Source: Alphaproteobacteria bacterium (GTDB lineage Bacteria; Pseudomonadota; Alphaproteobacteria; Bin95). Taken from it: 64,000 bases of DNA. Location of the stretch: positions 416,001 through 480,000 of the forward strand of contig CBDBGH010000003.1 of NCBI GenBank assembly GCA_965205265.1, written 5' to 3'. Within the stretch, counting starts at the first letter, position 1. Every line of letters begins with the position of its first letter. The notes below the pieces were generated by a model, which saw nothing but the letters and a program-made list of their open reading frames with translations, was not told where the DNA came from and searched no databases. Below are positions 1-64,000 of this stretch, piece after piece. Both the position numbers and the translations under genes were made by a program.

Positions 1-125
1 GCCGCCGGCTCCGGCCGCACGTCGTGGCAGAGCACCCGCCGGCCGGACTTCCTGAGAACGTTCCGGCACATCGGCTCGCCCATGACGCCGAGCCCGATGA
101 ATCCGACCGTGTTGTCGTCCGCCAT
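1..125 (-). CDS. NAD(P)-dependent oxidoreductase, 3-hydroxyisobutyrate dehydrogenase family (5' part; runs off window)
   Basis: Manual translation MADDNTVGFIGLGVMGEPMCRNVLR with Rossmann GxGxMG motif. Confidence 0.75.
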   Translation of the reverse strand, partial: MADDNTVGFIGLGVMGEPMCRNVLRKSGRRVLCHDVRPEPA

Positions 126-288
126 GACCCGTATCCCGCAGTTGTGAAATGGCCCGCTCGGACGAAAGCCTAGCATCCGGCTCCCTTCGCTGCGGCAATG
201 TTTTCTGCGGCGGCGATGCGCGGGCTTTCCTTGCGGGCGGGGTCTGTGCAAGACTGCGCCGCCGGTCTTAACGGAAACGGGAGAACCT

Positions 289-1368
289 ATGATGTTGCAG
301 GGGATGAAAATTGCGGCCGCGGCGGCCGTTGCAGGCGCGATTGCGCTCGGCGCGGGCGCTGCCGGAGCCGCCGACTACGGCAAGAAGGAATTCACGGTGG
401 TCGGGACCTGGGGCTTCCTCGACCACTGGAAGGAGCGCGAGAGCAAGTTCTGGCAGGAAGTCATTCCGGAGGCGTCCGGCGGCGCGCTGACAGCCAATGC
501 GAAGCCGTTGACGGAGCTCGGCCTTTCCGGCTTCGAGGTCATGCGGCTCCTGAAGCTCGGCACCTATGACGCCGTCCACGGCGTGACGACCTATGTTGCG
601 CAGGACAGCCCGGCCATCGAGGGCACCGACCTTGCCGGCGTTATCCAGGACTTCGGCGACTACCGGACCGTCCTCGAAGCCTACACGCCCATTCTCGAGC
701 GCGAATTCGCCGAGAAATACGACGCCAAGCTCCTGATGATGTATGCGTGGCCGAGCCAGCAGCTCTGGTGCAATCTCGGCGACAAGAGCATCACCCAGTT
801 CTCGCTCGACGACCTCGAAGGCAAGAAGATCCGCGTCTATTCGACCACGCTCGGCGATTTCGTCGAGGGCGTCGGCGGCAGCGCGGTGACCATCGCCTTC
901 GCTGAGGTCGTGCCGGCCCTGCAGAAGGGCGTCGCCGACTGCGGCCTGACCGGCACGCTGCCGGCCTACAACGCCAAGTGGTGGCAGGTGGTGACCCACA
1001 ATATCCGCATCCGGCTCGGCTACGCCTCCTCCTTCCTCGCCATGAACATGGACAGCTGGAACAGCCTCACCTCCGATGCGCAGAACCTCATCATGGAGAA
1101 GCTGAAGGTCCTGGAAGAGGAGATGTGGGCAGCGACGGCGGTAAACGACCAGCGCGGCATGGACTGCAACGCTTCCGGGCCGTGCGACCTCGGCGAGCCG
1201 GGCGGCATGACGCCGATCGAGGTGTCGGACGCCGACCGCGCAAAGCTCAAGCAGATCGTGTCCGACTTCGTGGTCAAGCGCTGGGCGCAACGCTGCGGTA
1301 CGCAGCAATGCGTCGATGAGTGGAACGAGACCATCGGCAAGATCGCAGGGATCGAAGCGAGCCTGTAA
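289..1368 (+). CDS. dctP: TRAP transporter substrate-binding protein
   Basis: Signal peptide, DLEGKKIRV and EVVPALQKGVAD motifs; followed by DctQ/DctM. Confidence 0.9.
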   Translation: MMLQGMKIAAAAAVAGAIALGAGAAGAADYGKKEFTVVGTWGFLDHWKERESKFWQEVIPEASGGALTANAKPLTELGLSGFEVMRLLKLGTYDAVHGVTTYVAQDSPAIEGTDLAGVIQDFGDYRTVLEAYTPILEREFAEKYDAKLLMMYAWPSQQLWCNLGDKSITQFSLDDLEGKKIRVYSTTLGDFVEGVGGSAVTIAFAEVVPALQKGVADCGLTGTLPAYNAKWWQVVTHNIRIRLGYASSFLAMNMDSWNSLTSDAQNLIMEKLKVLEEEMWAATAVNDQRGMDCNASGPCDLGEPGGMTPIEVSDADRAKLKQIVSDFVVKRWAQRCGTQQCVDEWNETIGKIAGIEASL

Positions 1369-1470
1369 TCCGGCGGGGCGCCGCCGCCGCGCGGCGCCCC
1401 GTTTTTCCGGTTGAGACGCCCGCTCGACCACCGACTTGCGCCCGCCGGGATGCCGCGGGACGGAGGCGGC

Positions 1471-2076
1471 ATGTTGGAACGCATACATATTGCGCTCGAA
1501 TGGATTTCCCGCCGGGCGGTCTGGATCGGCGGCGCCGCCCTGCTGGTGGCGGCGGTCATGGTCACGCTCGACGTGCTCAGCCGCAAATTCCTCAATGTGA
1601 CCATGAGCGGCGCGGACGAAATCTCCGGCTATGTGTTCGCCGCCGGCACGACCTGGGCCTACAGCTATTGCCTGCTGCACCGGGCGAATATCCGCATCGA
1701 TGCGCTCTACAACTTCATGCCGCGGTGGCTCTGCGCCGTTCTGGACACGGTCGCGGTCGTCCTGCTGCTGATCTATAACGGCGTGCTCGCATACAGGGGC
1801 TACGGGGCGTTCGCCGAATCCTGGGCCAAGGACTCGGTGTCGATCACGACCCTCGCCACGCCGCAATGGATCCCGCAGCTGTTCTGGGCGTCGGGGCTGA
1901 TCTTCTTCGAGCTGGTCTTGGTGTTCGTCCTCCTCTACACGCTGGTCGGCCTCCTGCGCGGCGATCTCGACCTCGTCAAGCGCATCGCCGGCGTGCCGAG
2001 CGTCGCCGAGGAAATCGAGGCCGAAACCCACGGCATGAACCTCCGGACCCTCCAGACCGGCGCGCGGGAGGACTGA
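1471..2076 (+). CDS. dctQ: TRAP transporter small permease
   Basis: 4 TM segments, DEISGY and NIRID motifs; GGAGG RBS before ATG 1471. Confidence 0.88.
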   Translation: MLERIHIALEWISRRAVWIGGAALLVAAVMVTLDVLSRKFLNVTMSGADEISGYVFAAGTTWAYSYCLLHRANIRIDALYNFMPRWLCAVLDTVAVVLLLIYNGVLAYRGYGAFAESWAKDSVSITTLATPQWIPQLFWASGLIFFELVLVFVLLYTLVGLLRGDLDLVKRIAGVPSVAEEIEAETHGMNLRTLQTGARED

Positions 2077-2080
2077 CGCC

Positions 2081-3370
2081 ATGGTTGTGGGGATCCTCGT
2101 CGCGCTGATGCTGCTGGTGGTCGCCGCGGTGCCCGTGGCGGCCATTCTCGGCATTCTCTCCTTCGGCCTCGACTCGATGTATTTCGGCGGCCGGCTCACG
2201 CCCGCCATAGGCGAGTTCGTCTGGGACAAGAGCAAGGAGTTCATCCTGGTCGCGGTGCCGATGTTCATCCTGCTCGGCGAGATCATGCTCCGGGCCGGCA
2301 TCGCGGCGCGCATGTACAACGCCGTTGCGCAATGGCTGGTCTGGCTGCCGGGCGGGCTGATGCACGCCAATATCGGCTCCTGCGCCATCTTCGCGGCGTC
2401 ATCGGGTTCCTCGGTCGCCACCGCCGCGACCGTCGGCACCGTCGCCTATCCGCAAATCGAGCGCCGCGCCTACAATGAGCGCCTGTTCCTGGGCTCGCTG
2501 GCGGCGGGCGGCACGCTGGGCATCCTGATCCCGCCCTCGATCAACCTCATTCTCTACGGCCTGCTGACCGACAGTTCGGTGCCGGAGCTCTATCTTGCCG
2601 GCATCATTCCGGGGGTCATCCTCTCGACCCTGTTCATGGCCGCCATCGTGGTTGCCTGCCTCTGGCGGCGCGAGTGGGGCGGCGCGCGTATCGAGACCAA
2701 CTGGCGCGACCGTATCCGCACCCTGCCGGACCTCGTGCCGCCGATCCTGCTGTTCGTGGTGGTGGTGGGTTCGATCTATGCCGGACTGGCGACGCCGACC
2801 GAGGCCGCGTCGGTCGGCGTGTGCTTCGCGCTGATCCTCTCGGCATCGACCGGCACCCTCAAGCTCTCCATGCTGCGGGAAGCCTTCGAGGGCACCATGC
2901 GCACCACGGCGATGATCATGCTCATCATCCTGGCGGCGGTGTTCCTCAACTTCGTGCTGGGTTTCATCGGCGTGACGCAGGCGATGATCAACTTCATGGC
3001 GGAACTGGGCCTGACGCCGCTCGAATTCATGATCCTGCTGGTCATCTTCTACCTGATCCTCGGCATGTTCATGGAAACGCTGTCCATGATGCTGACCACC
3101 GTGCCGGTGATCTTCCCCATCGTGGTGCAGATGGGGTTCGACCCGGTCTGGTTCGGCGTGATGATTACCGTGCTGATGGAAACCGCGCTCATCACGCCGC
3201 CCATCGGCGTCAATCTCTATGTCGTCCACGGCATCCGCGCGCGCGGCGGCAAGTTCAACGATGTGGCTTACGGGTCGCTGCCCTTCGTGGTGTCGATGCT
3301 GGTCATGGTGGCGCTGCTGATCGCCTATGAGGACCTGGCGCTCTACCTGCCGACCCTGGTCTATCGCTGA
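2081..3370 (+). CDS. dctM: TRAP transporter large permease
   Basis: SGSSVATA, GGTLGILIPPS, TPTEAA and ITPPIG motifs. Confidence 0.93.
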   Translation: MVVGILVALMLLVVAAVPVAAILGILSFGLDSMYFGGRLTPAIGEFVWDKSKEFILVAVPMFILLGEIMLRAGIAARMYNAVAQWLVWLPGGLMHANIGSCAIFAASSGSSVATAATVGTVAYPQIERRAYNERLFLGSLAAGGTLGILIPPSINLILYGLLTDSSVPELYLAGIIPGVILSTLFMAAIVVACLWRREWGGARIETNWRDRIRTLPDLVPPILLFVVVVGSIYAGLATPTEAASVGVCFALILSASTGTLKLSMLREAFEGTMRTTAMIMLIILAAVFLNFVLGFIGVTQAMINFMAELGLTPLEFMILLVIFYLILGMFMETLSMMLTTVPVIFPIVVQMGFDPVWFGVMITVLMETALITPPIGVNLYVVHGIRARGGKFNDVAYGSLPFVVSMLVMVALLIAYEDLALYLPTLVYR

Positions 3371-3471
3371 TCTCCTCTGCCGGGCCAGTGCCGTATCGGA
3401 TCGTATTGGATCGGCACGAAGGGATTGCAAAATGTTGTCGCCCCGGTCCTCTTCCCCTCATGCCCTCATAT

Positions 3472-3559
3472 CGTCATGCCCGGACTTGATCCGGGCATCC
3501 ATGCGGCCGCTCGGTGGAGGTGGTTGAGAGAGATGCCCGGAACAAGTCCGGGCATGACG
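3472..3559. repeat. REP-like inverted doublet (CGTCATGCCCGGACTTGwTCCGGGCAT family)
   Basis: Palindromic unit plus inverted partner; related copies at 27340, 27543, 29596, 61410, 63971. Confidence 0.8.
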
Positions 3560-3620
3560 GACGGGGGCGTTGGGGCATGACGGAGAAGGGCCGGGGTGAC
3601 GGTTTTGGGCTCGATCCCGA

Positions 3621-4970
3621 ATGCGGCGCAGTCTGAAAGAGTTCGGCTCTAATCCCGTGCTAGGCATCCGGCCGGCCCTGTCGCGCCGCATCTGGCGCAT
3701 GGCGGGGCCGATCGTCGTGTCCAATGTCTCGGTGCCGCTGATCGGCGCGGTCGATACCGCCGTGATGGGCCATCTCGATGCGGCCTGGTATATCGGCGCG
3801 GTCGCCATCGGCGCGATGATCTTCAACTTCCTGTTCCACCTGCTCAACTGCCTGCGCATGGGGACGACCGGGCCGACCGCCCGGGCCCGCGGGCGCGAGG
3901 ACTGGGGCGAGGTGCGCGCGATGCTCTGGCGCGCGCTGACGCTCGCCGGCGGGGCGGCGGCGCTCATCGTCCTGCTGCAGGGGCCCATTGCCGCGCTCGC
4001 CTTCGGGCTCGTCGAGGCGAGCGCGGAGGTCGAGGAGCACGCGCGCACCTATTTCTTCATCCGCGTGTGGACGGCGCCCGCCAACCTCGCGGTCTTCGCC
4101 ATCATCGGCTGGTTCTACGGGCTGGAGGACTCGCGCACGCCGCTCGTCCTCCAGGTCACCGTCAACGTCACCAACATGGTGCTCGATGTGGTCTTCGTCA
4201 TGGGCTTCGGCTGGGGCGTCGAGGGCGTCGCGTTCGCCACGCTCATCGGGGAGTATCTGGGCCTCGCCGTCGCCGTGCTCGCCGTGCGCCGGCGGCTGAA
4301 ACGCCTGCCTGCGGGGCGGGGGCCGGTGTTCGACCGGGCGCGGCTGCTGCGCCTCGTCGCGATCAACCGGGACATCACGATCAGGTCGCTCTGCGTCGTC
4401 TCCGCCAATGCGGTCTTCCTCGCCAAGAGCGCGGCGGCGGGCGACACGACGCTGGCAGCGAACCAGATCCTCGTGCATTTCGTCATCTTCGCCTCCTTCG
4501 CGCTCGACGGCGTCGCCCATGCGGGGGAGGCGCTGGTCGGCGATGCGGTCGGGCGGCGCCACGGCGCCGGGCTCCGGGAGGTGATCCGGGCCGTGCTTGC
4601 CTGGTCCGTCGGCGCGGCCGCGCTGCTCTCCGGCATTTTCCTGGCCGCCGGCGGCCTTCTCGTCGCCGTCATGACCTCGCTGCCGGAGGTGCGCGAAGCC
4701 GCCGCCGGCTGGATGCTGTGGGGCGCGCTGGCGCCGCTGGTCGCGGTCTGGGCCTATGCGTATGACGGCATCTATCTGGGCTTTTCGGCGACGCGCTGGA
4801 TGCTGCTCACCATGGCGGTCGCCTTCGCGGCCTATGTCGCGGCGCTGTTCCTGCTGCCGGGCCCGCTCGGCAATCACGGGCTCTGGATTGCGCTCTGGCT
4901 GTTCTACGGCCTGCGCGGCGCGGGCCTCGCGCTCGCCTATCCGAAGCTCAGGCGAACCTTCGCACTATGA
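3621..4970 (+). CDS. MATE family efflux transporter (DinF-like)
   Basis: SVPLIGAVDTAVMGHL and LRMGTTG motifs, 12 TM segments; start uncertain. Confidence 0.88.
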   Translation: MRRSLKEFGSNPVLGIRPALSRRIWRMAGPIVVSNVSVPLIGAVDTAVMGHLDAAWYIGAVAIGAMIFNFLFHLLNCLRMGTTGPTARARGREDWGEVRAMLWRALTLAGGAAALIVLLQGPIAALAFGLVEASAEVEEHARTYFFIRVWTAPANLAVFAIIGWFYGLEDSRTPLVLQVTVNVTNMVLDVVFVMGFGWGVEGVAFATLIGEYLGLAVAVLAVRRRLKRLPAGRGPVFDRARLLRLVAINRDITIRSLCVVSANAVFLAKSAAAGDTTLAANQILVHFVIFASFALDGVAHAGEALVGDAVGRRHGAGLREVIRAVLAWSVGAAALLSGIFLAAGGLLVAVMTSLPEVREAAAGWMLWGALAPLVAVWAYAYDGIYLGFSATRWMLLTMAVAFAAYVAALFLLPGPLGNHGLWIALWLFYGLRGAGLALAYPKLRRTFAL

Positions 4971-5078
4971 CCCCGGCGGCCGCGCTGACGGAAGAAGGGC
5001 GGAGCGCCGGATTTTCCTGCAACAACACAATGGGGCAATTCTCCCCCGAAAAAGTGTACTGTCCTTGCATAGCCGATA

Positions 5079-5101
5079 GTAAGGAAATACGCTTTCCTTA
5101 C
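5079..5101. promoter_or_regulatory. Palindromic operator upstream of AbrB antitoxin
   Basis: GTAAGGAAA-N5-TTTCCTTAC perfect 9-bp inverted repeat. Confidence 0.65.
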
Positions 5102-5128
5102 CTCGCGTTCACCGCATGGAGCGCAGAC

Positions 5129-5353
5129 ATGCTCGCCAAGCTGACCTCCAAGAACCAGTTGACCCTGCCCAAGGCCGTCACCGCCGCCGTGGACGCCGCC
5201 GAATATTTCGATGTGACCGCCGAGAACGGGCGCATCGTGCTGACTCCGGTCCGCGTCAACCGCGCCGACGGCGTGCGCGCAAAGCTTGCCGAACTCGGGC
5301 TCTCGGAAGCCGACATAGCCGACGCGGTTGCCTGGGCCCGATCCGGGAAATGA
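5129..5353 (+). CDS. AbrB/MazE-family antitoxin
   Basis: MLAKLTSKNQLTLPK swapped-hairpin motif; stop overlaps the toxin ATG (ATGA). Confidence 0.88.
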   Translation: MLAKLTSKNQLTLPKAVTAAVDAAEYFDVTAENGRIVLTPVRVNRADGVRAKLAELGLSEADIADAVAWARSGK

Positions 5354-5384
5354 CGCCGGTTCGCCCGGTTCTCGACACAAACGT
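5350..5384 (+). pseudogene. 5' fragment of PIN-domain toxin (MTPVRPVLDTNV), interrupted by island
   Basis: VLDTNV PIN motif then stop at 5394; continues in frame at ~25831. Confidence 0.85.
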
Positions 5385-5526
5385 ATTTTGTTGAATCCTA
5401 CCGATATAACCTGTTGTATTGAAACAGAACTTTATTTTCATTGCCTTATCCGTAAGCGATCCGGAAGCGGATTGGATTGAATGTCTGCGCAGTCCGGCGC
5501 GGCGCTGTCGGCAGAAACAGCGGGTA

Positions 5527-6686
5527 ATACCAGCGGCTGAGGTTTGAGACTCATTGGGGGATTCCCAAGGAGAGGTGCTTCTGACTCAATGCCGGTTCTG
5601 CGATTGGAGGGTCGGTATGAGGGCAGGGGTCCGATTGAGGGACGATTTCGATGCGGCGCAGTTGCGCGGCCTGGCGCAGCGGAGCCGGGACAGCGCGCAG
5701 ACCCGTCGCCTGCTTGCGCTTGCGGTGATTTACGACGGTGATCGTCGTTCGGACGCGGCGCGCTTTGCGGGCGTGGGCTTGCAGATCATCCGGGACTGGG
5801 TTCTTCGCTTCAATGCGGACGGGCCGGCGGGCTTGAAGGACCGCAAGGCGTCGGGTCCGCCGCGCAAGCTGAGTGCGGAGCAACGCGCGGCGCTTGTGGA
5901 GAGCGGTCCGGATCCGGCGATCCACGGCGTGGTGCGCTGGCGGCGCTGTGAGGTGGCGGCATGGCTCAAGGAGCAGTTCGGCGTCTCCTTGGCGGAGACG
6001 ACGGTCGGGCGGGAGTTGCGCCGGATGGGCTATGCCAAGCTCTCCGCGCGCCCGCGCCACTATGCCCAGGACGAGGCCGCGCTGGCAGCGTTCAAAAAAA
6101 GTTCCCGGACCGCCTGAGGGAGATACGCGCCAGGCTGGACGACGGCGTCGAGGTCGAAATCTGGTGGCAGGACGAAGCCCGCGTCGGCCAGAAGAACAAG
6201 ATCACCCGGCGCTGGGCGAAACGCGGCACAAGACCGTCAGCGCCCAAGGACCAGAGAACGACCTCCGCCTATATCTTCGGCGCCATCTGTCCCAACAAGG
6301 GCAAGGCCGCCGGCCTCGTCATGCCCTACGCCAACACACACGCGCTCAACGCTCATCTCGCCGAAATCAGTCGCATCGTCGAACCCGACGCCCATGCCGT
6401 CGTCATGCTCGACCGGGCCGGATGGCATACCTCCTCCTCTCTCAAAGTGCCCGGCAATATCTCGCTCATGCCGCTCCCACCCCGGGCGCCCGAACTCAAC
6501 CCGGTCGAGAACGTCTGGCAGTTCATGCGCGACAACTGGCTCTCCAACCGCGTCTTCAAAAGCTACGACGACATCCTCGATCACTGCTGCCACGCCTGGA
6601 ACAATCTTGTCTCACAACCGGCGCGCATTGCCTCCATCGGAACCCGAAAATGGGCCGATGGGTTCTAAACTATGCCCGCTGGTATA
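5527..6686 (+). mobile_element. IS630-family insertion sequence
   Basis: TACCAGCGG/CCGCTGGTA terminal inverted repeats with TA at ends. Confidence 0.85.
5617..6668 (+). CDS. IS630 transposase (two ORFs joined by -1 frameshift)
   Basis: HTH ORF to 6117; AAAAAAAG slippery site 6094-6101; DDE ORF with WQDEAR, LDRAGWH, PELNPVENVW. Confidence 0.88.
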
Positions 6687-6769
6687 ACCCTTCGTATCCT
6701 GGGGGATGAGGAGACAGTTATCCGTCCCTTGGCATGTGCACACCCGTCCGAACGCGCCCGGATTCGATT

Positions 6770-7061
6770 CGACCGATTGAGGGTGCGCCGCCAATCTTTT
6801 CGGAGGGATCGGAGCCAGATGTCCTTTTTCGGCTGGGCTCGTTTGGTATGCCGGTCGTATCGCCCGCGCCCCCTGGGTGGCGCCGACGCGGGTTCAGCCC
6901 GACGCCTTGTGGACGGTGCCGGTGTAGCGCGGGGTCTCGACGAAGGTCTCGATGAGCACGGGGGTGATGTTGTAGCGCGCGGTCCAGCCCTCTGGCAGGC
7001 GTCGGCGCACGATGGCGAGGATGTGCGAGCCGAGGTTCGGGATCCGGACCCAAGGCAGGAT
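6770..7061 (-). pseudogene. DUF4338 (DruA-like) protein C-terminal remnant
   Basis: Manual translation ILPWVRIPNLGSHIL...LIETFVETPRYTGT..ASG*TRVGATQGRGRYD; nonsense codon at 6894-6896. Confidence 0.65.
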
Positions 7062-7088
7062 TCGAACCTGCGACCTTCAGGTTATGAG
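7054..7088 (-). other. tRNA-Met(CAT) 3'-half fragment, probable att remnant
   Basis: CTCATAACCTGAAGGTCGCAGGTTCGAATCCTGCC (anticodon loop to T-arm); no 5' half or acceptor end. Confidence 0.8.
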
Positions 7089-7277
7089 TTTGGTCCCGTT
7101 CTGCGTCTCTCACAAGCTGACGTAAGCTGAAGGATGACAAACGCCTTGTTGGCAGGCATTTCCGGGTTCCCATCATACGCATGCGCCGCCTGAGGTAAGC
7201 TGCGATACGATGCAAAATGTTTGCCAATAGTTTGCCAGTCTGCTAGAACATCCTTCCGGCGTCAAGGATCTTCGGCC

Positions 7278-8588
7278 ATGGCAAACCGCATCCCCAAACT
7301 CACCAAGCGCGCCGTCGAGGCCCTCAGGGCCAACGGCGCCGACACCGTCCACTGGGACGGCGAACTGACCGGCTTCGGTATCCGGGTCCGCAAGTCGGGC
7401 CGGAAGAACTATGTCCTCCAGACACGGGTGCGCGGCAGGCTACGCTGGTTCACCATCGGCCAGCACGGGCGCGTCACCCTGGACGAGGCCAGGGCGGCGG
7501 CGCTGGAGATCCTGGCCCAGACGAAACAGGGCATCGATCCGCGCGAGGCGGAGGCGAAGCGGAAAGCCGAGCCGGTCATGACCGATCTCGGCAGGCGCTT
7601 CCTCGAAGAGTATGTCCGCACCCACTGCAAGCCCAGCACCCAGGGGGAGTACCGCCGGTCGGTGGAACTCTTCATCGACCCCGCGCTCGGCAGGATGAGG
7701 ATATCGGAGGTGGAGCGCAAGGACATCGCCAGGCTGCATTTCGACCTGCGCGACAAGCCCTACCAGGCGAACCGCACGCTGGGCGTGCTCTCGAAGATGT
7801 TCTCGCTCGCCGAGGTCTGGGGATGGCGGCCGGACGGCTCCAATCCCTGCCGTCACGTCAAGCGCTACAAGGAGAACAAGCGCGAGCGGTTCCTCTCGGA
7901 GGCGGAGACCGAACGGCTGGGCGAGGTTCTCCGCGAGGCCGAGGGCGAGATGCCCTCGGCGGTCGCCGCCTTCCGCCTGCTGCTGCTGACCGGCTGCCGG
8001 CTTTCGGAGATCCAGTTCCTGCGCTGGGAGCATGTCAGGGACGACTGCATCGAGCTGCCCGACGCCAAGACCGGCGGGCGGGTGGTGCCGCTCGGACCCG
8101 AGGCCCGCGCCGTGCTGGCGACCCTGCCCCGCGAGGACGGCAACCACTGGGTCATCGCCGGCAAGCTGCCGGACTCCCACATCACCGACCTGCAGAAGCC
8201 CTGGCGGCGCATCCGCGAGCGCGCCGGGCTGGAGGATGTGCGCATCCACGACTTGCGCCACAGCTTCGCCTCGCGCGCCCTGGCGCTGGGCGAGAGCCTG
8301 ACGATGATCGGGAAGCTGCTCGGCCATACGCAGGTGCAGACCACCGCGCGCTACGCGCATCTGGCGCGGGACTCGATCCGGAACGCCGCGGCCCGGATCA
8401 CCGGGAGCATCGGCGGCAATCTGTCCGGAGAGACGCCGGTATTCCGGCCGGCCGCCGCGCCCGAAACGGACCCAGGCGGAGACAGCATCGGGAAGACCGG
8501 CAGCACCGTTTCCGGGCACAGCGCTTCGCCGCCGGCAATCCGGCCGGCCGGCGGCGTCGAGGGAACCGTTCCCGGTCGAACGGAATAG
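7278..8588 (+). CDS. Tyrosine integrase with N-terminal arm-binding domain
   Basis: WDGELTGFGIRV, TGCRLSE, HDLRHS, LGH and TTARYAH motifs. Confidence 0.93.
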   Translation: MANRIPKLTKRAVEALRANGADTVHWDGELTGFGIRVRKSGRKNYVLQTRVRGRLRWFTIGQHGRVTLDEARAAALEILAQTKQGIDPREAEAKRKAEPVMTDLGRRFLEEYVRTHCKPSTQGEYRRSVELFIDPALGRMRISEVERKDIARLHFDLRDKPYQANRTLGVLSKMFSLAEVWGWRPDGSNPCRHVKRYKENKRERFLSEAETERLGEVLREAEGEMPSAVAAFRLLLLTGCRLSEIQFLRWEHVRDDCIELPDAKTGGRVVPLGPEARAVLATLPREDGNHWVIAGKLPDSHITDLQKPWRRIRERAGLEDVRIHDLRHSFASRALALGESLTMIGKLLGHTQVQTTARYAHLARDSIRNAAARITGSIGGNLSGETPVFRPAAAPETDPGGDSIGKTGSTVSGHSASPPAIRPAGGVEGTVPGRTE

Positions 8589-8666
8589 CCGGTCGGCGTA
8601 GGGTGTGGTCATGATGATCGCCGTTCCTGTCCCGGATCGCAGGCGGGCTGCCCGGGGTCCCGCCCG

Positions 8667-9644
8667 GTGAGCCTTCCCGCGACGCCGCACGACGCGCTGT
8701 TCCGGGCGCTGGTCTCCGACCCCGCCCGCGCCGGCGCGCTGCTCGCGGACTACCTGCCGCGGGAGGTCGCCGACCTGCTCGATCCCGACTCCCCGCCGGA
8801 GGCGGTGGAGGGCAGCTTCGTCGATGAGGACGCCGCAAGAACCCAGTGCGACGCCCTCTTCAGGGTCAGGCTCAAGACCGGCGAGGATGCCTTCATATTC
8901 GCGCTCCTGGAGCACAAGAGCTACATCGACGCCGCCACGCCGCTTCAGATCCTGAAATACCTCGCCAGCATCTGGCTCCGCGAGATCGAGGGCGGCGGCG
9001 CCAGGGACAGGCTGCCGGCGATCGTCCCGCTTGTCTTCTACCACGGCCCGGGCACGTGGACCGTGCCGCGCTCGGTGGCGGCGATGATCGACGCGCCCGA
9101 GGAACTGGAGCCGTTCGCCCGGGAGTTCGCCTATGTGCTGCACGACCTGGGCCGGATCGAGCCGCTGCACCTGTCGCGGACGCCGGAGGTCAGGGCCGGC
9201 TTGCTGGCGCTCCGGGTGGTCCATGCCGCGGACATTCCGGCCGACCTTCTCGACCTGATGACCGGCGGACCGATTGACGGGAGCGCGTTCGAGCGGCACA
9301 TTGTGCGCTACATCGCCGAGCGCATGAACCTGACGCCCGTGATGCTGGAGGCGTCGCTGCGCCGGACGAAGCCGGACCGATGGGAGGCGCTGATGGGAAC
9401 CGTCGCCGAAGCCTGGATCGAACAGGGCCGGAGCGAAGGACGGGCGGAAGGACGGGCGGAAGGACGCACCGAGGGCCAGGCCGGGGTCGTTCTGCGCCAG
9501 CTGGAGCTGCGCTTCGGGACTGTGCCCGAGGCGGTGCGCGAGCGGGTTCGCGGCGCGTCGGCCTCCGAACTGGAAGCCTGGGCCGAGGCGGTGCTGACGG
9601 CGGCGAGCCTCGACGAAGCGATGGCCGTCCCGCCCAGCCGCTAA
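8667..9644 (+). CDS. Rpn family recombination-promoting nuclease/putative transposase
   Basis: PHDALFR, DALF..LEHKS, PLVFYHG motifs; EGRA repeats in C-terminal tail. Confidence 0.9.
   Translation: MSLPATPHDALFRALVSDPARAGALLADYLPREVADLLDPDSPPEAVEGSFVDEDAARTQCDALFRVRLKTGEDAFIFALLEHKSYIDAATPLQILKYLASIWLREIEGGGARDRLPAIVPLVFYHGPGTWTVPRSVAAMIDAPEELEPFAREFAYVLHDLGRIEPLHLSRTPEVRAGLLALRVVHAADIPADLLDLMTGGPIDGSAFERHIVRYIAERMNLTPVMLEASLRRTKPDRWEALMGTVAEAWIEQGRSEGRAEGRAEGRTEGQAGVVLRQLELRFGTVPEAVRERVRGASASELEAWAEAVLTAASLDEAMAVPPSR
9393..9644 (+). CDS. Putative internal small Rpn antitoxin (RpnS-like)
   Basis: In-frame ATG preceded by GGAGG (9383-9387); MGTVAEAWIEQG. Confidence 0.55.
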   Translation: MGTVAEAWIEQGRSEGRAEGRAEGRTEGQAGVVLRQLELRFGTVPEAVRERVRGASASELEAWAEAVLTAASLDEAMAVPPSR

Positions 9645-10234
9645 GCCCGCCGGAACAGGACATCGACAGAAAACCGGTCTGGCGCCGGACGGGGTCGCTT
9701 GCCCCCCATGGATCCCGATGAAGGCACGATCGTCGGGGAAACGATGCCGGTCCTTCCCGCCCGCCCCCACGCCGCCGTCGATCACGCGACCGGCAGTCCG
9801 AAAAGGCGAGGTCGTCTCACCTGCCGACGATCGGCAAACCCCCGGTCACACGCAGGTGCAGAGGAACGTGCGCCATGCTCACCTTGAGCGGGATCCGGTG
9901 AAGGTTGCCGCCGCGAGGACCGCGGACAGCCTCGCAGCCGACAGGAATACCCCGCCGGACATTTCCATCGCAGCCTGATCCACGCGGCGCCGACGCGGAC
10001 CGTCAGGACGCCGCATTCCCCAGGCGCCGGCGCACGCGTCCGGTCTCGTCTTCCCTTGCCATCCCGAGCCGACCTTCCGGGTCCCGCGTGCCGCGCCGCC
10101 GGCCTACCGCCGTCTCCATGTCCGCGCCTCGCGCCACCGGGAGGAGAGCCTGGCCGTGAGTGGGGCGGCGGTCGGGGGTCCGGGAGAGGGCGTCCGGCCG
10201 CTGTTTCCCCCCACGGCATGATGGAGACGGCACC

Positions 10235-10558
10235 ATGACGGCAGCCATGGCATTCCCCCGCAACACGGCGAACACCTTCCTGACGCATTTCTTCGGCAGC
10301 GGGCTTTCCGACGACCGCTACGCCGTGGAGCGCTTCCGCGCGATGGTGGACGGCGACATTCGCCGCTGCCCGGACCCGGCGCCCGGCAAGGGCCGGCGCA
10401 AGGCGGGCCATGCCACCGCGACCCTGAAGGCGGTGAAGGAGATGCGCCCCGAGCGCAACGAGATCATCGTCTGCACCGGCCTCGGCAGCCGGGGCGGGGT
10501 CCAGTACTGGGGCGTCTACGCCATGGGGCTCGGTATCGACCGCCGCCAGAAGGGCTGA
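10235..10558 (+). CDS. Hypothetical protein
   Basis: GGAGA RBS, GC3-biased codons. Confidence 0.55.
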   Translation: MTAAMAFPRNTANTFLTHFFGSGLSDDRYAVERFRAMVDGDIRRCPDPAPGKGRRKAGHATATLKAVKEMRPERNEIIVCTGLGSRGGVQYWGVYAMGLGIDRRQKG

Positions 10559-10666
10559 CCACCCGCTTCCCGGACGTCCTGCCGGCCCGGCGTCCCCGGC
10601 TCGGGGGCCGGGCCAGGCGGCGGGGCGTCCGCCTTTCCCCTTGTCCCACGAACCGAGGAGGACGGC

Positions 10667-11038
10667 ATGGCCCATGTCGATCCGGAGACCCGCCGTGCGC
10701 GCGACCGCGCAAGCGTCGCCCGGCGCACCGCCAAACGGATCAAGGCCGGCCTGTGCACGAGATGCAGCAGGACCGGGCCTGAGCCGGAGCGCCGCCTGTG
10801 CGCGCCCTGCAACGAGAAACGGAACCGCGCGAGCCGGGCGCGGGACGCCCGCCTGCGGGCCGGCAGGAAGCCCCGGCGCGACCCCGAACGGGCACGGCGC
10901 CAAGGACGCGAGCGCGACCGCAGGCTGTATGCCGAGCGCGCGGCTGCCGGCATCTGCACCAAGTGCAGCCGCTCCGGCTCGGCCTTGATGACATCAGTCA
11001 CCTTGTCGCCGGACGCCCGGACCAGCTTGCGGGCGTAG
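10667..11038 (+). CDS. Arg-rich CxxC-repeat hypothetical protein, 3' end probably replaced
   Basis: GAGGAGG RBS; CTRC, CAPC, CTKC; after ~10970 runs into antisense of a RecD2 remnant. Confidence 0.55.
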   Translation: MAHVDPETRRARDRASVARRTAKRIKAGLCTRCSRTGPEPERRLCAPCNEKRNRASRARDARLRAGRKPRRDPERARRQGRERDRRLYAERAAAGICTKCSRSGSALMTSVTLSPDARTSLRA

Positions 11039-11257
11039 ACCATGCCGATGCCCCGGATCGTCCCTGAGCCGCATACTCCTCGATCCCGTCGACCGAGGAA
11101 GGCGCGGCGGTGCGGATGAAGTGCGCACGGAACTGCTAGCCGTGGGCGCGGTCGTTCACCCATTCGCCTGACGCGGTGATCGATTCTCCCGGCGACACTG
11201 CCGCGGCGTGGCCGACCATGGTCACCAAGTCTCAATGGCCTCGCGCCCCGACCCGCA
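10968..11257 (-). pseudogene. RecD2-like helicase N-terminal remnant
   Basis: VGHAAAVSPGESITASGEWVNDRAHG* and GSGTIRGIGMVYARKLVRASGDKVTDVIKAEPERL in shifted frames. Confidence 0.65.
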
Positions 11258-12710
11258 GGTCGTGCCCCCAGGCGTGGTGTAGGAGCAGGAGCCACCATCG
11301 GTAGCTGTGGGTAAGTGGCCCGCCGCCGCGACCGTGTGGAGTGTGGCGGCGGCGGGCCACTTATCCATAGCGGATGGCCATCGCGGTGCCGGTTAGGGTT
11401 GGGCTTCTACAGTCCATCCGACCGGAGGAGTACCACGATGACCACCAAGGACATGATGACCCTGCAGGCGCTTTTGGAGAAGAGTTCGGACGCCGATCTG
11501 CTTCGCGAGATGATCGGGTTCACGGCCGAGCGTTTGATGGCGCTTGAGGTGGAGGGCCTTGCGGGAGCCGCACACGGCGAGCGTTCGCCGGACCGGCTCA
11601 CCCATCGCAACGGCTACCGGGACCGGGTCTGGGAGACGCGCGCGGGCACGGTGGAGTTGAAGATCCCGAAGCTGCGCAAGGGGAGCTGCTTCCCGGGCTT
11701 CCTGGAGCCGCGTCGCATGGCGGAGAAGGCGCTGACGGCGGTGATCCAGGAGGCCTACATCAAGGGCGTGTCGACCCGCTCGGTGGACGACCTGGTGCAG
11801 GCCATGGGCATGTCGGGCATCTCGAAGAGCCAGGTGTCGCGGCTGTGCGGTGAGATCGACGGCAAGATCCGCGACTTCCTCGACCGCCCGCTGGAGGGTG
11901 ACTGGCCGTATCTGTGGCTGGACGCGACCTATGTGAAGATGCGCGAGGCCGGGCGCGTCGTCTCGGTCGCGGTCACGATCGCGGTGGCGGTCAACGACCA
12001 GGGCCGCCGCGAGGTGCTCGGCATGGCGGTCGGCGCGTCCGAGGCCGAGACCTTCTGGACCTCCTTCCTGCGCTCCCTGGCCCGCCGCGGCCTGCGCGGC
12101 GTCAAGCTGGTCGTCTCCGATGACCACAAGGGCCTGAAGGCGGCTGCAACGCGCGTCCTCGGCGCCACATGGCAGCGCTGCCGCGTCCACTTCATGCGCA
12201 CCCTGCTCGCCCATGCCGGCAAGCAGGGCCGGCGCGTCGTGTCCGCCTTCGTCACCACCGCCTTCGCCCAGGAGGATGCAGACAGCGCCTCCGCCCAGTG
12301 GCGCCAGGTCGCCGACCAGCTCAGGACCAAGGCGCCGAAGCTCGCCGCTCTCATGGACGAGGCCGAGCACGACGTTCTCGCCTACATGACCTTCCCGGCC
12401 GCGCATCGCCCCAAGCTGCACTCGACAAACCCGCTCGAACGACTCCATGGCGAGATCAAGCGGCGCACCAACACCGTCGGCATCTTCCCCAACGAGAACG
12501 CCATCACACGCCTGATCGGCGCCATCCTGCTCGAGCAGAACGACGAATGGGCCGTCCAGAGGGCCAGATACATGACGCTGGAATCGATCGCTCCCGTGAG
12601 CGACAATGCAACCGTCAAGCTGCCCGCCGTGGCAGCCTGAGCCTACCGGCCCTTCCCGCCGGATACCGCGACGGCCGCCAGGCTCTTACACCACGGCTCG
12701 GGACACGATC
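11258..12710 (+). mobile_element. IS256-family insertion sequence
   Basis: Imperfect IRs GGTCGTGCCCCCAGGCGTGGTGTA and TACACCACGGCTCGGGACACGATC; no TSD seen. Confidence 0.85.
11438..12640 (+). CDS. IS256 transposase
   Basis: [33 protein letters not shown] motifs. Confidence 0.95.
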
Positions 12711-13375
12711 GCCGCTTGTCGCGCGCGAAGTGCCGTTCATGCGGTCGCCAACAACGGGACGGCCCGCTGGCCGGATCGACCTTGTTGTGTCCGCCGACGA
12801 CGCTGCATCGGTCTGGTACGGGCTGGAAATCCAAGCTGTCTACTTCTCCGGCCCGGCCATGCAGTCCGATTTCACGCGGTTGCTCGCGTCTACAGCAACC
12901 GTCCCGCCCGCACCTGCGGCAGTTCGTCGTCCCGACTGGCGTTCGTCGAGCGCAAAGCGCCTGATGCCGCAGTTACAGATCAAGGCTCCGACACTGCGAC
13001 GGTGGGGAACGAAACTCGCGGTGGCCGTCGATCTGCCGTTCTTCAACGCGATAGGCGGGCCGTCAGACAATCCCTCGCGCGACCTGGACGATGGCGACAT
13101 CGTTTGGCTGATCCTATAGCGCGACAATCTGGGTGAGAGCCGCGCGTCAATCAGGATGAGATTCCCCGGCGGCATCGGCGAGTTGATGATTGTCGCGCGG
13201 GGCGCGGATTGCAAGCGGTTTCGGATTTTGATTGTCGCGGCGCGACAAACAAGGTTTTCGGAGAGCGTTTTGATTGTCGCGGGGGGGCCGTCGGGTCGGA
13301 GAAGAGACGGCCCGCGGAGGCGATTCCCGCGGGCCGTGAGTGTTGTGGCCGCTGGGCCGATCTGGCGGCAGCGGT

Positions 13376-15723
<2,348 letters not shown>

Positions 15724-16061
15724 CTACTCGGAAAAACGTCACCGTTCGCCCAGCCGACCGACCCCGCCAGAAGGTCCAGGAAAAATTTTTTGAGGCGGCG
15801 GCCCGGAACTCCGGTCGGGCTACGCCCTCCCTCCGTTCCGGGCCGCCGCCTTCCCCCGTCTCATCCTGATTGTCGCCAGCGTCTCAAGCTGATTGTCGCG
15901 CCGCAGATCCCGCGCATAGACGACGATTCCCGGCTCGTGGCGCACCATTGGGAAGTGCTGTCGCTTGAGGCGTCCAGCGACAAGCTGCTGTCCGCTGAAA
16001 CCGTGCGGCGGCGCGAATTCGAGGAAGCGTTGCGTGCGAAGCTCGAACCGTTGGAGACAGG

Positions 16062-16247
16062 ATGATGCCGAAGAAAGAGGCGCGGCAACCTCGCAAGATT
16101 ACCCGCCGCACTGTCCGGGTGAAGCCGCACAGCTACCAGCCGAAGAAGGCGGAACTGGAGGAAGAATTCCTGATTGACGCGACGCCAGAAGAACTGGCGA
16201 CCGCGATCCTACAGCCGGTCAAGATCGTCAAGGACTCAGAGGCTTAG
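16062..16247 (+). CDS. Small hypothetical protein coupled to the nuclease stop
   Basis: ATGA overlap; YQPKKAELEE..DATPEELA. Confidence 0.5.
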   Translation: MMPKKEARQPRKITRRTVRVKPHSYQPKKAELEEEFLIDATPEELATAILQPVKIVKDSEA

Positions 16248-16670
16248 GCGAGGCCGGTGACTTTTGTACATAATCCCCCTGAATTGTCGCCCTGGAGGCG
16301 AACGCAAGCAGGCAATCGTCTGGCTCCGCCCGCAATCTTTCTAGGATGTGTGCTCGATACCGGCGCACAGATAAAATGTCCGCTTCACCTTTTGGTCGTA
16401 TACACAGTAGCGTCGGTCGGTCTCTGTTCCGTTTCGGACACCAAGGTGTTTGGCCAGCTTCGCCAGATGGTGCCCGGTGAACATACAGCTTCGTCGATTC
16501 TCCCGGGATCCCGGTGCTTGACGCGTCCACGATACCTACCCTTTCCCCTGGCAACCGATTTCGGTCCGAGGGACCCTCCATGGACGCCCCTTTCATCTCT
16601 TGGCGTTAACACCACCGTCAACATGGCACATCGCGATGCCGTCGGGAGGGGCGTCCACTCCATCGCTTAC

Positions 16671-16945
16671 CCTTGAGCCAGGTGTAGGGCTCGACACCGT
16701 TCAGTTCCGCCGTCTCGATGAGCGAGGCGATGCGCGCCCATGCGGCAGCGCCTTCGTCGTGCAGTTGTGACCGGCGAAGAGTGCGTTCTTGCGATTCAGG
16801 GCAATCGGCCTGGCGAGGTTTTCGACCCTGTTGCTGCCGATCTCGACTCGCCCGTCGGCGAGGAAGACCTGGAGTCCGTCCCAGTGACGGGCGATATAGG
16901 CGAGCTTCTCGCCGAGGCGGGACTTGGGCGAGACACGGGCGCGCT
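16671..16945 (-). pseudogene. IS66 transposase (TnpC) C-terminal fragment
   Basis: Manual translation DGRVEIGSNRVENLARPIALNRKNALFAG and WARIASLIETAELNGVEP. Confidence 0.8.
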
Positions 16946-17012
16946 GCTAGAGAAAGTAATCCCGCCGGGTTCCACGAATGGAAGGATGTCCGTCAACCGC
17001 CATCGCCTGAGA

Positions 17013-17558
17013 TCAACGCCCCGCCCGTCGCGCGGCCTCCTCGACCCATTCGCCGAGATCGTTCACCCGGTTTGACCAGTTGCCGGCCGGCTCCCAAGTG
17101 TAGGTCATGAAGCGCTCGCTGGCCTTCTGTGCGAGCACATACCCCATTGTGTTCCTGAAAGGCGGTATCTTGTGCTTATCCAGCGGGTTTGCTGGCCGGA
17201 GAATTGCATCAAGAACCGGGCCGGGAACTGCGCTCTGATGGTCCTTCGACTTGCGCAATTTGTGGACGTAAACGCCGAGAAGGCCCATGCCGTTGGCGAT
17301 GGATTCCTTGATCTCGAAGTTGACCCATCTGCTCCGGTGGGTGGCAGCGCCGATCAGAACGCACGTGACCGAGCACCCGTGCATCTGCTTTCGGATCCAG
17401 TTCCTAATGGCGGCGTCACCGGTTCGCCTGACTTTCTCGTACTCCGCCTTGTCCCGGAAGCCCGAGCGCGGCTCGCCGATGAATCTGCCCGAGTTGCGGA
17501 CCTGGTTGACGCGCCATACGTCGTCGTAGTCGAAACTGAAGAAAACGATTCTGGTCAT
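17013..17558 (-). CDS. TIR-domain protein (Thoeris ThsB/DUF1863-like)
   Basis: VFFSFDY..WRVNQVRN, IRNWI, VLIG..T..SRWV.FEI with catalytic Glu. Confidence 0.85.
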   Translation of the reverse strand: MTRIVFFSFDYDDVWRVNQVRNSGRFIGEPRSGFRDKAEYEKVRRTGDAAIRNWIRKQMHGCSVTCVLIGAATHRSRWVNFEIKESIANGMGLLGVYVHKLRKSKDHQSAVPGPVLDAILRPANPLDKHKIPPFRNTMGYVLAQKASERFMTYTWEPAGNWSNRVNDLGEWVEEAARRAGR

Positions 17559-17568
17559 CGGTGCAGCC

Positions 17569-17761
17569 CTATCCAGATCTGAGAATCGGCGCATGCGGCG
17601 CCTGTAGTAAGGCTGCGGGGCCGCACTCGCTGCCGAGGGCCGCCACCGCGACCAGGACGAGAGCGAGCAAGGCTCCGTAGAAGAATACCAGGGTACGGGA
17701 GAACGTCGCGCCTCGCCAGCTATGGCGCAGGGATCCCCGGTACGCGCGGACATCCATGGAA
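17569..17761 (-). pseudogene. C-terminal TM remnant of gene upstream of TIR, truncated by IS21
   Basis: SMDVRAY..W...FSRTLVFFYGALLALVLV begins right at the IS end. Confidence 0.55.
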
Positions 17762-19318
17762 TGCGCGTTTCAGTAAGTCCCGGCCGGTGATTACGGAAAG
17801 TCCCGGCCGGCGATTTCAGTAAGTCCCGGCCGGCGATTCCGGAAAGTCCCGGCCGGCATGACCGGGGCGATTTGAGTTCGGCTTTCGGGTGCGCCGACTC
17901 GGCGTCTACCCCCTGGCATTTTGCCGGGGGGTGGCATGCCGGGACGGAAGCAGACGAGACGAACGACAGTGAAGGACGTCAGGGCGATCCTGCGGCTGAG
18001 CCATGGGCAGGGTCTGTCGGAGCGCGAGGTCGCGGGGCGGCTGAAGCTCTCCAGGGCGACGGTGTCGACCTATCTTCTTCGGGCCCGGGAGGCGGGCCTG
18101 TCGAGCTGGCCGCTGCCGGCGGTCTACGAGGACGACGCGGTGCTGGAACAGTTGCTGTTCCGGCGCATGGGCCGCCCGCCGCGGGATACGCGCCAGCCGC
18201 ACTGGCCGACGGTGGCGGCCGAGCTGAAGCGCAAGGGCGTGACGCTGAGCCTGCTGTGGCAGGAATACCGGGCCGCGCATCCGGACGGCTACGGCTATAC
18301 CTGGTTCTGCGACGCCTTCAGGGCCTTCGAGCGCCGCACGCATGCGAGCTGGCGCAACCGGCACGAGGCCGGCGCGGTGATGCAGACCGACTATGCCGGC
18401 CAGACGGTCGAGATCGTCGATCCCGAGACCGGCGAGATCCACGAGGCGCAGATCTTCGTCGCGGTGCTCGGCGCCTCGTCCTACACCTTCGCGACCGCGA
18501 GCCTGACGCAGCGCCTGCCGGACTGGATCGCTGGGCAATGCGAAGCGCTGGCCTTCTTTGGGGGCGTGCCGAAAAGCATTGTCTGCGACAACCTGAAGGC
18601 GGGGGTGGCGAAGCCGCTCTGGTTCGAGCCGACGCTGAACGCGACCTTCGCGGCGCTGGCGGAGCACTACGACACCACCGTCCTGCCGACGCGGCCCCGA
18701 AAACCCCGGGACAAGGCGAAGGTCGAGGTTGGCGTGCAAGTGGTCGAGCGCTGGATCCTGGCCCGCCTCAGGAACCGGCGCTTCTTCTCCCTCGGGCAGC
18801 TCAACGCGGCGATCCGCGTCCTCCTGGACGAACTCAACGACCGGCCCATGCGCCATCTCGGCCAGAGCCGGCGCCAGATGTTCGAGGCCATCGAGCGCGC
18901 CGCGCTGGCGCCGCTGCCGAAGACCCCCTTCGAATACGCCGAGTGGAAGACCGCGAAGGTCCACCCCGACTACCATGTCGATGTCGAGCGCACCTTCTAC
19001 TCGGTCCCTCACAGCCTGATCGGGCGCACGGTTCGGATCCGCCTCACCCGGCGCACGGTCGAGGTCTTCCATAGCCACAGGCGCGTCGCCGCCCATGCAC
19101 GCCGGTCTCCCTATGGCGGGCATGTCACCGTTGCCGCTCATATGCCCAGCGCGCATCGCCGCTATGCCGATCGCACCCCGGCAAGCCTGATCGGCAGGGC
19201 AAGACGCATCGGCCCCAACACGGCCGTGCTGGTCGAGCGCATGATGCGCGACAGGCCGCATCCCGAGCAGGGCTATCGAAGCGCCATGGGCGTCATATCG
19301 CTCTCCCGGCGATACGAG
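17762..19318 (+). mobile_element. IS21-family element, partial (istB missing)
   Basis: TG end with four AAGTCCCGGCCGG repeats (17774-17856), then istA. Confidence 0.85.
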
Positions 19319-19327
19319 TGTCGGTGA
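17936..19327 (+). pseudogene. istA: IS21 transposase IstA, C-terminally truncated
   Basis: QTDYAG, VCDNLK, PRDKAKVE, YSVPHSLIG motifs. Confidence 0.88.
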
Positions 19328-20132
19328 TTATCATAAAGGGCGCATATTTGCTGGCGTAGCGCGCTTTTGTGGTGCGCACGACAAACAGCGTGAGACAGGC
19401 GCGGCCGGGTTTATGACGGGGGCCGAGGACGGAAGGAGGGCGTAGCCCGACCGGAGTCCTCGGCCCCCGTCGCGTTGAGATTTTCGCCTCCCGGAGGGCG
19501 GCGACGTCCTGGCGACCGGGTTGGCCGTTCCCGGGCTGCGGCAGGGGGTAGACTGGGGCTTCTGAGAACGATGCGGCGCCGGCCCCGTTGGCTTGGTGGC
19601 AACGACCGGCGCCGCACCCCCCGAGCCATGCAAGGCGCGGCCCGGAAGCGCAGTATCGTGCGCGTCCGGGCGTGGGTCCACCCCGTTCTCATCGGTCGCG
19701 ATGAGGAACGCCGCCCGCCTGTTCACCTGCGCCCTGTGCCGCCGCCAGGTGGTTCTCTGCCGGCGCTGCGACTCTGGCCATATCTACTGTTCGCCGCGTT
19801 GCAGCGGGCGGGCGCGGCGTCGGTCGGTGCGCCTTGCGGGGCAGCGCTACCAGAACAGCCGCCGGGGCCGTCACAAGCATGCCGAGCGCCAGCGGCGCTA
19901 CCGCGAACGGCGCCGTGTGCGGCAGCCGGCAGTTCGGGCCATCGCGCAGAAAGTGACGCATCACCCTTTGACCGTCGCGCGCCGGCGTCCTGATGTGGCG
20001 CGCATACCGGCGGGGCGGTCCGGAACCCGGCCCTTCGGGCCCGACCGTCCCGCCCGGGTGTTCCGCTGCGAGCGCTGCGGTCGGTTCTGCGGCCTGGCGG
20101 TCTATCCGGGCCTGCGCCAGGCGCGAAGGGCC
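19319..20132 (+). mobile_element. Left-end fragment of a third IS21-like element
   Basis: TGTC end, leader hairpin shared with the IS21 at 15794-15850, Cys-rich accessory ORF. Confidence 0.6.
19701..20132 (+). CDS. Cys-rich Arg-rich accessory ORF (truncated/fused)
   Basis: ARLFTCALCRRQVVLCRRCDSGHIYCSPRC...RYQNSRRGRHKHAERQRRY. Confidence 0.55.
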
Positions 20133-21140
20133 GGCCATGACGGCGTGGCTGGCCACGGTGTGGCGCAGGTCGTGCAGGCGGAGCCTGCCGAGGCCGGCGT
20201 CGGCGCAGACGGTGCGCCAGCACAATACCAGGCTGTCGGCCCTTCTTCCTTCGGCGTATCGCGGAAACACGAAATCGCTCGGTTCCCGCGCACCGGGCAG
20301 GGTCTCGATCAGCGCCCGCGCGGCCTCGCCGAGCGGCACGGCGCGGGGGCCGGTCTTGGCATCCTCAAGGTTCAGGGCCCTGGCTCCGACGTTCCGCCAG
20401 CGCAGGTTGAGGACCTCGCCCCGGCGGCATCCGGTGAGGGCCAGCAGGCGGATGGCGGCGACGGCCTCGGGCCAGCGGCCTTCGTGCGCATCGAGCGCGC
20501 GCCCGAGCCGGGCGAGCTCTCCGGTGTCGAGGAAGCGGGCGACGTTGCGCCTCGGGTTCTTCGCGATGCCGAGGCAGGGGTTGGAGCTGCGCTCGCGCAA
20601 TCCCCACTCCTCGGCGCGGAACATCATGGCGCGGAGGATCTCGAAGGCGCGGTTGGCCGCGCCGGGCCTGTCCCTGCTCGCGGCGTCGAACCACGCGGCC
20701 ACGTCCTGCGCGTCGATGCGGTCGAGCGGCATCCTGCCGAAGACGGGCAGGATGCGGGCCTTGAGATAGATGCGCACGGTCCTGCGCCCGGAGGGCTTCC
20801 AGTGCGGTTCCGAGCGCCGCAGGTATTCCCCGGCGAACTGGCGGAAGCTCGGGGTCTCCTTCTCCCTGCGGATGTCGTCGGCGGGGTTGCCGCCCGCGCG
20901 GATGCGGGCGAGCATGTCGCGGGCGCGGCGGCGGGCCTCGACGAGGTCCATCTCGCCGTGGCGGGCGACGACGATGCGGCGGCTCCGTCCCTCGATGCGG
21001 GCCTGCACGATCCAGACCTTGCGGCCCGAGGGGTGGATGCGCAGCCCGAAGCCGGGCAGCGACCTGTCGAACAGGATCGTGTCCTTCGGGCCGGGTGCGG
21101 CGTCGCGGGCCAGCTTCGCGGTAAGGTCAACCCTTGGCAT
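20133..21140 (-). pseudogene. Tyrosine integrase, truncated after HDLRH (lacks LGH and catalytic Tyr)
   Basis: FDRSLPGFGLRI, TGCRRGE, HDLRHT, then junction. Confidence 0.85.
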
Positions 21141-22317
21141 GACCGCACCCTCCCTCATGCTCCGCGCCGCTACCGGCCAGGGCCGCATGGATGCGGTTCG
21201 ACACCCGGTCGGCGGCGTCCGTGACCGACTGGTCGGACAGATGGACATAGCGCTCTGTGGTCTCGACCAGGGCGTGACCGAGCAGCTTCGCGATGGTCAC
21301 CATGTCCACCCCGTTCATGGCGGCGACCGAAGCCCAGCTGTGTCTGAGATCGTGCAGCCGCAGGCCGGGCAGTTCGGCCTCGCTGCGGATGCGGTGCCAC
21401 TGGTACTCGATGTTGTCTACGTGCCGCGTCGGCGGACGCGCCGGAAAGAGATACGGGCAATCCGCGCTGTATCGCGGGATGGCGTTGATCACGATCCGCG
21501 CGGCACTGGACAGCCAGACCGTGCGCGGGCCGGACTTGGCATCGGGCAAGTGGATGCGCTTGCCCCTGATCCAGTCCCATTCGAGGGAGACAATCTCGCC
21601 GAAGCGGCATCCGGTGAGCATCAGCAGGCGGACGATGGCGACGACATGGGGACACCGGAACTCGTCGCGGGTGAGCACGGCGTTGAGCCGGGCCATCTCG
21701 TCCGCCGTGAGGAACCGCTCCTTCGGCTTCATCCTGTAGCGGCGGGTCCGCTTGCAGGGGTTGGTGTTGTGGGCGCGGTATCCCCAGAGTTCCGCCATGC
21801 GCATCATCACCGACAGCACGGGCATGGTCCGGTTGGCGACGCCGGGCCTGTTCGCCATGGAGGCGAACCAGCGCCTCACGTCGTCGGCCTCGATGGCGTC
21901 CACGGTCATGTGCCCGAAGGCGGGCAGGATGTCCTTGCGCACGATGCGGGCGTTGGTCTCCAGGGTCCTGGACTTCCAGTGCCGGGCATGGCGTTCGAGG
22001 AACTCCCCGGCGAAGGCGTCCATCGGGTGGCCGGGCATCTTCGGCCCGTTGTCCTTCCTCGTCGGCTCGATGAAGCTGGCGATGAGCCTGCGGGCCTCGC
22101 GCCGCGCCTCGGGGACGGTCATGGCGTCGGCGTCGCCGATCCGGGCGTAGCGTCTCTTCCCGCGCGCCATGCGGGCAAGGAAGAATGTGCGGGTTCCGGT
22201 GGGCTGGATCGAGACGGCGAGGCCGCTCACCACGTCGTCGCGGACTTCGTACTTCCCGGCTCGGGGTCTGGCGGCGCGGAGGCGCCGGGCGAAGGTGGAC
22301 TTCGGCTGGTCGTTCAT
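21127..22317 (-). CDS. Tyrosine integrase
   Basis: TGCRFGE, HDLRHS, LGH, TTERYVH; overlaps next integrase by 14 bp. Confidence 0.92.
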   Translation of the reverse strand: MNDQPKSTFARRLRAARPRAGKYEVRDDVVSGLAVSIQPTGTRTFFLARMARGKRRYARIGDADAMTVPEARREARRLIASFIEPTRKDNGPKMPGHPMDAFAGEFLERHARHWKSRTLETNARIVRKDILPAFGHMTVDAIEADDVRRWFASMANRPGVANRTMPVLSVMMRMAELWGYRAHNTNPCKRTRRYRMKPKERFLTADEMARLNAVLTRDEFRCPHVVAIVRLLMLTGCRFGEIVSLEWDWIRGKRIHLPDAKSGPRTVWLSSAARIVINAIPRYSADCPYLFPARPPTRHVDNIEYQWHRIRSEAELPGLRLHDLRHSWASVAAMNGVDMVTIAKLLGHALVETTERYVHLSDQSVTDAADRVSNRIHAALAGSGAEHEGGCGHAKG

Positions 22318-22741
22318 GGTCGCGGCTCCCTGTTCGGGCCGCGTGGCCGACTGGTAGTCCAGGAAGCGGCCGCGGCGGCGTTTCGTCGGGGAAGCCGCGC
22401 GAAGGCGCGGGAGAGGCTGAACCGTAACGCCCTGTAGTTACAGGGCTTTCCTCCGGTTCATGCGAAGGCGGGCGCTGGCAGGATTCGCACCACGGGTGCG
22501 GAGGGTGTGACGCGCAAACCGCCGCATGGCGTAGAAAACCGGCACTCCGCTCACGCATCCGCGAAGTGCTGAAAGCGCAGCTGCAGCAACGGCTTGCAGC
22601 CCGCGCGGCGTTTGAGCGCAGCACTTCCGACCCTTCCGATCTTCGAGCCCGCCGCCGTTACCCGGCGTGTCCTGGGTGTTCCCCAACGGGGGCGCCCGAG
22701 ATGCGCCGGTCGCGACCGGAACGAACGGAAGGGATCGGACA

Positions 22742-22926
22742 ATGGCCAACAGAACAAAGACCACGATGGCGGGCGCTCGCGCCTTCGCCGCTGCCGACGG
22801 GCGCGAGGCCGTGCTGTGGGACAGTATCGCGCCGGGGCTCGGACTGCGGGCGCGACCGAACGGACGCAAGACATGGATCGTGCATCGGCGCTGCAACGGC
22901 TCTGTCGTCAAGCGGACGCTCGGCAC
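22742..22926 (+). pseudogene. Integrase arm-binding N-terminal fragment cut by an IS21 end
   Basis: VLWDSIAPGLGLRARPNGRKTWIV. Confidence 0.75.
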
Positions 22927-22990
22927 TGCGGCGCGACAATCAGCTTGAGACGCTGGCGACAATCAGGATGAGACGGGGGAAGGCGGCGGC
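22927..22990 (+). mobile_element. Isolated IS21 left end, matching 15842-15905 (inverted)
   Basis: TGCGGCGCGACAATCAGCTTGAGACGCTGGCGACAATCAGGATGAGACGGGGGAAGGCGGCGGC. Confidence 0.85.
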
Positions 22991-23031
22991 GGTCGCCGCG
23001 GAGATGCGCGCCGCGCCGGCGCGGCCGGCGG

Positions 23032-24237
23032 TCATGGCGCGGGACACGGAGGATCGGTCTCGCCCGCCAGGTCGGCGCGGAGGCTCTCGGCGACGCGCGC
23101 CGCCGACGCCTTCACCGAATCGCGCGCGAGATGGGCGTAGCGCGCCGTGGTCTGCACCTTCCGATGGCCGAGCATCCGGCCGATCATCGGCAGGCTCTCG
23201 CCAAGCGCCAGAGCGCGCGAGGCAAAGCTGTGCCTGAGGTCATGGATGCGGACGTCCTTCAGGTCCGCGCGGACCCGCACCGCGAGCCAGGCGTTGTTGA
23301 GGTTGCTGAGCCGCGCGCCCGGCCTCGCTCCGGAAATCACCCAGGGATTGTCCGGCAGGCGCGGTATCCCGGCAAGCACGCGCCGCGCCGCCGGCGAGAA
23401 CGCGACCGAACGCGCGCCGGTCTTCGCGTCGCGCAACCTGATCTCGCCCGCCTCGAGGTCCACATCGGCCCAGCGCAGCGTCAGGACCTCGTTGCGCCGG
23501 CACCCGGTGAGCATCAGCAGGCGGAACGCCGCCACCGCGCTCGGATGCACCCTGCCCTCGGCCTCGACCGCGTCGAGCGTGCGCCCGAGGCGCCGGAACT
23601 CCTCATCGGAGAGGAAGCGCTCGCGGCTCTTCTCCCGATACTTGCGCACGAACCGGCACGGATTGCCGCCCTCCGACGTGATCCCCCACAGCTCGGCCAT
23701 GCGGAAGAGGCGCGAGAGCATGTCCAGGACCCTGTTCGCCATCGCCGGCGTCTCGTGCAGGCTGTAGTGCAGCGCCGCGACGCGTTCGCGGCCGATCTCC
23801 CCGAGGCGCACCGGGCCGAGCGCGGGCAGCAGGTGCCTGTCCAGGACATGCCGGCAATGGCGCACCGTGGTCGGCTTGCAGCGCACCTTGACGTGCTCCG
23901 TCATGCAGCGCTCCGCCACCTCCGCGACCGTGGGGCCGGCGTCCGCCGGGGCCGCACCGCCGTCGGGCGCCGGCTCCCTGCCGGCCTTGAGGTCGGCGAT
24001 GATGCGCGCCGCCTTCGTCCGCGCCCGGTCCGCCGTCATCAGCCCGTGACGCCCGACGGTCAGCCGGCGCGACCTGCCGCCCGCCCGCGTCTGCACGAGG
24101 TAGACCTTCGAACCGCTCGGATACACGCGGACCCCGAAGCCCTGAAGCTTCGAATCCCAGTGGACCGTCTCGCGCTCACCCACCGGCAGCGCCTCCACGG
24201 TCCGGCGCGAGATCCGCTGTGCGTTCAGCTTCGTCAT
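23032..24237 (-). CDS. Tyrosine integrase
   Basis: WDSKLQGFGVRV, TGCRRNE, HDLRHS, LGH, TTARYAH. Confidence 0.93.
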   Translation of the reverse strand: MTKLNAQRISRRTVEALPVGERETVHWDSKLQGFGVRVYPSGSKVYLVQTRAGGRSRRLTVGRHGLMTADRARTKAARIIADLKAGREPAPDGGAAPADAGPTVAEVAERCMTEHVKVRCKPTTVRHCRHVLDRHLLPALGPVRLGEIGRERVAALHYSLHETPAMANRVLDMLSRLFRMAELWGITSEGGNPCRFVRKYREKSRERFLSDEEFRRLGRTLDAVEAEGRVHPSAVAAFRLLMLTGCRRNEVLTLRWADVDLEAGEIRLRDAKTGARSVAFSPAARRVLAGIPRLPDNPWVISGARPGARLSNLNNAWLAVRVRADLKDVRIHDLRHSFASRALALGESLPMIGRMLGHRKVQTTARYAHLARDSVKASAARVAESLRADLAGETDPPCPAP

Positions 24238-24274
24238 CGTCCGCTCCCGGCTGTCCCCGTGTCCGTCGCGCCCG

Positions 24275-25459
24275 TCACGGATCCGTCCGCTCCGTGAGGA
24301 TGTCGGCGCCGATGCTGTCGGCGACCCTCGCCGTCGACGCCTGCACCGACTCCCGCGCAAGGTGCGCGTAGCGGGCCGTGGTGTCGATCTTCCGGTGACC
24401 GAGCAGTTCGCCGATCATGCTCAGGCTCTCGCCGAGCGCGAGCGCCCTGCTGGCGAAGCTGTGGCGCAGGTCGTGAAGGCGGACGCCGTCGAGGTCCGCG
24501 TGCCTGCGGATGCGGTCCCAGGCATCGTTGATGTTGGTCTGGTGAGTACCCTTCTTCCGCCCCGGGAACACCCATGGATTGCCGGCGACGCGCGGCAGTG
24601 CCGCCAACACCGCGGCCGCCGCGGGCGGCATCGGCACGATGCGCGCGCCGGTCTTGCTGTCGGCGAACCGCATCTCGCCCGCCTCGAAGTCGAGGTCGTC
24701 CCAGGCCAGCCCCATGATCTCGTTGCGCCGGCACCCGGTCAGCACCAGCAACCGGATCGCCGCCGCCGAGTGACGGGAGGCGAGACGCTTCGCGGGGGCA
24801 ATGTCGAGCGTGCGTCCGAGCCGTGCGAGTTCCCCGGACGTCAGGAACCGCTCCTTCCGGGGGGCCACCTTGTAGCGGGGCACCGACCGGCAGGGGTTGC
24901 GCCCCGGCGGACGCATCTCCCAGAGTTCCGCCATGTTGAACATCTTCACCAGGATGTCGACGCACCGGTTCGCCACCGTCGGCATGCCGCTCAGACCGAA
25001 CTGGAACGCGAGGATGTCCTTGCGCGCCACCTGCGACACGGGATGCGCTCCCAGGCCCGGCACGATGTGCTTCTTCAGCATCAGGCCGTAGTGCCTGATC
25101 GTATTCGGCTTGCAGTGCATGGCGACGTATTCGCGCTCGTAGCGCTCGGCCAGATCGGCCACGGTCGGCGCGGGTTCGGTCTCCGGCTCGACAGGCGGCA
25201 ATCCGGCCTTGATGCGCGCAAGCAGCTTCGCCGCCTCCCTGCGCGCCTCGGCGGGCGCGATGTCCCCGTGCCGGCCCACGGTCGCGCGGACCGACCTGCC
25301 CTTCGCACGGGCCTGCGCCACATAGACCTTGCGCCCCGTGGGGTAGACGCGAATCCCGAACCCCGGCAGTTCGCTGTCCCAGAACACGCCGTCCTTTCCG
25401 TTGACCGCGAGACGGTCCACGATACGCTTGGTAAGCGTTCGGTGCTGGCGTTCGGGCAT
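24275..25459 (-). CDS. Tyrosine integrase adjacent to right att
   Basis: WDSELPGFGIRV, TGCRRNE, HDLRHS, LGH, TTARYAH. Confidence 0.93.
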   Translation of the reverse strand: MPERQHRTLTKRIVDRLAVNGKDGVFWDSELPGFGIRVYPTGRKVYVAQARAKGRSVRATVGRHGDIAPAEARREAAKLLARIKAGLPPVEPETEPAPTVADLAERYEREYVAMHCKPNTIRHYGLMLKKHIVPGLGAHPVSQVARKDILAFQFGLSGMPTVANRCVDILVKMFNMAELWEMRPPGRNPCRSVPRYKVAPRKERFLTSGELARLGRTLDIAPAKRLASRHSAAAIRLLVLTGCRRNEIMGLAWDDLDFEAGEMRFADSKTGARIVPMPPAAAAVLAALPRVAGNPWVFPGRKKGTHQTNINDAWDRIRRHADLDGVRLHDLRHSFASRALALGESLSMIGELLGHRKIDTTARYAHLARESVQASTARVADSIGADILTERTDP

Positions 25460-25815
25460 GTCCTCGTTCCTCCACCGGGGCGCGAAAGCGTTCGTTCAAG
25501 GTGTGACGATGATGAGGACGACGAGGCCAATTCCGTGGTTTGCCGGGCTTCGCCCGACTTCGCTCTGTGCCATCGTCCCCTCCATCAACGCATGACCGAA
25601 CGCTTTCCCGGGGCGCTGGAAGCCGGTTCGGGCTCGGACGCAGGTCACGTAAGCGGACCGAAAGCGACCGGCTGGAAATCGGGGCGCATTGAAGCGCATC
25701 CGGGGCAGGGATGCAAGGACGGAGATGGGCGATCAGACACACAAATATAGAGAATTGACAATGGTTTATATCAGAAGAGCGCATCCGGGCGCATGCGAGG
25801 CAAGGTAGACAAAAA

Positions 25816-26247
25816 TTGAGTTGTCTTTTCGACACGAACGTCCTGCTGTCGGCGCTGCTGTTCCATTCCGGCGCACTTTCGTGGCTGCGCGCCGCCTGGC
25901 GCTCCGGCGACATCCGCCCGCTCGCCAGCCGGGAGACCGCGGCCGAACTCGTCCGTGTCCTCGCCTATCCGAAATTCGGGTTGGACGCCGAGGAGCGGCG
26001 CGACCTGCTCGACGACTATCTTCCCTTCTGCGAGACGGTCCCCGTGCCGGATCCGCCGCCGGCGGTTCCCGAATGCCGCGACCCTTCCGACCGCCCGTTC
26101 CTGGAACTGGCGCTGGTCGGGCGTGCCGACGCGCTGGTGACCGGCGACGCCGACCTCCTGGCGCTCGCGGGCGCGTTTCCCGTGCCCCTATTGCTGCCCG
26201 CCGGCTTCGGGCGGAGACTGTCCCGCGGCGAAGAAGCGGAGCGGTAG
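25816..26247 (+). CDS. PIN-domain toxin, 3' part with island-supplied TTG start
   Basis: FDTNVLLSALL...CRDPSDRPFLELA..ADALVTGDADLL. Confidence 0.85.
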   Translation: MSCLFDTNVLLSALLFHSGALSWLRAAWRSGDIRPLASRETAAELVRVLAYPKFGLDAEERRDLLDDYLPFCETVPVPDPPPAVPECRDPSDRPFLELALVGRADALVTGDADLLALAGAFPVPLLLPAGFGRRLSRGEEAER

Positions 26248-26298
26248 TCGCCGGGGCGGCGGGCTCCAGTTCTCCCCCTCCGTCCCGGCTGCCCTCAT

Positions 26299-26390
26299 CG
26301 TCGTCCCGGCCGGAGCGCAGCGGAGAGCCGGGGCCTCCTTGAAGCGGAACTCCGGCCGCACAAGGCCCCGGATCGGGGTCCGGGGCGACG
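26299..26390. repeat. REP-like hairpin doublet (CCCCGGATCGGGGTCCGGGG type)
   Basis: CGTCGTCCCGG...CCGGGGCGACG; related half at ~29403-29425. Confidence 0.55.
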
Positions 26391-26432
26391 ATATGGAGCC
26401 GTCGCTATCGGTCCCGGTCGCGACCGCCGGTA

Positions 26433-27206
26433 TTACGCCGGCGGCCGGTGGTTGAGCGGGCCGTGTCCGCGCCCGAGGCCGGGGGCGGTGCGGATCGCCT
26501 CATGCACGAAATCGCCGGCCCGGCGCACGGCCAGGGTGAGGTCGAGGCCCTGGGCCAGGCCGGTCGCCGCGGCGGAAGCCAGCGTGCAGCCCGTGCCGTG
26601 GGTGTGCCTCGTGTCGAGGCGCTCATGCTCGAACACGGTCTCGCCGGAGGGCGTGAGCAGCCTGTCGCGCACGATGGCGCCTTCGCCATGCCCGTCCTTC
26701 AGCAGCACCGCGCCCGCCCCGAGGGCCGCCCAGGAAGGCCAGCCGGGCGCGCGCCCGTCCAGCAGCGCTGCGGCTTCCGGCAGGTTCGGCGTCAGCAGCG
26801 CTGCCAAGGGCAGCATACGCCGGCGAAGCGCGTCCACCGCGTCCTCCCGGAGCAGGCTGTGTCCGCCCTTCGCCACCATGACCGGATCGACCACGACCGG
26901 CACGCCCGGCGCTTCCCGCTCCAGCGTTTCGGCTACCGCCTCGATAACCTCCGCATCGTGCAGCATGCCGGTCTTGACCGCGTCCGCGCCGATGTCCCGC
27001 AGCACGACGCGCATCTGGTCGGCGATGAAGCCGGGCGGCACGGGATGCACGCCGTGGACGCCCTCGGTGTTCTGCGCCGTGAGCGCCGTCACCGCCGTCA
27101 TCGCGAAGCCGCGGAGCGCCGTGCAGGTCTTGATATCCGCCTGGATTCCCGCCCCGCCGCCGGAATCCGAGCCCGCCACGATCAGCAGGCGGCCTTGCAT
27201 TTTCAT
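26433..27206 (-). CDS. thiD: Hydroxymethylpyrimidine/phosphomethylpyrimidine kinase
   Basis: AGSDSGGGAGIQADIK and HTHGTGCTLASA motifs. Confidence 0.95.
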   Translation of the reverse strand: MKMQGRLLIVAGSDSGGGAGIQADIKTCTALRGFAMTAVTALTAQNTEGVHGVHPVPPGFIADQMRVVLRDIGADAVKTGMLHDAEVIEAVAETLEREAPGVPVVVDPVMVAKGGHSLLREDAVDALRRRMLPLAALLTPNLPEAAALLDGRAPGWPSWAALGAGAVLLKDGHGEGAIVRDRLLTPSGETVFEHERLDTRHTHGTGCTLASAAATGLAQGLDLTLAVRRAGDFVHEAIRTAPGLGRGHGPLNHRPPA

Positions 27207-27253
27207 GGACATAGCCCCTGCGATACACGGCTGTGCCGGGAGCGGGAGGACCG

Positions 27254-27633
27254 AGAGACCGTTTGAGAATGGAGTCCATGCGAGGTCCGGTTCCGCCATG
27301 TCCGAACGGCCCCCCTGCGCCATTCCTGGACGCCCCCTCCGTCATACCCGGACTTGTTCCGGGTATCCATGCGGCCGTTCGGCGGAAACAGCGGAGAGAG
27401 ATACCCGGAACAAGTCCGGGTATGACGATATGAGGGTCGGGACGCCGGGCACCGATCCGAGCCTCGATCCGGCCGGCCCCTTCGAAATCGGCTTGAATCC
27501 AAGCCATGCGCCCTGCCCGCCAAAGCTAAACCGGACAACAATGGAACAAGTCCGGGCATGACGAGAAGAGGGTCAGGGCAACACCTTCGATCCTGTCTCG
27601 ATACGCCCGGACGCCAATTCTCAAACGGACACT
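27254..27633. repeat. MITE-like unit with AGAGACCGTTTGAGAAT ends containing REP doublets
   Basis: IRs at 27254-27272 and 27614-27633; REP at 27340-27427 and 27543-27563. Confidence 0.6.
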
Positions 27634-27780
27634 GAGCGCAGCGAGGCATGGTCGCATAGTCTAGGAGAGCCCGGGCCAGGATGGAACCGTGCGCGTCGGA
27701 AACGGGAAGCGCAAGATTCGGGCTGCGGCGGCGGGCGGGGCGTGCGATCCGGCGTTCGCCGCCGCGGAAGACAACGCCCG

Positions 27781-28695
27781 ATGACCGTATCTCGTCCGCC
27801 CGTGCTCGACATGGCTGCATGGGGCCTGCTGGCCGCGTTGTCGCTTGTCTGGGGCGGGTCTTTCTTCTTCGCCGAAGTGGCGCTCGCCGCGCTGCCGCCC
27901 TTCACCATCGTGCTGGCGCGGCTGGCGTTGGGCGCGGCCGGCCTCTGGCTGCTGGTCTGGCTGACCCGCGCGACCCTGCCGACCGGGCTTCGGGACTGGC
28001 GCGATCTTGCGGCGATGGGCCTGCTCAACAACGCCCTCCCGTTCTCGCTCATTGTCTGGGGCCAGCAATGGATCGACGGCGGGCTGGCGAGCGTCCTCAA
28101 CGCCACCACGCCGGTCTTCGGCGCGGTCGCCGCGCACTTCCTGACGAGGGACGAAAAGCTGACCGCCAACCGGCTTGCGGGCGTAGCGATCGGGGTGGCA
28201 GGGGTCGCCGTGCTCGTCGGCCCGGCCGCGCCGGACGGCTCCGGCGGTTATATCGTCGGCTCTGTGGCGGTGCTGGCGGCGGCCGTCTCCTATGCTGCGG
28301 CCGGCCTCTGGGGGCGGCGGTTGCGGCATCTGTCGCCGGTATCGGCGGCGGCGGGGCAGGTCGGCTGCTCGACGCTGATCGTGCTGCCGCTCGCGCTGGC
28401 GCTGGAGCGGCCCTGGCGCCTGCCCGCCCCGCCGCCGGAAGTCTGGGGGGCGCTGGCCGGCATCGGGCTGCTCAGCACCAGCCTCGCCTACCTGTTGTTC
28501 TTCGCCATCCTGCGCCGGGCCGGCGGCAGCAACGTCATGCTGGTGACGCTGATGATCCCGCCGAGCGCGGTGCTGTTGGGCGTCGTGTTTCTGGGCGAGG
28601 AAGTCGGCCCCGGCCAGCTGTTCGGAATGGCGCTCATCGCCGCCGCCCTGCTGGCCATAGACGGCCGCCTCCTGCCCGCTCTGCGCCGGGGATGA
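27781..28695 (+). CDS. DMT/EamA family transporter
   Basis: WGGSFFF, NNALPF and LNATTP motifs, 10 TM segments. Confidence 0.9.
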   Translation: MTVSRPPVLDMAAWGLLAALSLVWGGSFFFAEVALAALPPFTIVLARLALGAAGLWLLVWLTRATLPTGLRDWRDLAAMGLLNNALPFSLIVWGQQWIDGGLASVLNATTPVFGAVAAHFLTRDEKLTANRLAGVAIGVAGVAVLVGPAAPDGSGGYIVGSVAVLAAAVSYAAAGLWGRRLRHLSPVSAAAGQVGCSTLIVLPLALALERPWRLPAPPPEVWGALAGIGLLSTSLAYLLFFAILRRAGGSNVMLVTLMIPPSAVLLGVVFLGEEVGPGQLFGMALIAAALLAIDGRLLPALRRG

Positions 28696-28783
28696 CGCCA
28701 GGGGGTAGGGACGCCATACCTCCCCTCTGTCATGCCCGCTTCAAATGGCCGGCCCGGTGCTCTAGATTCGTCCCCCGGAGACG

Positions 28784-28996
28784 ATGGACATGCTCGACAT
28801 CAAGCCCCGCTACCTTGTCGACGGCGCCGGCCGAAAGACCGGCGCGGTGTTGTCGATGAAGGATTACCGCGCGCTGATGCAGCGCCTGGAAGACCTGGAG
28901 GATACTCTGGAACTGGACCGCGCTGTGGAGACGGCGACCGGTTTTCGCGACTATGCGGAAGTCCGGAAGGATCTGCGGGCGCGTCTTGACGGATGA
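28784..28996 (+). CDS. Putative antitoxin
   Basis: Small acidic protein (AVLSMKDY..LEDLED) overlapping a RelE gene. Confidence 0.7.
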   Translation: MDMLDIKPRYLVDGAGRKTGAVLSMKDYRALMQRLEDLEDTLELDRAVETATGFRDYAEVRKDLRARLDG

Positions 28997-29258
28997 CGGC
29001 GCTTACACCGTAGCTTTGGAACGGAGAGCCGAACGGGAGTTGCGAAGCTTGTCCGATGCGGCCGTTGGCCGAATCGACATCGCATTACGCGGTCTGGCCA
29101 ACAACCCTCGGCCGGTCGGTGCGGTCAAACTCCAGGGCCGGACAGGTTTGGGATGGCGGGTTCGGGTGGGCGAATACCGCATCCTCTACCGCATTGACGA
29201 CAATATCCGCCGCGTCGAGATTTACCGCATCCGACACCGTCGGGACGCTTATCGCTGA
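28986..29258 (+). CDS. RelE/ParE family toxin
   Basis: NPRP.G.VKL.G..WRVRVGEYRILY...HRRDAY; TTG start assumed. Confidence 0.88.
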   Translation: MTDDGAYTVALERRAERELRSLSDAAVGRIDIALRGLANNPRPVGAVKLQGRTGLGWRVRVGEYRILYRIDDNIRRVEIYRIRHRRDAYR

Positions 29259-29399
29259 AGCCCCGCCCGCGCTACCGCCGCCTCGCCCGCATCGGCCGTC
29301 GGCGGAAACGGTGGACGGAGCGGTAGCGGGCCGGGGAAGAAGCCGCCGCCGCTTCTCCCTCCTGCCCCCTGGCTCTCCTCCCGTCGGACGGAGCCCGGC

Positions 29400-29719
29400 A
29401 AAGGTCCCCCGGATCGGGGTCCGGGGCAGGCCCGCCGAGAGAGCCCCCATCCGGCCTACCCCGCAAGCGGGAGAGGAGAAGAAAGGAGCAGGCGAGGGAG
29501 AAGAGGAAGGAGCCGCCGCCGACCGCAACTTCCCCTCTCCCCGCTCGCGGGGAGAGGTCGGGAGAGGGGGCCGGCCGCAAGGCCGGCGGGCGAAGCCCGG
29601 AACAAGTCCCCCGCTTTCGCGAGGGCAGGCCGGGCATGACGGGAAGAGGGCAGGGCAACGCTTTCGGTTCCGCTTCGAACCCCCGGACGCCGCAAACAGC
29701 CAATTCTCAAACGGTCTCT
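29400..29719. repeat. Cluster of REP-like palindromes ending in a MITE-like terminus
   Basis: CTCTCCCCGCTCGCGGGGAGAG hairpin, interrupted REP 29596-29641, CCAATTCTCAAACGGTCTCT at 29700-29719. Confidence 0.6.
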
Positions 29720-31080
29720 CAGACCGCAGCTCGGATGTCGGCCGCAAGGCTCTCCACGATCTCGCCGACGAGATGCTCGTCCTCGGCCTCGGCCATGATG
29801 CGGATCAGCGGCTCGGTGCCGGACTTGCGGATCAGCAGCCGCCCGACGCCGTCGAGCCGGGCTTCGGCATCCGCCACCGCCTGCTGCACGGCGGGCACCG
29901 CCAGCGGGTCGCGCGCGCCGCAGGGCACGTTCTCCAGGCGCTGCGGCAGCGGCTCGAAGAGCGCGAGCGCTTCCGATGCCGGCCTGCCGCCCGCCACCAG
30001 CTCCGCCAGCACCTGCAGCGCCGCCAGCAGGCCGTCGCCGGTCGCGCAATGGTCGCGCAGCACGACATGCCCGGACTGTTCGCCGCCGAGATTGAGGCCG
30101 TTGGCGCGCATGTGCTCGACCACATAACGGTCGCCGACGCGGGTGCGCTCCAGGCCGAGCCCGATGCCGTCCAGATAGCGTTCGAGGCCCAGATTGGACA
30201 TGACCGTCGCCGCGACCGCGCCGCCGCGCAGCCGGCCGCGCCGCTGCCAGGCGGTCGCGATCAACGCCATCACCCGGTCGCCGTCCACCGGCCGGCCGGT
30301 TTCGTCGGCCAGCACCAGGCGGTCGGCATCGCCGTCGAGGGAGAGGCCGATATCGGCGCCATGCTCCCTGACCGCCCGGCAGACGGTTTCCGGATGCGCG
30401 GCCCCGCAGGCGTCGTTGATGTTCATGCCGTCCGGCGAGACGGCGACGGGAATGACCTCCGCGCCGAGCTCCCACAACACGGCGGGCGCCACCCGGTAGG
30501 CGGCCCCGTTGGCGCAATCGACGGCGACCCTGAGCCCGTCGAGCCGCATGCCTTGGGGGAAGCTGCTTTTCACGGCCTCGATATAGCGGCCCTGCGCGTC
30601 CTCCATGCGCCGGGCGCGGCCGAGCGCCTCGGGTGCGGCGCGGCGGCTCTCGACCTCGGCCATGGCCGCCTCGACCGCCTGTTCCTGCGCATCGGAGAGC
30701 TTGTAGCCGTCGGGGCCGAAAATCTTGATGCCGTTATCGTGGAAGGGGTTGTGCGAGGCGGACAGCATGACGCCGAGATCGGCGCGGAGCGAGCGCGTCA
30801 GCACGGAAACCGCGGGCGTCGGCAGCGGGCCGACCGTCACCGCGTCCCAGCCGAGCGCGATGAAGCCGCAGACCAGCGCCGGCTCCAGCAGATAGCCGGA
30901 CAGGCGCGTGTCCTTGGCGATCACGGCGGTGCCGCGCCCGTTGCCGCCGAAGCGCGCCGCCGCCGCCATCGCCGCGCGCATGACCGTCTCCGGCGTCATC
31001 GGCTCGACATTCGCGCGCCCGCGAATGCCGTCCGTGCCGAAAAGCCTGCGGGTTCCGGTCCCGTCCATGGCTTCAAACAT
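29719..31080 (-). CDS. glmM: Phosphoglucosamine mutase
   Basis: [28 protein letters not shown] motifs. Confidence 0.96.
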
Positions 31081-31906
31081 GGCGAAGCGCCCGCCAGACC
31101 GCAAGCGCGCGGCAGGTCTCCTCGACATCGTGGACCCGCAGCAGGCGCACGCCCCGGTCCAGCGCGAACAGGCCGGCGGCCAGCGACTCGGGGAAGCGGC
31201 GCTTCGGGTCCGGCTCGCCCGAGATGCGCCCGAGCGACGCCTTGCGCGACACGCCGAGCGCGACCGTGCAGCCGAGCGCGCCGAAGCGCTCCAGACCCTG
31301 CAGCAGGGCCAGATTGTGCTCCAGCGTCTTGCCGAAGCCGTAACCGGGATCGACGGCGAGGCGCTCGGGTCCGATGCCCGCCGCCCGGCAGGCCTCGACC
31401 CGTTCGGCGAGGAAGGCGAACACGTCCTCCACCACGTCGTCGTAGCGCGGGTCGTCCTGCATGGTCTCCGGCCCGCCCTGCATGTGGACGAGGACGGCGC
31501 TCGCTCCCGTCTCGGCCACGAGGTCCAGCGAGGCGGGGTCGGCGGTAAGCGCCGAAACGTCGTTGGCGATGCCGGCGCCTGCGGCGAGCGCGGCGCGCAG
31601 CACGCGGGCGTGGCGCGTATCGACGGAGACCGGAATGCCGTCCCCGGCAAGCGCCGCCACCACCGGCAGGATGCGGCGGCATTCCTCCGCCTCATCGACC
31701 TCCACGGCGCCGGGCCGGGTCGATTCCCCGCCGATATCGACAATATCCGCGCCCGCCGCCGCGAGCGCCCGGCCGCGCCCGATGGCGGCCTCCGGGTCGG
31801 ACCAGTCGCCGCCGTCGGAGAAGCTGTCCGGGGTCACGTTCACCACGCCCATGACCAGCGGCCGCCGGGTGGACAGGCCGGCGAAACGGGAAGGTTGGCC
31901 GGGCAT
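31073..31906 (-). CDS. folP: Dihydropteroate synthase
   Basis: [27 protein letters not shown] motifs. Confidence 0.96.
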
Positions 31907-31933
31907 GATCGGGACCGGTGCCCGGAGGACCGC

Positions 31934-33874
<1,941 letters not shown>

Positions 33875-33916
33875 ATGCCTCCGGCCGGCGAGGAAAGGTG
33901 AGGGGGTCTTCCGATC

Positions 33917-35200
33917 CTAGTTAAGTTCCGCGCCGCTGGAAACAAGGGCAAATCCCGGGCCCGCCAACGGAGCGCGCGGCCGGAATGTCGCACAGGGATA
34001 TGCCGTTTCGTCAAGATGGCACGCCGTGCCCTCGGGTTCGAGCAGGCGGCCGTCCTCGGAAAAGAAGGCGGGCAGGGCGCGGTCGAGCGCGGCGGGCCAG
34101 GGCCGGGATTCTGCCGCTGCCGCTCGCGGCCGTCGCCCCACCGCAACCGGAGACGGACCCGGATTGACGACCTCGAAGCGCCCGTCCCAAAGGCCGCGTC
34201 CCCCCGGGCCGAGCCGCAGCACCTCCCCGATCCGCCCGGCCTCCCGCCCGCACCACCAGCCGGTGCGGGTCCGCATCACGGCGCAGCCGCCCAGAACGCT
34301 TGCCGCAGGCGCGTCCCTGAGGCGCGCGGCGAGGCCGGCGATTCTGGCGCTGCGGGGCGGATGGACCTTGCCGCCGAGCGTCGCCAGCAGGCGGCCGAGC
34401 GCGGCCCCGCCGTCCGGCGCGGCAAGCATCCGGGCGATATCGACGCGCGCAATGCCGCTGTCATGGAGTTCGACCGTCGCGGCGAGCAGGCCGGCTATGC
34501 GATCCTCCTGCTCTCGACGCCGGGCGGCGCGGGCGGCCGCCTCCCGACCCAACCTTGCCAATTGGGCGGGTGTCATGGCGGCGCGCAGGCGGCCCCGCGC
34601 CGAGGAGGGCGCGAGATTCGTCGGATCGTCGATCCAGCCGACGCCGAGGCGGGCCAGATACGCCTCGAGCTCCTGCCGCGGCCGCTCCAGCAGCGGGCGG
34701 AGCAGGCGCATATCGGCGAGTTCGGAGACGGGCGCCATGGCCGCGAGGCCCAGAGCGCCGCTGCCGCGTTCGGCGCGCATCGCCGCGGTCTCGCCCTGGT
34801 CCTCCAGGTGGTGGCCGAGCAGCAGGTGCAGGGCCCCGGCGTGCCGGCAGGCTTCGGCGAGCAGCTCGTAGCGCGCCTTGCGGGCCGCCGCCTGCACGTT
34901 TCCGCGGGCGAGCGGGCCGGTGCGGGTGAGGATGCGGTGGGGGATGCCGAAAGGCGCAAGCCGGGCGCCCGCGATGGCTGCTTCATCGGCGGATTCGGGC
35001 CTCAGGCGGTGATCGACGGTGAAGGCCAGAAGTTCCCCGCCATGCGCGACGGTCCAGGCCCCGGCCATCAGGGCAAGCGCCATGCTGTCGCGCCCGCCGG
35101 AAACGGCGGCGGCGAGGCGCGGCGCCCTCTCGAACGGACCCAGTCGCGCCATGGCGCAATCGAACGCCGGGTCGGAAGGCGGCGGGTTGGGCGTCAGCAC
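33917..35200 (-). CDS. tilS: tRNA(Ile)-lysidine synthase
   Basis: AVSGGRDS, HHLEDQGET, LLRPLL motifs; synteny. Confidence 0.93.
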   Translation of the reverse strand: MLTPNPPPSDPAFDCAMARLGPFERAPRLAAAVSGGRDSMALALMAGAWTVAHGGELLAFTVDHRLRPESADEAAIAGARLAPFGIPHRILTRTGPLARGNVQAAARKARYELLAEACRHAGALHLLLGHHLEDQGETAAMRAERGSGALGLAAMAPVSELADMRLLRPLLERPRQELEAYLARLGVGWIDDPTNLAPSSARGRLRAAMTPAQLARLGREAAARAARRREQEDRIAGLLAATVELHDSGIARVDIARMLAAPDGGAALGRLLATLGGKVHPPRSARIAGLAARLRDAPAASVLGGCAVMRTRTGWWCGREAGRIGEVLRLGPGGRGLWDGRFEVVNPGPSPVAVGRRPRAAAAESRPWPAALDRALPAFFSEDGRLLEPEGTACHLDETAYPCATFRPRAPLAGPGFALVSSGAELN

Positions 35201-35892
35201 TTCAGCCGCCGGCGCTCGGAGGCGGCGGCGGCGATAACGGCGGGCGGCGCCTGCTTGTGCTTGCGCGACAACCGCGACAGCGCAATGCAGGCTTCCTCTT
35301 CCTTGCCGAGCGCGGCAAACGCCCGGCCGAGCTTCAACAGATTGTCGGGAGCCTTGGGACCGTCCGGGTCCTTTTCGTAGGCGAGCAGGAATTGCTGCGC
35401 GGCAGCGTCGTGCTTGCCCTGCCCGGCGAAACTGGCCGCAAGCCAGTGCCTGGCGTTGTTGGCCAGTTCATGTGCGGGAAAATCGTTCAGGAAAGCCGTG
35501 AAGACCTGCTCGGCCTCCGGCAGCCGCGCCTGCAGCAGCAGGTTCCGGCCCTGCTTGTACAACTCCAGGGCATCGCCTTGGGGCAGCGCGCCCGGCGGCT
35601 GCGCCCCGGTCTCGCCCGACGCGGCGACCGGCGGGGCAGCCGCGCCGGCATCCGGCGCCGGTGTTTCGGCGGTTTCCGCCGGTCGCTCGGCGGCCGCTTT
35701 CTCCAGCGCCTCTATGCGCAACTCAAGACCGTCGACCTGGCGTCGCAGCCGTTCGACGGTGTTGTTGAGGTCGCGCAGGTCGCGTTCATAGGTCGAGAGC
35801 CGGTTCAGGATCGGGAGCAGCGTCTGGTCGGCTGTCTGCGCCGCTGCCGTCGCGGGCAGGGCGCAGAGCAGCAGGAACGCCAGAACGCGCAT
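35194..35892 (-). CDS. cpoB: Tol-Pal TPR protein CpoB/YbgF
   Basis: Signal peptide, coiled coil, TPR with KAPDNLLKLG. Confidence 0.88.
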   Translation of the reverse strand: MRVLAFLLLCALPATAAAQTADQTLLPILNRLSTYERDLRDLNNTVERLRRQVDGLELRIEALEKAAAERPAETAETPAPDAGAAAPPVAASGETGAQPPGALPQGDALELYKQGRNLLLQARLPEAEQVFTAFLNDFPAHELANNARHWLAASFAGQGKHDAAAQQFLLAYEKDPDGPKAPDNLLKLGRAFAALGKEEEACIALSRLSRKHKQAPPAVIAAAASERRRLKC

Positions 35893-35899
35893 CGCCGGA

Positions 35900-36424
35900 T
35901 CAGTCCAGGATCATCACCGAACGACGGTTCTGGGCCCAGGCTTCCTCGTTCGATTCGACCGCGATGGGCCTTTCCTTGCCGTAACTGACGATCCGCACCC
36001 GGTTGGCGTCGATGCCGGAGGCGAGCAGGTAGCTGCGCACCTCGGCGGCGCGCCGTTCGCCGAGCGCCAGGTTGTATTCCCGCGTGCCGCGCTCGTCCGC
36101 ATGGCCTTCCACGACCACCGAGAGGCCGCTATGCGCGGTAAGCCAGTTCGCCCATGCCGCGACCTGGTCCTGCGCTTCCGTGTTGAGATCGTGCTGGTCA
36201 TAGGCGAAATGCACCCGGTCGCCGATCACCTGCTGCAATTCTTCCGCGGAGCCTGGCGGCGGCGCCAGCGCCCGCGAATCGACCCCCTGGTCCTGCCTGG
36301 CCGCCTGGGCGCCCGCTGTAGCTGCGGCCGTGCCGTCCGCCTTGCCGTCTTCCAACTCCGAGCTCGTCTCGCAGGCGGCGAGGAACACCAGTGCCAGCGC
36401 CGGCGCCAGCAGTTTCATCGACAT
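35900..36424 (-). CDS. pal: Peptidoglycan-associated lipoprotein
   Basis: Lipobox LAAC; GHADERGTREYNLALGERRA. Confidence 0.95.
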   Translation of the reverse strand: MSMKLLAPALALVFLAACETSSELEDGKADGTAAATAGAQAARQDQGVDSRALAPPPGSAEELQQVIGDRVHFAYDQHDLNTEAQDQVAAWANWLTAHSGLSVVVEGHADERGTREYNLALGERRAAEVRSYLLASGIDANRVRIVSYGKERPIAVESNEEAWAQNRRSVMILD

Positions 36425-36509
36425 GCGAATTCTCCTTTGGTCTCGCGACGTGTAAGCCAACCGCGAATCGGCGCCATTGTGCGGCATTCGATACGCGGCA
36501 CAAGGGCAT

Positions 36510-37844
36510 TCACGGGGAAATCGGCGACCAGGCCGGGTCGGATGCGTCCGTCTCCGTCGCGATCCGGCGCGGTGCGCCTCCGATGATGTTGACCTGCCAC
36601 AAGCCGGGCGAATAACCCACGCGGCGGTCCTGCGCTCTGTCCTGCTTGAAATAGGCCAGCACACGCCCGTTCGGCGACCAGGTCGGCCCTTCGGCATGAT
36701 AGGCCGAATCGAGGAGTCTCGCCTCGGTGCCGTCGGGGCGCATGGTGCCGATATGGAACTGACCGCCCAGAATTTGGGTGAAGGCGATCAGGTCGCCGCG
36801 CGGAGACCAGACCGGCGTGGCGAACCGGCCCTTGCCGGTGCTGATCCGCCGCGGGTCGGAGCCGTCGGCGTTCATGACATAGAGTTGCTGGGTGCCGCTC
36901 CGCTTGGACTCGAACACGATCCGGGAGCCGTCCGGGCTGAAGGAGGCTGCCGCGTCGATGCCGGCCGTGTGCGTCAGGCGGGCGAGCGTGCGCGTGCGGA
37001 GGTCCATCGAGAAGATGTCGGAATTGCCTTCTTCCTGGGTCATCGTGACGAGCACGCTGTTGCCGTCCGGGGAGAAGCGCGGCGCGTATTGCATGCCGGG
37101 AAACCGGCCGAGCGCTTCGCGCTGGCCGGAATCGATATTGAGGATGTGGACGCTGGGCGGCTGGTTCGGGCGGTCGTAGGCGAGATAGATGACTTCCTGC
37201 TCGGTCGGCGAGAAGCGCGGCGTCAGCACCAGATTGGCCCCGTCCGTAAGGTAGCGCGCGCGCGCGCCATCCTGGTCCATCAGCACCAGCCGCTTGCGGC
37301 GCTTGTCCGCGGGGCCCGTCTCCGAGACGAAGACGATGCGGCTGTCGAAATATCCCTCCTCGCCCGTGACCCCCTTGTAGATGGCGTCGGCGATCTTGTG
37401 GGCGACCTTGCGCCAGTTCTCCGGCGGCGTGGTGTATGTCCAGCCCACGACCTGCTGCTGAGTGAGCACATCCCAAAGCCGGAACAGGGCGCGCAGGTCG
37501 CCGTTCGGTTGCATGGCGGTTTCGCCGACGACCAGCAGATGGGCGCCGATAACGCGCCAATTGTTGAAATTCGGGCGAAGGTCGGCGTCTTCCGGGCGGG
37601 AGAGGAATGCCTCCTCTGAAATGGCGCGAAAGAGGCCGGACCTCTCCAGGTCGGCGCTGATGACACTGGCGATTTCGTCCCCGAAGCGGGCGGCCTCCCT
37701 GTCCGCGCCGGAGAAGGGCGCAATGGCAACCGGAACGGGGTCCGGCACGCCTTCGGTAATGTCGATGGTCACCTGTGCCGCCGCGGGCAACGCGGCCGCG
37801 AAGAACATGGGGAGCAGGGCAAGGCGGAGAAACGGGAGCAGCAT
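36510..37844 (-). CDS. tolB: TolB
   Basis: PxFSPDG propeller repeats, GYFDSRIVFV. Confidence 0.96.
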   Translation of the reverse strand: MLLPFLRLALLPMFFAAALPAAAQVTIDITEGVPDPVPVAIAPFSGADREAARFGDEIASVISADLERSGLFRAISEEAFLSRPEDADLRPNFNNWRVIGAHLLVVGETAMQPNGDLRALFRLWDVLTQQQVVGWTYTTPPENWRKVAHKIADAIYKGVTGEEGYFDSRIVFVSETGPADKRRKRLVLMDQDGARARYLTDGANLVLTPRFSPTEQEVIYLAYDRPNQPPSVHILNIDSGQREALGRFPGMQYAPRFSPDGNSVLVTMTQEEGNSDIFSMDLRTRTLARLTHTAGIDAAASFSPDGSRIVFESKRSGTQQLYVMNADGSDPRRISTGKGRFATPVWSPRGDLIAFTQILGGQFHIGTMRPDGTEARLLDSAYHAEGPTWSPNGRVLAYFKQDRAQDRRVGYSPGLWQVNIIGGAPRRIATETDASDPAWSPISP

Positions 37845-37862
37845 GGTCGCAGGCCTCCTCGT

Positions 37863-38816
37863 CTATTGCATTCGGTGCGGGTCGAACCGCAGGGTCAGCG
37901 ACTTCCAGAGCGCCATCTTGCCCGAAGGCACATCGAGTTGCTCGCAGAACGGATGGCCGAGCGCGCGTCTCGCGCGCTCCTGCGCGGCGCGGTAGCTGCG
38001 GCTGCTCTGGCCGTCCACCGTCTTGACCGAGGTGACGCGCCGGTCCGGGCCGAGTTCGATCTGGAGCACGACGACATGGCGTTCGGAGGGCGCGAGGCCG
38101 GGGATCGTCTGCCAGCAGCGGGAAAGCTGCCGGAACAGCCGGTGCTTCTCGGAAACGGTGAACACGGCTTCCTCGGACTCTTCGGCGGGAACCGGGGTTC
38201 TGTTCGCGAGCGCGCTTTTGAGCTTGTCGAGGTCGTTCCCGCTCGCAGCCTTGCGTAATGCTGCCAGTTCGTCGGGCGGGTCCTTGGGCGCGATCTGCGG
38301 CAGCGGCGGAGGCTCGGGCGCGGGTTCCGGAGGTTTGGGCGGCGCCTTGGCCCGCGCCTGTTGCTGCGGCGGGCGCTGCGGCAGGGGCGGCGGCTTCGGG
38401 TCGGACGCCGGCGGCTCAGGCTCGGGCTCCGGCGGGCTCGGGGGCAGCGGGGCGGCTACCGGTTCGGGCTCGGGCGGCGGCGGTTCCGGCTTCGGCGGTT
38501 CGGGAGCAAGCGCAGCCACCTCCACCGGCTCTTCCGGTTTCGGCGGGTCCGCCGGCGGTGTCTCGACGGGCGGCGTCTCGACAGGCGAGGGCTCGGCTGC
38601 AACCGGTTCGGGCTCCGGCGGCGCTTCCGGCGGCAAGGGCTCCGGCGGCGGCAGAGGCGCTTTCGCTTCCGTGCGTTCGCTCACCATAGTGACCGTGACG
38701 GGGACCGCCGTCTCGAACGGGTCCGGCGGATCGTGCAGCGCCGGCAGGCCCACCGCGGCCAGCACAAGCAGGCCGATATGGGCGAGCGCCGAGAGAAGCA
38801 GGCTCGAATGGCTCAC
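37863..38816 (-). CDS. tolA: TolA-like proline-rich protein
   Basis: N-terminal TM with SxxxH, Pro-rich linker, C-terminal domain; synteny. Confidence 0.8.
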   Translation of the reverse strand: MSHSSLLLSALAHIGLLVLAAVGLPALHDPPDPFETAVPVTVTMVSERTEAKAPLPPPEPLPPEAPPEPEPVAAEPSPVETPPVETPPADPPKPEEPVEVAALAPEPPKPEPPPPEPEPVAAPLPPSPPEPEPEPPASDPKPPPLPQRPPQQQARAKAPPKPPEPAPEPPPLPQIAPKDPPDELAALRKAASGNDLDKLKSALANRTPVPAEESEEAVFTVSEKHRLFRQLSRCWQTIPGLAPSERHVVVLQIELGPDRRVTSVKTVDGQSSRSYRAAQERARRALGHPFCEQLDVPSGKMALWKSLTLRFDPHRMQ

Positions 38817-39253
38817 GGCGAAGATCCCGCGCGCGGCACTTCCGCCATCAGCGACACCTTGTCGAAGCCAGCCGCCGCAAGCGCGCCCATGACCTCCATC
38901 ACCCGCCCGTAGTCGATGGCGCGGTCGCCGCGGACATAGACGAACGTGTCCTCCCGCGCGCCCATGATCGCGCGCAGCTTCGCCGCGAGCCCGTCCAGAC
39001 CCACTTCGGTTTCCTGGATATAGACCTTGCCCTCGGCATCGACGCTGACCACCAGCGGCTCGTCGCGGTCGGTCAGCTGCGCCGCTTCGGTCTCCGGCAG
39101 GTCCACCGGCACGCCGACGGTGAGCAGCGGGGCGGTTATCATGAACACCACCAGCAGCACCAGCATGACATCGACGAGCGGCGTCACGTTGATCTCGCTC
39201 ATCGGGCGGTATCTGCGCCCGCTCCGGCCCGGTCCTCCCAGCCAGGCCGCCAT
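38813..39253 (-). CDS. tolR: TolR
   Basis: SEINVTPLVDVMLVLL motif. Confidence 0.95.
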   Translation of the reverse strand: MAAWLGGPGRSGRRYRPMSEINVTPLVDVMLVLLVVFMITAPLLTVGVPVDLPETEAAQLTDRDEPLVVSVDAEGKVYIQETEVGLDGLAAKLRAIMGAREDTFVYVRGDRAIDYGRVMEVMGALAAAGFDKVSLMAEVPRAGSSP

Positions 39254-39254
39254 C

Positions 39255-39986
39255 TCACCCGGCCTCCGAAAGCTCGCGCGAGGTGACGGTGACGACGTCG
39301 GCCACCAGCCCGTCGAGCCGCGCGCCATAGCGCGCGATGTCGTTGGAGAACTTGTTGTAGGCGACGACCGCCGGAATTGCGGCGACCAGCCCGAGCGCGG
39401 TGGCGAACAGCGCTTCGGCGATACCCGGCGCCACGACGGCGAGGTTGGTCTGCTTGGACGCCGCGATCGCGGCGAAGCTGTTCATGATGCCCCAGACCGT
39501 GCCGAAGAGGCCGATGAACGGCGAGACCGAGCCGACCGAAGCGAGGAACATCATGTGCCGCTCGATTCGGTCCATCCAGCGGCCGGCCTCGACCGTCATC
39601 ACCCGTTCGACCCGCACCTGCAAGGCATCGCGGGCGGCCGCGTCCCTGAGCGTCCCGCTGCCGAGCGAGCCCTGGAGTTCCAGCATCGCTTCGCCGAACA
39701 CGCAGCTCATCGGGTCGCGTTCCTGGTGGCTGGTCTGGGCATGCAGGTCCTCGAGGGAGGCGACCGACCAGAACAGCTCCTCGAACCTGCCGGCGTCGCG
39801 GTTGAGGCGGCGCATCCGGCGCCATTTGTCGAAAATGATCGCCCAGGACATGACGGAGGCGACCAGCAGCACGAGCATCACCGCCTTGACGACAAGATCG
39901 GCCTGCAGAAACAGGCTGAACGGAGACAGGGTGTCAGTCGCCGCAAGCGAACCCGTGACCAGACCTTGCACCAGTGAATCGTCCAT
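39255..39986 (-). CDS. tolQ: TolQ
   Basis: SPFIGLFGTVWGIM and APGIAEAL motifs. Confidence 0.96.
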   Translation of the reverse strand: MDDSLVQGLVTGSLAATDTLSPFSLFLQADLVVKAVMLVLLVASVMSWAIIFDKWRRMRRLNRDAGRFEELFWSVASLEDLHAQTSHQERDPMSCVFGEAMLELQGSLGSGTLRDAAARDALQVRVERVMTVEAGRWMDRIERHMMFLASVGSVSPFIGLFGTVWGIMNSFAAIAASKQTNLAVVAPGIAEALFATALGLVAAIPAVVAYNKFSNDIARYGARLDGLVADVVTVTSRELSEAG

Positions 39987-39993
39987 GGACTGT

Positions 39994-40431
39994 CTAACCT
40001 TCCCCCACGATGTCGCCCTGCAATTGGGCAAAATCATGGCGCAACGGCGCCGGGAGCCGCCTGGGGCGACCGTTTTCGCCAAGTCTGGCGATGCGGATGC
40101 GAATCGTCACCAGCAGCTCGCCGGCCCGCCATATACTCTGCGCCAGCGACAATGTCGCGCTGCTGGCGTCCGTCGCCCGCGTGCGCACTTCCAGCGCATC
40201 GTCGAGTCTGGCGGGCCGGTGGTAGCGGATCGTGCAATCGACCACGGCGAACGCGACGGAGCGATTGCTGTAGCCCAGTTCCCGGAGCAGCTCGGTGCGC
40301 GCGCGCTCGGCGAAGCGCAGATAGGCGGCATGATAGACGATGCCGCCCGCGTCGGTGTCCTCGTAATAGATCCGGACCGGGAAGACATGGTCCTCCCGGC
40401 AGGGCCGCCCGTCCTCGGGGTCATGCTCCAT
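39994..40431 (-). CDS. ybgC: YbgC acyl-CoA thioesterase
   Basis: [14 protein letters not shown] motif. Confidence 0.92.
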
Positions 40432-41443
40432 CGAACAGGTCCGCCGCGCTCCGGGGCGGCGCGAGGCCGAGACACTCCCAGCCCTGGCGCGAGAGCATGC
40501 GCCCGCGCGGCGTGCGCAGCACCAGCGCCTCCCGGATGAGATAGGGCTCCACCACCTCCTCCAGCACGTCGCGCTGCTCGGCGAGCGTGGCGGCAAGGGC
40601 TTCGGCGCCGGCCGGGCCGCCGCCATAGGCGTCTGCAAGGCAGCGCATATAGCGCCGGTCCATCGCGTCGAGGCCGAGCCGGTCCACCTCAAGCTGCACG
40701 AGCGCGGCGTCCGCCGCCACGTCGTCGATCTCGCCGCGGCCGGCAACGGCGGCGAAGTCGTGGACCCGGCGGAGAAGACGCCCGGCGATCCGCGGCGTGC
40801 CGCGCGCCCGCCGCGCGATCTCCAGCGCGCCGGCCTCGCTTGCCGGAATCCCGAGCAGCCCGGCGGCGCGCGCCACGATCCGCGCCAGTTCCTCCGGCTC
40901 GTAGAATTCGAGCCGCAGCGGAATTCCGAAGCGTTCGCGCAGCGGCGTCGTCAGCAGGCCGGCGCGCGTCGTGGCGCCGACCAGGGTGAAGGGCGGCAGG
41001 TCGATGCGCACCGAGCGCGCGGCCGGTCCTTCGCCGATCATCAGGTCGAGCTGGCAGTCCTCCAGCGCCGGATAGAGGATTTCCTCGACCGCCGGGTTCA
41101 GGCGGTGGATTTCGTCGATGAACAGCACGTCGCGCGGCTGGAGGTTGGTGAGCAGGGCCGCGAGGTCGCCGGCGCGCAGGATGACCGGGCCGGAAGTCGC
41201 CCGGAAGCCGACGCCCAGTTCGCGGGCGACGATCTGCGCCAGCGTCGTCTTGCCGAGGCCCGGAGGCCCGACGAACAGCACATGGTCCAGCGCCTCGCCG
41301 CGCGCTCTGGCCGCGTCGATGAAGACCTTCAGGTTCCGCCTGAGGCGTTCCTGGCCGACGAATTCGTCCAGCGTTTCCGGGCGGAGCGCGGCGTCGCGGT
41401 CTCCGGGCCGGCGTTCCGGCATGACGCTGCGGTCCTCCGTCAC
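40421..41443 (-). CDS. ruvB: Holliday junction helicase RuvB
   Basis: [20 protein letters not shown] motifs. Confidence 0.97.
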
Positions 41444-42033
41444 CCGGCAAGCTCCCGAAGGCTCGCCCGGACCAGGTCGTCGAAGGCGGCGTCCTCGCCG
41501 AGGCTGCGCCTGGCCGCCGCCGCCGCCGTGAGAGCCTCGGAGCGCCCGTAGCCGAGATTGACCAGCGCCGAAAGCAGTTCGTCCCCGCCGCCGGCCCCCG
41601 CGGCGCCGGGTATGGACGAGAGCGGCGCGGCCGGCGTCTCGGCCTTGCCCTTCAGTTCGTTGACGATGCGCGCCGCGAGCCTCGGGCCGACGCCCTCGGC
41701 GCGGGTAAGCGCCTTGCGGTCATCGGCCAGCAGGGCGGTCGCCAGTTCGTCGGGCGTGAGCGCGGACAGCAGGGCGAGCGCTACGCGCCCGCCGACCCCC
41801 TGCACGCCCGTCAGGTGGCGGAACCAGTCCCGCTCGGCGGCGTCGGCGAAGCCGTAAAGCGCGATCGAGTCCTCGCGGACCCGCGTTTCCACCAGGAGGG
41901 TGGCCTCGCGGCCGTTCTCCAGCCGCCCGGCGGTGCGGCTGGAGGCCTGGACCAGATAGCCGACGCCGGCGACATCCACGATCAGCGCCTCGCCGTCGCC
42001 GAGATCGACCCTGCCGGTCAGCCGCCCGATCAT
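41440..42033 (-). CDS. ruvA: RuvA
   Basis: MIGRLTG..DVAGVGY, VQGVG, ALVNLGY. Confidence 0.95.
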
Positions 42034-42527
42034 CCGGCCGCCGCCGCGAAAGGCATGCCATGCGCGTGCGCGACCGCGACCGCCAGCGCATCGGCGGCGT
42101 CGGGGCCCGCCGGATTGCAGCCGGGCAGCAGGATGCCGATCATGTATTGCACCTGCGCCTTGTCCGCCCCGCCGGCGCCGACCAGCGCCTTCTTCACGCT
42201 CCTCGGGGCATATTCCGTCACCGGCAGCCCCGCATTGGCGGAGGCCACCAGCGCCGCGCCGCGCGCCATGCCGAGCTTCAGGGCCGCGCCCGGGCTGCGG
42301 TGGACGAACACCTCTTCCACCGCCGCCATGTCCGGCCCGTATTGCCGGATCACCTGCGTGACGCCGGCGAAGAGTTCGGCCAGCCGGTCCGCCGTCCGGG
42401 CCTTCGGGTCCGGCTTGAGTTCGCCGTTGGCGACATGGACGACCCGGCTGCCATGCGCATCGACGATCCCCCAGCCCGTAATCCGCAAGCCGGGGTCGAA
42501 CCCGATGACGCGGACGCCGCGGGTCAT
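42030..42527 (-). CDS. ruvC: RuvC resolvase
   Basis: [19 protein letters not shown]. Confidence 0.95.
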
Positions 42528-43273
42528 CCGGCGAGCCTGGCGAGCACCTCGTCCGACACGTCGTAATTGGCCGAGACGTTCTGCACGTCGTCATGGTCGT
42601 CGAGCGCTTCGAGCAGCTTGAAGAGCACGGCCGCCGGTTCCTCCCCGACGGGCACGAGGGTCTGCGGCTTCCAGATGAGCCGCGCGGCCTGCGGCTCGCC
42701 GATGGACCGTTCCAGCGCTTCGCGCACCGCATGCAGGTCTTCCGGCGCGGTCAGCACGTCGTGGCCTTCGTCGTCGGAATCCATGTCGTCGGCGCCGGCC
42801 TCCAGCGCCGCCTCGAAAATCTCGTCGCTGCCGGCGGCGTCCCGGGAGAAACGGACCAGTCCCGCCCGGTCGAACAGGAAGCTCACCGAGCCGGTCTCGC
42901 CGAGCGAGCCGCCGTTCTTGGAGAAGGCGGCGCGGACATCGGCCGCCGTGCGGTTGCGGTTGTCGGTCAGCGCCTCGACGATCACCGCGACGCCGGCCGG
43001 CCCGTATCCCTCGTAGCGCACCTCCTCATAGACGGCGCCGTCGCCGTCGCCGGCGCCGCGCTTCATCGCGCGCTCGATGCGGTCGCGGGGCATGTTGGCG
43101 CCGCGGGCGGCCTGGATGGCGGAGCGCAGGCGGGGGTTCGATTCGGGGTCGGGGGAGCCCAGCTTCGCCGCCACCTCGATCTCGCGCCCGATCTTGGTGA
43201 ACAGGCGCGCGCGCTTCGCGTCCTGCGCGCCCTTGCGGTACATGATGTTCTTGAATTGCGAATGTCCGGCCAT
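42524..43273 (-). CDS. yebC: YebC/PmpR family regulator
   Basis: [23 protein letters not shown]. Confidence 0.96.
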
Positions 43274-43315
43274 CGGCCTGCCGCCCTCTTGCCGCCGCGG
43301 AATCGGGACCCGTGG

Positions 43316-44137
43316 CTATATAACGCAGGCGGGCAGGGTCTGCGAGAGCCGGCCCCCGACCCGCACCGGCTCGGCGCTGAGCGCAAGCCCCGTCCGGTCG
43401 TCGGTTTCGACGAAGAGGCCGCATACCGTCGCCGGGCCGGCCGCGGGCTCCGGCCGTCCGCCCGACATCTTGCGCACGAAGCGGCGCATCGGCTCCTCCT
43501 TGTCCATGCCGATGACCGAGTCGTAGTCGCCGCACATGCCGGCGTCGGTCTGGTAGGCGGTGCCCTTGGGCAGCACCGTCGCGTCGGCGGTCGGGACATG
43601 GGTGTGGGTGCCGACCACGACCGACACCTCGCCGTCGAAGAAATGCCCGAAAGCCATCTTCTCCGCGCTCGCCTCGCCGTGGAAGTCGATCAGGACCGCG
43701 TGCGCCCCCCCGCCCAGCGGGTAGCGCCTGAGCGCGCGAAGCACCGTGGCGAAGGGGTCGTCCAGCGCGTCCATGAACAGCCGCGCCATCGCGTTGACGA
43801 CGACGGCCCGTCTCCCGTCGCCCAGCACGACCTCGGCGAGCCCCCGCCCCGGCGTGCCGGGCGGATAGTTGATCGGCCGCAGCAGCCTCGGTTCGCCCTC
43901 CATATAGGGGATGACCTCCTTGCGGTCCCAGACATGGTTGCCGGAGGTCACGACATCGGCGCCGGCCTTGAACAGGCCTTCCACCATGTCCGGCATCATG
44001 CCGATGCCGTGGGCCATGTTCTCGCCATTGACGACGGCGAGGTCCACGGCGAGCCGCCGCCGCAGCTCCGGCAACTCCTTCGCCACCGCATCGCGGCCCG
44101 AACGGGCCACCACATCGCCGAGAAAGAGGATTCGCAC
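43316..44137 (-). CDS. YmdB-family metallophosphoesterase
   Basis: FLGDVV, GNHVWD, DFHGEA, GTHTH motifs. Confidence 0.92.
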   Translation of the reverse strand: MRILFLGDVVARSGRDAVAKELPELRRRLAVDLAVVNGENMAHGIGMMPDMVEGLFKAGADVVTSGNHVWDRKEVIPYMEGEPRLLRPINYPPGTPGRGLAEVVLGDGRRAVVVNAMARLFMDALDDPFATVLRALRRYPLGGGAHAVLIDFHGEASAEKMAFGHFFDGEVSVVVGTHTHVPTADATVLPKGTAYQTDAGMCGDYDSVIGMDKEEPMRRFVRKMSGGRPEPAAGPATVCGLFVETDDRTGLALSAEPVRVGGRLSQTLPACVI

Positions 44138-44138
44138 G

Positions 44139-44681
44139 TCACGCTCTCCGCTGGAAAAATCCGAGGCCGGTCTCCGTCAGGACGCCGGCGAGCGGCCGGT
44201 CGTCCGGTCCGACGGGCACGGCCGCCACCTCCTGTGCCGCATGGGCCGCGCCGATGGCAAGGGCGCCCGTCGCCGCAATCGTCCGGTCGTAATAGCCGCC
44301 GCCGTAACCGAGGCGGTTGCCGCGGGCGTCGAAGGCGAGCAGCGGCACCAGCAGCACATCCGGCTCCGCCGCCAGCCCCGTCGGCTCTAGGATTCCGAAG
44401 GGGCCCGGAACCATTCTGTCCCCCGGCCGCCAGAGCCGGAATTCCAGCACCGTGCCGCGCGGCCCGGTCACCGGCAGCGCCACCGGCCGGCCGAGCGCCT
44501 GTAGCAGCGGACGGGGATCGATTTCCCCCCGGACCGGCCAGTAGCCCGCGATGCACCGCCCTTCGAGCGGCGCGTCCGGGCAGAGCGCGGCCGGCGCGAA
44601 GCCCGCCCGGCGCCGCAGCATTTCGCGGCGCATGGCCGCCTTGGCGGAGGCAAGCGAAGCCGCCCTGGCCGTCGGTCTCAA
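44139..44681 (-). CDS. ygfA: 5-formyltetrahydrofolate cyclo-ligase
   Basis: VPLLAFD..GNRLGYGGGYYDR motif; start uncertain. Confidence 0.92.
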   Translation of the reverse strand: MRPTARAASLASAKAAMRREMLRRRAGFAPAALCPDAPLEGRCIAGYWPVRGEIDPRPLLQALGRPVALPVTGPRGTVLEFRLWRPGDRMVPGPFGILEPTGLAAEPDVLLVPLLAFDARGNRLGYGGGYYDRTIAATGALAIGAAHAAQEVAAVPVGPDDRPLAGVLTETGLGFFQRRA

Positions 44682-44814
44682 GCCAATCCTCCGGGACCCT
44701 CGCCATCGAGGTGGGCGTCGTGTGCCGAAGCCGGGACTCCGGCAGGGACAACTCCCTGGAGTTTCGGTAACGGCCCCGGGATTTCGTTAGCCAAACGCAC
44801 CGGGCAGCTTCGCG
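44653..44814 (-). ncRNA. ssrS: 6S RNA
   Basis: Conserved position between zapA and ygfA; GCGAAGCTGCCC/GGGCGGCTTCGC closing stem; ends approximate. Confidence 0.8.
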
Positions 44815-44820
44815 GCGACT

Positions 44821-45129
44821 CTATTCGGGCGCGAATCTGGACGCAACCGACTCGACCTTGTCGGCCAGATATTCGAGCGCCACGGCCAGTTCCTCCAGGT
44901 CCGGCGCTTCCTCCTGCTTCCGCGCCGCCTGCTCCCGGATGAGGTCGTCGGCGAGCATCACGCTCGCCATGACGACGAGGTTGAGGTCGTTCACCCGGCC
45001 CATCTGGCCTGCAAGCTCGCCGACCCCCGCGTCGAGCAGCGCGCCCGCCGCCCGGATGCGCTCCTCCTGCCCGTCGTCGCAGGAGAGGCTGTACTGCTTG
45101 CCGTTGATCGTGATCGCGACCTGGGCCAA
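44821..45129 (-). CDS. zapA: Cell division protein ZapA
   Basis: VAITINGKQYSLSCDDGQE motif. Confidence 0.9.
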   Translation of the reverse strand: MAQVAITINGKQYSLSCDDGQEERIRAAGALLDAGVGELAGQMGRVNDLNLVVMASVMLADDLIREQAARKQEEAPDLEELAVALEYLADKVESVASRFAPE

Positions 45130-45134
45130 GGGCG

Positions 45135-45341
45135 TTACTCCCCGCTTTCGACCGCCGCATCGAGGCGGGCTATGGCGGTGTCGAGGCGCGCGGCAACCTG
45201 GCCGTGCAGGGCGCGGAGCGCGGCGATCTCGGTTTCGGCTTCCGGATTTCCCACCGGGGCCGAATCGAGCCGCTCCAGAGCGGCGTCGATGCGCGAAAGC
45301 GCCGCTTCGATGCGCGAAATAACGTCTTCGTTTCCGGTCAT
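45135..45341 (-). CDS. Short coiled-coil protein upstream of zapA (ZauP-like)
   Basis: Coiled-coil pattern and position. Confidence 0.6.
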   Translation of the reverse strand: MTGNEDVISRIEAALSRIDAALERLDSAPVGNPEAETEIAALRALHGQVAARLDTAIARLDAAVESGE

Positions 45342-45487
45342 GCGGTTTCCGGCCCCGTTACGGCCCTTATTTGACAGCCCGCATTGAGCAGCGTCAACAA
45401 ACCGCTGTCCGGCCGTGTTGACGGCGGCGGTCCGGGGCGGGCATTTTGCCGGCCCCGATGCTTCCAATTCCGGACCGCCCTGTTCCC

Positions 45488-47464
45488 ATGTCCGCCCGAT
45501 CCGACCTCGCCTCGATGGCGAACGCTTTGCGCGCGCTTGCGATGGACGCCGTCGAGCAAGCGAACTCCGGCCATCCGGGCATGCCGATGGGCATGGCGGA
45601 CGTGGCGACCGTGCTGTTCACGCGCTATCTGCGCTACGACGCCGGCGCGCCCGACTGGCCGGACCGGGACCGGTTCGTGCTCTCTGCCGGCCACGGTTCG
45701 ATGCTGCTTTACGGCCTGCTGCACCTGGCCGGCTATCCCGGCATGGAGATGGGCGAGATCGAGCGCTTCCGCCAGCTCGGCAGCGCTACGCCCGGCCATC
45801 CGGAATACGGTCACAGCCCCGGTGTCGAGACCACGACCGGCCCGCTCGGCCAGGGCATCGCCACGGCAGTCGGCATGGGCATCGCCGAGCGTGCGATGAA
45901 CGCCGCCTTCGGCGACGGTCTGGTGGACCACCGCTGCTGGGTGATCGCGAGCGACGGCGACATGATGGAGGGCGTGTCGCACGAGGCCGCGGCGCTTGCG
46001 GGCCATCTCGGGCTCGGCCGGCTGATCGTGCTCTATGACGACAACGGCATCTCCATCGACGGGCCGACCGCGCTCGCCATGTCGGACGACCCGGCCGGGC
46101 GCTTCGAGGCCTGCGGCTGGCACACCGCCGCCTGCGACGGGCACGACCCGGACGACATCGCCCGCGCCATCGACGCCGCACTCGCCGACCCGCGCCCCTC
46201 CCTCGTCTCCTGCCGCACGACCATTGCCAGGGGCGCGCCGACCAAGGCCGGAACGGCCGCCTCGCACGGCGCGCCGCTCGGCGCGGACGAGGTGGCGGCG
46301 GCGCGCGAGGCGCTCGGCTGGCGCCATGCCCCCTTCGTCATCCCGGACGACATCACCGCCGCCTGGCGCGAAGCGGGCGCGAAGGGCAGCGCGGCGCGGG
46401 AAGCCTGGCAGGCGCGGCTGGAAGCGAGCGCGGACCGGGCGGAGTTCGAGCGGCGCATGAGCGGTGCGCTGCCCGCCGGCTTCGGGGCCGCCATGGCGGA
46501 GTACAAGGCGGGCCTGCTGGCGGACCCGCCGAAGCTGGCCACCCGGCAGGCGTCGCAGCGCGCGCTCGGCGCGGTGAACGCCGCACTCCCGGAGACGATC
46601 GGCGGCTCGGCCGACCTCACCGGCTCCAACGGCACGCTGACGCCCGGCCTCGAGCCCTGGAACGCGGAGAATTACGGCGGCCGCTACCTGCATTACGGCG
46701 TGCGCGAGCATGGTATGGCGGCGGCGATGAACGGCATGGCGCTGCATGGCGGCGTCATCCCCTACGGCGCCACCTTCCTGACCTTCACCGACTATTGCCG
46801 GCCCTCCATCCGCCTCGCGGCGCTGATGGGCGTGCGTTCGATCTTCGTCATGACGCACGATTCCATCGGCCTCGGCGAGGACGGGCCGACGCACCAGCCC
46901 ATTGAGCATCTGGCGAGCCTGCGCGCCATGCCGGGCCTCCTCACCATGCGCCCGGCGGACGCGATGGAAACGGCCGAATGCTGGGAGGTGGCGCTCTCGC
47001 TGAAGGGCCCGTCCGTGCTCGCGCTGACGCGTCAGGGCGTGCCGGCGGTGCGCACCGAGGCGGCGGCGGAGAACCTGTCGGCGCGCGGGGCCTATGTGCT
47101 CGCCGATTGCGAGGGCGCGCCGGCGGCGGTGCTGATCGCCACGGGCTCCGAGGTCGGCATCGCGATGGAGGCGAAGGCGGCGCTCGACGAGTCCGGCGCG
47201 CCGACGCGCGTGGTCTCCATGCCGTGCATGGAGCTGTTCGAGCGGCAGGACGCCGCATATCGGTCGAGCGTGCTGCCGGAGGGGCCGGTGCGGGTCGCGG
47301 TCGAGGCGGCTGCGTCCTTCGGCTGGGAACGCCATGTGGGTCCGGGCGGCGCGGTGGTCGGCATGGACGGCTTCGGCGCCTCGGCCCCGGCCCCGGCGCT
47401 TTACGAGCATTTCGGCATCACGGCCGCGCGGGTGGTCGAGGAAGTGCGCGCCCGGCTCGGCTGA
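45488..47464 (+). CDS. tkt: Transketolase
   Basis: [29 protein letters not shown]. Confidence 0.98.
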
Positions 47465-47502
47465 GTTCCGGGAGCGCGGAACGGGCAAGGGAGACAGGCG
47501 GC

Positions 47503-48507
47503 ATGACAGCCAGGGTCGCAATCAACGGTTTCGGGCGCATCGGCCGGCTGGCGCTGCGCGCGGCGCTGGAATCGGGGCGCAACGATCTGGAGTTCGTCGC
47601 GGTCAACGATCTGGGCTCGGTCGAGGCGAATGCGCATCTGCTCAAATACGATTCGACCCACGGCACCCTGCCGTTCGAGGTCGAGGCGTCGGGCAGCAGC
47701 ATCGAGGTCGCCGGGCGGTCCATCGAGGTGATGGCCGAGCGCAATCCGGCGGACCTGCCCTGGGGACGGCTCGGCATCGACATCGTGCTCGAATGCACCG
47801 GCATTTTTGCGAGCAAGGCCAAGGCCGCCGCCCATCTGGAGGCCGGCGCGCGCAAGGTGCTGGTCTCGGCCCCGGCCGACAATGCGGACCTCACGGTCGT
47901 CTATGGCGTCAACCATGAGGGGCTGGAGGCCGGCCACACCGTCGTCTCCAACGCCTCCTGCACGACCAATTGCCTCGCTCCGGTGGCGCAGGTGCTGCAC
48001 CGCGCGGTCGGCATCGAACGCGGCTTCATGACGACGATCCACGCCTTCACCGGCGACCAGGCGATCCTCGATACGCTGCACGGCGACCTGCGCCGGGCGC
48101 GCGCGGCCGGCCAGTCGATGATCCCGACCTCGACGGGTGCGGCCCGCGCCGTCGGGCTGGTGCTGCCGGAGCTCGCCGGCAAGCTGGACGGCACCTCGGT
48201 GCGCGTGCCGACCGCAAATGTCTCGCTGATCGACTTCAAGTTCTCCGCCGGCCGCGCCACGACCGAGGACGAGGTGAACGGGGCCATCGCGGAGGCGGCC
48301 GGCGGGCGGCTCAAGGGCATTCTCGGCGTCAACGAGGCCCCGCTGGTCTCCGCCGACTTCAACCACGACCCGCACAGCGCGGTGTTCGACGCGACCCAGA
48401 CCAAGGTGATCGACGGCAGCTTCGTGCGCGTCATGGCCTGGTACGACAATGAATGGGGCTTCTCCAACCGCATGTCAGATACCGCTGCGGCGCTGGCCGC
48501 GGCCTGA
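47503..48507 (+). CDS. gap: Glyceraldehyde-3-phosphate dehydrogenase
   Basis: [25 protein letters not shown]. Confidence 0.98.
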
Positions 48508-48578
48508 CCCCGCGCCGCCCCTCCGGGAATCCGTGTATAAAGGGGCTGGCGGGACAGAAGATGCCCGGGAGCGGCAAT

Positions 48579-48872
48579 ATGGCGACAAGGGCGGAAGTGC
48601 AGGCTGCTCTGGAGAAAGCCGGCGTCGATCGGGACGCGGCGCGGACGCTTGCGGGGCAATTGCCGTCCGCCGCCATGCCGGGCTGGCTCAGCGGCCTCAT
48701 CCCGGTGTTCGCTGCGGCCCTGCTCGGCTTGCTGGGCTGGGGCGTGTTGGCGATTTCCGATCTGCGCGAGGATGTCGCCCGCCTGGATGAGAAAGTCGCC
48801 GGCCTGGGTGAGAAAATTGAACGGGTCGATGAGAAGATCGACCTTGTTATCGAGCGTCTGCCGCACCGGTAG
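48579..48872 (+). CDS. Small single-TM coiled-coil hypothetical protein
   Basis: TM segment then heptad repeats (VARLDEKVAGLGEKIERVDEKI). Confidence 0.6.
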   Translation: MATRAEVQAALEKAGVDRDAARTLAGQLPSAAMPGWLSGLIPVFAAALLGLLGWGVLAISDLREDVARLDEKVAGLGEKIERVDEKIDLVIERLPHR

Positions 48873-49070
48873 GACCGGCCGGCTAAAGCCGCGCTCGGCA
48901 TTATCGGCCTGGCCGTCGCAATCCTGAAATTCGCCTGACAGGCCGCCGGCCGTGGCATGACCGTGGAATTCGGAATTTATTGGCGCGAGCGCTTCCACGT
49001 GGGCTTCCGCGTGGCCTTGTCGTACTGTCCTGCCCTCTTCCCCGGAGGCGACTCAATGTGGCCTTGATAT

Positions 49071-49090
49071 GGTAAGGAATACTCCTTACC
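49071..49090. promoter_or_regulatory. Palindromic operator of prlF-yhaV
   Basis: GGTAAGGA-N4-TCCTTACC. Confidence 0.65.
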
Positions 49091-49120
49091 TTCGCGCATG
49101 GCACGCAGGGAGCGTCGATC

Positions 49121-49441
49121 ATGCCGATCATCCACGAAGTCGCCACGATGACCGCCAAGGGCCAGATCACCCTGCCGAGGACGATCCGCCGGGCGCTGGG
49201 GGTGGATGTCGGCGCCAGGGTGGCGTTCGAACTTCACGAGAACGGACGGGTCGTCGTCAGCCGCGCCGATGCCGGGCATGAAGACCCTGCCATCGCGGCG
49301 TTCCTGGACCTGCTCGCCGGCGATATCCGGGCCGGCCGGCACGTTGGGGCCATGCCCGACGATCTGGCCAGGAGCATGCTCGACCATGCCGGGCGTGAAT
49401 CGCAAGCAGGCGAGGACATCGACGGCGACGTCGATCTCTGA
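49121..49441 (+). CDS. prlF: PrlF-family antitoxin
   Basis: TMTAKGQITLP, HEDPAIAAFLDLLAGDI. Confidence 0.88.
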   Translation: MPIIHEVATMTAKGQITLPRTIRRALGVDVGARVAFELHENGRVVVSRADAGHEDPAIAAFLDLLAGDIRAGRHVGAMPDDLARSMLDHAGRESQAGEDIDGDVDL

Positions 49442-49899
49442 TGCAGCGCCACGAATGGACGCTGCTGTTCCACGATTGCCTCATCGACCAGCTGCGCAAG
49501 CTCCACGAGGCAGCGCAACGCGCGCAAAGAAACGATCCGGCCGGGTTCGCATCCAATGCCAACGTCAAGCTGTTCCAGGCATTGAGCCGGCTGATGCTGG
49601 AGGTCGTCCCTCAGGACCCGTCCCGGGACGAATACCGCCAGGGCGCCGCGCTCGGCCCGGACCGCCGCCACTGGAGGCGCGCCAGGATCGGCAGGCGGTT
49701 CCGCTTGTTCTTCCGCTACGACGCCAGGGCGAGGGTGATCGTCTATGCGTGGGTGAATGACCGGCGCACGCTCCGCTCCTCGGGGAGCCGGACCGATCCG
49801 TACCGGGTGTTCGCCGGGATGCTCGCGCGGGGGAATCCGCCCGACGACTGGGCCTCGCTGATGGCGGCCTCAAGGCGGGATTGGGAGGGGCAGGACTGA
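49441..49899 (+). CDS. yhaV: YhaV-family toxin
   Basis: YRQG..LG..WRRA..RFRLFFRY..YAWVND..TLR..D.Y motif. Confidence 0.9.
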   Translation: MQRHEWTLLFHDCLIDQLRKLHEAAQRAQRNDPAGFASNANVKLFQALSRLMLEVVPQDPSRDEYRQGAALGPDRRHWRRARIGRRFRLFFRYDARARVIVYAWVNDRRTLRSSGSRTDPYRVFAGMLARGNPPDDWASLMAASRRDWEGQD

Positions 49900-49994
49900 C
49901 CGTTCCCGGTTGAACGCCATCTGCCCATGCCCATGCGGAGGCGCCCGCGCGACTGACTTCCGAACGGCTCTCACCGCGACCGGGGAGGACGCAA

Positions 49995-50759
49995 TCATCG
50001 CGAAGATGTCTCTTCCGCCAGCCGATGGGCTGTCAGGAAGGTATCGATATGGCGAAGCGCCAGCGAGATTGTCTCCGGCGACTTTCTCCATGGAAAGAGG
50101 CTTACCTGGGCGTTCGGGGCGAGGCGCGCGGTCTCCATGGCCATGGCGTAGGGGTGCGGCGGAATGTCGTCGGGCAGGATCAGGACCGGTGTCTCGCACC
50201 CGCGCACGAATTCGCGGGTCGCGGTGAAGACGAAGTCGGCGGTGTCGGGGTACATGTTCGTCAGGAAGGCGTCGACCATCTCCATGGTGAGATCGGGCCG
50301 GCGTTCGCAGAGTTGGGGGCCCCAGGACTCGGAATTCATCCGATGAAAGAAGCCGGGTGCATCCGGATTGAAGCCGCTCGGGTGAACCAGCACGGCTGCG
50401 ACGATACGGTCCGGTATCTTGCTGAGGAGATTCCAGATGAAGGGGCCGCCGATGCAAAAGCCCAGCACCATGAACCGGTCGATCCCGAGGTGATCCATCA
50501 GGCCGATCTGGTCGTCGGCATGCGCATCCCACGGTCGTTCAATCTCAAGCGGCCCCGACGACTCCCCGCCATTGCTGTTGCGGAGGTCGATTGCGATGCA
50601 GCGATGGGCGTCCCGGAACTCCTCCATCGGGTTGAAATCGTGATTGGCGAGGCCGGCGATGGACGCATTCAGGCCACCGCCCGGAATGACCAGCAACGGA
50701 CAGCCCGACCCGGCCTCTTCATAGTGGATGCGGGTTTGGCCTTTCTCATAGAACGGCAT
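49995..50759 (-). CDS. Alpha/beta hydrolase
   Basis: IHYEEAGSG, GFCIGG nucleophile elbow (Cys). Confidence 0.85.
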   Translation of the reverse strand: MPFYEKGQTRIHYEEAGSGCPLLVIPGGGLNASIAGLANHDFNPMEEFRDAHRCIAIDLRNSNGGESSGPLEIERPWDAHADDQIGLMDHLGIDRFMVLGFCIGGPFIWNLLSKIPDRIVAAVLVHPSGFNPDAPGFFHRMNSESWGPQLCERRPDLTMEMVDAFLTNMYPDTADFVFTATREFVRGCETPVLILPDDIPPHPYAMAMETARLAPNAQVSLFPWRKSPETISLALRHIDTFLTAHRLAEETSSR

Positions 50760-50886
50760 GGCGCGTTTCCCCTGCTGTCACTCGCCGTCTTTCACACCTC
50801 CAGCATGGCCCGGCCCCGGATCGGGATTCTGGGCGATGATAAAGGTTGCCCGGGTCGGCTAATCGGGAGCTGACTCCCCGCCGGCG

Positions 50887-51786
50887 TCAGGCCGCCCGCG
50901 GCCTCTCCCCCTGTATCTGCGTCCGGTGCAGCCGGCGGCGGGTTGCGGCGTCGAAGGGGTCGCGGCGGTGCATGGTGCAGCGGTTGTCCCAGAGCACCAC
51001 GTCGCCCACCTGCCAGCGGTGGCGATAAGTGAATTGCTCCTGCTCGACATGGCTCCACAGCTCGTCCAGCAGCGCCTCCGAATCCGAAACCTTCATGCCC
51101 TCGACATAGGAGTTGAGCCGCCGGCCCAGATAGAGCACCGGGCGCCCGCTCTCCGGATGCACCGGCACGGCCGGGTGGCTGGCGCCGGGCGCCTGGCTCA
51201 CATCCGCCACCTCGTCGAAGCCCGCGCGCAGATAGCCGCCGGAATTGACGCTCGAATCGTGGCGGACGCTGGCGGATTCGAGCCGGCGCCGCATCCCCGC
51301 CGGAAGCGCTTCCAGCGCGGCATACATGTTGAGGAAGCAGGTGTCGCCGCCCTCCGGCGGGATTTCCAGCGCGTAGAGGGCGCTGGCCTTGGGCGGGCGC
51401 TCCTCATAGCTCATGTCGGTGTGCCAGGACGCCTCGCCCGCGCCGAGCGAGCCGATGGGCTTGCCGTCCCTGACGATGTTGGAAATCACATAGAGCTCCG
51501 GCACGCCCTCCACCATGGTCTGGCCGTTCTCCATGATCGGCGCATGGTCGAGCTTGCCGAAGCGCGAAGAGAAGGCGACGAACTCTGCGTCCGTCAGCGT
51601 CTGCCCGCGAAACACCACCACCCCATGCTCGATCCAGGCGGCATGGATGGCGGCGAAGGTCTCGTCGTCGAGCGGCTTGGACAGGTCCACGCCCTCGATC
51701 ACGGCGCCCAGCGCGGCCCCTGTCGGCGCCGCCCTTACGATCTGCTCGACACCTTCCGGCATGGCTTCGGCCTCCTCGTTCGCCAA
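50887..51786 (-). CDS. TauD/TfdA family 2-oxoglutarate dioxygenase
   Basis: WHTDMSY and WDNRCTMHRR motifs. Confidence 0.92.
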   Translation of the reverse strand: MANEEAEAMPEGVEQIVRAAPTGAALGAVIEGVDLSKPLDDETFAAIHAAWIEHGVVVFRGQTLTDAEFVAFSSRFGKLDHAPIMENGQTMVEGVPELYVISNIVRDGKPIGSLGAGEASWHTDMSYEERPPKASALYALEIPPEGGDTCFLNMYAALEALPAGMRRRLESASVRHDSSVNSGGYLRAGFDEVADVSQAPGASHPAVPVHPESGRPVLYLGRRLNSYVEGMKVSDSEALLDELWSHVEQEQFTYRHRWQVGDVVLWDNRCTMHRRDPFDAATRRRLHRTQIQGERPRAA

Positions 51787-51884
51787 CCGCCCGCAATGTC
51801 GGGCAAGCGGCGCTCAGGGTCAATGCATTCGTCCTGTCGCCTCGCCAAGGGCGGTAGCGCGCCTGTTTCCCACTCTTTGGGATA

Positions 51885-52450
51885 GGGAGTCAAGTGTTTG
51901 TTCGTAATATCAGAAATATTTCTTAAATAAGCTTGATTTTGCTGCGTCCACACCGATATTGAGCGGGAGGAATGGAGCGGCCTTCGCGCGGGGCCGCTTC
52001 ACTGCGCTCAAGGCGCCGCCGCGAAAAGCTCCGGGGCAGCCGACAGGAGAGGTGCGCGCTGCGTCTGCCTCGTGCGCGCCGGCGCGCCCGGGCAATCAGG
52101 CGCGCGATTCGCGCCGCCGCGAAACGCGCAGGGGCGCGCAGGCGCGGGCGCGCAGGATACGCGCGAATTAGGGTTCCGCCGCTCGGAGAAAGGCGGCGGT
52201 GGGACGGAGGGAACGAAGTGGAACAAAACGGGATAAGAGAACGACATTCAGGATGCGGAGGGACAGAGTTTCGGCGGAACGGTTCCGATGCTCGAATTCT
52301 CCTCTTCCGCCTGCGGAAGCGGCGGGCGCAGCCCAACAGGCGCCCGTCACACCGGGAGAAGAAGACAAACAGCGGTCCCATACCGGAAAGGGCCACAGGG
52401 TATGAGCATCGCGCATGCGGATCATGACATCGCATGACATACCATGACGC
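51885..52450 (+). repeat. Non-coding dispersed element, copy 1
   Basis: Colinear conserved blocks shared (inverted) with 62195-62860. Confidence 0.7.
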
Positions 52451-52515
52451 CTGCCAGGGGATTAGGAGGCGCCGCATTGCCCGCCGGGTTCCGTGCGGCT
52501 ATGTGGGCCGGCATC

Positions 52516-53094
52516 ATGCTGCGCCGCCTCTATGACGGAACCATGCGCCTTGCCGGGCACCCCCGCGCCGTGTGGATGCTGGCGGCCGTCGCCTTCGCGG
52601 AGAGCCTCTTCTTTCCCGTGCCGGTCGAGGTGCTGCTGCTGCCGATGGTGCTGGCGGCGCCGGCGCGGGCCTGGCGCTACGCGGCCGTCGCCACGGCCGC
52701 CTCCGTCGCGGGCGGCCTGGCGGGCTACGGGACGGGCGCCTTCCTGTTCGAGACCGTCGGCGAGCCGCTGCTCCGCTTCTACGGCCATGGCGAGGCGTTC
52801 GCCGAGGCGCAGGCGCTCTACAACGCGCATGGCGGGCTCATCGTCTTCACCGCCGCCTTCTCTCCCATCCCCTACAAGGTGTTCACCATCGCGAGCGGCG
52901 TCGCCGGCACCGACCTCGCCACCTTTGTCCTAGCCTCGGCGGCCGGCAGGGGACTGCGCTTCTTCATCGTCGCCGCGCTGCTCTGGCGCTTCGGCGCGCC
53001 GATCCGCGCCGTTGTCGAACGCCGGCTCGCGCCATTGACCCTCGCCTTCGCCGTCCTGCTCGTGGCAGGCTTCCTGGTGTTGAGGGTGCTGTGA
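52516..53094 (+). CDS. YqaA/DedA family membrane protein
   Basis: FAESLFFPVP and SPIPYKVFTI motifs. Confidence 0.9.
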   Translation: MLRRLYDGTMRLAGHPRAVWMLAAVAFAESLFFPVPVEVLLLPMVLAAPARAWRYAAVATAASVAGGLAGYGTGAFLFETVGEPLLRFYGHGEAFAEAQALYNAHGGLIVFTAAFSPIPYKVFTIASGVAGTDLATFVLASAAGRGLRFFIVAALLWRFGAPIRAVVERRLAPLTLAFAVLLVAGFLVLRVL

Positions 53095-53585
53095 TGCGGT
53101 TCCTGCTCCATCCCGCGGCCATTGCGGCCGGCAGCCTGGCGGCGCTCGCCGCGGCCTTCGCCTTCCAGCATCTGGGCGGGCTGGAGCCGTGCCCGCTCTG
53201 CATCTGGCAGCGCTGGCCGCATGTCGCGACCGCCCTGCTCGCTGCCGTCGCTCTCGGCTTCCGGGGCCCGGCGGCGGCGTTCGCTATGGGGCTGGCGGGG
53301 GCGGCCGCGCTTGCAGGGGCGGGCCTTGCGGGCTTTCATGCCGGCGTCGAACAGCACTGGTGGGCGGGCCTCGCCGCCTGCGAGGGCGGCCCGCCGGCGG
53401 CGACGGTCGCGGAATTGCGCGAGCGCCTGCTGAATGCCGCGCCCGCGCGCTGCGACGAGGCGGCATGGTCGTTCCTCGGCCTCTCCATGGCGGCCTGGAA
53501 CGGGCTGCTTTCGCTGGCGCTGGCGGGCCTGGCGGCCGGCGCGGCGGGACGCACGATCCGGGCCGGCAGGAGCGAAGCGGCATGA
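53094..53585 (+). CDS. dsbB: DsbB-family disulfide bond formation protein
   Basis: PCPLCIWQR, HAGVE, second Cys pair. Confidence 0.88.
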   Translation: MRFLLHPAAIAAGSLAALAAAFAFQHLGGLEPCPLCIWQRWPHVATALLAAVALGFRGPAAAFAMGLAGAAALAGAGLAGFHAGVEQHWWAGLAACEGGPPAATVAELRERLLNAAPARCDEAAWSFLGLSMAAWNGLLSLALAGLAAGAAGRTIRAGRSEAA

Positions 53586-54118
53586 AGCGCCTTCCCGGAG
53601 ACCCGACGCGGAAAGCGCGCATCGAGGCGATGGTGCGCGTCAACCATGCGGGCGAATACGGCGCGCAGCGCATCTATGAGGGCCAGCTTGCCGTGCTCGG
53701 GCGCGGGCCCGCGGGGCCGGCGCTCCGACACATGGCGCGGCAGGAGGCGCGGCATCTCGCCTATTTCGAGGGCGAACTCGCCGCCCGGCGGGTGCGCCCG
53801 ACCGCGCTCCAGCCGCTCTGGCATCTCGCCGGCTTCGCGCTCGGCGCCGCCACCGCCGCACTCGGCGAGCGGGCGGCCATGGCCTGCACGGTCGCCGTCG
53901 AGGAGGCCATAGACGAGCATTATGCGGGCCAGCTCGAAGCGCTGGAGGGCGAGGAGCCGGAGCTGGCGGCGGCCATCGAAGAGTTCCGGGCCGAGGAGCT
54001 GGAGCACCGCGACACGGCGCTGGCCGCCGGGGCGGAACGGGCCCCCGCCTACGGCCTGCTCTACCGGGCGGTGAATTCCGCCTCGAAACTCGCAATTGCG
54101 CTCTCGACACGGATATGA
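53582..54118 (+). CDS. coq7: Demethoxyubiquinone hydroxylase (Coq7)
   Basis: RVNHAGEYGA, MACTVAVEE.I..HY, EELEH di-iron motifs. Confidence 0.92.
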   Translation: MKRLPGDPTRKARIEAMVRVNHAGEYGAQRIYEGQLAVLGRGPAGPALRHMARQEARHLAYFEGELAARRVRPTALQPLWHLAGFALGAATAALGERAAMACTVAVEEAIDEHYAGQLEALEGEEPELAAAIEEFRAEELEHRDTALAAGAERAPAYGLLYRAVNSASKLAIALSTRI

Positions 54119-54222
54119 GGCCAAGTCCTTCCAAGCATCGGCTTCTCGTGCCGAGTGTCCTCCCTGTTGCAGATTTTCACGAGTATTGATATTGTATCGA
54201 AAATCACAGAAAACTGACCGCC

Positions 54223-54912
54223 ATGGCCGATTCGGCGAAATCGCCGCCCGCGCTGGAATTGACATCGGAGGATGTCGAACGGCTGCCGGCCGGCCTGCGC
54301 GGCAGGCTCGGATCGATGGAAGGCGGCCGGGGCGGGGATTCGCTCAAGCGCTGGGTCGTGATCGGCGCGCGGTCGGACCGGCAGGCAGCCCTTATTCGCC
54401 GTGCGGCGACAACCGCCGGGCGCATCGCCGAACACCGCCGTCGGGAAATGACCGAGCGCAATATCGAAACCCTGGTCGATCTCTTCCTCGCAGACGAGGA
54501 GCGCGCCGAAACCGACCGGGAGATAGAGCAGGACAATGCCGAGTTGCGTGCGCGTTATATGCGGGAGGTCCCGACCTGGACGGCTGCCCATATCCGCGCG
54601 CTCCTGCCCGGACCCAGGCCGGGCAACCCGAGCGAACCGGCGTCGCGGTGGAAGCGGGAGAAGCGCATTTTTGCCGTCCGCGGCGGCCGCACCCTGCTTT
54701 ACCCCTGTTTCCAATTTGCCGATGGACTGCCTCTGCCGGTCATCGGCAAGGTGCTGAAGCGCCTGCCGGACGACATGACGCCCTGGCAGACTGCCTTCTG
54801 GTTCCGGTCGGGCAATGGCTGGCTCGATGGACGGGCGCCGCAGGAGGCGCTGGGCGACGAAGACCGCCTGCTGGAGGCTGCCGAACGGATGCGCGAGCCG
54901 GCCGCAGGCTGA
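54223..54912 (+). CDS. Putative antitoxin (Xre/MbcA-like C-terminus)
   Basis: YPCFQF and W..AFWF...NGWLDG..P motifs; upstream of RES toxin. Confidence 0.72.
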   Translation: MADSAKSPPALELTSEDVERLPAGLRGRLGSMEGGRGGDSLKRWVVIGARSDRQAALIRRAATTAGRIAEHRRREMTERNIETLVDLFLADEERAETDREIEQDNAELRARYMREVPTWTAAHIRALLPGPRPGNPSEPASRWKREKRIFAVRGGRTLLYPCFQFADGLPLPVIGKVLKRLPDDMTPWQTAFWFRSGNGWLDGRAPQEALGDEDRLLEAAERMREPAAG

Positions 54913-54915
54913 TCC

Positions 54916-55551
54916 ATGTCGATCCCGGATCCGCCGTCGCCGCTGACGGCGCCGCAATATGCCGTCTTGCCTCCGGGGGCGATCCTGCACCGCGTCCATC
55001 TGTCGGCCTATCGGGCTGCGGAGTTCAACCCGGGCCTTGGCGGGCCGACGCGCTTCGCTCCCATCCGGGACAGAGCCGGGAATCCCGTTCCGTCCCTGTA
55101 TGCGAGCGCCACGGTCCGCTCGGCAATCCACGAGACGATCTTCCACGACATTCCGGCGAATGCAGCCTTCAAGACCGTTCGGCTGGACGATGTGCGCAGG
55201 CGCACGCATTCCCTGCTGGCCGTCAGGCGCGTCCTGCGGCTTGTCGAGCTGCGCAATCCGACTCTGGGCAAATGGGGCATCTCGCGGGAGGAGCTGATTT
55301 CCTCGGGGCCGGTGCTCTATGCCTCGACCGCCGCCTGGGCTCAGGCGGTTCATCGGGATATCGCGGATGCCGACGGACTCGTCTGGACTTCCAGTCAGTG
55401 CGACCCCGACGACGCCTATCTCTTCTTCGGCGACCGGATCGCGGAAGCCGAATTCGCCACGGTCCGGTCGCGCGACGGGATGAGCGACAAGTCATTCCTG
55501 AGAGATGTCCGCGACGAGGGCCGGGTTCGAGGCATCGTCCTGACGATCTGA
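54916..55551 (+). CDS. RES-domain toxin (NAD+ phosphorylase family)
   Basis: RF.P..LYAS...[21 protein letters not shown]. Confidence 0.85.
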
Positions 55552-55648
55552 ACCGGCCGATTGCCTGCGTTCGAGCGGGCCGCCATTTACAGCGCCGGGG
55601 CGCGCTGATAGGTTCCGCGCCGTCCGGGGGAGAGGGGCGGCGGGTGGA

Positions 55649-56581
<933 letters not shown>

Positions 56582-56614
56582 GCCGGCCGGCGGAAGGAAG
56601 AAGAACGGAAGACC

Positions 56615-57271
56615 ATGAGCGAAAACGCCACTCTCGCCGCACTGCCGCGGCAGGACGCGGGCACCGGGCCGGCGCGGGCGCTGCGCCGCGAGGGCCGGGT
56701 GCCGGCCATCGTCTATGGCGGCAGCAAGGAGCCCGAGAAGGTGTCCGTCGAGGACCGCCGGCTGCGCTGGCTGATGGGCCGCGGCGGCTTCACCGCGACA
56801 CTGCTCGACCTGGAGATCGAAGGTTCCGGCCGCGAGCGCGTCATCCCGAAGGAGGTCCAGCGCCATCCCGTCACCGACCGCCCCTTGCATGTCGATTTCA
56901 TGCGCGTGTCGGCGGCCTCGGAGCTGACTGTGCGCGTGGCCGTCGCCCTGCTGGGCCAGGAAGACTGCGCCGGCTTGCGCGCGGGCGGCACGCTCGCCGT
57001 CGCGCAATACGAGGTCGAGGTCGTCTGCCGCGCGGACAGCATTCCGGAGGCGCTCGAAGTGGATATCGCCGCGCTGGAGATCGGCAGCGGCATCCGGCTT
57101 TCGGAAATCGTGTTGCCGGAAGGCGTGCGTCCGGCGGGCGATGACGACCCGCTGATCGTCTCGGTTTCGGCGCCTGCCGGCGGCCTGGACGACGAGGAAG
57201 AGGTCGGGGAAGGCGAGGAAGAAGGCCAGGAGGGCGAAGAGGAAGGCGGCGGGGAGCCTGCCGCCGACTGA
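56615..57271 (+). CDS. rplY: 50S ribosomal protein L25/Ctc
   Basis: RREGRVPAIVYG, QRHPV..HVDF. Confidence 0.95.
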   Translation: MSENATLAALPRQDAGTGPARALRREGRVPAIVYGGSKEPEKVSVEDRRLRWLMGRGGFTATLLDLEIEGSGRERVIPKEVQRHPVTDRPLHVDFMRVSAASELTVRVAVALLGQEDCAGLRAGGTLAVAQYEVEVVCRADSIPEALEVDIAALEIGSGIRLSEIVLPEGVRPAGDDDPLIVSVSAPAGGLDDEEEVGEGEEEGQEGEEEGGGEPAAD

Positions 57272-57298
57272 TCGCCCGGGCAGGGGAGGCCGGCTGCC

Positions 57299-57898
57299 GT
57301 GCATCTCTTTGTCGGGCTCGGCAATCCCGGCCCGAAATACGCCCGCCACCGGCACAATATCGGGTTCATGGCGCTGGACGCGATCGCCAACCGGCACGGC
57401 TTCCCGGCGTTCCGCAAGCGGTTTCGCGGCCTGGTGAGCGAGGGCCGGCTCGGTGCGGAGCGCGTGGCGCTGCTCAAGCCGCAGACCTTCATGAACCAGT
57501 CCGGCCGCGCCGTCTCGGCGGCCATGCAGTTCTACAAGCCGGGCCTCGCCCAGGTGGTGGTGTTCCACGACGAGCTCGACCTGGCGGCCGGCAAGCTGCG
57601 CGTGAAGCGGGGCGGCGGATCGGCCGGCCATAACGGGCTCGGCAGCATCGACCGCATTGTCGGCCCGGGCTATCGCCGCGTGCGCCTCGGCATCGGGCAT
57701 CCGGGCGATTCGCGGCGCGTGACCGGCCATGTGCTGCATGCCTTCGATTCGGACGACTCGGGCTGGCTCATGCTCATGCTGGACGCGGTGGCGCGCTCGG
57801 CCGACCTGCTGGCGGCGAATGACGATGCGAATTTCATGAACCGGGTGGCGATCCTGACCCGTCCGCCGCCTCCCGCCGCGCCGGCCCCGGAGGCCTGA
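57299..57898 (+). CDS. pth: Peptidyl-tRNA hydrolase
   Basis: GLGNPG..RHNIGF, KPQTFMN, HDELD, GHNGL. Confidence 0.97.
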   Translation: MHLFVGLGNPGPKYARHRHNIGFMALDAIANRHGFPAFRKRFRGLVSEGRLGAERVALLKPQTFMNQSGRAVSAAMQFYKPGLAQVVVFHDELDLAAGKLRVKRGGGSAGHNGLGSIDRIVGPGYRRVRLGIGHPGDSRRVTGHVLHAFDSDDSGWLMLMLDAVARSADLLAANDDANFMNRVAILTRPPPPAAPAPEA

Positions 57899-57905
57899 CG
57901 GGGTC

Positions 57906-59009
57906 ATGGGCTTCAAATGCGGCATAGTGGGGCTGCCGAATGTCGGCAAGTCCACGCTCTTCAACGCGCTGACGGCGACCGCGCAGGCGCAGGCGGAGAA
58001 CTATCCGTTCTGCACGGTCGAGCCGAATGTCGGGCGCGTCGCGGTTCCCGACCCGCGCCTGGAAAAAGTCGCCGACCTCGCGGGGGCGCCGAGCGTGCAG
58101 CCGGCCTTCCTGGAGTTCGTCGACATCGCCGGGCTGGTGCGCGGCGCCTCGCGCGGCGAGGGGCTGGGCAACCGTTTCCTCGCCAATATCCGCGAGGTGG
58201 ACGCCATCGCCCATGTGCTGCGCTGCTTCGAGGACGGGGGCGTGACGCATGTGGAAAGCGGAATCGATCCGGTGCGCGATGCCGAGACGGTCGAGACCGA
58301 GCTCATGCTGGCGGACCTCGAAAGCCTGGAGCGGCGTTTCGACCTGGCGAAGAAACGCGCGGCGGCCGGCGACGGCGAACAGAAGGTCCTGGTCCGCACG
58401 ATGGCGCCCGTGCTCGAAGCGCTGGAGGCGGGCCGCCCGGCGCGCAGCGTCGCCTTCGGCCGCGAGGACGACCGGGCGGCCTTCAGGGGCCTGCAGCTGC
58501 TCACCGCCAAGCCCGTGCTCTATGTGTGCAATGTCGGCGAGGCGGACGCGGCCTCCGGCAATGAATGGTCGCGGCTGGCGGCGGCGCGCGCGGCCCGCGA
58601 GGGCGCCGAATGCGTCACCGTGTCCGCTGCCGTCGAGGCGGAGATCGCCATGCTCGCAGATGCCGGAGAGCGCACGGAGTTCCTGGAGACGCTGGGTCTG
58701 GACGAATCCGGCCTCGACCGGGTCATCCGCGCGGGCTACCGGCTGCTCGGGCTGATTACCTTCATCACCGCGGGGCCGAAGGAAGCCCGCGCCTGGACCG
58801 TCGCGGCAGGCGCATCCGCGCTTGAGGCGGCGGGCCGCGTCCACACCGATTTCGAGCGCGGTTTCATCCGCGCCGAGACCATCGCCTTCGAGGACTATGT
58901 GGCCTTCGGCGGCGAGCGCGGCGCGAAGGATGCCGGGCGGATGCGTGTCGAGGGCCGCGACTACGTGGTGCAGGACGGCGACGTGCTGCTCTTCCGCTTC
59001 AATGTGTAG
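57906..59009 (+). CDS. ychF: Redox-regulated ATPase YchF
   Basis: GLPNVGKSTLFN, DIAGLV, FIRAE. Confidence 0.97.
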   Translation: MGFKCGIVGLPNVGKSTLFNALTATAQAQAENYPFCTVEPNVGRVAVPDPRLEKVADLAGAPSVQPAFLEFVDIAGLVRGASRGEGLGNRFLANIREVDAIAHVLRCFEDGGVTHVESGIDPVRDAETVETELMLADLESLERRFDLAKKRAAAGDGEQKVLVRTMAPVLEALEAGRPARSVAFGREDDRAAFRGLQLLTAKPVLYVCNVGEADAASGNEWSRLAAARAAREGAECVTVSAAVEAEIAMLADAGERTEFLETLGLDESGLDRVIRAGYRLLGLITFITAGPKEARAWTVAAGASALEAAGRVHTDFERGFIRAETIAFEDYVAFGGERGAKDAGRMRVEGRDYVVQDGDVLLFRFNV

Positions 59010-59015
59010 CGGCCC

Positions 59016-59957
59016 CTACGCGGCGGCCCGTTCTCCCCTCAACGCCTCCGCCGCCGGGATGACCTCCTCCACCAGGCGCCGCGTCTGAGCCATGATCTCC
59101 TCGTCGTCGCGGCCCATCGGGCGCAGGATGAACTTGGAGATGCCGGCGTCCACGAAGGCGGCGATGCGGGCGAGAATGTCGTCCCGGCCGCCCACCGCCC
59201 ATTGCCGGCGGGGATCGCGCCCGGTGCGTTTCATCTGGGCGTCGGCCGCCTTCGCCACCAGCGGCTCGTCCCAGGAGCCGAAGCGCGCGTTCAGCCCGGT
59301 GCCGAAATGCTCGGGGTCGAACGGCCGGCCTTCGGCCTCGGCGGCTTCGCGGATCGCGGCCACGACCGGCGCCACTTCCTCCGGCGCCTCGCCGCCGGCC
59401 TGCCAGCCCGTGCCCCATTTCGCGGTCCGGCGGATCGCGGCCCGGCTCGACCCGCCGATCCAGAGCGGCAGCGGGTCCTGCACCGGGCGCGGCGAGATCG
59501 AGGCGTCCTTCATGGCGTAGAACTCGCCCTCGAAGCTGACCTTCTCCTCCGACCAGAGCCGGGAGAGGATTTCCAGCCCCTCGTTCGTCCGGCGCGCGCC
59601 CTTGTCGAAGGCCTCGCCGCGCACCTGCCATTCCGGCCCGCGCGGGCTGCCGACGCCGAAGGCCGGCAGCAGCCGCCCCTCGCTCAGCACGTCGATGGTG
59701 GCGCACTGCTTGGCGAGCAGCAGCGGGTCGCGCAGGCCGACCGACGCGACATTCATGCCGAACTTGATCCGCCTCGTGCGGCCTGCGATGGCGGCCATGG
59801 CGCTCATGCATTCCAGGATCGGCTGGCGCGAGACCAGCCGGTCCGTCTGCCAGAGCGAGTCGACGCCGCCCTCCTCGCAGAGATCGATCCAGCGCCAGAA
59901 GGCGCGCGCGTCCGAGAACGGAAAATCCGCCAGCCCCAACCCGACACCGATGCCCAT
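59016..59957 (-). CDS. LLM-class flavin-dependent oxidoreductase
   Basis: Luciferase-like motifs (LAKQCATIDVLSEGR, WIGG). Confidence 0.85.
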   Translation of the reverse strand: MGIGVGLGLADFPFSDARAFWRWIDLCEEGGVDSLWQTDRLVSRQPILECMSAMAAIAGRTRRIKFGMNVASVGLRDPLLLAKQCATIDVLSEGRLLPAFGVGSPRGPEWQVRGEAFDKGARRTNEGLEILSRLWSEEKVSFEGEFYAMKDASISPRPVQDPLPLWIGGSSRAAIRRTAKWGTGWQAGGEAPEEVAPVVAAIREAAEAEGRPFDPEHFGTGLNARFGSWDEPLVAKAADAQMKRTGRDPRRQWAVGGRDDILARIAAFVDAGISKFILRPMGRDDEEIMAQTRRLVEEVIPAAEALRGERAAA

Positions 59958-60025
59958 TGCCCGCCGCTCCTGCTATATCCGGGGCGACTATACCCGAGAG
60001 ACACGACAGCCGGGAGCGGCGCCCC

Positions 60026-60982
60026 ATGGAATTCGGTCTGAGCATCCCCAATCGCGGCCCTATGGGCACCCCGGAAGCTATCGGGGCTCTGGCCCGCAAG
60101 GCGGAGGAGGGCGGTTTCGCGCGGCTTGCCGTGTCCGACCATATCATCATCCCGAAAAGCTACGCCTCGCGCTATCCCTACGACGCATCCGGCAAGCTCG
60201 CCGGCGACTGGGGCGACTGCATGGAGCAGCTGATCGTGATGACCCATGTGGCGGCGGTCACGAAGAAGGCGCGCATCCTCTCCGCGGTCATGGTGGTGCC
60301 GCACCGCCCGGCGGTGTTCACGGCCAAGGCGGTTGCGACCATGGACGTGCTCTCCGGCGGGCGCATCGACCTCGGCATCGGCGCAGGCTGGCTGCGCGAG
60401 GAGTTCGAGGCGATCGGCGCCCCGGATTTCGATGCCCGCGGGCGCGTCACAAGCGAGTATCTGGAGGCGTTCAAGACCCTCTGGACCGAAGAGAATCCGT
60501 CCATGGCGGGCGAGTTCGCCGCCTTCGACGGCATCGTCTTCGAGCCGAAGCCGGTGCAGCGCCCGCACCCGCCGATCTGGACCGGCGGCGAGAGCGGCCC
60601 GGCGCTCCGCCGCGCCGCGCGCCATGCCGATGTCTGGTTCCCCATCGGCGCCAATCCGCGCCATCCGCTGGACACGCCCCGGCGCTTCGCCGCCGGCGCG
60701 GCCGCCATGCGCGCCGAGGCGGAGAAGGCCGGCCGCGACCCGGCGGAGATCGGGCTCGCCTTTTCGGCCAACTGGTACCGCGAAGACCTTGAGCGGCGGA
60801 ACGACGAGGGCGACCGCTTCCTCTTTACGGGCACGGACGAGCAGGTGGCCGGGGACGCGGCGGCGCTTGGCGAGATCGGCGTCACGCGGCTCATGTTCAA
60901 CTTCCTGCGCCCGAGCCTGGAGGAGACCTTCGAGGCCATCGACCGCTTCCGCGAGAACGTCATGGCGCGGGTGCTGCCATGA
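60026..60982 (+). CDS. LLM-class (probably F420-dependent) oxidoreductase
   Basis: [34 protein letters not shown]. Confidence 0.85.
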
Positions 60983-61332
60983 CCGCCCCGCTCGTCGAAC
61001 CGGCCGCGCTCGCCGATGTGCGCTTCGACGAGGCGGGCCTCGTCCCCGCCGTCGCCCAGGCGTATGGCACGGGCGAGGTGCTGATGATGGCCTGGATGAA
61101 CCGGGAGTCGCTTGCCGAGACGCTGCGCACGGGCCGCGCCTGCTACTGGTCGCGCTCGCGCCGGGCGTTCTGGCGCAAGGGCGACACCTCCGGCCATATC
61201 CAGCAGGTGCGCGAATGCCGCCTCGACTGCGACGGCGACACCGTCCTGCTGCTGGTCGAGCAGACCGGCGCCGCCTGCCACACCGGCGCCCGGAGCTGCT
61301 TCTTCCGGCGCATGGAGCGGGAGGGCGGCTAG
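60979..61332 (+). CDS. hisI: Phosphoribosyl-AMP cyclohydrolase
   Basis: YWSRSR..WRKG.TSG, DCDGD, ACHTG..SCF. Confidence 0.96.
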
Positions 61333-61409
61333 TGTCGGCTCTCCGATGCTCGGACGATTTCGCTTCGGTGCGGCTGACCGTTTCTGCGTCGTGCCTGAAC
61401 GACCTCCTC

Positions 61410-61486
61410 CGTCATGCCCGGACTTGTTCCGGGCATCTCTCCGGGCCGGCTGCGTGTGGATGGCCGGAACAAGTCCGGCCATGACG
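61410..61486. repeat. REP-like inverted doublet
   Basis: Same family as 3472. Confidence 0.8.
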
Positions 61487-61539
61487 GGATGGGGACGCTG
61501 CGCAAGAGCGCTGAAACTTCCCGATCGGAGACACTGGCC

Positions 61540-62160
61540 ATGATCCGGACCCTTCGCGGTCTTGCCGCCTGCCTTGCGCTGCTTGCCGCCGGCTGCGCGA
61601 CCGCGCCGCCGGACAATCAGGGCAATCTCTGCTCCGTGTTCGAGCAATATCCGGACTGGTACGACTATGCCCGCGCCAGCGAGAGCGAGTGGGGCACGCC
61701 CGTTCCGGTCCAGATGGCCTTCGTCCATCGGGAGTCCAGCTATCGCAGCCATGCGCGGCCGCCGAGAAAGTGGCTCTGGTTCATCCCCTGGGGGCGCCAG
61801 ACATCGGCCAAGGGCTATGCGCAGGCGCTGGACGGCACCTGGGCGGAATATGAGAACGAGCGCGGCGGGTGGTTCCGCAGCCGCTCCGACATGGAAGACG
61901 CGCTCGACTTCATCGGCTGGTACAACCGCAAGAGCCACCGCCAGCTCGGCCTTGCCTACACCGACGCTTACAGCCTCTACCTGGCCTATCACGAGGGCCG
62001 CGGCGGCTACCGGAGCGGCAAGTGGAAGAACAAGAAGGGCGTCAAGGCGGCGGCCCGCAAGGTCGCCCGCACGGCCAAGCGCTACACCTCCCAGCTCGCC
62101 AAATGCGAGGCCCGCTTCCGCTGCGACTCCTGGTACCAGATCTGGCCCTTCTGCAGCTGA
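61540..62160 (+). CDS. SLT-like transglycosylase lipoprotein
   Basis: Lipobox AAGC; RESS, GYAQALDGTW, YLAYHEG. Confidence 0.82.
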   Translation: MIRTLRGLAACLALLAAGCATAPPDNQGNLCSVFEQYPDWYDYARASESEWGTPVPVQMAFVHRESSYRSHARPPRKWLWFIPWGRQTSAKGYAQALDGTWAEYENERGGWFRSRSDMEDALDFIGWYNRKSHRQLGLAYTDAYSLYLAYHEGRGGYRSGKWKNKKGVKAAARKVARTAKRYTSQLAKCEARFRCDSWYQIWPFCS

Positions 62161-62194
62161 CCGCGCCCGCGCCGCGAAGCCGGCCCCCGGCGAT

Positions 62195-62860
62195 GCGTCA
62201 TGGAATGTCATGCGATGTCATGTTCTCCATGCGCGGGGGACATGCCCTGTAGCCTGTCCGGGCATAACGCTCCGTTCATGCCTCTTCCTTTCCGCCTGCG
62301 GGCTGCCGCAGCCGGATGGCCCTTGTCCGTCGCCCCGGACGGCGCGCCGGCGCCGGTCCGGGGCCTCGCGCGGCTGGAGCCAGGCTGCATGAGGCCCCGG
62401 ATCGCCCGGCGGGCGTCCGGGGTGACGACGGGGGGCCTGCAGGCGCGGTCGTCCTCCGGCAGCGGCGCTGCGCTCATGTCCTGGGCATAAGCTTCGGCAA
62501 GGGCTGCGGCGGCGGGGGCCAGCTTTTCGGCCAGCATCGCCGCCAGTGCGGGGCGGGGGTCGGGTGCGGTCATCGTCTCTCCTCTTGCGACGGGGAGCAT
62601 GTCCCTGTTTCGCGCGTATCCCGCGCGCGGGCGGGCGTTACGCGGCGGCGCGGTTCGCGCGCCTGATTGCGCGCGCGAGGCACAGGGCGCACGTCTCCCG
62701 TCGGCTTCTCACGGGTTTTCAGAAACTGGCGCCGCTCGGCCGCGCGGCACCCGGGGGAGGCGGCTCCGGAGTCCGCTTCCCTGGGGACCATCATACCACA
62801 ATCCGTCAGATGTCAAGCTTATATAGGGAACAAAATTCAAAAATATCGGAAATTATTCAT
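62195..62860 (-). repeat. Non-coding dispersed element, copy 2, with promoter-like end
   Basis: Blocks shared with 51885-52450; TTGACA-N15-TATGAT on minus strand at ~62790-62816. Confidence 0.7.
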
Positions 62861-62945
62861 GTTTCGCGAAATCGGAAAGGGCATTGGCCGGGGTTTTCGC
62901 GAGAACCGAATTGGGCCTGTCCCCCGAAAAAGCTTTGCCCGTGGC

Positions 62946-63863
62946 CTACAACACTGTCACCTCATACCCCAGCCGGGGGAAGTGGACATGGATTTGGCCG
63001 GTTTTCGGGTCCTGGCGGCGGATTGTTATTTCGGTCGGGGTCGCGTGGACGGTCTCGCCTTCCACGGGGTCGAGGGCGAAATCTTCCGTTGCCACGCGGA
63101 CGCGCAGGCCGGGCGGGATGTCGCCGGGCGCGCCGGTTGAAGGCAGGGGCGCCGGCTCCATCTCGGCGGCGATGCGGAGCGCGTCGGCCGGCGTCAGTTC
63201 CGAGCGCCGGCCGTGGCCGATGCTGGCGATCCGGGCCATCCAGTCCGCGATGCGGGGATAGCCGGCGAGAACGGGGGCGGCCTTGCCGTCGAGGGCGTTC
63301 AACCACCACAGCCGCTGGTAGAGGGCGAAATCCGCGAGTCGGGGCGTGCGGGCTGCAAGGCCGAAGTCTTCGTCCGCCAGCAGGTCTTCCACCCAGCCCA
63401 GCATGAGGCGGAGCTGGCCTTCCTGGTGGGGCAGGTCGGCCGCCACCTTCTCCATGTCCGGGGCGGCGTGGCCGCGCATGGCGGAGCGGTCGCGGAAGAA
63501 GCCTTCCGACAGCGTCTCGCGGTTCATGCCGGTGACGTAGCGCGCGGTCGGCCACATCAGCACGCGCTCCGCCCAGCTCGCCAGCATGGCGTCGAACCCG
63601 CGCCCCGCTTCCGGCAGCAGCGGTGGGTCCGGGACGCGCCGGTCGAGCTCCATCGCGATGCGGAGCGTGTCGCAATAGATGTCCGCGCCGACCTGCAGCA
63701 CGGGCGTCCGGCGGAAGCCGCCGGTGAGCGGCATCAGGTCCGGTTTCGGCAGCACCATCGGCTGGATGACCGAGCGCCATGCCAGCCCCTTCAGCCCGAA
63801 GGCGAGGCGGATTTTCTCCGCATAGGGGGAAATGTCGTAATGGTGCAGAATGAGTCCGGCCAT
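62946..63863 (-). CDS. Glutathione S-transferase family protein
   Basis: HHYDISPYAEKIR, GGFRRTPVLQVGADIYCDT. Confidence 0.9.
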   Translation of the reverse strand: MAGLILHHYDISPYAEKIRLAFGLKGLAWRSVIQPMVLPKPDLMPLTGGFRRTPVLQVGADIYCDTLRIAMELDRRVPDPPLLPEAGRGFDAMLASWAERVLMWPTARYVTGMNRETLSEGFFRDRSAMRGHAAPDMEKVAADLPHQEGQLRLMLGWVEDLLADEDFGLAARTPRLADFALYQRLWWLNALDGKAAPVLAGYPRIADWMARIASIGHGRRSELTPADALRIAAEMEPAPLPSTGAPGDIPPGLRVRVATEDFALDPVEGETVHATPTEITIRRQDPKTGQIHVHFPRLGYEVTVL

Positions 63864-63970
63864 GTCCGTGAGCCCCGGCATGTCGGGAAGCATGCGTCAT
63901 ATCGCGGACGGGACGGAAAACAAGGGGGCTTATATAGACAGGTTTGCGAGGCTTGGCGCCTTCTCTCCAA

Positions 63971-64000
63971 CGTCATACTCGGACTTGTTCCGGGTATCTC
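63971..64000. repeat. REP-like unit (cut by window end)
   Basis: CGTCATACTCGGACTTGTTCCGGGTATCTC. Confidence 0.7.

Follow-up and report, generated by a model that had tools for sequence, protein, structure and literature searches.

A degraded genomic island very probably entered by site-specific recombination at the active-site codons of a PIN toxin gene

The window, a 64,000-nucleotide stretch of DNA from an alphaproteobacterial genome, contains a PIN toxin gene interrupted by about 20,450 bases. The insertion is real and precise, and the inserted interval is very probably a degraded genomic island of the integrative kind, brought in at the codons of the PIN active site through site-specific recombination by a tyrosine recombinase. 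The features of the interval are listed in Table 1.

Table 1. Features of the interrupted operon and of the inserted interval (window coordinates).
Feature	Position	Strand	Basis
Antitoxin gene, AbrB/MazE-like, 74 aa	5129..5353	+	Sequence; stop overlaps toxin ATG (5350) as ATGA
PIN toxin 5' stub, 14 codons	5350..5394	+	Stop at 5392-5394
attL core TCGACAC, putative crossover region	5372..5378	+	Left host-type and right element-type bases, 7 attL junctions
Element left arm, part 1	5379..5527	+	97% to G000:C3:3215154-3214998 and G061:C17:128068-128220
IS630-family insertion within left arm	5527..6686	+	HTH ORF 5554-6117, DDE_3 ORF 5961-6668 (Pfam)
Left arm part 2, DruA-like (PF14236) gene remnant	6686..7057	-	97-98% to copy 2 and G061
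Third tyrosine integrase	7221..8588	+	Pfam Phage_integrase 1.8e-21, Arm-DNA-bind_3 3.9e-15
Rpn/YhgA-like nuclease (Transposase_31)	8667..9644	+	Pfam 6.8e-42
Element backbone fragment	10025..10971		89% to G061:C17:129067-130020
IS256-family element	11257..12714	+	Mutator transposase ORF 11315-12640, Pfam 9.5e-119
IS21-family element	13113..15906	-	istB 13376-14215 (IstB_IS21 5e-65), putative istA 14212-15711
ThsB-like TIR-domain gene, possible cargo	17013..17753	-	Pfam ThsB_TIR 4.3e-22
IS with rve / Mu-transposase-C transposase (ORF 17921-19327)	17762..19318	+	Pfam
Second, divergent integrase pair	19689..22317	-	ORFs 19689-21248 and 21127-22317 (Pfam)
Isolated IS21 end fragment	22926..22990		65-nt perfect inverted copy of 15842-15906
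IntB, second integrase of conserved tandem module	23032..24360	-	Phage_integrase 1.4e-18, Arm-DNA-bind_3 1.8e-11
IntA, att-proximal integrase	24275..25459	-	Phage_integrase 9.8e-26, Arm-DNA-bind_3 3.6e-10, SAM_3 3.5e-6
Element right arm, IntA start to core	25460..25828	+	98% identical in copy 2
Regenerated (chimeric) PIN ORF	25816..26247	+	TTG start and four codons from element; D-T-N-V onward from host
attR core TCGACAC	25829..25835	+	Sequence

The toxin stub translates as M-T-P-V-R-P-V-L-D-T-N-V-F-C-stop, in which codons 1 to 9-10 are of host origin and N-V-F-C-stop is supplied by the element. The remainder of the gene runs from 25831 (DTNVLLSALL...) to a stop at 26245-26247 and contains a PIN_3 domain (Pfam E 1e-19). 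Both copies of TCGACAC continue with A or G and then AACGT; the base 5' of the core is host-type at attL and element-type at attR, and the base 3' of it shows the opposite. The 13-mer TCGACACRAACGT occurs just twice in the window, at the two junctions, and with up to two mismatches allowed its 2 matches are unremarkable against the 2.16 expected. It is therefore weak by itself, and the weight of the junction evidence comes from comparison with relatives. No tRNA gene was found within the window. The antitoxin matched Pfam MazE_antitoxin (18.3 bits, E 0.0022, cut-off 24.7) and TIGR01439 AbrB (19.8 bits, E 4.7e-4, cut-off 28.3) below threshold. Thus, the AbrB identity proposed in an earlier note on this DNA is tentative, while the coupling of the antitoxin gene to the toxin start, described there as well, stands. 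With a PIN_3 domain (1e-19), a TIGR00305 score above the cut-off, the ATGA overlap and an intact arrangement in relatives, the pair is probably a type II toxin-antitoxin module with a VapC-like toxin.

The genome of the window (G000) was compared with the congeners G009, G014 and G015 and with G012. The G009 locus matches window positions 3879-5378 (91%), 25826-26255 (93%) and 26433-26967 (91%), with matches that overlap by 10 bases at the core, and its PIN gene reads MTPVRPVLDTNVLLSALLFHSG without interruption. The antitoxin-PIN operon of G009 is whole and has the same neighbours on both flanks, which identifies the roughly 20.45 kb in the window as an insertion. The PIN gene is likewise intact in G012 and G015, and the antitoxin gene is kept 5' of the intact PIN gene in all three genomes. 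The earlier note had claimed that an island splits the operon at the DTN codons and that relatives might hold the empty site; both junctions lie where it put them, and the uninterrupted alleles bear the claim out.

The host gene is interrupted, as the same note had it, but the toxin is not simply killed, since a full PIN ORF is present at the integrase end of the element. This ORF matches PIN_3 (5.6e-21) from profile position 3 and TIGR00305 with 52.3 bits (cut-off 29.15). Chimeric ORFs outscore the host part alone on PIN profiles (76.0 vs 71.9 and 56.8 vs 54.8 bits) and align from profile position 2-3. A start codon followed by some four hydrophobic codons comes from the element, and a complete PIN ORF is thereby regenerated beside the integrase. 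The chimeric toxin may be made. In the 99% subgroup TTG is the sole start, and its Shine-Dalgarno-like run is weak and distant; L077, one of the subfamilies, lacks an obvious start close by. A search upstream of the chimeric ORF found no sigma-70-like promoter.

The element is present more than once in G000. Window positions 22979-25838, the int module with the right arm, recur with 99% identity at G000:C3:3281433-3284291, where they join another PIN gene (P0003; Pfam PIN 1.8e-14) at the same core. The left arm of this second copy (3215101-3215146) comes after an antitoxin of RHH type and the stub MFVLDTNVFC, and an intact MFVLDTNVAS... gene occupies the site in G009, G014 and G015. The halves of this vapC are mutually inverted and 69 kb apart. 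In another genome, G061, four 99%-identical IntA copies adjoin four different PIN genes, and an antitoxin and PIN stub precede each of five left arms. One collinear G061 copy spans 34.8 kb, and most of the far-side and int-side junctions of that genome are on separate contigs. Rearrangement of element copies is common, and the simple attL-element-attR layout was seen in two cases only. The ...DTNVFC ending follows different stubs in the second G000 copy and at five G061 sites. The same codon is used in unrelated PIN genes: 99%-identical integrases adjoin six different PIN genes whose mutual identity is just 14-32%, and in six copies int lies a constant 371 nt from the D codon. One genome with at least 21 PIN-like genes has two sites occupied and at least four vacant perfect cores. 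Equivalent sites have been entered independently twice in G000; G061 has nine such junctions, and 20 of the 26 loci surveyed have one. Together with an attB in relatives, direct repeats and an integrase at one end, this indicates a site-specific integrative element.

The survey covered 56 loci in public genomes and used an automatic rule, in which an outward ORF had to start with element codons followed by D-T/P-x. Of the loci with an identity of 65% or more and a flank of 600 nt or longer, 20/26 satisfied the rule, against 1/22 of the more distant loci. Pfam PIN or PIN_3 was found in 20 of the 22 ORFs of alignment A1, always from profile position 4-5. The IntA clade has a support of 100/100, and its 24 rows in the tree comprise 19 junctions, three flanks that were too short and two without a junction; no junction was seen in clade members L076 and L083. 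The junctions are restricted to this one clade, since none of the 21 rows outside it has one. The members of the clade carry the labels of five phyla. Decayed or non-PIN sequence follows the junction at L066, L073, L081, L093 and L096. That a tyrosine integrase targets PIN/VapC genes through a 7-bp core had been suggested before, with split PIN genes beside homologues of the 24275-25459 integrase as a check; the second G000 site, the G061 junctions and the clade survey all agree with it.

The survey also showed that the two tandem integrases are a conserved module, which adds to what the note had described. Of the 25 loci with sequence available, 24 have an IntB orthologue after IntA. Both belong to PF00589 (IntA 91 bits, IntB 67.7 bits, cut-off 27.1) and form sister clades. 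Their arm-type N-terminal domain places them among the heteronymous (lambda/P4-like) integrases. The catalytic residues of tyrosine recombinases are Arg, His-x-x-Arg, His/Trp and Tyr, and the motifs R, HxxR and H..Y were found by regular expression in IntA and IntB as TGCRRNE, HDLRHS and GH..TTARY; a crude pattern for the Lys motif was found in IntA only. The IntA family is abundant: among 8000 candidates scored, 6029 proteins matched at E <=1e-60, and the best 120 clusters all had at least 69% identity. The few named family members are called only 'integrase' or 'recombinase', no NCBIfam equivalog cut-off was reached by the integrases, and searches of the literature turned up no description of a PIN-targeting integrase island.

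These comparisons suggest how the element integrates. The attB would be the DNA that codes for a hydrophobic residue and then Asp-Thr-Asn-Val, with which the PIN active site begins, and strand exchange would occur inside the seven bases TCGACAC, which are probably the overlap region. The DTN codons are the best-conserved DNA of PIN/VapC genes, so many paralogous toxin genes should be usable as sites. IntA, with or without IntB, probably catalyses integration, and the PIN-site specificity would be carried by the IntA clade. The conserved module is IntA plus its constant partner IntB, with variable cargo between the arms. Integration would leave the antitoxin and then a dead 14-codon stub at the far-side junction, and the element start codon and four hydrophobic codons joined to the toxin remainder at the int-side junction. 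The regenerated PIN frame would be uncoupled from the antitoxin's promoter and from translational coupling.

Islands often carry toxin-antitoxin genes as cargo, and the PIN ORF is always beside IntA at a fixed distance. This could mean that the PIN genes are cargo of the element, such as a stabilising toxin, and that the stubs arose by recombination between PIN paralogues. Such an origin is very unlikely: nearly identical integrases adjoin six divergent PIN genes, the antitoxin is always at the other element end, before a stub, and in two cases congeners have the operon whole in the same chromosomal setting. The cargo reading is contradicted by these empty sites. It is extremely unlikely that the gene was split by chance through IS insertion or rearrangement, with the 7-base repeat merely reflecting conserved DTN codons. 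The 13-mer is not significant alone and at least four IS elements lie in the interval, in a genome with about 40 IS21 copies, as a chance split would allow, but the same junction base recurs in two G000 PIN genes, nine G061 junctions and about 20 other loci, with the same arms at the junctions. Comparison of repeats and copies placed an IS end at neither window junction. A chance split is contradicted by the repeated junctions.

Another possible explanation is domestication: the element would serve its host as a switch, and its main function would be programmed, condition-dependent excision that re-forms the operon. Excision would restore the operon, as the comparison with G009 indicates, and an S24 (LexA/CI-like) repressor gene adjoining IntB in fuller copies could tie excision to stress. 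However, that region is lost from the window copy, the congeners lack the element, and its several copies, in varied PIN genes of genomes with five different phylum labels, form the pattern of a selfish mobile element. A replacement 5' end is present on the attP side, which sets the element apart from classic gene-disrupting switches as PMC10111431 presents them. With a replacement start and first beta-strand supplied, the locus does not fit regulated gene integrity, and we regard the switch as improbable. The window copy may still be able to excise. Neither an excision product nor a circular form turned up in the organism's own contigs, and among the contig pieces listed for four runs none bridged the empty-site junction; contigs drop rare variants.

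Returning to the integrative island, a broader reading can be offered tentatively, although we think it rather unlikely as a whole: a large unnamed family of two-integrase islands, with the labels of at least five phyla, uses the PIN/VapC active site as a landing pad, rewires the modules and acts through an IntA-IntB hetero-complex. If so, the landing pad would be family-wide, comparable to the conserved catalytic motifs that homing elements exploit. The antitoxin would retain its promoter and lose the toxin, and the toxin would come under element control, hijacked for stabilisation of the element or against host defence. IntA and IntB would act together as a hetero-complex on an asymmetric core, and recombination between copies in PIN paralogues would drive the inversions and scattered junctions of G000 and G061.

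An integrase is typically described as specific for a single locus, for example a tRNA or a housekeeping gene, and many bacteria carry dozens of copies of PIN toxin family genes. The DNA recognised here encodes a protein motif common to a whole toxin gene family, which would explain how an island can reach at least five copies in one genome (G061) and the five-phylum labels. The dusA-specific integrases and their islands, reportedly described by Farrugia and colleagues in 2015, resemble PIN islands in that a tyrosine integrase acts in the 5' end of a protein-coding gene and the element replaces this end, so that the ORF persists. They differ in that dusA is a single-copy housekeeping gene, whereas the motif used by PIN islands is common to a multi-copy toxin family, and PIN islands have a conserved integrase pair. 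The P4-type integrases of tRNA islands share the Arm-DNA-bind_3, SAM-like and catalytic domains of IntA, and their islands also have a short crossover core in a conserved gene and an attP with a replacement segment, but the target of PIN islands is a protein-coding toxin gene. Recombinase-in-trio elements and tripartite ICEs have several tandem tyrosine recombinase genes per mobile element, as PIN islands do; PIN islands have two integrases compared to the three of recombinase-in-trio, and their IntA and IntB, both with arm-binding domains, form sister clades. The sigK 'skin' is an excisable gene-splitting element, an example of regulated gene integrity, and precise excision would restore the gene there as in the PIN island. 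Unlike the 'skin', the PIN island is multi-copy, promiscuous among paralogues and regenerates an ORF upon integration. 'Skin'-type elements of regulated gene integrity are mentioned in PMC10111431, which also describes helper-embedded PICIs with an integrase clade whose repeated targets are prophage late genes. The PICI clade is like the IntA clade in targeting one gene class, with a core localised from many instances, but these PICIs are phage satellites that disrupt the target without replacement (PMC10111431), whereas PIN islands supply a replacement 5' end. Toxin-antitoxin loci would thus be landing pads for mobile DNA, offering a route to their splitting, shuffling and foreign control. 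The integrase module could also be of interest for genome engineering, being compact and having a target that is short, predictable and naturally multi-copy.

The 20-kb island of the earlier note is a real insertion but not one clean element. Only 5379-5527 with 6686-7057 and 22979-25838 are common to other copies at 97-99%, and the window copy is degraded: it is riddled with IS elements, truncated at about 22979 and contains three extra integrase genes. After entry, at least four IS elements and the other integrase genes would have invaded, and the backbone left of about 22979 would have been lost. Pfam scans of about 30 window and 10 G061 ORFs found no relaxase, coupling protein or type IV secretion genes, so that an integrative conjugative element is not indicated among the ORFs scanned. 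The same ORFs held no capsid, terminase or other virion genes, the viral contig collection (viral_contigs) contained no relative and the best phage integrase match had 36.5% identity; the element does not class as a prophage or phage satellite. The left arm is interrupted 149 bases from the core by the IS630-family insertion, which is missing from the otherwise collinear left arms of G061 C17 and copy 2, and this may disable excision of the window copy. A full-length G061 ORF (L121:1143-1913, minus strand) matches DruA (E 1.3e-32); the window ORF 6718-7227 had no Pfam match. Positions 7057-10025 are missing from the G061 C17 copy. The integrase at 7221..8588 is outside the shared backbone and in a separate clade on the tree, and the nuclease beside it matched NCBIfam RpnA-like models below threshold. 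Other genomic copies of the IS256-family element are 99% identical, the IS21 copies (about 40) range from 88 to 100% identity, and the rve / Mu-transposase-C IS has three more copies (99.7-99.9%). The isolated IS21 end fragment marks the backbone truncation at about 22979, past which copy 2 and three G061 copies share further sequence and the window diverges. Both members of the divergent integrase pair have long branches in the tree and fall in neither the IntA nor the IntB clade. One of them (19689-21248) is without the C-terminal H..Y motif by regular expression and ends within an 812-bp repeat (19318-20130).

In the window, a 74-codon antitoxin ORF (5129-5353) overlaps the start of a toxin gene as ATGA, and the toxin frame reads M-T-P-V-R-P-V-L-D-T-N-V-F-C before its stop at 5392-5394. 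The rest of a PIN toxin lies far off, as the earlier note had read it: the frame from 25831 runs DTNVLLSALL... to a stop at 26245-26247 and contains a PIN_3 domain (Pfam, E 1e-19). The shared core that had been claimed, TCGACAC, was found at both junctions, at 5372-5378 on the antitoxin (far) side and at 25829-25835 on the integrase (int) side. A 13-mer, TCGACACRAACGT, is unique to these two junctions within the window. No third copy was found in the window, even allowing 2 mismatches, and therefore the insertion site is without any sign of tandem accretion. By itself, the 13-mer match is not significant, with 2 found versus 2.16 expected at ≤2 mismatches in the window.

Empty sites were sought in 61 genomes, the source genome (G000) and 60 related ones, with the 3′ part of the PIN gene as the query. 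In three congeners (3/3), the close orthologue of the window's PIN gene is a single uninterrupted gene beginning MTPV/ARPVLDTNVL; the two halves in the window thus correspond to one gene in relatives and not to separate complete genes. The locus in the congener G009 matches both flanks, at window positions 3879-5378 (91%), 25826-26255 (93%), and 26433-26967 (91%), and the two central matches share a ten-base overlap at the core. Therefore, the ~20,450 bases between the cores are extra in G000, and the interval is an insertion.

Window positions 22979-25838, which hold the att-proximal integrase IntA, its tandem partner IntB, and a 369-nt right arm, recur at 99% identity at G000:C3:3281433-3284291 (copy 2). 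The right end of copy 2 stops three bases beyond the core and enters a different PIN gene (DTNVASQLMRP...; Pfam PIN 1.8e-14). The element sequence just inside the window's left junction also recurs, on the opposite strand, at G000:C3:3215101-3215146, preceded by an antitoxin, ribbon-helix-helix-type by our reading, and the stub MFVLDTNVFC-stop. The operon targeted by copy 2 is intact in G009 and two further congeners (G014 and G015), where it reads MFVLDTNVASELMRP. Thus, one element entered two PIN genes in G000 at the identical codon, and these genes share only 17% identity. The halves of the second interrupted vapC (3215101-3215146 and 3284243-3284291) are mutually inverted and 69 kb apart, and copy 2 has therefore been rearranged.

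Relatives of the integrase were surveyed by scanning one genome per species, for a total of 56 loci. Outward from the integrase start, a junction was called where, within 700 nt, a D-[T/P/S]-x codon pattern came after a hydrophobic residue and led into an open frame of ≥90 codons. This rule flagged 20/26 loci with ≥65% identity and ≥600 nt of flank, compared to 1/22 more distant loci with such flank (L106, in which the flagged ORF is 624 nt from a 34%-identical integrase and fell outside the Pfam scan). The Pfam scan covered 22 junction ORFs, two from G000 and 20 from other loci, with L085 left out as a near-duplicate of L079. PIN or PIN_3 was detected in 20 of them, always from profile position 4-5; the exceptions were a Phd antitoxin fusion (L073) and a response regulator (L081). 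Four more junctions were identified by eye: one followed by a decayed PIN (L066), one at the locus edge (L084), one with D-T codons and then non-PIN sequence (L093), and one followed by a short PIN-like frame (L096). None was seen by eye at L076 or L083, and an apparent PIN_3 C-terminal remnant, recognized by eye only, adjoins a truncated integrase at L089. In G061, another genome with a 99%-identical element, four 99%-identical copies adjoin four different PIN genes, and five left arms each follow an antitoxin gene (of varied types) and a PIN stub ending ...DTNVFC.

A maximum-likelihood tree was built from 45 integrase rows, leaving out L062 (interrupted integrase), L065 and L108 (stop inside the match), and L084, L089, L090, L093, L095, L096, L100, L107, and L111-L115 (partial or weak matches). 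All the junction-bearing rows fell in one clade with a support of 100/100. Within this clade, 19 rows have a junction, 3 have insufficient flank, and 2 lack one, and 0/21 tree rows outside it have one. Its rows are labelled Pseudomonadota, Acidobacteriota, Binatota, Thermodesulfobacteriota, and Myxococcota. The att sites beside homologues of IntA in this clade mostly fall in PIN genes, the association that the earlier note had proposed to test. Because of the independent insertions, the empty sites, and this clade-wide association, the main interpretation, an integrative element that targets PIN/VapC toxin genes, is supported.

The bases that flank the core bound the crossover. Ahead of TCGA, the base differs among the seven far-side junctions (two in G000 and five in G061) according to the host gene (C, A, or T), and all six int-side junctions within the 99% group have the element's T there. 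After GACAC, far-side junctions invariably have the element's A, and int-side junctions have the host's C or G. Read from these bases, strand exchange is limited to TCGACAC, a stretch of seven bases. Overlaps of this length are typical of lambda-type integrases (PMC10111431), the likeness on which the earlier note had drawn. One far-side junction in G061 (L117) and one int-side junction (L061) have GAT in place of GAC, which can be a result of a mismatch in the overlap region if the two are halves of one gene.

In the manner usual for islands that insert within genes and bring a replacement segment, this element has a start of its own. Just before the host D codon at the int-side junction, an in-frame start with roughly four hydrophobic codons comes from the element in each subfamily (for example, TTG-S-C-L-F, M-S-F-L-L, M-F-L-L, GTG-Y-L-I, M-L-I-L, M-Y-L-I, and M-F-T-F-L); the L077 subfamily has no obvious start. 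With the element codons, the chimeric window ORF (25816-26247) matches PIN_3 from profile position 3, scores 76.0 bits (71.9 when they are removed), and exceeds the TIGR00305 cut-off. For copy 2, the ORF aligns with PIN from profile position 2 onward (56.8 versus 54.8 bits). We hypothesize that a rebuilt toxin might be produced. No consensus promoter was found for the chimeric ORF, and the 99% group has weak start signals.

In the tree, a clade neighbouring that of IntA comprises IntB and its orthologues, and an IntB orthologue directly follows IntA in 24/25 loci with downstream sequence (among L060-L085). The catalytic motifs are kept in both integrases. Downstream of IntB, ORF clustering found nothing common to more than 3/23 loci, and the cargo is therefore variable. 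No relative of IntA with ≥60% identity was found among the plasmid and phage collections searched, nor was any found in viral_contigs by a close-relative scan. Metagenomes encode thousands of IntA-clade proteins. In databases the family goes by no name more specific than 'integrase' or 'recombinase', and we found no description of integrases targeting PIN or vapC genes in the full-text literature, a search that did not cover the catalogue and supplements of Mageeney et al. 2020, which may list such targets. Among known systems, those that come closest are integrases targeting dusA, P4-type integrases targeting tRNA genes, and an integrase clade targeting prophage late genes. In contrast to each of these, the target here is a motif common to a multi-copy toxin family, and this goes together with a constant module of two integrases. 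The finding is relevant to mobile-element and toxin-antitoxin research.

G000 contains 58 matches to IntA, many in tandem pairs, and at least 12 tandem integrase pairs. One related pair (G000:C3:3800290-3802906 and 5434342-5436958) has 52-60% protein identity and a right arm that is 82% identical over 248 nt. Instead of a PIN gene, it adjoins the 3′ end of a methylase gene, putatively Dam-like judging by eye from a DPPY motif. This pair is within a 14.6-kb exact inverted duplication.

The gene content between the cores was read from G+C at the third codon position and Pfam.

Genes and insertion sequences between the two cores of the window
Feature	Position	Strand	Pfam
IS630-type element	5527-6686		
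Tyrosine integrase	7221-8588		
Rpn/YhgA-like nuclease	8667-9644		
IS256-type element	11257-12714		
IS21-type element	13113-15906		
ThsB-like TIR gene	17013-17753	minus	4.3e-22
rve/Mu-type IS	17762-19318		
Tyrosine integrase	19689-21248	minus	
Tyrosine integrase	21127-22317	minus	
Tyrosine integrase IntB	23032-24360	minus	
Tyrosine integrase IntA	24275-25459	minus	

An arm-type DNA-binding domain was detected in 5/5 of these integrases (Pfam), and no ThsA partner for the TIR gene was found among the ORFs scanned. Only 5371-5527, 6685-7057, and 22979-25838 are common to the window copy and copy 2, and the remainder of the interval is made up of IS elements and sequence that the two do not share. 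To the left of the position matching 22979, copy 2 and three G061 copies share sequence that is missing from the window, which instead has an isolated 65-nt IS21 end fragment (22926-22990); an IS21-family element appears to have truncated the island. A collinear copy in G061 (G061:C17:128068 to 162894) spans 34.8 kb. Its left arm is uninterrupted, and the window's IS630 element therefore inserted later. This copy lacks window 7057-10025 and is itself IS-rich throughout. Genes for a DruA-like protein (at the far end), an SSB, and a SLOG-domain protein occur in fuller copies, as does, beside IntB, one for an S24 (LexA/CI-like) protein; the window copy has lost this last gene. The '20-kb island' of the earlier note stands as a precise insertion, but it is not one clean element: it is a decayed, nested copy, invaded by IS elements and truncated at ~22979. 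The far-end gene in G061 (L121:1143-1913; window remnant 6686-7057) has a DruA-like (Druantia, PF14236) domain (E 1.3e-32).

The far-side and int-side junctions in G061 are mostly on separate contigs. This and the inverted vapC halves in G000 suggest large rearrangements between element copies. A second subfamily is represented in G062 by two copies whose IntA is 82% identical. These have a 2.49-kb integrase module and a 3.1-kb segment in common, and their far ends were absent from the stretches of contig examined.

A crude census, with an HMM built from our own alignment and thus a rough count, gave at least 21 PIN-like genes in G000, of which 2 are occupied and at least 4 are vacant with a perfect TCGACAC at the right codons. 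Both window cores are intact, and the left arm is cut by the IS630 element 149 bases from the core. For this organism, 14 sequencing runs were found, all as assembled contigs, and the contigs of four (X9, X10, X12, and X13) were compared with the empty-site locus of G009 (L002) at 85% likeness. No contig piece listed for the four runs bridged the L002 junction (~1910-1916), and assembled contigs drop rare variants. Pieces from X10 and X12 stop 7 to 22 letters from this junction, and one X9 piece continues unlike the reference. The recombination switch proposed in the earlier note is a hypothesis for the role of the element.

No tRNA genes were found in the window, no Rfam families were detected in 4900-26400, and neither junction showed a consensus promoter or terminator. 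Upstream of IntA, a ~125-nt segment (25484-25608) without an Rfam match is 81-96% conserved beside other integrase pairs, including those of other genera (G016 and G042). A 28-nt inverted repeat (25471-25498/25593-25620) flanks the segment, which contains a possible short minus-strand ORF with a hydrophobic tail at its end. The IS21-family element has ~40 copies at 88-100% identity in G000. An 812-bp segment (19318-20130), which includes the final 146 codons of the integrase-like ORF 19689-21248, occurs in at least 16 places in G000 at ~100% identity and probably belongs to a larger repeated element that the adjoining IS has cut. Four tandem 23-nt repeats at the left end of the rve/Mu-type IS (17768-17857) are probably transposase binding sites. 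A ~100-nt palindromic repeat, which may be a REP- or MITE-like element, was seen at 3460-3561, 27332-27430, 61404-61486, and 63971-64000, as well as in the G009 locus.
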